This document shows, one piece after another, positions 1 to 32,000 of a DNA stretch of 32,000 bases (positions within the stretch are counted from its first letter, which is position 1; each line of letters opens with the position of its first letter). This DNA comes from Phycisphaera mikurensis NBRC 102666 (GTDB lineage Bacteria; Planctomycetota; Phycisphaerae; Phycisphaerales; Phycisphaeraceae): positions 2,940,001-2,972,000 of the forward strand of contig NC_017080.1 in the NCBI RefSeq assembly GCF_000284115.1. Reading direction: 5' to 3'. The notes beneath the pieces were generated by a model. It searched no databases and was not told the origin of the DNA. It worked only from the letters and a program-made list of their open reading frames with translations. Made by a program: the position numbers and the translations under genes.

Positions 1-621
1 GATCGCGTTGCGGGCGACGACGTCGAAGGCGAGCGCCTGGGCGCTCATCCGCGGCGAGGTCGCGATGCCCACGCAGCGCTCGACGCGGCCGGGATGCGTG
101 ATCGCCCAGGTCATCGCCTGGTGCCCGCCCAGCGAGCCGCCGACCACGGCGCGGAGCTTCCCGACCCCGAGGCCGTCGAGCAGGCGGCGCTGCGCCTCGA
201 CCATGTCGGCGATCGTCACGACCGGGAAGTCGGGTCCGTAGACGCGGCCGGTCCGCGGGTCGACGCTCGCCGGCCCGGTGGTGCCGCGGCAGCCGCCGAG
301 CACGTTGGAGCACACGACGTACCACCGCGTGGTGTCGATGCCGTACGCGGACCCCGGTCCGATCAGCCCGTCCCACCAGCCGGCCGCGTCGTCGTCGCCG
401 TGCCGCGCCGCGTGGCTGTCCCCGGTGAGCGCGTGGCACACCAGCACCGCGTTGGAGCCGTCGGGAGCGAGCTCGCCCCAGGTCTCGTAAGCGACCTCCA
501 GCACCGGAAGCTCGCCGCCGAGCGCCAGCGACAGCGGCTCCTCGGACCGCCAGAGGCGACGGTGCGACGAGGCTTCCGCGCCTCGGAGGTCATCGGAGCT
601 GGTCGGGAGGTCGGCACCCAT
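1..621 (-). CDS. metX: Homoserine O-acetyltransferase (MetX family), 5' portion; the gene continues past the left edge
   Basis: Absent from the supplied track because it has no in-window stop. Reverse-strand ATG at 621, in frame to position 1. My translation reads MGADLPTSSDDLRGAEASSHRRRLWRSEEPLSLALGGELPVLEVAYETWGELAPDGSNAVLVCHALTGDSHAARHGDDDAAGWWDGLIGPGSAYGIDTTRWYVVCSNVLGGCRGTTGPASVDPRTGRVYGPDFPVVTIADMVEAQRRLLDGLGVGKLRAVVGGSLGGHQAMTWAITHPGRVERCVGIATSPRMSAQALAFDVVARNAI. This fits the MetX alpha/beta-hydrolase pattern, including the CHALTG block and the GGSLGG nucleophile elbow. Confidence 0.85.
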   Translation of the reverse strand, partial: MGADLPTSSDDLRGAEASSHRRLWRSEEPLSLALGGELPVLEVAYETWGELAPDGSNAVLVCHALTGDSHAARHGDDDAAGWWDGLIGPGSAYGIDTTRWYVVCSNVLGGCRGTTGPASVDPRTGRVYGPDFPVVTIADMVEAQRRLLDGLGVGKLRAVVGGSLGGHQAMTWAITHPGRVERCVGIATSPRMSAQALAFDVVARNAI

Positions 622-638
622 GGAGCCGCGCACCTTAA

Positions 639-2048
639 ATGGACGCCTTGCCGCCCGCGCCCCGCTTTCTCCTGTGCCTGCTCGTCGTCCTGCCGCTGTG
701 GCCCGGGGTGGTCGGCTGCACGAGCACCTCCGACCGCATCCTCGAGTTCCAATCCCGCTACGACCACCGCGCCCTCGCCAGCGCCGAAGCCGCCGCGGAG
801 AGGAGCCTCCGCCGCGACCACCGCCGGCACGCCATCTACTGGAACCTCGAGCTCGGCAAGACCCGCTTCGAGCGCGGCGACCACGCCGGAGCACTGCAAG
901 CCTGGGGCGCGGCGGAGGAGGGCATGGACCGCTGGGCCGTGCGGCCGCCCTTCCGCCTCCGCGAGACGGTGGCCACGACGTCCTGGAACGACCTGCTGCT
1001 CCCCTACCGCGGCCGGGTCACCGAGCGGCTGCTGATGCACACGTACCAGAGCCTCGCCGCCCTCTTCCTCGGCGACACCGAGCGGGCGCAGGTGTTCCGC
1101 CGCCGCGCGTGGCGGACGCAGCTCGAGGCCGAGCAGGTCTTCGGCGACGACCTCGCCGCGGACCGCGCCGCCTTCGAACGCCGCCTCGGCTCGGCCGTGC
1201 CCGACGCCGCCGTCGAGCGTTCGGCACGGTCGGTCACCTCCCGCTGGGACGACCGCGTCCGCGGGCCTTACGCGACGCTGCTCAACCCCTTCACGACGCA
1301 CCAGGCCGCGCTGATGGCGCTCGCCGAGGGCAGCACCGCCGAGGCCGAGGGCCTGCTGGCGCGGGCCGCCGCGATGGTGCCGGGCAACCGCTTCGTGCAG
1401 GCCGACCGCGGCCAGCGCGGCTGGCTGGACGCCGGCGAGCCCCTCGTCTACGTCTACGCCGAGCTTGGGCTCGTGCCCCGCCGGCGGCCGGAGAACCTGA
1501 CGGTGCTGCAGGGATTCACCGGCGTGTCGAGCCTGCCGCTTCCGGTGCTCGTGCCGGCGGAGGGGAGGGCCCGCGGGGTGGTGGCGGACGCAGACCGCGG
1601 GGCCTCGGGAACGACCCGCGGTGCATCGGGGCCGGTGCGCGGCGTCGAGCTCGCCGACCTGGGCGCCGCCACGGCCGCCGCGTTCGAGCGCGAGTTCCCC
1701 GGCGTGCTGCTCCGCGCCGTCACCGGCCTGGCCGCCAAGGAGGCCGCCACCGCCGCCGCGATGAACCAGGCCAGGAGCCCCGAGGAGGCGCTCGCGGTGC
1801 TCGTCGGCGGCTCCCTCTGGAAGCTCGCCGCCGCCGAGCCGGACCTCCGCGGCTGGTCGTCGCTGGGCGACGCGGTCGACCTGCTGCGCGTCCCCCGCCC
1901 CGCCGACGGACGCCTGCGCCTCGAGGTGGTCGGTGGCCGCGGCGCGGGCGTCGACCTCATCCTGCCGGAGGCGCAGGCGATCCTCGTCTACCTGCGCAGC
2001 GTCGACGGCGAGCGGGTGCGGGCCGACGTCGCCGTGCTGGCGCGGTGA
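639..2048 (+). CDS. Putative lipoprotein of unknown function (helical/TPR-like N-terminal half)
   Basis: 469-aa track ORF. The N-terminus MDALPPAPRFLLCLLVVLPLWPGVVGC has a hydrophobic core ending in a lipobox-like VVGC. Composition is coherent, unlike the overlapping Arg/Pro-rich shadow ORFs (363..2177 minus, 620..3064 plus). No family recognised with confidence. Confidence 0.65.
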   Translation: MDALPPAPRFLLCLLVVLPLWPGVVGCTSTSDRILEFQSRYDHRALASAEAAAERSLRRDHRRHAIYWNLELGKTRFERGDHAGALQAWGAAEEGMDRWAVRPPFRLRETVATTSWNDLLLPYRGRVTERLLMHTYQSLAALFLGDTERAQVFRRRAWRTQLEAEQVFGDDLAADRAAFERRLGSAVPDAAVERSARSVTSRWDDRVRGPYATLLNPFTTHQAALMALAEGSTAEAEGLLARAAAMVPGNRFVQADRGQRGWLDAGEPLVYVYAELGLVPRRRPENLTVLQGFTGVSSLPLPVLVPAEGRARGVVADADRGASGTTRGASGPVRGVELADLGAATAAAFEREFPGVLLRAVTGLAAKEAATAAAMNQARSPEEALAVLVGGSLWKLAAAEPDLRGWSSLGDAVDLLRVPRPADGRLRLEVVGGRGAGVDLILPEAQAILVYLRSVDGERVRADVAVLAR

Positions 2049-2080
2049 CCGGCGGCGCGACGCCGCAGAAGGATCGGGCG

Positions 2081-2941
2081 TCACCCACCCGCCGCGGCGT
2101 GATCGCACCCCGGCCCGTCCGCCTCGGCGCAGAGCCGGATGGTCCGGTGCCCCTCCGCGTCGGTCCCGCAGACGCACACCGCCGACGGGTCCCCGGTGAC
2201 CAGCAGCTTGCCCGCCCGCATCACGCTCACGGTGTCCGACGCGACCAGCGCCTCCATCGGGTCGTGCGTCACCATCAAGACGGCCACGCCGGCCGCCCGC
2301 AGCACGGCGAGCGTCTCGGAGCGGACCGACTCCCGCAGCCTCGCGTCCAGGCCGGAGAAGGGCTCGTCGAGCAGCATCACCGCGGGGTCGCGAGCGAGCG
2401 CTCGGGCGAGCGCGACGCGCTGCTGCTGCCCGCCGGAGAGCGTGTGCGGCATCGCGGCGCCGCGGCCCCCCATGCCGACGCGTTCGAGCAGCGCCTCGGC
2501 GGCGGCCCGGCGGTCGCGGCGGCGCAGGTGACGCATGCCGAAGGCGACGTTCCGCCGGACGCAGAGGTGGGGGAACAAGCCGTAGTCCTGGAAGACGATC
2601 CCGACCGGCCGCTTCTCGGGCGGCACGTGCAACCGCCCGTCGTCGACGACCCGATCGTCCACCAGCACCCGCCCGCGCCCGGGCCGCTCGAGGCCCGCAA
2701 TCACGCGGAGCAGCGTCGTCTTCCCGCAGCCGGAGTCGCCGAGCAGGCCGTGCACGCGTCCGGGCTCGAGCGTGAGGCTCACCCCCTTGAGGACCTCCTC
2801 GCCGCGGCCGTAGCGGTGGCGGAGGTTCTGCACGCGGACGCCCCCGCCCGCGCCCCCGCCCGCGGCCGCGGCAACACCGGGCCGACGCCCCGCCACGGTG
2901 AGCGGCGTCGGGGGGATCGGCTTGGAGGCGATGGCGGTCAT
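2081..2941 (-). CDS. ABC transporter ATP-binding protein, Fe(3+)/FbpC-AfuC-like
   Basis: C-terminal 286 codons of track ORF 2081..4540, starting MTAIASKPIPP at the ATG at 2941. Walker A GDSGCGKTT, signature LSGGQQQRVALARAL, Walker B MLLDEPFSGLD, H-loop VTHD. The ATG overlaps the permease stop (ATGA). Confidence 0.9.
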   Translation of the reverse strand: MTAIASKPIPPTPLTVAGRRPGVAAAAGGGAGGGVRVQNLRHRYGRGEEVLKGVSLTLEPGRVHGLLGDSGCGKTTLLRVIAGLERPGRGRVLVDDRVVDDGRLHVPPEKRPVGIVFQDYGLFPHLCVRRNVAFGMRHLRRRDRRAAAEALLERVGMGGRGAAMPHTLSGGQQQRVALARALARDPAVMLLDEPFSGLDARLRESVRSETLAVLRAAGVAVLMVTHDPMEALVASDTVSVMRAGKLLVTGDPSAVCVCGTDAEGHRTIRLCAEADGPGCDHAAAGG

Positions 2942-4578
2942 GGTCGCTCTTCTCTGCGCGTGAGCAGCGCCGACAGTACGACGACCGGCAGCAGCCCGAG
3001 CCCGATGATCGCCAGCGCCGCCGAGGACGCTTCCTCGAGCCGCTCGTCGCTGGCGAGCTGGTAGACCCGGACCGCGAGGGTGTCGAAGTCGAAGGGCCGG
3101 AGCATCAGCGTCACCGGCAGCTCCTTCACGACGTCGACGAAGACCAGCAGCAGCGCCGCGAGCAGCGGCGCCCGCAGCAGCGGGAGGAGCACCACGAGCG
3201 TGAGCCGCCAGCCGCCGGCGCCCAGCGAGCGGGCCGCGTCGTCGACGCTCCTCCGCACGCGGCCCAGGCCCGACTCGATCATCGCCAGCGCGACGCCCAG
3301 GAAGCGGACCTGGTAGCCGATCACCACCGCCGCCACGCCGCCGGTGAGCAGCAGGCCCGTCGGCGTGCCGAACAGACGCACCGCCCCGCGGTGCAGGTGG
3401 AGGTCGATCCAGGCGAGCGGGCCGAGCAGGCCGACAGCGATCACCGTTCCCGGCAACGCGTAGCCGAAGCCCGCGACGCGGCGGGCGGAGCCGGTGAGGA
3501 CCGATCCGCGCAGCCGATCCCCCAGCGCCACGGTCAACGCGAGCGCCACCGCGAGGGCCGCCGCACCCGCCGCGAGCCCGAGCGTCCGCGGCGCGTGCGT
3601 CCGCAGCACCTCCCGCGACCGCTCGTCGCCTTCGGCGAGGGTCATGTGCGCGAACAGCAGCGCCGGCCCGAGGAAGCCGACCGCCACCGGCAGCGCGCAG
3701 GCGAGGAAGGCCCCGGACGCCGCGAGCGGCCCGAGCCGGAACGGGCGCAGCGGCGCCTGCCGCTGCGTGGGGGCGTGGTGCCTCGCCCGCCGCCGGGCGA
3801 GGCCCTCGGCGAGCACCAGCACCGCCACCGCGCCCAGCAGCACCGACGCCAGCTGCGCCGCCGCCGTCGGCGACTCCAGGCTCTTCCACGCGCGGTAGAC
3901 GCCGGTCGCGAAGGTGTCGACGGCGAAGTAGTCGGCTACGCCGAAGTCGGCCAGCGTCTCCATCAGCACCAGCACCAGCCCCGCCGCGATCCCCGGCCGG
4001 GCCATCGGCAACGCGACGTGGAAGAAGCTGCCCCATGGCCCGCGGCCCAGCGTGCGGCCCAGCTCCATCGCCACGCCGGATTGCCCCTGGAAGGCGGTCC
4101 GGGCCGCGAGGAACACGTACGGGCCCAGCCCGAAGCCGAGGATCACCGCGGCGCCGCCCAGCGAGCGGATCTCCGGGAACCAGCCGTCCAGCGACGCGAC
4201 CGCCGGCGTCGCCCGCAGCCACGACCGCACCGGGCCGGCGAACTGCAGGAGGTCCGTCCACGCGTAGGCCGCCAGCCACGCCGGCACCGCCAGCGGCAGC
4301 AGCAGCGCCCAGCGGAACACCGCCCGCCCCGGAAAGCGGCACATCGTCACCAGCCAGGCCGTGCCCACGCCGGTCGCCGCCGCGATCACCCCGGTCGCCG
4401 CCGCCAGCAGCGCCGTCGCCGTCGCGTACCCGGCCATCCGGGTTTGGACGAGGTGGAACCACGCGTCGTCGAAGCCCTGGAACAGGCTCGCGAGCACGCG
4501 GAGCACCGGCAGCGAGATCAACGCCGCGACGAGCAGGCACGCGATGGCCCAGCCGCTGAGGCGGGGCGACGGCCTCAA
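2938..4578 (-). CDS. ABC transporter permease, fused two-domain FbpB/AfuB-like (iron(III) type)
   Basis: In frame within track ORF 2938..5046. About 12 hydrophobic segments in two repeated MetI-like halves (..LADFGVADYF.. and ..VKELPVTLMLRPFDFDTL..). No in-frame ATG precedes the first TM helix (WAIACLLVAALISLPVL). The TTG at 4578 overlaps the SBP stop TGA (4575-4577) as TTGA, suggesting translational coupling. The start codon is inferred. Confidence 0.85.
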   Translation of the reverse strand: MRPSPRLSGWAIACLLVAALISLPVLRVLASLFQGFDDAWFHLVQTRMAGYATATALLAAATGVIAAATGVGTAWLVTMCRFPGRAVFRWALLLPLAVPAWLAAYAWTDLLQFAGPVRSWLRATPAVASLDGWFPEIRSLGGAAVILGFGLGPYVFLAARTAFQGQSGVAMELGRTLGRGPWGSFFHVALPMARPGIAAGLVLVLMETLADFGVADYFAVDTFATGVYRAWKSLESPTAAAQLASVLLGAVAVLVLAEGLARRRARHHAPTQRQAPLRPFRLGPLAASGAFLACALPVAVGFLGPALLFAHMTLAEGDERSREVLRTHAPRTLGLAAGAAALAVALALTVALGDRLRGSVLTGSARRVAGFGYALPGTVIAVGLLGPLAWIDLHLHRGAVRLFGTPTGLLLTGGVAAVVIGYQVRFLGVALAMIESGLGRVRRSVDDAARSLGAGGWRLTLVVLLPLLRAPLLAALLLVFVDVVKELPVTLMLRPFDFDTLAVRVYQLASDERLEEASSAALAIIGLGLLPVVVLSALLTRREERP

Positions 4579-5618
4579 CGCCAGCCGGCCCGGTCCATGA
4601 TCTTCACCGCCTCGCGATTGAGCGAGCCCAGCTCCGACGCGTTGAGCGTGTCCTCCTTGAAGCCGCCGAAGCCCTCGAGCACGCCGGTCAGCCCGACCCC
4701 CGGCACCACCGGATACTCGAAATTGGCCAGCGCGTACAGCCTCTGCCCCTCGTCGCTCACGAGGAACGCGATGAACGCCAGCGCGTTGTCGCGGTTGGGT
4801 GCCGAGGCGACCACCCCCGCCCCCGAGACGTTCACGTGCGCCCCGCGGCCGTCTTGGTCGGGGAAGACCAGCGTCAGCTTCTCCGCCGCCGCCCGGTCCT
4901 CCGCGTCGTCCCCCGCCAGCATCCGCGCGATGTAGTAGTGGTTCGCCACCGCGACCGATCCCTCGCCCGCGGCCGCCGCCCGCGCCTGGTCGCGGTCGCC
5001 GCCCTGGGGCGTGCGGGCCAGGTTCTCGACCACGCCCTCGCACCACGTTGCGGCTTGATCTTCCCCGGCGTTGGCGATCAGAGACGCCACCAACGACTGG
5101 TTGTAGACGTTCCCGCTCGAGCGGATCAGCAGCTCACCCCGGAGCGACGGATCGGCCAGGCCCTCGTACGTCGCCACCGCGGGAGCGCCGGGCGCCCGCA
5201 GGATCACCCGCACCCGCTTGCTCACGCCGAACCAGAGGCCGTCGGGGTGGCGGAGGTTCGCGGGGATCCGCGCCTCCAGCGCTGCGCTCTCCACCGGCTC
5301 CAAGACGCCGCGGTCGACAGCCAGCTGCAGCCGCCCCGCGTCCACCGCGATGAAGACGTCCGCCGGCGAGAGCTCCCCCTCCCGCTGGATCCGAGCGAGC
5401 AGAACGTCGGCATCGGCCTCGATCGTCTTCACGGCGATGCCGGTCTTCTTGGTAAAGGCCTCGTAGAGCGCTTCGTCGGAGTCGTAGTGTCGGGAGGTGT
5501 AGAGGTTGACGATGCCCTCCGCCGAAGCCGGCGGGCCGGCGGGCAGCACGGCCGCGGCGGCGGCGAGCAGCGGGACGAGAACGGGTGCGAGCCATCGGGC
5601 GGAGCGGGAGCGATGCAT
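4575..5618 (-). CDS. Fe(3+) ABC transporter substrate-binding protein (FbpA/AfuA/FutA-like)
   Basis: In frame within track ORF 4575..6146, from the ATG at 5618: MHRSRSARWLAPVLVPLLAAAAAVLPAGPPASAEG (signal peptide), then IVNLYTSRHYDSDEALYEAFTKKTGIAVKTIEADADVLLARIQREGELSPADVFIAVDAGRL, typical of ferric-binding periplasmic proteins. First gene of the SBP-permease-ATPase operon. Confidence 0.85.
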   Translation of the reverse strand: MHRSRSARWLAPVLVPLLAAAAAVLPAGPPASAEGIVNLYTSRHYDSDEALYEAFTKKTGIAVKTIEADADVLLARIQREGELSPADVFIAVDAGRLQLAVDRGVLEPVESAALEARIPANLRHPDGLWFGVSKRVRVILRAPGAPAVATYEGLADPSLRGELLIRSSGNVYNQSLVASLIANAGEDQAATWCEGVVENLARTPQGGDRDQARAAAAGEGSVAVANHYYIARMLAGDDAEDRAAAEKLTLVFPDQDGRGAHVNVSGAGVVASAPNRDNALAFIAFLVSDEGQRLYALANFEYPVVPGVGLTGVLEGFGGFKEDTLNASELGSLNREAVKIMDRAGWR

Positions 5619-5806
5619 GGCGGTCTGGAGCGGGAGTGGCGGGGTCGCCGCCGGGCTCGCTCCGGAGACGGAGCGACTGCGACCCAAGGAGTCGGAGATT
5701 AGCGGGCGGTCCCGCCCCCGCGTCCGCCCGCCCCGGGCGGGTTCCCGCAGCCCGGCTCCTCCGGCCCGACCCGGAGCCGACGCTGCCGCGGGTGGAGGGG
5801 GCCAGT

Positions 5807-5835
5807 TTGAACTGCGATTGATCTTGTCGTAGTCT
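5807..5835 (+). promoter_or_regulatory. Candidate sigma-70-type promoter for the PEP-CTERM gene pair (TTGAAC-17 nt-TAGTCT)
   Basis: This is the only AT-rich island in the 271-bp divergent region between the iron SBP gene and the 5890 gene. TTGAAC at 5807-5812, a 17-nt spacer, TAGTCT at 5830-5835, and GGAGA 7 nt upstream of the ATG at 5890. Motif match only. Confidence 0.35.
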
Positions 5836-5889
5836 TCCGACGCGACGGCCCGGACCCGGGACCGCACCCCAAGCCCCTGGAGAATCGTC

Positions 5890-6645
5890 ATGTTCCGCCC
5901 GACCCCCTTGGCCACCGCCGCGGTGGCCGCCGCCGCCGCCCTCCCTGGCGCCGCCGACACGCTGGACCTGGACCTGGTCGCCGACGACGGCAGCCGCTTC
6001 ATCGAGTACTTCAGCGGCGTCTTCGCCGAACTCGGCCAGCCCCGCCCGGACGGGTCCGGCGGCGTGGCGTCCGGCGCCGACGCCTTCTTCGACCTCTCCG
6101 CCGAGTCCGCCGCCTTCCAGGCCGACCCGTTCGGCAACGAGGCCACGGCTCACGCCGTCCCGCCTTTCGGTGGGCCCGCAACGGTCTTCGACAACGGCCG
6201 GGCCTTCTCCGCGTCCTACACGCTCGACTACGACGACAGCGGGCTCGCCGGCGGCACCGGCGTCGCCTCCGTCACCGGGCTCGCCCTGGACTTCACCCGG
6301 GACGTCGCCGGCGGGACGGACGCGACGATCTTCGCCTCGGACTACACGACCACCGTGAGCGGAGTCGTTGGGACCGCGACGTTCGTCCAAGGCGAGGCCG
6401 CCTCCGTGGCGGTGGAAGCCCAGGTCGCGCTGCAGTTTCCCGGGAGCACCCCGCTCAGCGGGACCTTCCGCCTGACCGGCGACCGCTTCGCGCTCGCCGT
6501 CGACGACAGCCTCGAGACCGGCTTCGGCAGCGCCCGCTACGTGTGGGACCTGACCGGCTCCGTGGCGAACGTGCCCGAGCCCGCCTCCGCCGCCCTGCTC
6601 GCCGCCGGCGGCCTGCTGCTGGGTGCCCGCCGCCGCCGCGCCTGA
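5890..6645 (+). CDS. PEP-CTERM sorting-domain secreted protein (hypothetical)
   Basis: 251-aa track ORF. Signal peptide MFRPTPLATAAVAAAAALPGAA. The C-terminus [24 protein letters not shown] is a canonical PEP-CTERM motif followed by a TM helix and an Arg cluster. Confidence 0.85.
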   Translation: MFRPTPLATAAVAAAAALPGAADTLDLDLVADDGSRFIEYFSGVFAELGQPRPDGSGGVASGADAFFDLSAESAAFQADPFGNEATAHAVPPFGGPATVFDNGRAFSASYTLDYDDSGLAGGTGVASVTGLALDFTRDVAGGTDATIFASDYTTTVSGVVGTATFVQGEAASVAVEAQVALQFPGSTPLSGTFRLTGDRFALAVDDSLETGFGSARYVWDLTGSVANVPEPASAALLAAGGLLLGARRRRA

Positions 6646-6679
6646 TCGCCTTCCGCCCCACCGCCCCGACCACCACGCG

Positions 6680-7582
6680 ATGAAACCCGCCCTCCCCACC
6701 GCCGCCGGCCTCGCGGCGCTCGTGCTCGCCCCCGCCGCCGCCGCCGCCCCGACCGGCTTCGGCCTCACCGGCTCCGACGCCGAAGGCTACTTCGCCGTCG
6801 TGGGCTTCAACCAGGAGGGCGGCATCCAGCCCTCGGACTTGAGCCGCGATCCGGCCAGCCCGAAGTTCTTCGACTACCCGTCGTACGCGAACCCGAGCAT
6901 CGCCGCGAACACCTACGTGTTCTCGGTCGAGCCCTACCGGTTCGGGCTGAGCTACCCCGACCCGCTGCACCCCACCGGCTCGGCCACCTTCGCGAGCATC
7001 GACCGGGTCGTGGAGGGCGTGACCGAAGACGCCGACTTCGCGGACTTCGCCATCGGCGGGTTCCGCTTCGACGGCTCCGCGGTGACCGGCGTGGGGACCG
7101 AGATCGTGGGAGCCGATGCGTTGACGCTCACGCTCGACGGCACCGACTTCGAATCGAGGAACCGCAACGCCTTCCAGGGAACGCCCGGCGACCCGGGCGG
7201 CCGCTCGAACAACAACGAGTTCGCCAACATCGTGAGCTTCACGCAGAGCGGCAGCACCGGCACCGGCCTCACCTTCGAAAAAGGCGTGCTCGCCGCCATC
7301 GACCTCGTCGTCAACGTGAACGTCAACAGCACGGCCGCCGCCGCGGGATCCCCCAGCGCCTTCATCGGCTTCGACGCCGCCGGGACGCTGACCTTCTCCG
7401 GCGATCGGTTCGCGTTCGACATCGACGGGACCGACAGCTCGCCTTTCGGTCAGAACGTCCGCGTGCTGCTCAACCGCAGCGGGACCCTCGACGCGGTCGG
7501 CGCCTTCGTGGTGCCCGAGCCGGCCTCCGCCGCCCTGCTGGCCGCGGGGACGGCGCTGCTTGCCCGCCGGCGCCGCGGCTGA
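6680..7582 (+). CDS. PEP-CTERM sorting-domain secreted protein, paralog of the upstream gene
   Basis: Within track ORF 6623..7582. The likely start is the ATG at 6680 ([24 protein letters not shown] signal peptide). C-terminus [23 protein letters not shown]. It shares a pre-tail block with the 5890 gene ([15 protein letters not shown] versus FRLTGDRFALAVDDS). Confidence 0.85.
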
Positions 7583-7664
7583 CCCCGGCTCCTTGACGCC
7601 CCCTCCGCTCGGCTCCCGCGGGCGGTGGTTTCCGCCCGAACCCGGCACGCTCCCTGGACCGCTC

Positions 7665-8516
7665 ATGCGCCGCTCCGCCTGCTCTCACCGCGCCTTCACG
7701 CTCATCGAGTTGCTGGTGGTGATCAGCGTCATCGCGCTGCTGATCGGCATCCTCCTGCCGGCGCTGGGAGCGGCCCGCGGCGCAGCACGCGGCGTGCTGT
7801 GCCTCTCCCAGCTCCGGCAGATCCTGACGGCTTCGCACCTGTACGCGGCCGACCACGACGGACGGCTCCCGCCGCACACCTCGCTCGACCCCACCCTCGA
7901 GAACCCCGACGTCCCGGGCGTCGGCAGCAACGTGTACTGGTGCTGGGCCGAGATCTCCGGCGACCCGGCCCTCGCCCTGCGGTCGGGCTCGGTGGGGCGG
8001 TACCTCCAGGAGGCGACGGCCATCGCCGGGTGCCCCGACTTCGAGACCCCCGACGGCGTCCGCGCGTTCTACACGGGCCTCGGCCGCGTCTACCCCATCG
8101 ACGTCCACTACGCGTACAACGGCCGGATGCTCGGGAAGCCGTCGGCGGCGGGCGCCGCCAACTGGATCCCCTACCGCATCGAGGGGATCGGCGACCCCGG
8201 CTCGACCGTCCTCTTCCACGACAGCGGCTCGCCCGGGTCGGGCGGCACCGAGGTCTGGCCGGAGTTCGAGGCCTACCCCGCCGCACCCGACACCCGGGCC
8301 GGGATGGCCGGAGCGGGCCCGGAGGGGCGGCAGACGGTCCACGCCCGGCACGGGGGCGACGACGCGAACGTCGCCTGGGTCGATGGCCACGCCAGCAGCC
8401 AGGAGGTGACGTTCGCGTTCTCCGATGCCGCGGAAACCCGGCTCAAGCTCGGCACGCTCGACCCGGACCCCGCGGACGGTGCGAGCAACCAGTGGTGGAA
8501 CGCGGGGTTCAAGTGA
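7665..8516 (+). CDS. Prepilin-type N-terminal cleavage/methylation domain protein (DUF1559 / H-X9-DG-like family)
   Basis: Within track ORF 7560..8516, ATG at 7665. [53 protein letters not shown] is the classic type II secretion/pseudopilin-like N-terminus common in PVC bacteria. The C-terminal [17 protein letters not shown] resembles the H-X9-DG motif. Confidence 0.85.
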
Positions 8517-11359
8517 CGCGTGCGTGCCGGTCCGCGGCCATCGCCCTCGTGCTCCACCTCGCCGCGGGCGTAGCGTTCGCGGAGCCGGCGTGGGCCGCCG
8601 CTCTTGAAGCCCGCGCCGCCACGCTCGACGCGCCCGGCTTCACCGCCGCGGTCCTCCGCGGCGGCGACCTCGCCACCCACGCGGGGGGCTTCCGCGACGA
8701 GGGCGAGACGGAAGCGATGCGGCCGGGCGATCGCTTCCGCCTCGCCAGCGTCACGAAGCTCTACCTCGCCGCGGCCGTGCTGCAGCTCGTGGACGAGGGG
8801 AAGCTGGACCTCAACGAGACCATCGACCGCTACGTCGGCGGCGTGCCCCACGGCGACGCCATCACCCTGCGGATGCTCGGCCGCCACGAGAGCGGGCTCG
8901 ACGACGCGATCCGCCAGATGCCGTTCCACCGGGCCCTCGCGGCCGAGCCCGGCCGGGCCTGGCCCGCGGGCGAGCTGCTCCGCTACGCGCTTGAGCCCGG
9001 CCCCCGCTCGGCCCCCGGCGAGGCCTGGCACTACAGCAACGCGAACTCGATCCTGCTGGGCCTCGCGGTCGAGCGTGCGACCGGCAGGAGCTGGCAAGAC
9101 CACGTCCGCACGCGGATCCTGGCGCCGCTGGGGCTCACGCGGACCGGCTTCGACGCCGGGCCCGTCGACCCCCGCGGCTACCGCTACGGCAAGCCCGACG
9201 ACCCGGTCGGCTACGGCACGGACTGGTTCGACGCCACCGGCTGGTCCGCCGGCTGGACCGGCGCCGCCGGCTCGATGACCGGCGACGCCGCCGACACGGC
9301 CCGCTTCCTCGCCGCCCTCTTCGGCGGCGACCTGCTCTCCGAGGACGGCCGGGCCGAGCTCATCGACTTCGCGCGCACCGGCGACAGCGGCTTCTTCTAC
9401 GGCTTCCACTGCCACCGCGTGGGCGTTTCCGGCAGCGACGCGGTCGGCTTCGGCCACCACGGCGACGTTCCCGGCTACAGCAGCAGCGCCGTGTGGCTGC
9501 CAGAGAGCCGCACCGCATTCGTCGTGCTCGCCAACCTCTCCGCCGAGCTGGACAAGCAGACCACCGCGACGAAGCTCGGCGAAGCGGCGTTGCCGACGCT
9601 GGCCCGCCCGGGCGGCGCCGCGGACCGCGGCGTTCCCGCCGCGCTGGAAGCCGCGGTCCGCGGCATCGTCGGGGGCTCGGCCGTCCGCCGCGCCGCCGTG
9701 GTCGTGGTGGAGGACGGCCGCGCGAGCGAGCCGCTCGGAGCGGGTTCCGCCGACGGTTCTGGCCGATTCCGGGCCGGCTCCGTCTCCAAGCTGCTCACCG
9801 CCCTGCTCGCCCTCCGCGCGGAAGAGGCCGGCGTGCTCTCGCTGGACACCGCCGTGCTCGACCTGCTGCCGGGCAGCCTCGAGGGGCCCGGCGCCGAGCG
9901 CGTCACCCTCGCCCACCTGCTCGAGCACACCGCCGGCCTGCCCGGCAGCTCCCCCGCCGAGTACGCGGCCGACGCGCCCGGGCTCGACCCGCTCGACTAC
10001 GTCCGGGAGCGGGCTCCCCTCCGGCTTCGCTGGGCGCCCGGCCTGCACCACAGCTACGCCAACGCCGGCGTCACGGTCGCCGCCGCCATGGTCGAGGCCG
10101 CTTGGGGCGCCGGCTTCGACGCGCTCATGCGTCGAGAGGTGCTCGGCCCGCTGGGCATGGCCGACACCGACTTCGCCGGGGCGGGAGCGGTCGACGCGCC
10201 CCCGAGCTTCGCCGCCGACGGGCAGCGGGTGATGCCGCCCTGGCGGATGCCCGTCCGCCCCGCCGGGTCCGTCGTCACCACCGCCGCCGACCTGGGCCGC
10301 CTCCTCGAGGCCCTTCTCGCCGACGACGGCTCCTTCCTCTCGCCCGCCGCGCTCGTCCGGCTGCACGAAGGCCGCACCTCGCCGGTCGCCCGGGCCGGCG
10401 GAGGCGCCGGGGTCTACGGCCTCGGCAACTTCCCGTACATCGCCAACGGCCGGTCGCTCCGCGGCCACTGGGGCCGGACCGAGGGCTACCAGGCCTCCGT
10501 CGCCTACCTGCCCGGTCCGCCCGGGGTCTCCGGCGGTGGCCGCGGCTACGTGCTGCTCGTCGACACCGCCGACCGTGCCGCGGTGTCGCGGCTCCGGTCC
10601 GCGCTGGACGGCCACGCCACCCGCGGCCTGCCCGCCGCCGCGCCCGCCGCTTCCGTGGGCCCCGCCCCCGACGCGGTCGCCGGCCTCTACGAGAACGCCT
10701 CCCACGACAGCGTTCAGCGTGCCTGGCTGTTCGCCCTCCTCGACGCCCGCCGCCTCACCCCCACGCCCGACGGCCTTGCCGTCGCTCCCGCTCTTGGCGG
10801 TCCACCGACCGCCTGGACGCAGACCGCCCCCGGGCTCTACCGCGCCGACGGCCTCGCCGTCGCCAGCGGCGCGACGTTCCAGGCCGGCGGCGACGCCTTC
10901 TGGGCCGACGGCGAGAGCTACCGCCGCGTGTCCGCGTGGTCCTGGTGGGGCCGCTGGACCGCCCTCGCGTCCGGCCTGCTCGCCGCCGCCGCCGCGCCTC
11001 TGCTCTGGCTGCTCGTCGTGCTCGTGCCCCCGCTCCGCTCCGCGTTGCTCCTTCCGGCCACCGCGCTCGGGCTCGCGGGCCTTGCGCTGCTCGTCCTCGT
11101 CGGCGGCTTCGTCGGCTTCCACCTCGGCGGCGACCTGTCGACGATCGCCCGCCTCGGCCGCGTCGGCCCCGCCTCCCTCACCCTCCTCGCCGCCAGCGTC
11201 CTCGCTCCCCTCGCGCTGGCCGCCGGCCTGCTCGGCCTCGCCCCGCGGTATCGGAGCCGGGCCGCCTGGGCCCTCGCCGCGGGCCTCGCGCTGCCGATGG
11301 CCGCCGCGGTCGTTCTGCTCTGGTCCTCCGGGATGATCCCCTGCGTCAGCTGGGCCTGA
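8513..11359 (+). CDS. Tandem double serine-hydrolase (beta-lactamase class C / PBP-like) protein with a C-terminal multi-TM anchor
   Basis: In frame within track ORF 7625..11359. GTG at 8513 overlaps the upstream stop (GTGA). Signal peptide [23 protein letters not shown]. Domain 1 has SVTK, HYSNAN and HHGDVPGY. Domain 2 has SVSK, SYANAG and [13 protein letters not shown]3471-like segment follows ([19 protein letters not shown]), then about 4 hydrophobic helices up to the stop. Confidence 0.85.
9618..9663. repeat. 46-nt hairpin element, copy E (inside the CDS at the junction of the two beta-lactamase domains)
   Basis: CCGCGGACCG cggcgttcccgccgcgctggaagccg CGGTCCGCGG. Exact 10-nt inverted arms and a 26-nt core; the core ends CGGC/GCCG extend the stem to 14 bp. 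Encodes ..[16 protein letters not shown].. Confidence 0.8.
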
Positions 11360-11465
11360 TCCTCACGCCGGGCGACGCCGCCGGGGGCGGCGAGCGACGC
11401 GCTGGGCCTCCGGCCGACGGAGCTTTGGAACCGCGGGAGTTCCCGAGGTGGGGTAACGTCGGGCC

Positions 11466-12248
11466 ATGTGGAAGCGAACCCGGACGATCGCGTCGGCGCT
11501 GGCGCTGGCGGCCGCAGCCGCGGGTCCCGCGGCGGCGCTGGAGGCGATCGGCTCCCGGCTGGAGGCGCTGCGGGACCCCGGCGTCGCGCACGCGCAGCCC
11601 GCCGGCGTCGACGCCGACGGCGCGCGGGCCTGGGCGCTGGGGCCGGTCGCGGGCTTCCGCGGCGAGGTGACGACCTGGAACGGCGTGCCGCACGTGTGCG
11701 TGCTGGACGCCGAGGGCCGGCCCTTCACCCTGCCGCCGGACGAGGGGGGACGCCGGCCGGTCGGCTTCCTCGTCCGCGCGATGGCGGCTCCGTCCGACTG
11801 GCCGAGCCCGCACCGCGAGGCCGGCCGCACGCGTGACCTCGCCGGCCTCGCCCGGCTGGTGGAGGCCGCCGCGGACGCGTCGGGCGTGGACCTCGACGCC
11901 GAGGGCGTGGCCTTCCGCTTGGAGGGCCGGGCGGAGGAGGTGACGTACCACGTCATCTGGCGGCCGGACGGCGAGCGGCCCCTGGCCGAGGGCGAGCACC
12001 CGGGCGTCCTGCACCGGGAGCGGAAGATCCGCTTCACGCGGAAGGACGTGCCCGTGCGGCTGGTCGGCGTGTACGCGCGCCCGCTGGAGGGCACCCACAC
12101 CCACCCGGGCAACCCGCTGCACGTCCACGCGATCCTGCCCCACGCCGATCACCCCGGCTCCTTCGTGCCGGTGCGAACCGTGGGCGGGCACGTCGAGGCG
12201 ATCCTCCTCGGCGGCATCGACGCCTTCAGCGTCACCACCGGGCGCTGA
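11466..12248 (+). CDS. Secreted hypothetical protein, possibly an alpha-acetolactate decarboxylase-like fold
   Basis: 260-aa track ORF. Signal peptide MWKRTRTIASALALAAAAAGPAAA. Segment order loosely parallels AlsD/BudA proteins (..VRLVGVYARPLEGTHTHPGNPLHVHAI...VGGHVEAI versus the family pattern GTLVGF...GYHLHF...GGHVLD). The similarity is judged by eye and is weak. Confidence 0.55.
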   Translation: MWKRTRTIASALALAAAAAGPAAALEAIGSRLEALRDPGVAHAQPAGVDADGARAWALGPVAGFRGEVTTWNGVPHVCVLDAEGRPFTLPPDEGGRRPVGFLVRAMAAPSDWPSPHREAGRTRDLAGLARLVEAAADASGVDLDAEGVAFRLEGRAEEVTYHVIWRPDGERPLAEGEHPGVLHRERKIRFTRKDVPVRLVGVYARPLEGTHTHPGNPLHVHAILPHADHPGSFVPVRTVGGHVEAILLGGIDAFSVTTGR

Positions 12249-12333
12249 AGCCGGGGCCCGGACGGCGGTGGGAGGGCCCGGAAGCCGCGGCATCCACCGC
12301 CGGCGGGCCTTCCCGGCCTACCGTGCGGGTTGC

Positions 12334-12756
12334 ATGCGTCACGCCCTCCCCTGCGTTCTCGCCCTCGGCCTCGTGGCCCCGCTGGGGGGCTGTGCCGGCT
12401 CCGCGGCAAACACGGTCGAGCCCGGCTTCTCCCGCACGGAGGCCAAGGAGGAGCTGATCGACAAGGCCGTCGTCGATCCGGGCCTCGCCAGCCGCGTGAG
12501 CGTCGAGAGCGTGCAGGTGGCCCGAGACCTGCGGCTGCGGCGGGTGGCGGCGAACCTGCGGAACCGCACGCGCGACGCGAGCTTCTTCCAGTACCGCTAC
12601 CGCTGGTTCGACAAGAACGGCATCCAGATCGACACGCCGCTGGACGCGTGGCAGACCGCCCACGTGCTCGGCGGCGACACCGGCCAGCTCGTCGGGATCG
12701 CGCCCAACGCCGAGGCGGTCGACTGGTCTCTTTCCATCCGCGGAGACGGAAACTGA
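12334..12756 (+). CDS. YcfL-like (DUF1425) lipoprotein
   Basis: Within track ORF 12268..12756, ATG at 12334. MRHALPCVLALGLVAPLGGC has a lipobox (LGGC). RNRTRDASFFQYRYRWFDKNGIQID...WQTAHVLGGDTGQLVGIAPNAEAVDWSLSIR matches the YcfL pattern (a YRF.WyD..G block, then aP...A..frl.iR). Confidence 0.7.
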   Translation: MRHALPCVLALGLVAPLGGCAGSAANTVEPGFSRTEAKEELIDKAVVDPGLASRVSVESVQVARDLRLRRVAANLRNRTRDASFFQYRYRWFDKNGIQIDTPLDAWQTAHVLGGDTGQLVGIAPNAEAVDWSLSIRGDGN

Positions 12757-13430
12757 TGCGACGCTTTCCCCTGCCCTCCCCGCGGACCGTCGGCCTCGGA
12801 CGCGATCCCGCCCCGCGGTCCGCGGCGGTCTGCGCCATCGCCGCCGCCCTCCTCGTCGCGTCCTGCGGGCCGGCGTCGCAGCGGATCGACCCGCGCGGCG
12901 ACCGACAGGTGCAGGGCGAGACGGCGACGTTCGCGCAGTTCAGCGACGCGGCCAGCGAGATGCTCGGCAAGATGCTGCGGTCGGACTTCCTCGACCGCGA
13001 GGCCTACCGGCCGCACCCGGTGCGCATGGTCGTGTCGGACATCGAGAACAAGACCGACACGCTGCCGCCGACGGAGCTGATGCTGTCGCGGATCCGCGAA
13101 GGCCTGCTCAACAGCGGCAAGGTCGTGTACGTGAGCACGCTGGGCAGCGACGGCACCGACCGCTTCACCACCGAGGCGCCCGGGCAGCTGCTCGACGGCC
13201 GCCCGAACTTCCGCGACGACACGCTCCCCGAGGCCGGGCAATTCGAGGCCCCGCGCCTGTCGCTGCGGACGCAGGTGCTCTGGTACGCGCAGGTCGGCAA
13301 CCAGGCGCGGCAGAGCACCTACGTGGTGCGGATGTTCGTCTCGGACGTCCAGCGGGGCGTGACGATCTGGGAGTCCACGAGCGACCCGATCGCGATCCGG
13401 ACCGAGCGTGGCCGCGGCGTGGGGCTGTAG
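12756..13430 (+). CDS. LpoB-like lipoprotein (penicillin-binding protein activator LpoB / COG3417-like)
   Basis: In frame within track ORF 12330..13430. ATG at 12756 overlaps the ycfL-like stop (TGATG). Lipobox LVASCG comes after an unusually long N-region. VRMVVSDIENKTDTLPPTELMLSRIREGLLNSGKVVYV and the C-terminal ..YVVRMFVSDVQRGVTIWES fit the LpoB-type fold pattern. No alternative in-frame start lies between 12756 and the lipobox. Confidence 0.65.
   Translation: MRRFPLPSPRTVGLGRDPAPRSAAVCAIAAALLVASCGPASQRIDPRGDRQVQGETATFAQFSDAASEMLGKMLRSDFLDREAYRPHPVRMVVSDIENKTDTLPPTELMLSRIREGLLNSGKVVYVSTLGSDGTDRFTTEAPGQLLDGRPNFRDDTLPEAGQFEAPRLSLRTQVLWYAQVGNQARQSTYVVRMFVSDVQRGVTIWESTSDPIAIRTERGRGVGL
12780..12825. 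repeat. 46-nt hairpin element, copy D (inside codons 9-24 of the LpoB-like CDS)
   Basis: CCGCGGACCG tcggcctcggacgcgatcccgccccg CGGTCCGCGG. Exact arms and a 26-nt core. The first 16 nt are identical to the left arm of copy B. Confidence 0.8.
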
Positions 13431-13463
13431 GCCGCGCCTCCGCCTGGCGGCGTGGAGCCCGGG

Positions 13464-14375
13464 TCAACCCTCCGCGGGCGGGAGCGGCACGCCGGCGAGG
13501 GCGACGACGCGGTCCATCAGCTGGTTGCGACGCACGGCCTTCGAGAGGTCGACGGGCAGCAGCACGCCGTGGCTGTGGTCGCTGGCGAGGATGATGCCGT
13601 TGTCGCACAGCGGCTCGGTCCCGAAGTCCGCGGGCTGGTGGCCGAGGAGGAAGACGTCGACGCCCCAGGCGTCGGCGAGCTCCTCGGTGACCTTCTTGTT
13701 CTGGTAGCGGCCCCAAACCATCTCGTAGGCGGAGCCGCGGGGCTCGAGGTCGTCCATCTCCAGCTCGCGGTCGAGGATGCCCTTGTCGAAGCGCTCGATC
13801 GCCCGCGGGGCGGGCAGCGAGTGGGCGACGAGCACGCCCAGCGCCCCGCGCACGCAGAGGGGCATCGCGCGGACGTAGGCGTTGATCGCCTCGCGGACCT
13901 CGCCGGCGCGGTCCTGGTAGAGGAACTCGACGCCGTCGTCGAAGGCCTCGACCACGGAGGCGCCCTGCTTGACGATGCCCTCGCCGAGCAGCTGGGCGAG
14001 CTCGTGGTTGGACAGCAGCACGTGGACGTGCTCGGGGAACCTCGCTTTGAGGGCGGCGACGCGGGCGAGCATCCGCACGGAAAGGTCTTCCCCGTTGAAG
14101 CTGGCCTCGCCGTGGATGACCTCGTGCAGCACGAGGTGCGGCAGGTCGGGGTCCTCCGGCGAGGCGGTGTCCAGGCCGGCGAAGCGGACGATCCGCCGGA
14201 AGTTGTTCATGTCGTCGTGCAGGTCGCCGGTGACGAGGAGCCGGCCGGTGTCGCCGAGGTGGATGGTGGAGCCGCGGCGCTTCGGGTCGCGGCGGCAGGC
14301 CTCGGCCGCGGCGTGGAAGACGTCGATGACCGCGTCGGCGTTGGAGAGGTCGAGTCCGGGGTCCGCGGGGTCCAT
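13464..14375 (-). CDS. Metallophosphoesterase, PPP-family Ser/Thr phosphatase-like
   Basis: 303-aa track ORF. Calcineurin-like motifs GDLHD, LSNHE (a GNHE variant), VAHS and LLGHQ occur in the canonical order. Confidence 0.8.
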   Translation of the reverse strand: MDPADPGLDLSNADAVIDVFHAAAEACRRDPKRRGSTIHLGDTGRLLVTGDLHDDMNNFRRIVRFAGLDTASPEDPDLPHLVLHEVIHGEASFNGEDLSVRMLARVAALKARFPEHVHVLLSNHELAQLLGEGIVKQGASVVEAFDDGVEFLYQDRAGEVREAINAYVRAMPLCVRGALGVLVAHSLPAPRAIERFDKGILDRELEMDDLEPRGSAYEMVWGRYQNKKVTEELADAWGVDVFLLGHQPADFGTEPLCDNGIILASDHSHGVLLPVDLSKAVRRNQLMDRVVALAGVPLPPAEG

Positions 14376-14442
14376 GCCGGCAGACTATGAACCCGCCGCG
14401 GGCCGCCGGAAACGCGCTCCGGGCCGCCCGCCGACCAATGCA

Positions 14443-15102
14443 ATGGCCCCGCGTCGGCCGCGTTGCCCCTCCGACCGCCTCTCCTGCGCCTTGCTCCGCC
14501 CCCCCGCCGACCCCCGACGCGACTGGCCGCTCCTCGTGGAGCGGGCCCGGACGGGCGACGCCGCGGCCTGGTCGGCGATCGTCGACGGGATGGGCCCGCG
14601 GGTCATGGGCCTGATGGTGGCCCGCACCCGCGACCGAGAGCTCGCCGAGGAGCTGACCGCGGCGACCTTCGCGAAGCTCGTGGAGGTGCTGACCGACCCG
14701 ACCGCCAAGGCCACGTACACGGAGAGCGGACGCTTCGAGGCCTGGCTCTTGCGCATCGCCATGAACAAGCTCCGCGACGAGATGCGGAGGCGGAAGAAGG
14801 CGGGGCCGGGTTCCCAAGCGGACGACGAGGGCGGCGACCCGCTCGACCGGTTCGCCGGGGACGCTGCGGAAGCGTGCGAACTCGCCGAAGTCGCGGAGTC
14901 CCTCGCCGGGCTCCGTGCCGCCGTGGCGACGCTGCCCGACGCCGACCGCGAGGTGCTGCACCTCCGCCACACCGCCGGATTGACCTTCCCGGAGATCGCC
15001 GCCCGGCTCGCCCAGCCACTGGGCACGGTGCTGGCCCGGGCCCACCGCGCCCACAAGAAGCTCGCCCGCCTGCTGACCGCTCCGCACCCCCTCGCCCGCT
15101 GA
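14443..15102 (+). CDS. RNA polymerase ECF-type sigma factor
   Basis: C-terminal part of track ORF 13969..15102. Region 2 (LLVERARTGDAAAWSAIVDGMGPRVMGLMVAR...FEAWLLRIAMNKLRDEMRRRKK) and region 4 (ATLPDADREVLHLRHTAGLTFPEIAARLAQPLGTVLARAHRAHKKL). The start is ambiguous: ATG at 14443 or in-frame TTG at 14491. Confidence 0.85.
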   Translation: MAPRRPRCPSDRLSCALLRPPADPRRDWPLLVERARTGDAAAWSAIVDGMGPRVMGLMVARTRDRELAEELTAATFAKLVEVLTDPTAKATYTESGRFEAWLLRIAMNKLRDEMRRRKKAGPGSQADDEGGDPLDRFAGDAAEACELAEVAESLAGLRAAVATLPDADREVLHLRHTAGLTFPEIAARLAQPLGTVLARAHRAHKKLARLLTAPHPLAR

Positions 15103-15110
15103 GGCCCGTC

Positions 15111-15734
15111 ATGCTCCCGCAACGCCTCGATCACGCCGGCCGACCGCCCGACCCCGCCGCCGAGGCCCGCCTCGACGTCGCGCTCGCGCCGGCCCCGCTG
15201 GACCCGGCCTTCCGCCGCCGGCTGCTGGCCCTGCACGCGCCGCTGGCCGCGCAGAGCCCCGGCGCGGCCCCCACCGTCGCCGGCCGCATCGGCCCACGCG
15301 GGCCCCGCTCGGTCGCCGCCGCGCTGGCCGCGACGCTGGCGGCGGCGGCGGTGGCGGCGATCGTCATCGCGCCGTGGGGGGCGCTGCCGGGCGAAGCGCC
15401 GAGCGGGGCGACCGCCCCGGCGGGGACCTCGCCGCTCGCGGCCGCCGACGCCGCGCCCGGGCCCGAGCCCGATGCGCGGGAGCCCGCCTCGCCCGGGCTC
15501 TCCGGGCTGCCCGGGCTGCGGGCGCTGGCCGACGCCGCCGCGGCCAGCGGCCTGCAGCCGGCCCACGGCGGGGACGCCGCAGACCCGGCGGCCACAGCGG
15601 CCCCGGGGACCGCCGAGCACCGGCTGGCGGAGCTCGAAGCGGCCGCCGGCGATCCCTGGGCCCGCTCCGCCTGGGCCGCCGCCGAAGCCGACGCGCTCTT
15701 CGCCGACGGCCCGTCCTCCACGACCCTCTTCTAG
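15111..15734 (+). CDS. Putative anti-sigma factor (single-pass membrane protein)
   Basis: In frame within track ORF 14463..15734. ATG lies 8 nt after the sigma stop. One hydrophobic helix (SVAAALAATLAAAAVAAIVIAPW) separates a short N-terminal part from an Ala/Pro-rich C-terminal part. The call rests on position and topology only. Confidence 0.5.
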   Translation: MLPQRLDHAGRPPDPAAEARLDVALAPAPLDPAFRRRLLALHAPLAAQSPGAAPTVAGRIGPRGPRSVAAALAATLAAAAVAAIVIAPWGALPGEAPSGATAPAGTSPLAAADAAPGPEPDAREPASPGLSGLPGLRALADAAAASGLQPAHGGDAADPAATAAPGTAEHRLAELEAAAGDPWARSAWAAAEADALFADGPSSTTLF

Positions 15735-15759
15735 ATCCACCCCCTCCGAGGCTCCCGCC

Positions 15760-16497
15760 ATGCATGCTCTCTTTCACGCCCGCCCGCTGCCCGCCGCGCT
15801 GCTGGCCGCCGCGCTCGCCGCCGCCCCGCCCGCCCTCGCCCAGCCCGATCCGCCGCCGCCGCCGCGACAGGCGGATCAAGACCGCGGCCACGGGCAGCAC
15901 CACGATCGCGAGGGGCGGCGTGGCGACGCCGGTCACCGCGGGAGGGAGGGGCGCCACGGCGGCGGCGGCGAGGAAGACCACCGCCGCCCCTCGCGCGAGG
16001 AGATGGCCGCCGTGCTCCGCGACATCGACCCCGCGCTCGCCGAGCGGGTGGCCGACCGCGAGGCCCGCGGCGGCCCCGGGGGGTTGGCCGGCCGCCCGGG
16101 CCGGGGCGTCGTCGCCGCCGACGGCATCCGCACGCTGTTCCCGCAGATTGCGCGCCTCACCCGGCTCAAGCAGGTCGACCCCGCGCTCTACGACCTCCGC
16201 GTCCGCGACATCCGCTTCGAGCGCGACACCGAGCGGATCGTCGCCGAGGGCCGGCGGCTCCGCGGCGACCCGACGATCGAGGACGCCGACGACCGGCTGG
16301 AGGACCTCCACGACGAGCTCGAGGAGAAGGTCGAGGCGCACTTCGAACTCCGCCAGGAGATCCGCGCCGCCGAGCTGGAGCGGCTGGAGAAGCGGCTGGA
16401 GCAACTCGAGGAGGACCTCAAGCGGCGGCAGGACGACAAGGACGCGCTGATCGCCCAGCGCCTGGCCAAGCTCCGCGGCGACGACGGCGGCTGGTGA
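15760..16497 (+). CDS. Secreted coiled-coil protein (hypothetical), third gene of the ECF module
   Basis: In frame within track ORF 15472..16497. Signal peptide MHALFHARPLPAALLAAALAAAPPALAQP, a His/Arg/Gly/Asp-rich low-complexity segment, then an E/R/L-rich helical C-terminus (LHDELEEKVEAHFELRQEIRAAELERLEKRLEQLEEDLKRRQDDKDALIAQRLAKL). This is reminiscent of periplasmic Spy/CpxP-type helical proteins, but no motif was confirmed. Confidence 0.55.
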   Translation: MHALFHARPLPAALLAAALAAAPPALAQPDPPPPPRQADQDRGHGQHHDREGRRGDAGHRGREGRHGGGGEEDHRRPSREEMAAVLRDIDPALAERVADREARGGPGGLAGRPGRGVVAADGIRTLFPQIARLTRLKQVDPALYDLRVRDIRFERDTERIVAEGRRLRGDPTIEDADDRLEDLHDELEEKVEAHFELRQEIRAAELERLEKRLEQLEEDLKRRQDDKDALIAQRLAKLRGDDGGW

Positions 16498-16645
16498 TCG
16501 GCTCGGCGCCCGGGGTCCGGCGTCTCCGGGGAGAAGATTCTTCCTTCACCCCGCTCCGGGCGGAGGCGCGGCGATTTGCGGGCAGCGAGACGCGGCCGGC
16601 TGCGCCGTCGACCGGCCGGAGAACGACGCAGCGTCCGCGTCCGCT

Positions 16646-16691
16646 CCGCGGACCGGGAGACGTTGAAGCCGATGGGGAGCGCGGTCCGCGG
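16646..16691. repeat. 46-nt hairpin element, copy A (convergent intergenic region)
   Basis: CCGCGGACCG ggagacgttgaagccgatggggagcg CGGTCCGCGG. Exact arms and a 26-nt core. It lies between the stops of the 15760 gene and the PDZ gene and could act as a bidirectional terminator. A near-palindrome GCTGATCCGGATCGGC follows directly. Confidence 0.8.
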
Positions 16692-16834
16692 CTGATCCGG
16701 ATCGGCCCGAGGCCCCTCCCCCCGGCTCGGCCGGGGTCCCGGGCGGCGTGACGCTCAGGGAGCTGGACCGTGCCAACCACGGCTGCTGCTGAAGCGGAGC
16801 AGCGCGCCCACCGGGTTCGCCGAAGCCGATCCGC

Positions 16835-18295
16835 TTACCGGGCGGGGCGCGGCTCGATGATCTCGAAGGCGCGGAAGTCGGCCTCGAGCCCGACCACGTG
16901 CAGGTGGAAGACGAGGCGGCGGGGGGTGGGGTTGGCGGGGAGGTCCAGCAGCGTCCGGCCGTCGAGGACGACGGTCCGGCGGCCGCCGCGGCGGGAGAGG
17001 TGGAGGTGGTGCTCGGCGGTCCCGTCGAAGAAGGACGCGGCGATCGGCTCGTAGTGGCCCCAGCCGTGCAGCAGGGTCACCTCGCGCTCGCCGTCGCTGA
17101 AGGCCTGGAAGTTCGCGCCCAGCACGGACGTCTCGCCGCCGAAGTAGGCCGGCCCGTCGGGCTCGGGGGTCGTCTCGTAGTCGCTCACGTTGATGAGCAT
17201 CGACGAGGGCCACCGCTCGCTGGGGGGGCCGGTGAGGCGGACGGTGAAGCTGGCGTGGAGGTCGAAGTCGCCGAAGGGCTCGTTGCGGGTGAGGAAGGCC
17301 TGCTTGTAGAAGGCGGGCCGCTGGCTGATGAGCAGCGGGCGGTTCTCCACGATCAGGTCGTCGTGGGTGTGGAAGTCGGCGCCCCAGGGCCACTCCGCCG
17401 CCCCGTGCAGCATCGGGTTCACGACGCGGGCCGGGCCGGCGGGCTCCGCCGCGGCGGGGGGCGCGGCGGCCCCGGGGGGCGAGGCCGGGCCGCCGGACCG
17501 CAGGAACGCGGCCTGGGCCGGCCAGCGGGGGAGGCGGGCGAAGGGGAAGAAGCCCGGCCGCCGCTCCACGAGGTCGACGAGGTCGCCGGTGCGCCCGCTG
17601 GCGAGGAAGAAGCGGTACCGGTCGAGCGGGCCGGGCAGGTGGAGCTGGTTCTGGTGGTCGGTGCGCTCGGGCAGCGTCGCGAGCAGCTCGCCCGCGCGGT
17701 CGAGCTCGCCGAGCCCGGCCGCGACGCGGAAGGCCAGCCCGCGAAAGACCGGGTCGTCCGGGCAGCCCGCGGCCCGCACCGCCTCCAGCCGCCGGGCCGC
17801 CTCGCCGGGGTCGCGCCGCTCCAGGGCCCACGCGGCGTCGAGGAGCGCGCCGTTCCAGGCCTCGTCGCGGGCCATCGCGCGGCTGACGGCCAGCGCCAGG
17901 CGCGCCGGCCGGGTGCGGAGCGAGACCCCGATCAGGCCGTCGCCGAAAGCGTGCTCGCGGGTCCGTCCCTCCGCGTCCGCGAAGGCGATGCGGTCGCCGC
18001 CCTCCCGGCCCCGGAGGGGGGTGAGCTGCGGGTACCGCAGCACCGACTCGCCGTTGATGGCGACGATCACCTCCCCGGCCCGGACCCCCGCGGCCCGGGC
18101 CGCGCCGTCCGGAGCCACGGCCAGGACGTCGACCCCGGCGACGGGGCCCGCGTCGGCGTCGAGCTCCTGGAGCGTTGGCGTCAACGCGGGTTGCCCGTGG
18201 GCAACCCACGCGCACGCGCAGGCCAGCGCGACCCAACAGGACGCAGGGACGACGCCGGGGGCGCTCCGGGGTCGGCGAGCGCGGAAGAGCTTCAT
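16835..18295 (-). CDS. Secreted PDZ-domain protein with a C-terminal ConA/DUF1080-like region
   Basis: 486-aa track ORF. Signal peptide MKLFRARRPRSAPGVVPASCWVALACACAWVAHG. PDZ-like GVDVLAVAPDGAARAAGVRAGEVIVAINGESV. A helical middle region. The C-terminal beta-rich region ending RRLVFHLHVVGLEADFRAFEIIE resembles the DUF1080 tail. Its ATG (18295) overlaps the upstream stop (ATGA). Confidence 0.75.
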   Translation of the reverse strand: MKLFRARRPRSAPGVVPASCWVALACACAWVAHGQPALTPTLQELDADAGPVAGVDVLAVAPDGAARAAGVRAGEVIVAINGESVLRYPQLTPLRGREGGDRIAFADAEGRTREHAFGDGLIGVSLRTRPARLALAVSRAMARDEAWNGALLDAAWALERRDPGEAARRLEAVRAAGCPDDPVFRGLAFRVAAGLGELDRAGELLATLPERTDHQNQLHLPGPLDRYRFFLASGRTGDLVDLVERRPGFFPFARLPRWPAQAAFLRSGGPASPPGAAAPPAAAEPAGPARVVNPMLHGAAEWPWGADFHTHDDLIVENRPLLISQRPAFYKQAFLTRNEPFGDFDLHASFTVRLTGPPSERWPSSMLINVSDYETTPEPDGPAYFGGETSVLGANFQAFSDGEREVTLLHGWGHYEPIAASFFDGTAEHHLHLSRRGGRRTVVLDGRTLLDLPANPTPRRLVFHLHVVGLEADFRAFEIIEPRPAR

Positions 18296-21200
18296 GGGGA
18301 GGTTCCTCGCAGCCGGGCGACGGCGGCCGCGGGGTCCCGCAGCAGGGCGCGGACGGCTTCGCTGCCCGCGAGGACCAGCGCGGACCGCCCGCGGTCGTCG
18401 GTGGCGGCCGGGTCGGTCCCGAGCGCCAGCAGCAGCGCAACCTGCGCTGCGGACGCGTCCTCGTTGCGGCCCGGGCGGGCGCGGGAGGCGGCTTCGGCCA
18501 GCAGGGTGAGGCCCTCGCGGTCGGGCACGTCGACGCTGAAGCCGCGGGCCACCAGGCCGACGGCCAGTCCCCGGAAGCCCCGGTCCAGCGCCAGCGTCGC
18601 GGCGAAGTCGCCCAGGCGCCAGGCGCCCGCGAGCGGGCGGTCCAGCCGGGGATCGCCCGGCGGCGACATCAACCCGAAGAGGTCGAGGCGGCGGTCCCTC
18701 AGCGCCTCCAGCGCCGGCACGCCCCAGCCCCGGAAGGCGTGGTCGGGGTCGTAGCCGCTCGTGGCGAAGGGGTCCGCCCCGGCGTCGAGCACGCGGGCGA
18801 GGATCTCGGGGTCGCCGCGGTCCACCGCGCTCTCCAGCACCCCCGGCCGGGCGGCGTCCGCGCCGGCGTCGAGCAGGCGGTGGACGGTTTGGGCCTCGGC
18901 CAGGGACACCGCCGTCTCCAGCGCCGTGAACCGGCCGGCGTCGCTGAGCCGCGGGTCGGCGCCGCGGTCGAGCAGCAGGTTGGCGATGGCGTCGTCGCGG
19001 CGGCTGAGCGCCAGGGTCAGCGGGAACATCCGGTCGGCTTGGAGGCGGTCGTCCCGCACCGACGCGCCCGCGTCGAGCAGCGCCCGCACGCAGGCGAGGC
19101 GGCCGCGGCGGATGGCCAGGTGCAGCGGGGCGCAGCGGAAGGCGTCGAAGCCGTCCTCTTGGTGGATGGCCGGCGGGGCGATCCGGGCGTACGCGTCGAG
19201 GTCGCAGCCGTTAGCGCCCAGCCAGGCGATGCAGCGGGAGGCGTCCGCCAGCACCGCGGCGTGGCCGAGGGTGCCCACGGCCGCGTGCGTCGCGTCGAGG
19301 CTCGCCCCCGCTTCGTGCAGCAGCTCCAGCAGGTCGGGCCGATCCATCAGCACGGCGAGCAGCGCCGCGTTGTGGCTGAAGCGGCCGTAGGTCGCGGCGT
19401 CGGGATCGGCCCCGGCCGCCAGCAGGCGCGCGACGGTGCCGGCCCGGCCGGAGCGGACGGCGGCGAGCAGCGGGGGCCACGCGTCGGGCTCGGCGAGCGA
19501 GGGCGTCCCGGCGGGCGGGAGCTCCCCGCGGTACGCCGCCCAGGCCTCAAGCGGAACACCGAACGGAAGCGGCTTCGAAGACGCGGTCGCGCCGCCGGGG
19601 TCTTCCACGCCCATGGCCGCCAGCAGCCCGTCGCGGCGGAGCATCACCACGTCCCGCTCGGGGTCGGGCACGAACAGGTGCACCTCGTCGTGGGCGACGA
19701 AGAAGTCCGTGAGCCGCCCGGTCCACTCGGTCTGGCCGAGCACGCCCCCGCTCTCCGCGTCGACCGCCAGCAGCCGCGTGAGGAAGCGCTCGGGCGGGGG
19801 GCCTACGACGCGGGCGTCCCGCGTCGGCGGGTCCGGGTCCTCCCAGGCGTACGCCATCCAGACGAGGCCGCCGTCGCCGCGGATCCGCAGCGTCTCCAGC
19901 GGCGGGGCGTGCAGGGGCAGGTCCCGCAGCACCTCGCCCGCGCCCGAGACCTGCAACAGCCGCGTTTCGAGCACGACCCAGAAGGCGTCGCCCTCGGCCT
20001 GCACGTCGACGACCGCTTGGTCGCCGTGCGGCGTGCGGGACGCGAGCCAGGCGTCGAGCGGCTCGACGCCGTCGGTCCCGACCCACGACCAGGGTGTCTT
20101 TCGCCCCCCGCCGCCGCCCATGGCGGCCCGGCCGCCGGCGGCCTCCAGGCGGGCGCCGGAGAACCGCTCCTCCAGCCGGGCGTCGAGCAGCCGGAGGTTC
20201 TCGAGCCCGCCGTCGGGGTTCTCGACGAGCCCCAGCCGCCCGTCGCCGCTGAGGACCCAGACGCGCGTGCCGTCGAAGGCGACGCGGCGGACGTCCCCGG
20301 AGACGAGCCTGTCCTCGGGCCCGAGCCTCCAGGCCTCCTCCCCCCAGGGCAGCATCAGCTTCAGGCCGTCCCCGGCCGTCGCCAGCCAGAGCCGCCGCTC
20401 GGAGGCGGCGAGGTCGGTCCACTGCGCGTCCCCGACGCGCTCGTGCAGCGGGGCGACGCGGAGGGTGAGCGGGTCGAGCAGGCCCAGCCCCTCGGGCGGG
20501 GCGGGGGAGTCGGGCGACCGGTGGTGCGGGGCCCGGAGGCCCGCGTAGCGGCCGCGCCACGGCACGACGCGGCGGACCTGCGGGGTGTGGCCGCGCCGGT
20601 CGAGGGTCAGCTCGCGGCCGGGCGACACGTCCCAGGTGAGCTCCAGCCGGGACACCTCCGCGACCGCGTCGGCCCCCGCGACCGCCGGCTCCTCCACGTG
20701 CCGCGGGAGCCCCGGCGTCGCCGCGGGGTCGTCGCCGTACCGGGCCCGGCGCAGGCGGTCCCGCTCCTCGAAACGCGCCCGGACGTCCGGCGGGAGACCG
20801 GGAGGCATCGACGGGAACGACGACCGGGCCGGCGGGGAAGACGCCGCGGAGGACGCGGGCGGGTCGGCGACCGGCTCGGGCGAGGCGGCGGGCTCCGGCC
20901 GCAGGGTGCCGTCGGCCACCCGGGCGTCGATCCACGCCCGGAGGTGCTCGGCGGCGGCGGCGGTGAGCCGGGCCGCTTGCGGCTGCGCCTCGCCCGCCGG
21001 CGGGTCCGCCGCGAACATGGCCTCGTGTTCGGCGGACCGGCCCGCGGAGGCGAAGGCCTCGGACAGGCGGTCGAGCAGGTCGGGGTCGAAGGTGAAGCGG
21101 TGGGTGTCCAGCCGCTCCTCCTCCCAGGCGGGCTCGAAGACGGGCCACCACGCGCTCCAGACCGCGGCCGTCTCCGCGTCGCTCAGGCGGAAATCGCGGG

Positions 21201-22929
21201 AGAGGACGTCGCCGGGATCGACGGCCCGGAGTCGCCCCGGGTGCTCCGACGCCGGCGGGCCGCCGGAGAGCAGGCGGCCGAGCCCGATCAGGCCGTCCAG
21301 CGTCTCCTGCCGGTAGGCGTCGCGGGCGGCGGCGGGCATGTCGCGGGGGAGCTCGCTGCGGCCCGGGCCCAGCAGCGTGTGCTGCCGGTACGTCACCCCG
21401 CGGTGGAGCTCCGCCCGCGCCTCCAGCCCCATCAGCTTCTCGCGGAGCGTCCAGGTCAGGCCGAGGACCGCCGCCCCGTGCCGGGCGATCACGCGGTCCA
21501 CCTCGGCCTGCCGCCGCCCCAGCCCGACCCACCGCCGCCCGGGCTGAAGCGGCGGGAGCATCAGCATCGCCGCGTCGGCGAGCTCGGGGTCCTCGGGGTC
21601 GAAGAAGGAGGCGGCCTGCCAGGCGAGACGCACGGAGGGGCCGCTGTTGCTGCTGATCCGGCGGGACCGGCCGCCCGCGGCGGCGCCGGCGCCGGCCTGG
21701 AGGCTCTCCGCGGCCGGGCCGCGGGTCAGCAGCGCGACCACCGCGTCCCGCTGCGCCGGCGACACCTCGTCGGGCACCGGAGCTTTGGCGGCGGCCCAGA
21801 CCTCCTCGGCCAGCTCCGCCACGGCGGCGTCGACCTCGCCGCCGGGCACGGTGCGGGTGAAGGTCTCGGGCGCGTCGACGCCCGACCAGAGGTTCAGCGT
21901 GACGGTCGTCGGCACGAGGGCCGGATCCATCGCGATCGTGCCGCCGCCGGGGTCGGGCGCGGCGTCCGCGGACTCGGCCGCGTAGCCCCAGAGGTAGTGG
22001 TCGGCCGCGCGGACCCACGCCATCGGGTCCCGCTGCGTCAGCCCGTTGAGCGCGAGCGTCTGCTCATCGCCGGCGTCCGCAGCCCGCGTCACCCGCACCA
22101 GCCGGACGCCGGGATCCTCCCGCGCCTCGGCCTCCAGCCGCTCGGGCATCGTCGCTTCGAGGTGGTCCAGCCGGTCCGTCCCCGAGGCGTTGCGGAAGAA
22201 CAGCAGCGAGAGCACCGGCGCCCCGTCGAGCGAGGCGAGGCGCTCGTGCGCCGAGCCGATCAGGCCGCGTGTCGCCTCGAGCAGGCGGTCGAGGTCGGCG
22301 TCGGGCAGGGCCTCGGGCCGCGACAGGTCCGCCGGCCACGGCAGCTCGGTCTCGGCGACCCGGTCGGCGGTCAGGAGGTCGACGACCTCCAGCCGCAGCC
22401 GCTGCGCGTCGAGCCCGGTGTCGACGAAGGTGCCGGTCACGATGAGGTCGCAGCCGAGCCAGGCGCCCAGCTGCACCGAGGACGAGGCGTCGCCGCCTCC
22501 CAGCGTCAACCCCAGCGCCGCCTCCCCGGCCGCGGCGTTGAGCGCCTCCCGGTCGACCCACTCGAAGCGTTCCTCCGCGTCGAGCGCCGCCCGGGCGACG
22601 TCGCTGATCCGGCGGGCGGTCCCGGCCCCGACCCAGGTGTCCCGGTCGACGCGGAAGTCCATCAACGCCACCCGGGGCCGCCGGGGGTGGGGCGCCCGCT
22701 CGGGCCGGGGCACCCGCTCGGCGAGGCGGCGTTCCAGCTTCTCCGCCCGCGTCTCCGCCCGCGTCTCCGCCCGCTCGGGCGGCGCCCACCACTGCGCCAC
22801 CGGCGACACCAGCTCGGCCGCGGCCTGCCGCGCCTGCGGGCTGCGGTGGACCAGCCCGGCGGCGACGAGCAGCATGAGCCCGGCGGCGGCGAGGAGCGCG
22901 AGGTTGCGTCGGGGCGAGCGCTTGGGCAT
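18292..22929 (-). CDS. Giant (1545 aa) membrane-anchored multidomain protein: two TolB-N/CsgG-like modules, a propeller-like region and C-terminal ankyrin repeats
   Basis: Track ORF. N-terminus MPKRSPRRNLALLAAAGLMLLVAAGLV (signal anchor). Module 1 is RVALMDFRVDRD...ISDVARAALDAEERFEWVDREALNAAAGE...LGAWLGCDLIVTGTF. Module 2 is PVLSLLFFRNASGTDRLDHLEATMPERLEAEAREDPGVRLV. There are beta-rich repeats (LWLATAGDGLKL.., VWVLSGDGRLGLV.., FWVVLETRLLQV.., LVWMAYAWE). At least 6 ankyrin-like repeats are present (LLAAGADPD.., LLHEAGASLD.., APLHLAIRRGRLACVRALLDAGASV.., LLLDRGADP.., RLLDAGADA.., VLDAGADP..). Confidence 0.85.
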   Translation of the reverse strand: MPKRSPRRNLALLAAAGLMLLVAAGLVHRSPQARQAAAELVSPVAQWWAPPERAETRAETRAEKLERRLAERVPRPERAPHPRRPRVALMDFRVDRDTWVGAGTARRISDVARAALDAEERFEWVDREALNAAAGEAALGLTLGGGDASSSVQLGAWLGCDLIVTGTFVDTGLDAQRLRLEVVDLLTADRVAETELPWPADLSRPEALPDADLDRLLEATRGLIGSAHERLASLDGAPVLSLLFFRNASGTDRLDHLEATMPERLEAEAREDPGVRLVRVTRAADAGDEQTLALNGLTQRDPMAWVRAADHYLWGYAAESADAAPDPGGGTIAMDPALVPTTVTLNLWSGVDAPETFTRTVPGGEVDAAVAELAEEVWAAAKAPVPDEVSPAQRDAVVALLTRGPAAESLQAGAGAAAGGRSRRISSNSGPSVRLAWQAASFFDPEDPELADAAMLMLPPLQPGRRWVGLGRRQAEVDRVIARHGAAVLGLTWTLREKLMGLEARAELHRGVTYRQHTLLGPGRSELPRDMPAAARDAYRQETLDGLIGLGRLLSGGPPASEHPGRLRAVDPGDVLSRDFRLSDAETAAVWSAWWPVFEPAWEEERLDTHRFTFDPDLLDRLSEAFASAGRSAEHEAMFAADPPAGEAQPQAARLTAAAAEHLRAWIDARVADGTLRPEPAASPEPVADPPASSAASSPPARSSFPSMPPGLPPDVRARFEERDRLRRARYGDDPAATPGLPRHVEEPAVAGADAVAEVSRLELTWDVSPGRELTLDRRGHTPQVRRVVPWRGRYAGLRAPHHRSPDSPAPPEGLGLLDPLTLRVAPLHERVGDAQWTDLAASERRLWLATAGDGLKLMLPWGEEAWRLGPEDRLVSGDVRRVAFDGTRVWVLSGDGRLGLVENPDGGLENLRLLDARLEERFSGARLEAAGGRAAMGGGGGRKTPWSWVGTDGVEPLDAWLASRTPHGDQAVVDVQAEGDAFWVVLETRLLQVSGAGEVLRDLPLHAPPLETLRIRGDGGLVWMAYAWEDPDPPTRDARVVGPPPERFLTRLLAVDAESGGVLGQTEWTGRLTDFFVAHDEVHLFVPDPERDVVMLRRDGLLAAMGVEDPGGATASSKPLPFGVPLEAWAAYRGELPPAGTPSLAEPDAWPPLLAAVRSGRAGTVARLLAAGADPDAATYGRFSHNAALLAVLMDRPDLLELLHEAGASLDATHAAVGTLGHAAVLADASRCIAWLGANGCDLDAYARIAPPAIHQEDGFDAFRCAPLHLAIRRGRLACVRALLDAGASVRDDRLQADRMFPLTLALSRRDDAIANLLLDRGADPRLSDAGRFTALETAVSLAEAQTVHRLLDAGADAARPGVLESAVDRGDPEILARVLDAGADPFATSGYDPDHAFRGWGVPALEALRDRRLDLFGLMSPPGDPRLDRPLAGAWRLGDFAATLALDRGFRGLAVGLVARGFSVDVPDREGLTLLAEAASRARPGRNEDASAAQVALLLALGTDPAATDDRGRSALVLAGSEAVRALLRDPAAAVARLRGTSP
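22741..22776. repeat. In-frame 12-nt tandem repeat (about 3 units) encoding (AETR)n in the giant protein
   Basis: ctccgcccgcgt occurs twice, then ctccgcccgctc. On the coding strand this gives ..ERAETRAETRAEKLE.. just after the membrane anchor. Confidence 0.7.
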
Positions 22930-22986
22930 GAAACAGAAAGGTCTCGGTTACTCCCGGCGGCGGCCACGAGGGCCGGCGGCCCGGCG

Positions 22987-23018
22987 GACCGCGTGACCGC
23001 GTGACCGCGTGACCGCGC
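22987..23018. repeat. Octanucleotide microsatellite (GACCGCGT)x3 plus GACCGCGC
   Basis: gaccgcgt gaccgcgt gaccgcgt gaccgcgc, read directly. It lies in the 97-nt spacer between the CsgG-like gene stop (23029-23031) and the giant gene ATG (22929). Confidence 0.9.
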
Positions 23019-23028
23019 GCGGCCCGCA

Positions 23029-24093
23029 TCAGTCGGCGGGCGGCTCCTCGATCAGCCGCCGCAGCAAGCCCTCCACCAGCCGCCGCCCGGCCTTCTGCAA
23101 CGCCGACTTGCCCGCCACCTGCTCGGCCAGGTCCACGCCGCGCGTGGTCACGCGGTCGGCGAGGACGATCCGGCCATCCTCCCGGCGGACGACGTTGATC
23201 TCCGCCCGCGCGTTCGCGAAGCGCAGCCGGCCCATCGCGCCCGCACCCTCGCTGAAGCCCTCGCCGACCACCACCCAGTCGACGCCCTCGAGGCTGCGCG
23301 GCCACGACGGTTCGTCGCCGCGGTCGTACGCCCGGACCCAGTCCGCCAACGCGTTGTCCTTCAGGTCGCGGACATCCACCCCCGCGTCGATCAGCACCTT
23401 CTTGATCTCCGTCTCGACCGCCGGGTCGGGCACCGCCGGGGCGGGGGCCGGTCCCCGGACGTGCTCCTCGGGGATCACCACCGCCATCACCGGCGTGCCG
23501 CCGCGCTCGCGCAGCGTCGCCACCAGCCCCGGCACCGGGTCCCGGGGGACCTCGCCCGCCACCAACTCCCGCCCGTGCTCCCCCAGCAGCGCCACCATCC
23601 GCTCCGCCGCCTCGAAAACCATCTCGTCGAGCGGCGTGTCGAGGCTCTCGCGGACCATGACCGAGCGCGTCCGCGTCGTCTCGGTGCCGATCACCTTCGC
23701 CGTCACCACCCGGCTCTCGCCCAGCTCGAAGGCCCGGCCGGTCACCAGCAGCCTCGCCCCGACCACCCGGCCGATGGCGACGGCTTGGGCGGTGTCGGTC
23801 ACGCCGCTGCGGCTCACCGCCTGCTCGGCGACGGTGCGGTCCAGCCGAGTCCGGTCCACCAGGCTCAGCCCGTCCTCGCCCGAGAGCATCGCCTCCAGCA
23901 CGTCGTTCATGAGCTCGCTGAGCCCCGCCCCGCCCGCGGGCTCGGCGCCCCCCACCGCCTCGAACCCCAGCACCGCCACGGTCAAAGGAGCGCCGGCGGC
24001 ATCGGCGGCATCGGCGGCCGACGACGCCACCGCCGGCCCGGCGAGCGAGCAGACGCACACCAGGGCGATCCGAGGGATCATCGTGTCGAACAT
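23029..24093 (-). CDS. Secreted CsgG/LpoB/TolB-N-like two-module protein (hypothetical)
   Basis: In frame within track ORF 23029..25236. ATG at 24093 (alternative at 24081), with GGGAG 9 nt upstream. Signal peptide MFDTMIPRIALVCVCSLAGPAVASS. LTVAVLGFEAVGG...LSELMNDVLEAMLSGEDGLSLVDRTRLDRTVAEQAVSRSGVTD..AVAIGRVVGARLLVTGRAF is the characteristic CsgG/LpoB-type module. A second alpha/beta module follows. Confidence 0.75.
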   Translation of the reverse strand: MFDTMIPRIALVCVCSLAGPAVASSAADAADAAGAPLTVAVLGFEAVGGAEPAGGAGLSELMNDVLEAMLSGEDGLSLVDRTRLDRTVAEQAVSRSGVTDTAQAVAIGRVVGARLLVTGRAFELGESRVVTAKVIGTETTRTRSVMVRESLDTPLDEMVFEAAERMVALLGEHGRELVAGEVPRDPVPGLVATLRERGGTPVMAVVIPEEHVRGPAPAPAVPDPAVETEIKKVLIDAGVDVRDLKDNALADWVRAYDRGDEPSWPRSLEGVDWVVVGEGFSEGAGAMGRLRFANARAEINVVRREDGRIVLADRVTTRGVDLAEQVAGKSALQKAGRRLVEGLLRRLIEEPPAD

Positions 24094-24352
24094 GGGCTGG
24101 CTCCCGACGGGCGGAGGGGCTTGCAGAAATCTGAACCGCGAGCCTAACCGACCCGACGGCAAGTCGGCGGCCGCCGCTCCGCGCTGAACCCCGAGGTCCA
24201 GGGCGGCTCGTCCGTCGCCTCCCCGAGACGCCCGCCGCCACGCCCGCTCCGGCGAAGATCGAGGACCGGTGGACGAATCGCGGAAGGAGCACCCCGAAGG
24301 AACCCGCTCCGCTCTTCCACGCAAGCACCGTTGCCGGAACCGACCGAAAGAT

Positions 24353-24398
24353 CCGCGGACCGTCGGCCGTTCCCGCCTCCCGGGCCGACGGTCCGCGG
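24353..24398 (-). terminator. 46-nt hairpin element, copy B; probable pgl terminator
   Basis: CCGCGGACCGTCGGCC gttcccgcctcccg GGCCGACGGTCCGCGG is a perfect 16-bp stem with a 14-nt loop. It lies 37 nt downstream of the pgl stop on the minus strand and is followed there by ATCTTTCGG (a short T-run). The outer 10 nt of each arm are the family arms. Confidence 0.55.
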
Positions 24399-24434
24399 GT
24401 GGGAGCGGCCGCACCGGGCGTCCGCGACCCGCTC

Positions 24435-25220
24435 CTAACGCTCTTCGCCGCCGGAGCCCGCCGCCGCGGCGTCGAGGTACCAGGCGAGGGTGCCGCCGTG
24501 CTTGCCAGGGTCGATGCCGCTGATGGGCACCTCCTCGGCGTCCACCGTCCCCGCCTCGTGCAGCGCCTCGACCCGCCGCAGCGCGTCCGCCTTGCCCGAG
24601 CCGGTGAGCAGCACGGCGACCCGCCGGGCGTTGTTGAGCAGCGGGTAGGTCATCGTGATCCGCGGCGGCGGGACCACCTTCTCGCCGTCGTTCTCGGCGA
24701 CCCAAGCCTCGGTTTCCCCGAGCGCGGGCGAGGCGGGGAACAGCGACGCGGTGTGGCAGTCCCCGCCCATCCCCAGCAGCACGAAGTCGAGCTTCGGCGG
24801 CACGCCGCCCCCGCCCGCCGAGGGCAGCGCGTGCCCGTAGGCGTCCGCCAGCTCGTCGGCGTAGCGCCCCGCGGGGTCGTCCCCGTCGACGAACATCGGG
24901 TGGACCTGGTGGCCGGGGGTCGGCACGTGGTCCAGCAGCGCGGACCGCAGCATCCGGATGTTCGCCTTCTCGTGGTCCGCCGGCACCCGCCGCTCGTCCA
25001 CCACCCAGACGTGCGTCTGCGCCCAGGGCATCGACCGGAACTCCAGGTCGGTCGCGAGCCGCTCGTAGAACGGCTCGGGCGTCCCCCCGCCGGAGAGCGC
25101 GAGGTGGAACTGCCCGCGGGCGTTGACGCTCTTGGTCGCCGCGTCGAGCAGGTCGCGGCCGAGGGCGGCGTGCAGCGCCTCGGGATCGGGCTGGACGATG
25201 ACGCGGCCGGAGAGCTTCAT
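24435..25220 (-). CDS. pgl: 6-phosphogluconolactonase
   Basis: In frame within track ORF 24435..25712, ATG at 25220. MKLSGRVIVQPDPEALHAALGRDLL...FHLALSGGGTPEPFYERLA...WVVDERRVPADHEKANIRML...DFVLLGMGGDCHTASLFP...RITMTYPLLNNARRVAVLLTGSGKA matches the DevB/Pgl (SugarP_isomerase) family. Confidence 0.9.
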   Translation of the reverse strand: MKLSGRVIVQPDPEALHAALGRDLLDAATKSVNARGQFHLALSGGGTPEPFYERLATDLEFRSMPWAQTHVWVVDERRVPADHEKANIRMLRSALLDHVPTPGHQVHPMFVDGDDPAGRYADELADAYGHALPSAGGGGVPPKLDFVLLGMGGDCHTASLFPASPALGETEAWVAENDGEKVVPPPRITMTYPLLNNARRVAVLLTGSGKADALRRVEALHEAGTVDAEEVPISGIDPGKHGGTLAWYLDAAAAGSGGEER

Positions 25221-25462
25221 GCGGAGGTTGTAGCACCGACCGCAGCGGGAAGCCGCGGACCAGCCCGGCGGCGGGGCCGACGCTTTGCTCGCGGCGGCGG
25301 GACGCTCCCGCACCCGCTCGCCCCGCCTCCGCGGGGTCTCGGCGGCGTCAGGTCCGCGTGGAGCGTCGGGGCTCCGCCTCGACGCCGCGGGCACGGACCC
25401 CAGGGAGAGGACGCATCCCGGAGGGACACCAGGGCCCGCGGGAGACGCGGGCAGCGGGTCAT

Positions 25463-25492
25463 TTGACGGAGGGCGAAACGCTGCGTTACCTT
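25463..25492 (+). promoter_or_regulatory. Candidate sigma-70-type promoter (TTGACG-18 nt-TACCTT) for the 25567 PEP-CTERM gene
   Basis: Motif match only, in the 346-bp divergent region. A strong SD-like AAAGGGGAA lies 6-14 nt upstream of the ATG at 25567. Confidence 0.25.
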
Positions 25493-25566
25493 CACCGGTA
25501 TCAGTCGGCCGCGGCGCGTGCCCGGTCGCCGCCTCCGAGGTCCTTCCTAAGAAAGGGGAACGATCG

Positions 25567-26241
25567 ATGCCCGAGCCGTCCGCGCCCGCGTCCGCACCGC
25601 CCGCCGCCGCCCTCGCCGCCGCCGCCGTGGCCACGTGCTGGGCGGCGGGCCAGCCCGCCGAGGCACAGCTCAGCACCGGCCAATCGGCCACGGTGACGCT
25701 CGACGTCGCCACACCCGTGAGCGACGTCTACCTCCTGTACGGCGACGCCAGCTCCGGTGTCCTCGACTACAGCGACGCCATCGCCCTGCCCGACGCCCCC
25801 GCCGGCCAGCTGGCGACGCAGGTGCAGCTGGTCGACGACTTCCTCAGCACGGAGTTCCAGTTCGCGGTGATCGGGGTCTACAGCGACCCCACGGCCGTCG
25901 AGCCCGAGGAGCGGTCGGGCATCAGCGTGACCTACAGCGACCGGGGCCCGCTGATCCTGGGCCTCGCGTTCGATGAGGTCTTCAGCGAGAGCGAGACCGA
26001 CCTGCTCAACGCCCTCGTGGCCGACGACACGGTCACGCTCCGCTCCTTCTTCGAGAACAACTTCGGCTCCTTCGGCTTCGGCGAGTTCGGCTTCGTGGGC
26101 GCCTCGCTGACCGGAACCGAGCTGCAGGTGAACTTCTCGCGGGCCGACGAAGCGGGCCTCGCGACCTTGACCATCCCCGAGCCCGCGTCGCTGGCGCTGC
26201 TGGGCTGCGGGGCGGCGCTGATGATGCGGCGTCGATGCTGA
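25567..26241 (+). CDS. PEP-CTERM sorting-domain secreted protein (hypothetical)
   Basis: In frame within track ORF 25285..26241. ATG at 25567 with a good SD. Signal peptide ..AAALAAAAVATCWAAGQPAEA. C-terminus IPEPASLALLGCGAALMMRRRC. Confidence 0.8.
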   Translation: MPEPSAPASAPPAAALAAAAVATCWAAGQPAEAQLSTGQSATVTLDVATPVSDVYLLYGDASSGVLDYSDAIALPDAPAGQLATQVQLVDDFLSTEFQFAVIGVYSDPTAVEPEERSGISVTYSDRGPLILGLAFDEVFSESETDLLNALVADDTVTLRSFFENNFGSFGFGEFGFVGASLTGTELQVNFSRADEAGLATLTIPEPASLALLGCGAALMMRRRC

Positions 26242-26275
26242 ACGCAGAGCCACGCCGGACCGGACCGCGGAGCGC

Positions 26276-27433
26276 ATGAACCCCTCGCCGCGGATGGACC
26301 GGCACACGCTCAGCGTGCACCTCCTCGTCCGCGACGAGGAGCAGAACCTGCCCGCGGCGATCGGCAGCGTTGCCGGCGTCGCCGACGAGGTCGTCGTCAC
26401 CGACACCGGTTCGACCGACGGCACCGCGGCCGTCGCCGCCGGGCTGGGGGCGCGGGTGGGACGCTTCGCCTGGCGCGACGACTTCGCCGCGGCGTGGAAC
26501 GCGGGCGTGGCGTCCTGCCGCGGAGACTGGGTGCTGATCCTCGACGCCGACGAGCGGCTGCTGCCCGCGGCCGCCGGTCCGCTGCGCTCCTGGCTGGCGC
26601 GGCCGGCCGCCGACGCGGCCCGCGTGCTGCGGCGGGACCTCCGCGAGGCGGGCGACCCGTCCCGCTTCACGCGCATGGCGGTGCTCCGGCTGTTCCGGCG
26701 CGAGCGAGCGGTGGCGGCGCCCTTCGTCGGCCGCTGCCACCCGCACCCCGACCCGATGCCGGCGGCCCGGCCGATCCTTCCGGGGGTGGAGCTGGAGCAC
26801 CGCGGCTACCTGCCCGCCGCCCGCCCCGCCAAGCTGGCCCGGTCGCGACGCCTGCTGGAGCTGGAGCTCACCGACCGGCCGACGGGGCCGCGCAGCCTGT
26901 ACTACCGCATCGAGCTCGCCCGCACGCTGCTGGGCTCGGGGGATCCCGCAGCGGACGCGGCCGTGCGAGAAGCCGCCGCTGGCCTCGCCCCGCACGCCGA
27001 CGCCGCGGCCGCCCCGCTGCCGCACGCGGCCCTGCTGCTGGAGGTGCTGCTGCAGTGGCCCGCCGACCGGCTGCCCCCGCCCTGGACGCCGGCGGCCGTC
27101 GCCGCCGCCGCGGACCGCTGGTTCCCCGACGCCCCGCCGCTGCTGTGGCTGCGCGCCGGGCAGGCGTTCGCCGCCGGCGACGACGCCGCGGCCGCGGCCA
27201 CGCTCGAGCGGCTGGTCGCGATGGGCCGGGACCACGGCTACGACCCGCACACCGGCTTCGATCCGGCGATCGTCGCCGAGCGGGCGGCGCTGAACCTCGC
27301 CGCCTGCCGCATCCGCCTCGGCGACCTCGCCGGTGCCCGCCGCCTGCTCGAGCCCCTCGCCGACGACCCCCGCGTGGGCGAGCAAGCCCGCACCAACCTG
27401 GGCCTGCTCGACGGGCTGCGGGCCGACCGCTGA
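26276..27433 (+). CDS. Family 2 glycosyltransferase with a helical/TPR-like C-terminal half
   Basis: 385-aa track ORF. LSVHLLVRDEEQNLPAAIGSVAGVADEVVVTDTGSTDGT and WVLILDADE are the GT-A/GT2 DxD-type motifs. The C-terminal half is Ala/Leu-rich and helical. An alternative start is the ATG at 26294. Confidence 0.8.
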   Translation: MNPSPRMDRHTLSVHLLVRDEEQNLPAAIGSVAGVADEVVVTDTGSTDGTAAVAAGLGARVGRFAWRDDFAAAWNAGVASCRGDWVLILDADERLLPAAAGPLRSWLARPAADAARVLRRDLREAGDPSRFTRMAVLRLFRRERAVAAPFVGRCHPHPDPMPAARPILPGVELEHRGYLPAARPAKLARSRRLLELELTDRPTGPRSLYYRIELARTLLGSGDPAADAAVREAAAGLAPHADAAAAPLPHAALLLEVLLQWPADRLPPPWTPAAVAAAADRWFPDAPPLLWLRAGQAFAAGDDAAAAATLERLVAMGRDHGYDPHTGFDPAIVAERAALNLAACRIRLGDLAGARRLLEPLADDPRVGEQARTNLGLLDGLRADR

Positions 27434-27567
27434 GGCAAGCGTGCCCGCGGGCCTCGGCGTGGCCCGCTCCGCCGCCGGCCGCTCCGGCGACGGCGTCGCG
27501 CCCGGTGCGTGGCGGGGCCGTGCCGCGCCCCTCGCCGCGCGGCCGGATCCGAGCGCCGCGTGCCGGC

Positions 27568-29268
27568 TCAGCTGCCGCGCCGCCGGCGGCGCGGCAGCAC
27601 GAGCAGCCCGCCGGCGGCCGCGAGAACGGCGCTGGAGGGCTCGGGGACGACGGCGGACATCACCTCGAAGCTGGCGGTGAGGCCGACGTACCCGTCGCCC
27701 CAGCCCTCGAGCCCGGCCATGCCGTAGCGGGCGAGGTACTCGGTGTCGACGCCCTCGGTGAACCCGTTGAGCAGGGCCGCACCCACGCCGCGCGCGTAGA
27801 TCGGCACCAGCTGGTTGGTGTGCTGGGTGGACTGCATGAGCATCTCGGGCTTGTTGCCGATGCCGGCGGTCTCGATGAGGTCGAAGGCCTCGGTGTCGCC
27901 GTCGGGGCCCCAGAGCATGCCCGCCTCGTGGTCGGCGAGCACCATCACCAGCGTCTCGTCGAAGTTGGGATCGTTGGCGGCCACCCAATCCAGCACGGCG
28001 TCCACGGAGTCGTTGAAGTCGACCTGCTCCTCGATCAGCCGCGTCGTGTTGTGCCCGTGGCCCGCCCAGTCCACCTGCGCGCCCTCGACCATCAGGTACA
28101 TCCCTTCCCGGTCCTGCTGGGCATCGAGCTGGTGGATCGCCGCTTTGGTCAGCGTCGCCAGCGTCGGCGTCGCCGCGTTGAAGGGGTCGCCCGCGGAGTC
28201 GTCGCCGGGGTTCACCGGCGCGGCCTGCCGCTCGGCCTTCTGCGCTTCGGTGAGCGGGAAGAACGGCGTGAAGGGCTCGTTGTCGACGACGCCGTTGCCG
28301 TCCCAGTCGTCCGTGATCGGGCGGAGGTACTGCAGCGAGTTCCGCGACTGCGCCAGGCCCAGCAGCCGGCCCTGCGTCGCGGCGGCGGGGTCGGCGGCGA
28401 GGGCCTCGAAGTCGGCCCGGTCCTCCACGAGGTCCCAGCCGCCGGCGTGGGTGCCGGCCTTGAGCTCCACATAGGTGGCGGTGCCGCCGATGTTGCGGGC
28501 GGCGGTGCTGGTCGGGTCGTTCACGTCCAGCGGCGTGAAGTTGCCGGCGTCGTCGTACTCCGGGTGGCCGGGCGTGAAGATCAGGTCCAGCGTGCCCTCG
28601 TCGAGCATCTGGTTGGCGATCTCCTGCGTGTTGCCGCGGCTCACGTTGTGGGCCCCGCCCATCGTGGCCGGCGTGGCGTGGCTGAAGTAGACGCTGCTCA
28701 CCACGCCGGTGGCGCGGTTGTTGGCGCGGGCCAGCTCCGCGATCGTCTGCCCGGTGAGCGGCGCGTCGTCGTTGGTCCAGTTGATGCCGCTGTTGAAGGT
28801 CCGCACGCCCGCGGCGATGGCCGTGCCCGCCGCGGCCGAGTCGGTGTACGTGCTCTTGAGGAAGTTGTAGCCCGCGAAGGGGCCGCCGGAGTTGCTGGCC
28901 GCTCCGGGGGCGGTCGGGCTGAGCGGGTCGGCAAAGGGCACCCGCGCGTTGTCCACCGGCTGGGCGCTCGTGTCCCACGCGGCGGCCGGGTCGTAGACCA
29001 GCGTGGGGTCCTGCCCGGCGCCGTCGGGCTCACGGTTGAAGGTGAGCGGGTGCGTCGAGGCACCCACCTTGGTCCAGCCGGCCTGCTCGTAGGGCAGCCG
29101 GCCCAGGTCGCCGTGCTGGTACATCGAGGCCGCGTTGAACTGGTTGAAGCCCGCGCCGTCGCTGATCAGCACGAACAGGTTCTTCGCCTCCTGCGCCGCG
29201 GCGGCGCTCCCGCCGGCCACGCCCACGCCCACCAGGAACACACGAAGCAGAGTCGAGGTCCGAATCAT
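27568..29268 (-). CDS. Alkaline phosphatase (PhoA family) carrying a PEP-CTERM sorting tail
   Basis: Track ORF 27568..29310. The preferred start is the ATG at 29268 (MIRTSTLLRVFLVGVGVAGGSAAAAQE signal peptide; AAGGAAAGG upstream). Active-site block YTDSAAAGTAIAAG (the D-S-A-A motif). Metal-binding regions EGAQVDWAGHGHN and LVMVLADHE. C-terminus VPEPSSAVLAAAGGLLVLPRRRRRGS. Confidence 0.85.
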   Translation of the reverse strand: MIRTSTLLRVFLVGVGVAGGSAAAAQEAKNLFVLISDGAGFNQFNAASMYQHGDLGRLPYEQAGWTKVGASTHPLTFNREPDGAGQDPTLVYDPAAAWDTSAQPVDNARVPFADPLSPTAPGAASNSGGPFAGYNFLKSTYTDSAAAGTAIAAGVRTFNSGINWTNDDAPLTGQTIAELARANNRATGVVSSVYFSHATPATMGGAHNVSRGNTQEIANQMLDEGTLDLIFTPGHPEYDDAGNFTPLDVNDPTSTAARNIGGTATYVELKAGTHAGGWDLVEDRADFEALAADPAAATQGRLLGLAQSRNSLQYLRPITDDWDGNGVVDNEPFTPFFPLTEAQKAERQAAPVNPGDDSAGDPFNAATPTLATLTKAAIHQLDAQQDREGMYLMVEGAQVDWAGHGHNTTRLIEEQVDFNDSVDAVLDWVAANDPNFDETLVMVLADHEAGMLWGPDGDTEAFDLIETAGIGNKPEMLMQSTQHTNQLVPIYARGVGAALLNGFTEGVDTEYLARYGMAGLEGWGDGYVGLTASFEVMSAVVPEPSSAVLAAAGGLLVLPRRRRRGS

Positions 29269-29477
29269 CGTCGCTACACCTTTCCTTGGAAACTCGCCGG
29301 CCGCGGGCAACGCCCACGACGAAACCGGCGACGGAAAGCTCCCGGCTCCGGGTCACCGCCGCGCGTCGATCGCGTTGCTTTCCGGTGAGCGGTTGCGTGC
29401 CGGTGCATCTCCCCCACGCGTCCCCGCGGGCGGAACCGGCGGGCGGCCTCACGCGGCGACGCCCGCCCCGGGCCACG

Positions 29478-29523
29478 CCGCGGACCGAGCCGCCGCGACG
29501 CGTTTCGGGCCCACGGTCCGCGG
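29478..29523. repeat. 46-nt hairpin element, copy C (430-bp noncoding gap between zwf and the phosphatase gene)
   Basis: CCGCGGACCG agccgccgcgacgcgtttcgggccca CGGTCCGCGG. Exact arms and a 26-nt core. Confidence 0.8.
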
Positions 29524-29698
29524 CCCGCGCGACCGCCGCAGCCCCGACGCTGCGGGCGACGGCGCACGCGCGGCGGGGGCGTCAGCCCTGCGCAGGCGCG
29601 GCTCGACACCAATTCAGATCCGGCTTCGGCTCCGGCTCCGGCCCAGACCGGCCGGGTTCGGCTCGCGGCGCGCGAGCGGCCCGCTCCGCGGAGCGTCG

Positions 29699-31228
<1,530 letters not shown>

Positions 31229-31314
31229 GGGCAGAGCCTAAGAACCCGCCGCTCCTCCAGCCGCGGGCTCCCGAATCCGGCACGACCGGGGGCCGGGTGC
31301 CACGCGGGTGCGCG

Positions 31315-31470
31315 CTAGCGGTGATCCCCGAGTTTCCTCAGGGCTCGCCGGCAGAGCCCGTGGAGCTGCCGGACGGCGAGATCGAGCTCGGTCGACAGCT
31401 CGAGCATCGATTTGCCCCCGAGGAAGCGGCCCACGAGGATCTTCCGCTCCAGCTCGGTCAGTCTTTCCAT
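31315..31470 (-). CDS. Small sigma-70 region-4-like HTH protein (51 aa; may extend to 31665)
   Basis: MERLTELERKILVGRFLGGKSMLELSTELDLAVRQLHGLCRRALRKLGDHR resembles sigma-70 region 4 / LuxR-type HTH. The 116-aa track ORF adds a Pro/Ala/Arg-rich N-terminus that contains hairpin copy F, so I prefer the internal ATG at 31470. The start is unresolved. Confidence 0.5.
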   Translation of the reverse strand: MERLTELERKILVGRFLGGKSMLELSTELDLAVRQLHGLCRRALRKLGDHR

Positions 31471-31568
31471 GACGGGGTCCGGGTGCTCTGGCGTGATGGA
31501 TGCGGGACAAGGAGAGGAGGATCCAACGCCAGCCGGTGCGTTGGGCCGCGTCGGCGGGCCGACGGGAT

Positions 31569-31614
31569 TCGCGGATCGGCGGCGTTTCGGGCCGTTCCGC
31601 CCAGCGGTCCGCGG
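31569..31614. repeat. 46-nt hairpin element, copy F (degenerate left arm)
   Basis: TCGCGGATCG gcggcgtttcgggccgttccgcccag CGGTCCGCGG. Same 46-nt length and 26-nt core. The two left-arm changes are C-to-T, which still pair as G.U on a plus-strand RNA. The core shares GCGTTTCGGGCC with copy C and CCGTTCC(C)GCC with copies B and E. Confidence 0.7.
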
Positions 31615-31734
31615 CGGTGTGGCGGCCGGCTCGAGAGCAGCGGGCCGCTCGTTCGCGGGAGACACGGAGGCACGAGAGGATACCTCGAAAGAGGCGGCCG
31701 GAGCGGGGCGGAGCGGCAGGTCGCCCGTGGCCGC

Positions 31735-32000
31735 GAGAGCGGAGCGGCGACGCCGCTCTGTCTGCTTGTGCGCGAGGGAGCTGGATCGCGGCTCGGACAG
31801 CGTGGCGTCGCCACGCAGCTACCGCGGCCAGGCTGGCTTCGAGAGCTGAGCGGCGACGCCGCTCTGTCTGCTTGTGCGCGAAGGAGCTGGATCGCGACTC
31901 GGACAGCGTGGCGTCGCCACGCAGCTAGCGCGGCCAGGCTGGCGGCGAGAGCGGAGCGGCGACGCCGCTCTGTCTGCTTGTGCGCGAAGAAGCTGGATCG
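31735..32000. repeat. Tandem array of a structured 106-nt unit (2.5 units visible; continues past the right edge)
   Basis: Unit starts are at 31735, 31841 and 31947, each beginning gagagc. U1 and U2 match at 100 of 106 positions. A degenerate partial unit lies at about 31700-31734. Each unit holds a 17-bp imperfect stem GGCGACGCCGCTCTGTC / GACAGCGTGGCGTCGCC around a 33-nt loop with an inner CGCGA/TCGCG stem. Confidence 0.9.

Follow-up and report, generated by a model that had tools for sequence, protein, structure and literature searches.

A 46-bp dyad with invariant arms in Phycisphaera mikurensis and its relatives: a candidate duplex-DNA recognition signal

DNA uptake sequences of the Neisseriaceae (DUS, 10-12-mers) and Pasteurellaceae (USS) occur in hundreds to thousands of copies. 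By definition, the REPs of enterobacteria and pseudomonads lie outside genes; RAYT recognises their asymmetric 5′ foot, which is of the GTAG type, and their populations centre on master sequences. Gyrase or IHF binds BIMEs, and in RIP units two inverted REPs surround a fixed linker with a bend site, the RIP/RIB forms being IHF-binding. RPEs are insertions of 100-150 bp that add a peptide segment, and MITEs show target-site duplications (TSDs) and similar cores. Between 34.5 and 65% of uptake sequences lie in ORFs, where their frames correlate with preferred codons and their sites fall on poorly conserved residues (PMC2817400), and the 10-mers of Neisseria are often found near gene ends as closely spaced inverted pairs acting as terminators (PMC2397512). 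The palindrome HIP1 (GCGATCGC) of cyanobacteria, conserved both inside ORFs and between them, shows that selection can maintain a motif to which no function has been assigned (PMC5861425); links to nucleoid structure and to methyltransferases have been proposed (PMC5861425, PMC4390886).

In the 32-kb stretch of P. mikurensis DNA analysed here (the window), a pattern search returned five exact CCGCGGACCG-N26-CGGTCCGCGG sites and one with two mismatches, which are all six of the sites claimed in an initial annotation and no others. Each exact site measures 46 bp and consists of two invariant 10-bp inverted arms with exactly 26 bp between them:

9618..9663: exact copy inside CDS 8519-11359 (+), a two-domain serine hydrolase (S12/beta-lactamase family), codons 367-382
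12780..12825: exact copy inside CDS 12756-13430 (+), an LpoB-family lipoprotein, codons 9-24 (PRTVGLGRDPAPRSA)
16646..16691: exact copy, convergent intergenic, 148 nt past the stop of 15760-16497 (+) and 143 nt past the stop of 16835-18184 (-)
24353..24398: exact copy, 36 nt downstream of the stop of 24435-25220 (-), a 6-phosphogluconolactonase-like gene
29478..29523: exact copy, 175 nt downstream of the G6PD stop (29699-31228, -) and ahead of an alkaline phosphatase gene
31569..31614: degenerate copy, left arm TCGCGGATCG (two C>T changes), right arm exact

The 9618 copy encodes 16 residues spanning the inter-domain linker and the first helix of serine hydrolase domain 2, and the 12780 copy lies in the n-region that precedes the lipobox signal peptide; that the two window copies in CDSs are read in different frames was borne out for both. 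The 24353 copy also lies 259 nt upstream of 23029-24093 (-). The degenerate copy, 340 nt upstream of G6PD in the long spacer that separates this gene from gidA, folds weakly (z = -0.97); a 106-nt tandem repeat adjoins it.

The flanks of the window (15 kb) contained two further exact copies, giving eight in 46.6 kb. The initial claim that five exact pairs exceed chance was examined with a codon-aware null, in which codon order was shuffled inside the 25 called genes and the intergenic DNA was shuffled too: none of 2000 shuffles held an exact site, and at up to two mismatches the mean was 0.015 sites against six observed. A dinucleotide shuffle gave a mean of 0.21 sites at up to three mismatches. 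When spacings of 20-32 were scanned in the window, sites with no more than two mismatches appeared at 26 only, and the mismatch distribution was bimodal (five sites at 0, one at 2, background from 4 up). Across copies the spacer is 26 nt in all but one, where it is 25. Five exact arms in 32 kb are unpaired, each of them in a CDS; base composition predicts about 1.2. Those at 249, 1156, 8528 and 27108 had already been listed, and a fifth at 30309 had been overlooked. At up to one mismatch, unpaired arms were fewer than the base-composition expectation (34 vs 51). The excess of arms is essentially all in pairs at N26, and lone arms are not clearly enriched. Over-representation of the motif is strong and clade-specific, as in uptake signals.

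At least four related genomes or MAGs, and about 31 contigs of one marine metagenome, carry the same arms at the same spacing; with the copies in the flanks, this shows that the family is not confined to the window. At least five genomes share the invariant arm sequences. Density is about one per 3.5-7 kb in the relatives L124, L180, L182 and L183 and about one per 5 kb over P. mikurensis and its closest relatives, and no sites were found in the 32 kb searched of more distant Phycisphaerae. The positions of intergenic copies are not kept between species. One relative also carries classical GTAG-type REP hairpins. The initial annotation had recognised no described family; likewise, Rfam returned no match and the literature searched held no description of the 46-bp element.

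A coincidence of common high-GC codon strings (AADR / AVRG) could account for some matches elsewhere: about 17 single matches came from unrelated, mostly soil, metagenomes, those in L133/L144, L140 and L175 lay within CDSs in the AADR...AVRG frame, and a scan of a genome collection gave, among at least 120 stretches listed, three with spacing 26, all in other high-GC genomes. Applied to the family as a whole, coincidence has a practically negligible probability, and for the P. mikurensis clade it is already refuted by the codon-aware shuffles of the window and by the return of copies at orthologous codons in related genomes.

Among sites in unbiased loci, 10 of 22-23 (~43%) lie in CDSs, including those of murF, lpoB and the serine hydrolase, and coding copies use only two frames, xADR...xVRG or PRT...RSA. 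The murF copy (codons 49-64) aligns without gaps to the MurF structures of E. coli and P. aeruginosa (1GG4 and 4CVK); the conserved DGHxF motif falls within its core and the arms sit on variable residues, distant MurF proteins (~52% identity) showing GENH...AFEAG in place of the SADR...xVRG of the Phycisphaera clade. The right arm of the serine-hydrolase copy falls within the native helix of domain 2, and linker length alone varies. A relative with 75-87% protein identity retains each of the three P. mikurensis coding copies at the orthologous codons, and the murF copy is conserved in four genomes. The orthologue of the 9618 copy (L186 1643-1688) matches it at 19/20 arm bases and has the same spacer length of 26 nt, and that of the 12780 copy (L124 16338-16383) keeps 20/20 arm bases with a core that differs at 13/26 positions. 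Pooling the three independent orthologous coding sites gives differences at 1/60 positions in the arms and 28/78 in the cores (Fisher p = 1.5e-7). In murF, the third positions of all four degenerate arm codons are identical in three orthologues, against 37% gene-wide, while the codon immediately outside the arm is variable; at coding copies the base at -2 is A (GGA, GAA, AAA codons) despite ~97% GC3. Such orthologous conservation beyond background, with invariant synonymous sites in the arms, is of the HIP1 type, and the preferred-codon frames, weakly conserved residues and conservation in orthologues are likewise those of uptake signals. Judging from these alignments, the MurF, LpoB and serine-hydrolase copies are native coding sequence written in situ, with no insertion, and the arms are subject to a nucleotide-level constraint at orthologous sites, which supports the earlier proposal of conservation at the nucleotide rather than the protein level.

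The cores share only a weak consensus. The extended consensus reads (A)(K)-CCGCGGACCG-YSG...N...CSR-CGGTCCGCGG-(M)(T), with arm centres 36 bp apart, symmetric core preferences (Y at 11 / R at 36, G at 13 / C at 34, T at 18 / A at 29), W-rich positions at 18-19 and 27-29, and a flank preference for A at -2 and K at -1 that recurs in mirror image on the right side. Among 53 loci, the best ungapped core identity was 19/26, equal to the null maximum, with no master sequence, and the longest common core substring was 12 against a null maximum of 9-13 (column-shuffled null). The 10-12-mer blocks that the initial annotation had seen as shared between cores therefore fall within the null.

These data bear on a selfish origin, in which a RAYT (IS200/IS605 Y1) or a different transposase, with its gene elsewhere, would move a REP/REPIN- or MITE-like hairpin in trans, the arms serving as the enzyme's recognition stem or as TIRs and the coding copies being rare tolerated events. 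We consider this unlikely. The copies are many, palindromic, mostly extragenic and 3′ of genes and at times in tandem, their intergenic presence differs among species, and the GTAG-type hairpins of one relative indicate that RAYT-type systems exist in the clade. Flanks matching over 2 bp (7/66) or 3 bp (2/66) were about as frequent as by chance and none matched over 4 bp or more; absence of TSDs is expected of Y1-transposase elements, and it does not fit MITEs. However, the coding copies are no insertions, their length of 46 nt is no multiple of 3, and the constraint at orthologous sites lies on the arms alone, where selfish copies should decay. The cores, as diverse as the column-shuffled null, do not form the near-identical population of REPs/REPINs, nor is the family strictly extragenic. 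The stem foot lacks a GTAG-like tetranucleotide at the copies, whose flanks are symmetric, and no transposase or RAYT (Y1) gene was found in 47 kb of P. mikurensis (window plus flanks). Like RPE, Correia and RUP repeats, the element is a palindrome inside protein-coding genes that does not destroy them; unlike RPEs and MITEs, it adds no residues (MurF is gap-free and the serine-hydrolase helix native), lacks TSDs and has unique cores. The early comparison with REPs and RPEs thus holds for a dispersed, hairpin-capable palindromic family placed at 3′ ends, but not for mobility.

Non-coding copies are biased to gene 3′ ends, as initially claimed and as in REP/BIME families: most lie within 40 nt past stop codons or between convergent genes. 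Between co-directional genes, 9/14 are at most 40 nt away from the upstream stop and 11/14 are closer to the stop than to the next start; convergent spacers carry 1.6 copies per kb, co-directional ones 1.1/kb and divergent ones 0.3/kb. Tandem copies 132-211 nt apart occur in L143 and L148. This placement could reflect an RNA-level hairpin, a GC stem of 10-16 bp that would terminate transcription, protect mRNA 3′ ends in a REP-like manner or act as an operator for a hairpin-binding protein or RNase, with the coding copies (murF 5′ region, lpoB codons 9-24) as gene-specific regulatory hairpins; the possibility is a real one, although we think it rather improbable. Copies fold at -23.5 to -40 kcal/mol with z down to -6.1, and the extended stems reported initially were confirmed by folding (14 bp at 9618, at -40 kcal/mol as RNA, and a perfect 16 bp at 24353). 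At L182 17962, C8>T occurs in both arms alike, which looks compensatory and preserves pairing.

Against an RNA hairpin, the arms are invariant instead of covarying, which also makes them uninformative for base-pair covariation, and a perfect A-form stem gives a sequence-specific reader little to recognise. The initial annotation had suggested looking for structural covariation: a Watson-Crick excess over independence was not found for pairs 12-35 to 17-30, and it was seen at 11-36 (p = 0.03-0.09) and at 18-29, the latter with p = 0.003 in all copies and 0.075 in non-coding copies. This covariation pattern and the lack of an Rfam match do not support a structured RNA family. Internal pairing adds 0 to 6 bp beyond the arms while the 26-nt spacer stays fixed; no core asymmetry relative to the sense strand was detected, no U-tract occurs at the copies, and some copies occupy divergent or promoter-side spacers (L143, L182 2080, L182 17962). 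It would also be hard to rationalise why four genomes should conserve a terminator within the CDS of an essential gene, murF.

Each arm overlaps two palindromic subsites, CCGCGG (SacII-type) and CGGWCCG (RsrII-type), and every arm mismatch in clear family members is a transition, either C>T or G>A; four fall on arm position 8 (ACCG>ATCG), as expected of a 5-methylcytosine hotspot. A by-product of methylation and repair (HIP1-type or VSP-type), with an orphan methyltransferase and mismatch-specific repair driving over-representation, would agree with these features and with the association of HIP1 with orphan methyltransferases (PMC4390886). It is nevertheless very unlikely, because it leaves the pairing of arms at exactly 26 bp unexplained, CCGCGG by itself is very common (215 sites in 46.6 kb) and as frequent as a maximal-order Markov model predicts, and CGGWCCG shows no excess outside the element.

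We favour, at about an even chance, a dyad-symmetric recognition signal in duplex DNA, maintained by selection or a conversion-type drive and read by a putative factor. The rigid 26-nt spacer, kept despite unrelated cores and variable pairing, points to a linear distance constraint, which duplex recognition fits better than a hairpin loop. We infer that duplex DNA rather than RNA is recognised; the signal would be clade-specific and ~50 bp long, with the two arms as its constant part, and its reader most likely a sequence-specific factor that works in dimeric or higher oligomeric form. Copies would arise in situ through point substitution, transposition not being involved, and be maintained through purifying selection or conversion-type drive wherever the sequence is tolerated, that is, chiefly right after stop codons and between convergent genes, and in CDSs in the two frames that use preferred GC3 codons at weakly constrained residues. 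When transcribed, the 10-16 bp GC stem of a copy would double as a 3′ hairpin. Some observations sit less easily with a duplex signal. Inverted arms and post-stop positions are expected equally from an RNA or ssDNA hairpin element, and the double change at L182 17962 is as expected of a hairpin or of intrastrand correction; turnover or mobility explains the unconserved intergenic positions as well as drive does; and intermediates with one to three mismatches are almost absent, which is hard to square with gradual evolution in situ except under very strong maintenance.

In its evolutionary behaviour, the element appears closest to DNA uptake sequences and HIP1. With DUS and USS it shares clade specificity, near-invariance and stringent conservation of the oligomer, and a large minority of sites in ORFs (here in two frames and on variable MurF residues); it differs from them in a density about 5-fold lower and in its functional unit, the pair at a fixed 26 bp, whereas single DUS or USS sites function. 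Lone arms, five in the window, are not the enriched unit that such signals would lead one to expect. With HIP1 it shares palindromic character, hyper-abundance in and between ORFs that implies selection, and, in the overlapping subsites of its arms, a palindromic build; HIP1, however, is a single 8-mer without partner or spacer, much denser and not concentrated at 3′ ends. To REP/BIME it is similar in its palindromes after stops and between convergent genes, tandems, conserved stem base and variable centre, and to RIP in its two arms and W-rich core positions, yet it shares none of the defining REP traits, and REPs are not orthologously conserved inside genes.

Two putative purposes lead: the element may mark self-DNA in the manner of uptake sequences, or it may serve as an architectural or topological site comparable to REP/BIME or HIP1. 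We know of no precedent for a bipartite 46-bp dyad uptake signal. Tentatively, and with a confidence somewhat short of even, we propose that the element represents an undescribed class in Planctomycetota: a bipartite dyad genome-wide signal of 46-50 bp, with 20 invariant bases around a free 26-bp spacer, written by substitution into intergenic and coding DNA, perfect across species, and read by a putative dimeric factor for self-DNA recognition (uptake or recombination) or chromosome organisation. If so, the signal would reshape protein sequence, at about seven residues in MurF.

A pattern search located exact copies of the element, CCGCGGACCG-N26-CGGTCCGCGG, at window positions 9618, 12780, 16646, 24353 and 29478, and a sixth copy with two mismatches at 31569. 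These are the same six sites described in the initial annotation as a family with a fixed 26-nt spacing. Under a codon-aware null, made by shuffling codon order inside 25 called genes and shuffling intergenic sequence too, 2000 trials never produced an exact site and averaged 0.015 sites at ≤2 mismatches. Dinucleotide shuffles of the window yielded a mean of 0.21 sites at ≤3 mismatches. Mismatch counts were bimodal in the window (0 at five sites, 2 at one site, background from 4 up), and when spacings of 20-32 were scanned, the signal appeared at 26 alone. Unpaired exact arms were found only in CDSs, at 249, 1156, 8528 and 27108, as already listed, and at 30309, which had been overlooked; the would-be partners of these five, 26 nt away, carry 6-8 mismatches. 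Because the P. mikurensis flanking DNA contributed two further exact copies, there are eight copies in 46.6 kb, each with the 26-nt spacer.

Identical arms and spacing were found in the related loci L124/L125 and L180/L181/L186 (G6PD 87%, MurF 75% identity), in L182 (a 1.34-Mb MAG contig) and in L183, at densities of one copy per 3.5-7 kb. The sole relative copy departing from 26 nt lies at L182 2080-2124, with exact arms and a 25-nt spacer. Over 32 kb, more distant Phycisphaerae (G6PD 74-77% identity) lacked copies as well as any different inverted arm that recurred. Scanning metagenomes for the exact pattern yielded 53 stretches with the element: about 31 belong to a single marine assembly (ORXU01), as low-coverage contigs, a few more came from the sister assemblies ORXT01 and ORXM01 and from Ga0115029, and the other ~17 were single matches from unrelated samples. 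Several of these single matches, in L133/L144, L140 and L175, fall within CDSs in the AADR...AVRG frame and are chance background. A genome-collection scan with a variable gap (N16-36) gave at least 120 single chance matches in other high-GC genomes; the clade was absent among the matches listed, and the spacing was 26 in 3/120 of them, which served as the background spacing distribution. The viral-contig scan returned 0 matches, Rfam searches were negative both at the gathering threshold and at E ≤ 1, and a literature search on the arm sequences retrieved unrelated primers only and nothing about Phycisphaera repeats. The element family is real and, apparently, undescribed and confined to the Phycisphaera clade.

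Gene calls by a GC3-based caller over 188 kb of clade DNA placed the intergenic copies as follows.

Element copies by type of intergenic spacer in 188 kb of clade DNA
Convergent spacers: 7 element copies, 1.6/kb
Co-directional spacers: 14 element copies, 1.1/kb
Divergent spacers: 2 element copies, 0.3/kb

Nine of the 14 co-directional copies lie ≤40 nt past the upstream stop. Where loci had been chosen without regard to the presence of a site, 10 of the 22-23 sites were CDS-internal, and site density was roughly 0.1/kb in CDSs versus 0.8/kb in intergenic DNA.

This bias towards the 3′ side of genes, together with one compensatory-looking double change, is what an RNA hairpin would be expected to produce, and folding bore out the 14-bp and 16-bp stems proposed for two copies. 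However, an RNA hairpin does not explain the strict sequence invariance, the spacer fixed whatever the internal pairing, why covariation is nearly absent or why the strands show no asymmetry, and we consider it rather unlikely. The arms are invariant and are followed directly inside by a symmetric partial consensus (11 Y/36 R, 12 and 35 S, 13 G/34 C); the core is A/T-enriched near 18-19 and 27-29 and GC-rich at the centre, and the outer flank favours A at -2 and K at -1, with the mirror-image preference on the right side. Watson-Crick excess over independence was marginal at 11-36 (p = 0.03-0.09), absent for pairs 12-35 to 17-30, and reached p = 0.003 at 18-29 in all copies (0.075 in non-coding copies). 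Since inner-pair covariation is marginal or absent except at 18-29, the symmetry reflects sequence preference rather than pairing. Outward stem extension or pairing beyond the arms was tested and none was found, and core orientation relative to transcription showed no sense-strand asymmetry (A 119 versus T 99, not significant). Every arm mismatch in clear family members is C>T or G>A, four of them at arm position 8; the copy at L182 17962-18007 carries the same C8>T in both arms (ATCG...CGAT), with symmetry kept. Arm subsites showed neither restriction-site avoidance nor enrichment. That the element is a by-product of methylation or repair appears highly improbable.

MurF codons 49-64 (SADRDGHGFAEATVRG) align gap-free with MurF from E. 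coli and P. aeruginosa; the core contains the conserved DGHxF motif. MurF proteins of ~52% identity have GENH...AFEAG at the arm-bearing positions, so that MurF differs by ~7 residues at the arms. Across four MurF orthologues both arms are exact, core codons vary synonymously, and base -2 is A (GGA, GAA, AAA codons) despite a genome of ~97% GC3. When three orthologues are compared, 4/4 degenerate MurF codons with an arm base in third position are identical, versus 37% gene-wide, and the first codon beyond the arm varies. In P. mikurensis and L124 alike, the LpoB-family lipoprotein gene carries the site at codons 9-24, with 20/20 arm bases identical and 13/26 core bases different. In the serine hydrolase the left arm falls in a length-variable linker and the right arm in helix 1 of domain 2; 19/20 arm bases and the 26-nt spacer are kept in the orthologue. 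Over these three independent coding loci together, differences affect 1/60 arm positions and 28/78 core positions (p = 1.5e-7). Further coding copies were placed in unrelated genes, those for GTP cyclohydrolase II, a rhamnosidase, an NTP transferase, an aminotransferase and an ABC ATPase, so a connection with peptidoglycan genes (murF, lpoB, DD-peptidase-like) was rejected. Coding copies occupy only two reading frames, xADR...xVRG and PRT...RSA, both of which take GC3-preferred codons; the third would require GGA or GGT. The coding copies are native sequence, and conserved.

In the 469-aa lipoprotein-like ORF 639-2048, a ADADRGASGTTRGA-like 14-aa insertion lies at window 1588-1642. Exactly opposite it, L124 17262-17307 holds a 1-mismatch copy and L125 a 3-mismatch version; this site, in a variable loop, is decaying or nascent.

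The cores are essentially unique (maximum ungapped identity 19/26, longest common substring 12, both inside the null range). Core blocks reported as shared among copies lost significance after allowing for a weak positional consensus, and shared 12-mers fall inside the null range, which led us to reject a model of the cores as windows sliding along one common template. Target-site duplications were searched for at element copies and none was found, and no transposase genes occur in the window or its flanks. The initial comparison with REP- or RPE-type mobile palindromes holds for the REP-like position; transposition, however, does not account for in-situ coding copies, unique cores and arms-only conservation, and we regard a mobile REP-like unit as clearly improbable.

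Intergenic copies appear to turn over: their positions differ from species to species, and the orthologous spacers are unalignable, so empty sites could not be aligned. At the FGE-sulfatase/methyltransferase junction, P. mikurensis has the 46-nt element and a run of CGCCCA hexamers (L123 about 4155-4195), and L124 20131-20260 has three classical GTAG-type REP-like units (GTAGCCCGGCAAC-N4-GTTGCCGGG) in a REPIN-like arrangement; a canonical GTAG-REP family thus coexists in the clade. Between near-identical strains, 8/12 differences (L124 17234-17309 versus L125) and 32/38 differences (L180 14179-14394 versus L181) lie within ~100 nt of an element copy, and the arms of the L180/L181 copy stay intact despite ~15% local divergence. 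Recombination patches could account for such clusters, as could local hypermutability or metagenome strain-switching artefacts.

Other features were noted in the window. A 106-nt tandem repeat (6.5 copies, 93% identity; window 31728-32000 and beyond, L001 8799-9495) occupies the gidA-G6PD spacer, only 61-289 nt in relatives, and adjoins the degenerate 31569 copy. A 51-aa ORF at 31315-31470 (-) consists of nothing but a sigma-70 region-4 helix-turn-helix; an ORF of 51 aa was likewise called beside gidA/G6PD in L124 and L126. The adjacent ORFs 5890-6645 and 6623-7582 end in PEP-CTERM-type sorting signals (...RRRR), detected by a repeat finder as a 69-nt direct repeat, and the spacer between a 1545-aa ankyrin-repeat gene and the next downstream gene holds a mini tandem repeat, GTGACCGC x3 (~22990-23015).

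Duplex-DNA signal reading fits best; we infer this function and give it roughly even chances. The element would be a dyad-symmetric recognition site for a dimeric reader, with sites maintained by selection or conversion-type drive. It resembles uptake sequences in ORF share, frame/codon bias and use of weakly conserved residues (PMC2817400) and in stringent conservation, reported for uptake sequences together with inverted pairs near gene ends (PMC2397512); it also resembles HIP1, whose conservation extends both inside ORFs and between them (PMC5861425). Unlike uptake sequences and HIP1, it consists of two obligately paired arms at a measured distance. The element is REP-like in placement, uptake-sequence or HIP1-like in evolution, and unlike either in architecture, a caution that hairpin repeat families need not be mobile elements.

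Few genome-wide signals evolve in situ (uptake sequences, Chi, HIP1), and every one of them has brought dedicated machinery to light. The host phylum divides without FtsZ and has condensed nucleoids, and its DNA transactions, competence among them, are poorly understood. Confined to a narrow Phycisphaera clade, the element is unusually information-rich, with 20 invariant bases and a measured spacer, and in an essential gene it prevails over the choice of codons and amino acids. A 50-bp duplex would therefore make an obvious bait for the putative reader protein, and in metagenomes the element itself serves as a sharp marker of Phycisphaera-like contigs.

Follow-up and report, generated by a model that had tools for sequence, protein, structure and literature searches.

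The window, a 32,000-nt stretch of the Phycisphaera mikurensis NBRC 102666 genome (positions 2,940,001–2,972,000 of contig NC_017080.1), contains three minus-strand genes, here designated A, B, and C, which encode two secreted proteins and, between them, a giant protein (Table 1). The initial annotation interpreted these genes as an operon, and the gene structure agrees with that reading. The claimed frames coincided exactly with the third-position GC periodicity (GC3 0.96–0.99), the ATGA junction between the giant and the PDZ gene was recovered as a 4-nt stop/start overlap, A and B are separated by a 99-nt spacer, and the adjacency recurs in relatives. Scans for sigma-70 promoters and terminators detected nothing exceeding background. 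According to a Kyte–Doolittle scan, each of the three proteins has a single hydrophobic segment, which is N-terminal in every case.

Table 1. Features of the A–B–C locus in window coordinates and amino acid positions
Feature	Amino acids	Window position	Strand	Evidence
Gene A, secreted protein	354 in total	23029..24093	-	GC3 0.96
A signal peptide, predicted signal peptidase I site AVA/SS	about 1-23	within 23029..24093	-	
A N-domain, CsgG/TolB-N-like alpha/beta	35-178	within 23029..24093	-	AF2, Foldseek
A C-domain, LpoB-like alpha/beta	198-350	within 23029..24093	-	AF2, Foldseek
(GCGGTCAC)x3 tandem octamer within A–B spacer		22993..23016	-	sequence
Gene B, giant	1545 in total	18292..22929	-	GC3 0.97
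B signal anchor, sole hydrophobic segment, K/R-rich N-terminus	8-30	22840..22908	-	Kyte–Doolittle scan
B module 1, homologous to A N-domain	84-234	22228..22680	-	hhalign, AF2
B module 2, second copy of the same fold	236-385	21775..22224	-	hhalign, AF2
B all-helical domain, invariant LP.DMP and WWP..EP.W motifs	391-640	21010..21759	-	AF2, invariant columns
B linker, Ala/Pro/Arg-rich, predicted largely disordered	641-830	20440..21009	-	composition, pLDDT mostly <50
B propeller-like beta-rich region, about six four-stranded blades	about 837-1098	19636..20421	-	AF2 strands, Foldseek
B ankyrin repeats, about 10-11	1152-1530	18340..19476	-	Pfam, phmmer, parsing by eye
B stop/C start overlap, ATGA, 4 nt		18292..18295	-	sequence
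Gene C, secreted protein	486 in total	16835..18295	-	GC3 0.99
C hydrophobic signal segment	13-33		-	Kyte–Doolittle scan
C PDZ domain	about 50-125		-	PDZ_6 33.1 bits, cut-off 27
C helical TPR-like region	about 130-250		-	TPR_19 22 bits
C C-terminal domain, presumed beta-rich	about 290-486		-	weak DUF1080 match

Domain organisation of the three proteins

The AlphaFold2 (AF2) model of A (pLDDT 85.8) consists of two tandem alpha/beta domains, with compact strands of 9–10 residues in an N-domain of about 140 amino acids, and has no long disordered stalk or LpoB-type linker. In Foldseek searches, this fold matched CsgG, LpoB, TolB-N, LptE, GNA1162, and FlgT, each with a probability of 1.00, and the structures matched included FlgT 3w1e and the LPHT ring 8z5n. 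Although CsgG provided the top matches (E 1e-7), A superposed poorly on it (rmsd about 10 Å), whereas the rmsd was 3.3–3.4 Å over about 140 columns for the TolB N-domain and 4.0 Å for LpoB (4q6l; target TM 0.67). In terms of sequence profiles, A scored 20.3 bits against Pfam CsgG (PF03783; cut-off 20.8), with a match confined to profile positions 12–99 of 210; the second half of the profile was unmatched, and the barrel-forming half of CsgG is absent from A. The match to Pfam LpoB (PF13036) was weak (13.8 bits, cut-off 22.3), relatives of the A C-domain also gave weak LpoB matches, and no meaningful match emerged when the PDB was searched with a sequence profile of this family. Most of the homologues of A (n = 113) have precomputed annotations that include a Pfam CsgG match. 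In place of a lipobox, A carries an AXA-type cleavage motif, and by eye, the N-termini of most of 80 sampled homologues also resemble signal peptidase I signals rather than lipoboxes. The earlier description of the first protein as CsgG/LpoB-like is thus apt for the small alpha/beta core but not for the lipobox or the barrel-forming half, both of which A lacks, and the NCBI label "CsgG/HfaB family protein" is misleading for A.

B is 100% identical to the P. mikurensis "ankyrin repeat domain-containing protein" and its full-length orthologues share 50% and 28% identity with it. The presence of the same module twice in the giant was borne out by hhalign, in which the A N-domain matched module 1 with a probability of 99.2% (E 3e-19) and module 2 with a probability of 91.7% (E 8e-7), while the two modules matched each other at 76% (E 2e-5). 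The AF2-predicted order of secondary structure elements is the same in all three, and BLAST cross-matches link the A N-domain with the B modules. The helical domain closes the autonomous N-terminal unit of B, as a stand-alone 655-aa homologue (P0004) stops at that point. The AF2 model of the whole protein has low confidence (pLDDT 55.8, from a four-sequence alignment); in this model, the propeller-like region matched BamB/WD40 propellers at E about 1e-6 (Foldseek), which together with the predicted strands and a Reg_prop (two-component regulator propeller) match in one relative lends only moderate support to the propeller-like region originally suggested. Pfam searches yielded no PD40 match in A or B, and neither protein showed a known sensor domain. 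The signal anchor ascribed to the giant was likewise found, and its C-terminal ankyrin array, first counted as at least six repeats, was parsed as 10–11, with scores above the Pfam thresholds (Ank_2 65.3 bits, Ank 38.7, Ank_4 35.9).

The third gene had been described as encoding a PDZ domain and a lectin/DUF1080-like domain. The PDZ assignment stands; the DUF1080 part (PF06439, 3-keto-disaccharide hydrolase, ConA-like lectin clan) is weak, at 14–14.5 bits against a cut-off of 26.8 and spanning profile positions 41–182 of 187, and in one C orthologue, its place is taken by weak Laminin_G matches. Sequence matches of C in the PDB were limited to HtrA/DegP PDZ domains. C matched no protease family, and no HtrA/DegP or Tsp catalytic domain (trypsin-like or S41) was detected next to the PDZ domain. 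We also considered whether the PDZ domain recognises a C-terminal tail conserved in B or A but discarded this idea, as these tails are neither conserved nor hydrophobic.

Gene neighbourhood in relatives and association with ECF sigma factors

The adjacency of A and B recurs in the Phycisphaeraceae, in other Planctomycetota, and in the Verrucomicrobiota. Of the 21 loci that were informative, about 19 have A next to a module-carrying giant, Verrucomicrobiota among them, and the full double module was detected beside A at E < 1e-60 in ten genomes, including Chthoniobacterales and Verrucomicrobiales. An A-type gene lies next to a double-module gene in the window and in L003, L005, L008, L010, L012, L014, L020, and L021, among others, and the two ORFs overlap in L005, L012, and L014. 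B and C are also adjacent, with the same 4-nt ATGA overlap, in L001 (7975–7978), and this overlap also occurs in L003 (6133–6136). L001 has no A upstream of B and C, and in L004, A and C are adjacent, with a stand-alone N-terminal half of B 2.6 kb upstream. The neighbourhood persists despite a varying gene order (A–B, B–A, or split B), and A–B, B–C, and A–C adjacency are all found in relatives. Orthologues of C occur in L001 (53%) and L004 (41%), with a C-like protein in L005, and C is restricted to the Phycisphaeraceae.

An exhaustive HMM search found 385 representative clusters with the double module of B (roughly 360 residues), which in most of them sits at the N-terminus of giant proteins. 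Ankyrin repeats were present in 22 of 34 sampled double-module relatives, Pfam CsgG matched the region equivalent to module 1 in nine of the 34, and a signal-peptide-like stretch directly ahead of the module was seen by eye in many relatives of B. A profile-based word-index search for B relatives recovered no proteins beyond four already known, and metagenome scans for B and for C returned nothing useful. The genome scan for A was based on 18 closer sequences, as the 80-sequence alignment of A contained no stretch that was conserved enough. Judged from these comparisons, A and B constitute an uncharacterised gene pair conserved across the Planctomycetota and Verrucomicrobiota. The combination had not been recognised as a described system, and we found no description of an A–giant cassette in the literature on CsgG, ankyrin, Planctomycetes, or ECF; nonetheless, it is not peculiar to this genome but recurs as an architecture throughout the PVC bacteria.

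In 13 genomes, an ECF sigma gene, mostly accompanied by an anti-sigma gene, lies upstream of the cassette or divergent from it. In these genomes, the genes either follow the order sigma–(anti-sigma)–(X)–A–giant along a single strand, or the sigma/anti-sigma pair is divergent. No cognate ECF pair was found beside the operon in P. mikurensis or in its closest relatives (L001, L003, and L004), and the ECF sigma gene in the window (14443–15102) is convergent and is not an orthologue of the cassette sigma of the relatives.

Comparison with known envelope systems

The small alpha/beta core found in the A N-domain and the B modules is shared with CsgG/HfaB, and all of these are extracytoplasmic envelope proteins. 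CsgG is the curli secretion channel, in which two transmembrane beta-hairpins form a 36-stranded barrel. In contrast, each A or B module has about 140 amino acids versus 262 in mature CsgG, A lacks the lipobox and the barrel-forming hairpin half and carries a second, LpoB-like domain, and Pfam identified no curli or holdfast partner genes among the window neighbours. TolB, whose N-terminal alpha/beta domain superposes best with A, also pairs this fold with a periplasmic beta-propeller; its N-domain is followed directly by a PD40 six-bladed propeller, and the gene lies in the tol–pal operon. A and B differ in lacking the PD40 signature, and the window contains no tol or pal genes; the B modules are duplicated and membrane-anchored, with the helical domain and a long linker before the propeller-like region and ankyrin repeats after it. 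LpoB activates PBP1B and binds its UB2H domain. The globular domain of LpoB matches the fold of A, but LpoB is a lipoprotein of the outer membrane that has a single domain and a long disordered stalk, whereas A seems to be a soluble secreted protein of two domains, and its operon contains no PBP gene.

Tandem or oligomerised TolB-N/CsgG-like modules also occur in FlgT/FlgO/FlgP of the Vibrio flagellar H-ring and in PelC of the Pel exopolysaccharide system, where they form rings or platforms in the periplasm beside large partners with many repeats, such as PelB with its TPR repeats. No flagellar or pel genes lie near A and B, B has ankyrin repeats and no porin domain, and the ECF sigma link belongs to the A–giant cassette and not to the Flg or Pel systems. 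In Pseudomonas aeruginosa, AnkB is a small periplasmic ankyrin protein linked to the catalase KatB. B resembles it in the predicted location of its ankyrin repeats outside the cytoplasm, but these repeats end a 1545-aa multidomain giant in which they are fused to modules of the CsgG/TolB fold.

A possible envelope scaffold and its alternatives

We propose, with a probability of roughly 0.45, that A, B, and C act together outside the cytoplasm as parts of a single envelope scaffold, a term that denotes a weakly specific function. The operon structure, the homology of the A N-domain to both B modules, the single N-terminal hydrophobic segments, and the conserved A–giant adjacency speak for this proposal; the low-confidence model of B, the lack of A upstream of B and C in L001, and the absence here of the ECF pair typical of relatives speak against it. 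The single signal anchor would hold B in the cytoplasmic membrane, with the rest of the protein, including the ankyrin repeats, facing the periplasm. A would dock on the two membrane-proximal modules of B via paralogous module–module oligomerisation; the same fold oligomerises module on module in the CsgG, PelC, and FlgT rings. The flexible linker of roughly 190 residues would allow the propeller-like domain and the ankyrin array to reach other envelope proteins as clients. C may be a lineage-specific adaptor, with a peptide-binding PDZ domain and a C-terminal domain that may bind glycan, although its restriction to one family and the absence from A and B of a conserved hydrophobic C-terminus as a PDZ ligand count against its place in the scaffold. 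An ECF sigma/anti-sigma pair precedes the cassette in most other PVC bacteria; the cassette is therefore probably the output of, or the input to, an envelope-signal response, and the ECF linkage would have been lost or relocated in P. mikurensis. A broader reading, which we advance only tentatively and consider possible rather than probable, is that A-type proteins and double-module giants form the heart of a so far undescribed, usually ECF-controlled periplasmic machine of PVC bacteria. In this reading, paralogous modules of the CsgG/TolB fold would assemble into a platform close to the membrane, from which ankyrin (or TPR) arrays are presented in the periplasm.

To our knowledge, the protein organisation of the atypical envelopes of Planctomycetota and Verrucomicrobiota is largely unknown. 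Our analysis defines in these bacteria a gene pair common to two phyla, a double module that occurs in hundreds of giant secreted proteins, a repeatedly found module–ankyrin fusion that is predicted to be extracytoplasmic, and a frequent ECF sigma/anti-sigma linkage. An A–B platform, if real, would be an envelope assembly of which we found no description, built from the fold used in curli, Tol–Pal, LpoB, and the flagellar H-ring. A PVC-wide machine would provide the first defined cellular context for extracytoplasmic ankyrin repeats in bacteria and possibly a component of the unusual planctomycete and verrucomicrobial envelope. A–B binding and ECF dependence offer a testable handle on PVC giant-protein biology; if the proteins are only a generic adaptor, the practical gain would be a better annotation of A.

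The initial annotation had suggested a periplasmic scaffold or a secretion-associated complex. We retain the scaffold as the best reading and regard the secretion-associated option as the weaker one because A has neither the lipobox nor the barrel-forming half found in CsgG. The specific form of that option, in which A would act as an outer-membrane channel of the CsgG/HfaB type and export B or some other substrate in the manner of curli or holdfast secretion, is very improbable. The database name, the CsgG structures heading the Foldseek list, and the precomputed Pfam annotation of A homologues point to such a channel, but the CsgG profile match of A itself is partial and below the cut-off, the A N-domain offers no space for two transmembrane hairpins, TolB-N and LpoB superpose far more closely, the AXA-type motif apparently replaces the lipobox in most sampled homologues too, and Pfam scans of the window revealed no csgE/F/A/B-like or hfaA/D-like neighbours. 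Coordination of the LpoB/TolB kind, in which A and the B modules would bind or regulate peptidoglycan synthases or tether envelope layers, is favoured by the fact that A superposes best, as a rigid body, on LpoB and the TolB N-domain, by the weak LpoB matches among relatives of its C-domain, and by the TolB-like combination of this fold with a propeller-like region in B. We nevertheless consider it improbable, given the missing lipoprotein anchor and LpoB-type linker, the subthreshold LpoB score, the lack of PD40 matches and of tolQRA/pal or PBP genes in the operon, and the separate existence of a better LpoB-like gene at 12756–13430.

Rather unlikely, in our estimation, is a role of the cassette as a periplasmic sensor or accessory regulator of the ECF sigma/anti-sigma pair, with the propeller and repeats binding a ligand or envelope-damage signal and controlling the anti-sigma factor. 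The gene arrangement in the 13 genomes and the single Reg_prop match are consistent with this role, but P. mikurensis and its three closest relatives lack an adjacent cognate pair, neither A nor B contains a recognisable sensor domain, and the adjacency suits an output role equally well because ECF operons commonly carry their own target genes. A defence function was rejected since the matches to the PADLOC library came from the ankyrin repeats alone. That three unrelated secreted proteins lie side by side by chance is scarcely credible: the limited distribution of C and the absence of A beside B in L001 would suit such a juxtaposition, but for A and B, it is contradicted by an adjacency with the giant that spans two phyla and outlasts rearrangements, and the homologous module common to both proteins and the stop/start overlaps also argue against it.

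Gene structure of the A–B–C cluster

Because many spurious ORFs arise at high G+C (~75% in the window), genes were called from codon-position GC. Exactly three consecutive minus-strand frames, termed A, B, and C, had a third-position GC of 0.96–0.99 and a second-position GC of ~0.5. The ATGA at 18295–18292 is common to the stop codon of B (TGA) and the start codon of C (ATG), in agreement with the three minus-strand genes and B/C overlap described in the initial annotation. A perfect tandem octamer occupies part of the 99 nt that separate A from B. The hairpin upstream of A may be a terminator or an attenuator and is compatible with an operon starting at A; the 91-nt stretch bearing it folds at −54 kcal/mol, with a z-score of only −2.2, and no T-run follows the hairpin. 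No promoter could be called in a scan for the A–B–C operon.

Positions of features in the window and in related loci
Feature	Locus	Positions	Strand	Details
Gene A	Window	23029–24093	−	354 aa; codon-position GC
Gene B	Window	18292–22929	−	1545 aa; codon-position GC
Gene C	Window	16835–18295	−	486 aa; codon-position GC
Tandem octamer	Window	22993–23016	−	(GCGGTCAC)x3 plus partial fourth copy
Hairpin	Window	~24350–24398	−	GC-rich; stem ~16 bp; between upstream 6-phosphogluconolactonase gene and A
ECF sigma	Window	14443–15102	+	Sigma70_r2/r4/ECF; convergent with C
Anti-sigma-like protein	Window	15108–15734	+	Single TM
Coiled-coil protein	Window	15760–16497	+	Signal peptide
DUF1425/LpoB pair	Window	12268–13430	+	DUF1425 (YcfL-like, 84 bits), then bona fide LpoB family (41 bits)
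260-aa protein	Window	11466–12248	+	Upstream of DUF1425/LpoB pair; no Pfam match
948-aa protein	Window	8513–11359	+	Two Beta-lactamase (PF00144) stretches
DUF1559/N-terminal-methylation protein	Window	7560–8516	+	
Three small proteins	Window	5890–6645, 6623–7582, 25567–26241	+	Near-threshold PEP-CTERM (18.5–20.5 bits; cut-off 20.7)
DsbD transporter	L001	192–3136 (with AhpC/TSA protein)		
DsbD transporter	L002	12529–14610		
DsbD transporter	L004	7974–9152		
X	L006	8791–9981		A C-domain copy (E 5e-34)
X	L008	6970–7998		Unrelated; no significant Pfam match
X	L009	6303–7949		Unrelated; no significant Pfam match
Split A domains	L029 (Deinococcota)	9905–10699, 10708–11334		LpoB-like C-domain gene, then CsgG-like
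Split A domains	L030 (Deinococcota)	4668–5489, 5493–6536		LpoB-like C-domain gene, then CsgG-like

Domain structures of the three proteins

At its N-terminus, A has a cleavage motif of the signal peptidase I type (AVA/SS) and no lipobox, and N-termini of this type were seen by eye in most of 80 sampled homologues. In Pfam, A scored 20.3 bits against CsgG, just below the cut-off of 20.8 and only over profile positions 12–99 of 210, and matched LpoB weakly. Its AlphaFold2 model, based on an 80-sequence alignment, was confident (pLDDT 85.8) and contained two alpha/beta domains (residues 37–177 and 202–349). When the model was compared with the PDB using Foldseek, CsgG was the top match (E 1e-7), yet with an rmsd of ~10 Å; superposition was tight on LpoB (rmsd 4.0 Å, target TM 0.67) and on the TolB N-domain (3.3–3.4 Å over ~140 columns), and LptE, GNA1162, HpaA, and FlgT were also matched. 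The Foldseek and sub-cut-off Pfam matches uphold the earlier assignment of a CsgG/LpoB/TolB-N-type module to A, which has the appearance of a secreted, soluble protein built from two such domains in tandem. CsgG is defined by a lipid anchor and a barrel-forming half, whereas A has neither.

B has a single hydrophobic segment (residues 8–30) and matched only ankyrin repeats in Pfam (Ank_2, 65 bits); 10–11 repeats were parsed at residues 1152–1530, where at least six had been noticed. The claim that B contains the same module twice was borne out by profile–profile comparison, in which modules 1 (residues 84–234) and 2 (236–385) matched the A N-domain at 99.2% (E 3e-19) and 91.7% (E 8e-7), respectively, and each other at 76% (E 2e-5). 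The AlphaFold2 model of residues 1–1130, based on four aligned sequences, was of low confidence overall (pLDDT 55.8); within it, most 10-residue blocks of residues 86–233 and 239–381 reached ~60–88, and both stretches repeated the strand–helix order of the A N-domain. Residues 391–640 comprise a helical domain with the invariant motifs LP.DMP and WWP..EP.W, followed by an Ala/Pro/Arg-rich linker (641–830), largely disordered by prediction. The propeller-like region recognized previously (837–1098) is beta-rich, with about six four-stranded units in the low-confidence model and matches to BamB and WD40 propellers at E ~1e-6; one relative matched Reg_prop.

C carries a hydrophobic signal segment at its N-terminus. 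Its proposed PDZ domain was supported (PDZ_6, 33 bits; cut-off 27), whereas the proposed lectin/DUF1080-like C-terminal domain scored only 14–14.5 bits against DUF1080, though nearly the whole profile was spanned. An orthologue weakly matched Laminin_G, which belongs to the same lectin-like clan. TPR_19 was also matched weakly, and domain searches of C found no protease domain.

Distribution and gene neighborhoods

A word-index search found only three B relatives: two full-length proteins with ~50% identity and P0004 (655 aa), whose correspondence to the N-terminal 640 residues of B indicates that this half is an autonomous unit. When 1.84 billion representatives were searched exhaustively with an HMM, 385 relatives were identified at E ≤ 1e-3, 246 of them at E ≤ 1e-10. 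Their common region corresponds to B residues ~83–450 and is mostly N-terminal in proteins of 800–2100 aa, many with an apparent signal peptide (by eye) directly preceding the module. Among the 34 top HMM matches of at least 700 aa, CsgG was matched within the module in nine and ankyrin repeats occurred in 22, indicating a recurrent architecture in which the module is fused to ankyrin repeats with a predicted extracytoplasmic location. The A homologues (n = 113, word-index search), often named "CsgG/HfaB family" or "TolB-like", derive for the most part from metagenome-assembled genomes of Planctomycetota and Phycisphaerae. In Deinococcota, the A domains are split between two neighboring genes (CsgG-like protein, E 2e-13), which suggests that A arose through fusion of an older gene pair.

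The cluster was syntenic in relatives, with A–B adjacency in Planctomycetota and Verrucomicrobiota loci and B–C adjacency in L001 and L003. The order was A–B–(start of C) in L003 and B–C, with the same 4-nt overlap and without A upstream, in L001; in L004, L002, and L011, a stand-alone B N-half and two genes preceded A–C. In L005/L015, L012, and L014, A–B (B 28% identical, full length) was followed by more module-bearing giants, and L005/L015 had a convergent C-like gene. The order was B–A in L010, and in L008, A was followed by an ankyrin protein and a 1746-aa module-bearing giant. In the Verrucomicrobiota loci L020 and L021, A preceded a giant in which the double module is complete (E 2e-70 and 7e-68). 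Of the 21 distinct loci whose flanks were usable, ~19 had, by our own count, a module-bearing neighbor of A, and ten genomes encoded the full double module at E < 1e-60. The cluster belongs to a cassette that is widespread in PVC bacteria and draws on known folds; no description of it was found in the literature searched.

A DsbD thiol-disulfide transporter directly adjoins B or its stand-alone N-half in three loci of Phycisphaera-like relatives, with an AhpC/TSA protein also beside B in L001; no DsbD family member was found among the scanned window genes.

Possible roles and other genes in the window

The homology between the A N-domain and the B modules, the secretion-type N-termini of A, B, and C, the stop/start overlaps, and the adjacency in two phyla despite rearrangements argue, at the sequence level, for a physical A–B partnership outside the cytoplasm. 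Chance juxtaposition of the three genes is scarcely credible beside this conservation. We favor, at a probability of about 0.45, a scaffold in which the inner membrane would anchor B, its paralogous modules would dock A, the linker would free the propeller-like region and ankyrin array to engage other envelope components, and C would serve as an adaptor specific to Phycisphaeraceae. The earlier suggestion of a scaffold or secretion-associated complex stands chiefly on its scaffold side: a curli-type channel, to which the top CsgG match might point, is very improbable, since three of its defining features fail.

A sensor role linked to ECF sigma factors is less likely than the scaffold. In 13 genomes, an ECF sigma gene lies upstream of A on the same strand or divergent from it, in most cases beside a zf-HC2-type anti-sigma gene and sometimes a further gene, X, which lies between anti-sigma and A and is not uniform; this ECF pair adjoins the cluster neither in the window nor in its nearest relatives. 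The window ECF sigma was rejected as that of the cassette, being convergent and non-orthologous to the sigma preceding A-type genes elsewhere. Coordination of the cell wall or outer membrane in the manner of LpoB or TolB, whose folds A resembles, is less likely again than the sensor role. The remaining probability is reserved for other roles. A defence system was also rejected, the PADLOC library being matched only via the ankyrin repeats.

Elsewhere in the window, the DUF1425/LpoB envelope gene pair constitutes a second, independent LpoB-fold set. The 948-aa protein is a duplicated serine hydrolase/PBP-like protein, and the DUF1559/N-terminal-methylation protein is of a type typical of Planctomycetota.

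Follow-up and report, generated by a model that had tools for sequence, protein, structure and literature searches.

An apparently single-locus array of palindromic 106-nt repeats downstream of mnmG in Phycisphaera mikurensis

The 106-nt tandem repeats found at the right-hand edge of a 32,000-nt stretch of the Phycisphaera mikurensis genome (the window) very probably represent a non-coding, apparently single-locus and lineage-specific palindromic minisatellite, located between mnmG and a small helix-turn-helix (HTH) ORF followed by zwf. The fuller explanation preferred here, to which a probability of roughly 45% is given, is that the array is transcribed together with mnmG and that its hairpins would block exonucleases, or partly stop transcription, between mnmG and the HTH-zwf genes. 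The array is of a known general kind, the intergenic palindromic tandem repeat; nothing points to a new class of RNA, and its importance is modest.

Within the window, an array of period 106 was detected by TRF at positions 31728-32000, with no strand assigned (2.6 copies, 94% matches, score 490), and was confirmed in the sequence and in a table of units; a 30-mer derived from the unit occurred three times at exact 106-nt spacing, with 0.00 occurrences expected in shuffled sequences. A preliminary description of this DNA had placed unit starts at 31735, 31841 and 31947, preceded by a degenerate partial unit at about 31700-31734, and these positions were correct by sequence. Units U1 (31735-31840) and U2 (31841-31946, with T at position 7 and GG at positions 104-105) are each 106 nt long, whereas U3 (31947-32000) is cut by the window edge and continues to virtual position 32052. 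Local alignment of the flank against the unit showed that the partial unit at the HTH-proximal edge (31700-31734) has GGCAGGTCGCC, which resembles the palindrome P1 described below, and a truncated end.

Extension to the right, as had been proposed, was possible on the P. mikurensis source contig L001 (GCA_014207395.1, JACHEL010000002.1), whose MnmG is 100% identical to the NCBI protein of that species and on which window coordinates equal 41229 minus the L001 position. The full array occupies L001 8799-9495, which corresponds to virtual window positions 31734-32430 and places its right end past the window edge, and it contains 6.5 copies over about 700 bp (93% matches, TRF score 1220), a copy number that comes from a single assembly. 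The additional units are U4 (virtual 32053-32160, 108 nt), U5 (32161-32266), U6 (32267-32372) and the partial unit U7 (32373 to about 32430, ~58 nt), giving six full units of 106, 106, 106, 108, 106 and 106 nt, with both edges of the array degenerate. Two independent short-read assemblies stop at the first unit, as is expected of a true repeat; the array visibly breaks short-read assemblies and is likely to be a VNTR marker.

The stop codon of mnmG (L001 6964-8796) lies 3 nt from the end of the array. On its other side, a unique, non-repetitive leader (31471-31699, minus strand; 263 nt from array to ORF) leads to an ORF of 51 amino acids (31315-31470, minus strand), followed by zwf, encoding glucose-6-phosphate dehydrogenase (29699-31228, minus strand), with mnmG, the array, the HTH ORF and zwf all oriented alike, on the minus strand of the window. 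The array itself is non-coding, with a period of 106, stop codons in the units and no gene called across it. Its translations gave no match in 5.8 billion proteins, none scoring even at E <= 1, which agrees with the earlier statement that this is not a protein repeat. It is also not CRISPR-like, as had been noted, because the whole 106-nt period is conserved and unique spacers are lacking. The G+C content of the array DNA is 72-75%. A replication origin beside gidA/mnmG was considered and set aside: no AT-rich region or DnaA-box-like sequence was found in the array and there was no clear skew switch. Literature searches on the assembly accession and on repeats in P. mikurensis returned nothing relevant.

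Each unit carries two perfect palindromes. P1, GAGCGGCG-A-CGCCGCTC, is a 17-nt palindrome of form 8+1+8 at 31742-31758 (unit positions 8-24), repeated at 31848-31864 and 31954-31970, with seven copies across the array. P2, GCGTGGCG-T-CGCCACGC, has the same length and form and is found at 31800-31816 (unit positions 66-82) and again at 31906-31922; five perfect copies exist across the array, the U4 copy being broken by a change of AC to CT. P1 and P2 share the core GGCG(A/T)CGCC and the half-site GNGYGGCG, and are separated by two partly symmetric spacers. The unit is alignable over its full length to its reverse complement, and each period has two dyad axes, 53 nt apart, at unit positions ~45.5 and 98. 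The second of these passes through an 11-nt palindrome, GCCAGGCTGGC, at 31827-31837 and again at 31933-31943. Given two dyad axes per period, the array is a chain of alternately inverted half-units of ~53 bp, in which the distance between palindrome centres alternates between 58 and 48 nt and which presents 13 dyad-symmetric 17-bp sites in total. In the rest of the window, perfect palindromes with arms of at least 8 nt have a frequency of about one per 2 kb, and two of them in every 106 nt are therefore non-random. This class of palindrome motif is nevertheless common in a genome of 75% G+C.

The repeat had been described as a 17-bp stem, including a single T.C mismatch and a single G.U pair, that encloses a 33-nt loop with an inner CGCGA/TCGCG stem and is followed by a 39-nt linker, and all of these elements are present as described. 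The 17-bp stem arises, however, because P1 and P2 resemble each other, with four further pairs (TGTC/GACA) added, and its T.C and G.U positions fall where the half-sites of P1 and P2 differ. The division into stem, loop and linker is arbitrary, since the arms are perfect palindromes that pair equally across the linker or the loop. Pairing of the arms across the 39-nt linker gave -51.0 kcal/mol on the plus strand and -49.9 kcal/mol on the minus strand, compared with -47.6 to -51.9 and -42.9 to -47.6 kcal/mol, respectively, for pairing across the 33-nt loop; linker pairing is as stable as loop pairing on either strand because there are two dyad axes per period. Overall, hairpins of the loop and linker types lie between -43 and -52 kcal/mol and are equally stable on both strands, the plus strand folding slightly better owing to one G.U pair, and P1 or P2 alone forms a 7-bp hairpin of -12.6 to -15.1 kcal/mol. 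For a single unit the gain in folding over shuffled sequences is marginal (z = -1.8 for the plus strand and -1.4 for the minus strand), whereas the whole array reaches z = -9.7, with arms of different units nested. Sequestration of the mnmG stop codon by a hairpin in P. mikurensis was predicted and then set aside, as the hairpin that the final codons of mnmG would form with the terminal partial unit scores no better than chance (z = -0.6).

Alignment of the units reproduced the six differences between U1 and U2 and the two between U3 and U2 that had been listed earlier. Mean column identity over the 106-nt period is 96%, and units differ at 3-10 of 106 positions; across the six full units, 13 columns are variable, representing 11 events. 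None of the 13 falls within the 34 main-stem positions, an avoidance with a hypergeometric P of 0.005 by columns and 0.016 by events. The claim that substitutions never fall in the stems therefore stands for the main stem in all six full units but not for the inner stem, which is bulged by a 1-nt insertion of G in U4, the same unit in which the change of AC to CT beside the main stem breaks P2. Position 7 alternates between G and T through U1-U7 and positions 104-105 go in pairs, which indicates that the array grew by copying 212-bp dimers; several of the differences between units would then be shared by descent, leaving few independent events. In the structure originally drawn, 25 of the 27 base pairs are invariant and compensatory changes are seen in none, so that the covariation sought across copies was not found. 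What the copies show is invariance of the palindromes, without covariation support for an RNA structure. Hairpin-templated correction is established for quasi-palindromes, and the invariance could come from selection on hairpins, from selection on protein sites, or from homogenisation together with such correction.

No copy of the unit, P1 or P2 was found outside the array in ~47 kb of sequence (the window, L001 and L013), where a single match with one mismatch was seen against 0.65 expected by chance. A family of several hundred copies, from which ~4-5 would be expected in ~47 kb, is excluded by the absence of an outside copy, though one of ~100 is not. The exact 21-mer core gave one match each in genome and metagenome contigs, both attributable to chance and with unrelated flanks; the source genome was not among the matches in the genome contigs, and this result concerns other genomes rather than P. 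mikurensis. The extended palindromes had no match in viral contigs, and a blastn search with the 1.2-kb mnmG-zwf insert gave no match in plasmids or phages. An array ending just beyond the window with no other genomic copies, which the preliminary description named, along with a lack of transcription, as counting against its proposal, is largely what was observed in the ~47 kb sampled.

With E = 0.14, the best Rfam hit reached 25.9 bits where the gathering score is 85, and all hits were to generic hairpin (miRNA) models, so that no Rfam family was matched; ARAGORN reported no tRNA or tmRNA. A scan for sigma-70-type promoters over L001 8600-10100 returned 0 sites, planctomycete promoter motifs being outside the models of the scan. 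No terminator with a U-tract was present in or around the array on either strand, the hairpins instead preceding GC-rich sequence. No Y1 transposase (RAYT, PF01797) was found among the called genes of L001, L013 and the window, and no transposase or partition gene lies near the array.

The locus was compared with those of four relatives (L005, L006, L007 and L008), whose MnmG proteins are 79-88% identical to that of P. mikurensis. The 106-bp unit, which the preliminary description had suggested looking for in relatives, was absent from all four (blastn, word size 7), as was the HTH ORF from the mnmG-zwf locus. In L005, L007 and L008, mnmG is followed directly by zwf, with gaps of 177, 73 and 168 nt, respectively, and in L006 an IS110-family transposase follows mnmG. 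Immediately ahead of the zwf start codon, a stretch of ~17 nt is conserved between all the relatives and P. mikurensis. At its mnmG stop codon, or spanning it, each relative carries a strong, unrelated inverted repeat of its own. In L005, two 27-nt arms that are 100% complementary, each of them palindromic, span the TAG stop of mnmG (z = -8.2); L008 has inverted-repeat arms of 38 nt (z = -7.9), built, as are the arms in L006, of (AGGCACAG)n; and in L007 a hairpin followed by a U-tract at the end of mnmG has the form of a terminator. These comparisons suggest that the array, leader and HTH gene are a lineage-specific insertion or expansion, and that the feature conserved at this site is probably the presence of some hairpin element rather than its sequence. 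The recurrence of unrelated hairpins at the mnmG stop in several Phycisphaerae may reflect a conserved requirement for some hairpin, of RNA or of DNA, between the mnmG and zwf genes, or else a hotspot of such elements.

The 51-residue product of the HTH ORF has a borderline Pfam match as a stand-alone HTH of the sigma-70 region 4 type, scoring 24.5 bits against Sigma70_r4 where the cutoff is 24.1. Its only homologue among 1.8 billion representative proteins is P0122, a protein of 52 amino acids with 65% identity, and as this relative is itself a stand-alone protein, the idea that the ORF is a fragment of a sigma factor finds no support. P0122 is encoded between T2SS-F and GFO/IDH/MocA genes, with three unrelated direct repeats of 15-17 nt upstream, and its locus has no 106-nt array and no such palindromes. 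A conserved partnership between array and HTH protein is therefore unsupported, and the two were rejected as a conserved module. ORFs of 51 amino acids upstream of mnmG in the relatives were considered as a relocated HTH gene and discarded, being unrelated small membrane peptides. The HTH ORF is best regarded as context for the array, to which any functional link is putative.

REP/BIME elements inside enterobacterial operons have been described as uncoupling the upstream gene from downstream genes, and the preferred explanation ascribes a comparable effect to the P. mikurensis array. One strong hairpin element of the kind that the relatives carry on or beside the mnmG stop may have been amplified in P. 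mikurensis by slippage or unequal recombination, lately in 212-bp dimers, alongside the arrival of the 263-nt leader and the small HTH gene. The array would be transcribed in the sense direction, either forming the 3' tail of the mnmG message or lying between cistrons in an mnmG-HTH-zwf transcript, and its GC-rich hairpins might form a barrier to 3'-to-5' exonucleases, a partial stop to transcription, or both, with mnmG expression uncoupled from the downstream genes as a result. The perfect palindromes could be kept by selection on the hairpin or by hairpin-templated correction, and the multi-copy state is probably a by-product of slippage. This reading is supported by the retention of a hairpin at the exact site in the relatives. 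Against it, U-tract terminators are missing from all units, the folding of one unit barely exceeds that of shuffled sequence, and the hairpin predicted for the mnmG end and the adjoining partial unit is at chance level. One hairpin would suffice as a barrier, which leaves the 6.5 copies unexplained by this function. The invariance of the stem reflects ~11 events without compensatory change and could also be produced by homogenisation, and the perfect palindromes fit protein binding equally well.

The array may instead be a neutral or selfish satellite without function, in which a palindrome-containing segment was expanded by slippage or unequal crossing-over and the palindromes are invariant through recent amplification, gene conversion and quasi-palindrome correction rather than selection, and this, although somewhat unlikely, would account for the absence of the array from all sampled relatives, the few independent events implied by the dimer pattern, the lack of any pair with a compensatory change, the degenerate edges and the absence of promoter, terminator or Rfam signals. 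The amplification cannot be very recent, however, as units differ at 3-10 of 106 positions, and despite this divergence no variable column (0 of 13) falls in the 34 stem positions (P of about 0.005-0.016); the strong hairpin at the same place in every relative also suggests that the position is functionally used. Binding of protein to the DNA was considered with less expectation. The 13 dyad-symmetric 17-bp sites would be candidates for a dimeric protein, either the adjacent 51-residue HTH protein or a nucleoid or topology factor of the gyrase or HU type, with the array serving as an operator or titration site upstream of HTH-zwf or as a chromosome-structuring site. A binding array upstream of the HTH-zwf genes had been among the roles first proposed, and the two perfect dyad-symmetric 17-mers per unit make it more concrete. 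P1 and P2, with their 8+1+8 form and GNGYGGCG half-site, have the shape of a classic dimer operator and are the invariant part of the unit, the HTH gene lies 263 nt downstream of the array, BIMEs are reported to bind several proteins (PMC2817692) and REP325 acts with HU (PMC4550694). The reading is nonetheless unlikely, since the only homologue of the HTH protein, P0122, is encoded at another locus without such palindromes, the region 4 domain of 51 amino acids appears to have no evident dimerisation module, P2 is broken in U4, and no similar site occurs elsewhere in ~47 kb.

The tandem small-RNA genes suggested in the preliminary description are not supported and are very unlikely, whether imagined as NsiR1-like with a promoter in each unit or as naRNA-like and processed from a long transcript. 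A stable hairpin, at about -48 to -58 kcal/mol, is possible in every unit, with the plus strand favoured slightly by its one G.U pair, and tandem arrays of this type are known from NsiR1 (PMC4030482) and the REP325 naRNAs (PMC4550694). The register and strand of the hairpin are ambiguous from sequence, however, covariation is absent, no promoter- or terminator-like sites were seen in or around the array (sigma-70-type scan), the best Rfam E-value of 0.14 lies far under the gathering score, and the array, unlike those of NsiR1, is not conserved even in the closest relatives. Membership of a dispersed mobile palindromic family, as a cluster of RAYT-mobilised REP/BIME or REPIN elements or as a MITE array, is highly improbable. 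Its appeal lies in the BIME geometry of regularly spaced alternating palindromes with constant linkers (PMC2817692), in the GTGG within P2, and in the presence of other palindromic elements and an IS110-family transposase at the same intergenic site in relatives, but no other copy of the unit, P1 or P2 exists in ~47 kb, scans of genome, metagenome and viral collections with the exact core gave chance matches or none, plasmids and phages gave no match, nearby genes include no Y1 transposase, and the protein database contains no spurious ORFs that further copies would have produced. The earlier suggestion of a MITE-like satellite found no support in the same searches. Finally, it is conceivable, if decidedly improbable, that the array is an independently evolved, RAYT-free double-palindrome array of the BIME-2/REP325 kind at a single locus, with a role at the level of DNA or the nucleoid. 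Were this so, the 13 dyad sites could be phased sites for the neighbouring orphan 51-residue sigma region 4-like protein, gyrase or HU, or alternatively the array could yield hairpin RNAs acting with nucleoid proteins and controlling local topology or zwf expression.

Several known repeat systems resemble the P. mikurensis array in part. MIRU-type VNTRs, the mycobacterial interspersed repetitive units, are direct repeats of ~40-100 bp present at dozens of loci, often with small ORFs that overlap the flanking stop and start codons. Both they and the array are intergenic direct repeats in co-directional apparent operons of a high-G+C genome, with a copy number that is presumably variable, whereas the array has one locus in the sampled sequence, its period is not divisible by 3 and its units contain strong palindromes. 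The many loci with bridging small ORFs that characterise MIRUs were not found in the sampled sequence, and the units contain stop codons. Among plasmid centromere or operator arrays, the sopC site of F consists of 12 repeats of 43 bp, in each of which SopB binds an inverted repeat, and likewise combines tandem repeats, each with a dyad-symmetric site, with a neighbouring gene for an HTH protein. In contrast, the P. mikurensis array is chromosomal, has two sites in a much longer unit and has no partition genes nearby, and its neighbouring HTH protein is a 51-residue sigma region 4-like domain with no conserved tie to such repeats. NsiR1 arrays have a promoter for each copy and are conserved near hetF in all heterocystous cyanobacteria (PMC4030482). 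They too are tandem direct repeats of a structured unit of about 60-100 nt adjoining a gene, but the P. mikurensis array lacks any sigma-70-type promoter or terminator signal and is absent from relatives, with conservation at the locus seen in 0 of 4. The combination of hairpin and U-tract expected of an intrinsic terminator is likewise missing from the array and present at the same place in L007.

The closest architecture, on the analysis presented here, appears to be that of E. coli BIME-2 and specifically REP325. REP/BIME elements are defined by more than 100 dispersed extragenic copies, a GT(A/G)G head and a cognate RAYT flanked by REPs, and BIMEs have been reported as gyrase cleavage sites and as binding several proteins (PMC2817692). 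P1 and P2 are GC-rich, extragenic stem-loop palindromes, and they alternate at regular spacing with constant linkers, as in BIMEs. No separate head sequence precedes either palindrome; GTGG occurs inside P2 (GCGTGGCG), with GCGG at the same place in P1. Judged by sequence, membership of the REP/BIME family fails or is unproven with respect to abundance and dispersal, the GT(A/G)G head and the cognate RAYT. [quoted passage not shown] The two arrays differ in that REP325 belongs to hundreds of dispersed REPs with a RAYT, neither of which was found in the ~47 kb of P. mikurensis sequence searched, and in its unit of 77 bp plus spacer as opposed to 106 bp; the P. mikurensis array also has perfect, uninterrupted 17-mer palindromes and a planctomycete rather than proteobacterial host. 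They are alike in having about six highly similar tandem repeats, palindromes in effectively alternating orientation, a position directly downstream of the upstream gene that fills a co-directional intergenic gap, and possible hairpins or cruciforms on either strand. BIME-like alternating palindromes at one planctomycete locus, with no dispersed family apparent, are relevant to the question of whether a RAYT is always required for such arrays or local amplification can produce them.

In P. mikurensis, the first repeat unit of the array is the point at which the short-read assemblies end (contigs L002 and L012, both at positions 1-24, and the Logan SRR29904083 contig). At the edge of the array a single base differs between L002 and the source contig L001 (GCGTGAGCGG versus GCGAGAGCGG, respectively), and the mismatch is probably an artefact of the contig tip.

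The approximately 17 nt immediately 5' of the zwf start codon are common to all lineages (P. mikurensis and the mnmG loci L005, L007, and L008 of its relatives), with the consensus TTCTTA(S)(S)CTCTGCCC. This stretch, which lies at window positions 31229-31250 (9981-10000 of L001) and at the equivalent bases before zwf in the three relatives, is rich in pyrimidines, and no Shine-Dalgarno-like sequence is found within these conserved bases. The window also encodes an orphan 51-aa protein, a stand-alone sigma-70 region 4-like HTH (31315-31470, minus strand), for which exactly one relative was found among 1.8 billion representative proteins. This homologue, P0122 (52 aa, 65% identity), is encoded at another locus, L009, where a 15-17-nt motif, TGACACTTTTCCCGCTT, occurs three times in tandem (4881-4929) approximately 70-120 nt upstream of the gene, with an inverted copy downstream of it (5374-5390). 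A possible role for these repeats is that of an operator or promoter array.

Other repeats can be seen elsewhere in the window. A perfect 28-nt palindrome, GCTGCCGCGCCGCCGGCGGCGCGGCAGC (27571-27598), lies across the 3' terminus of an ORF for alkaline phosphatase (27568-29310, minus strand), the product of which has a PEP-CTERM-like C terminus (VPEPSS...RRRRR). Two perfect short tandem repeats (100% matches) are found at the 5' end of the gene for a 1545-aa ankyrin-repeat protein (18292-22929, minus strand) and just upstream of it, namely 12 nt x 2.9 at 22740-22774 and 8 nt x 3.9 at 22987-23017, respectively.

Four relatives of P. mikurensis each carry a strong hairpin of unrelated sequence that lies beside the stop codon of mnmG or covers it, so placed that position is conserved and sequence is not. 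The L005 arms are perfect and 27 nt long (6835-6861/6960-6986), those of L008 (2730-2767/2814-2851) and L006 (6147-6174/6299-6324) are built from (AGGCACAG)n octamers, and the L007 hairpin (3240-3291) is a U-tract terminator. In one relative, L006, the palindromic element that lies downstream of mnmG is directly followed by a gene for an IS110-family transposase (DEDD_Tnp_IS110/Transposase_20; 6568-7536), which occupies the place expected for zwf. Palindromic repeats are known targets of IS110-family elements.
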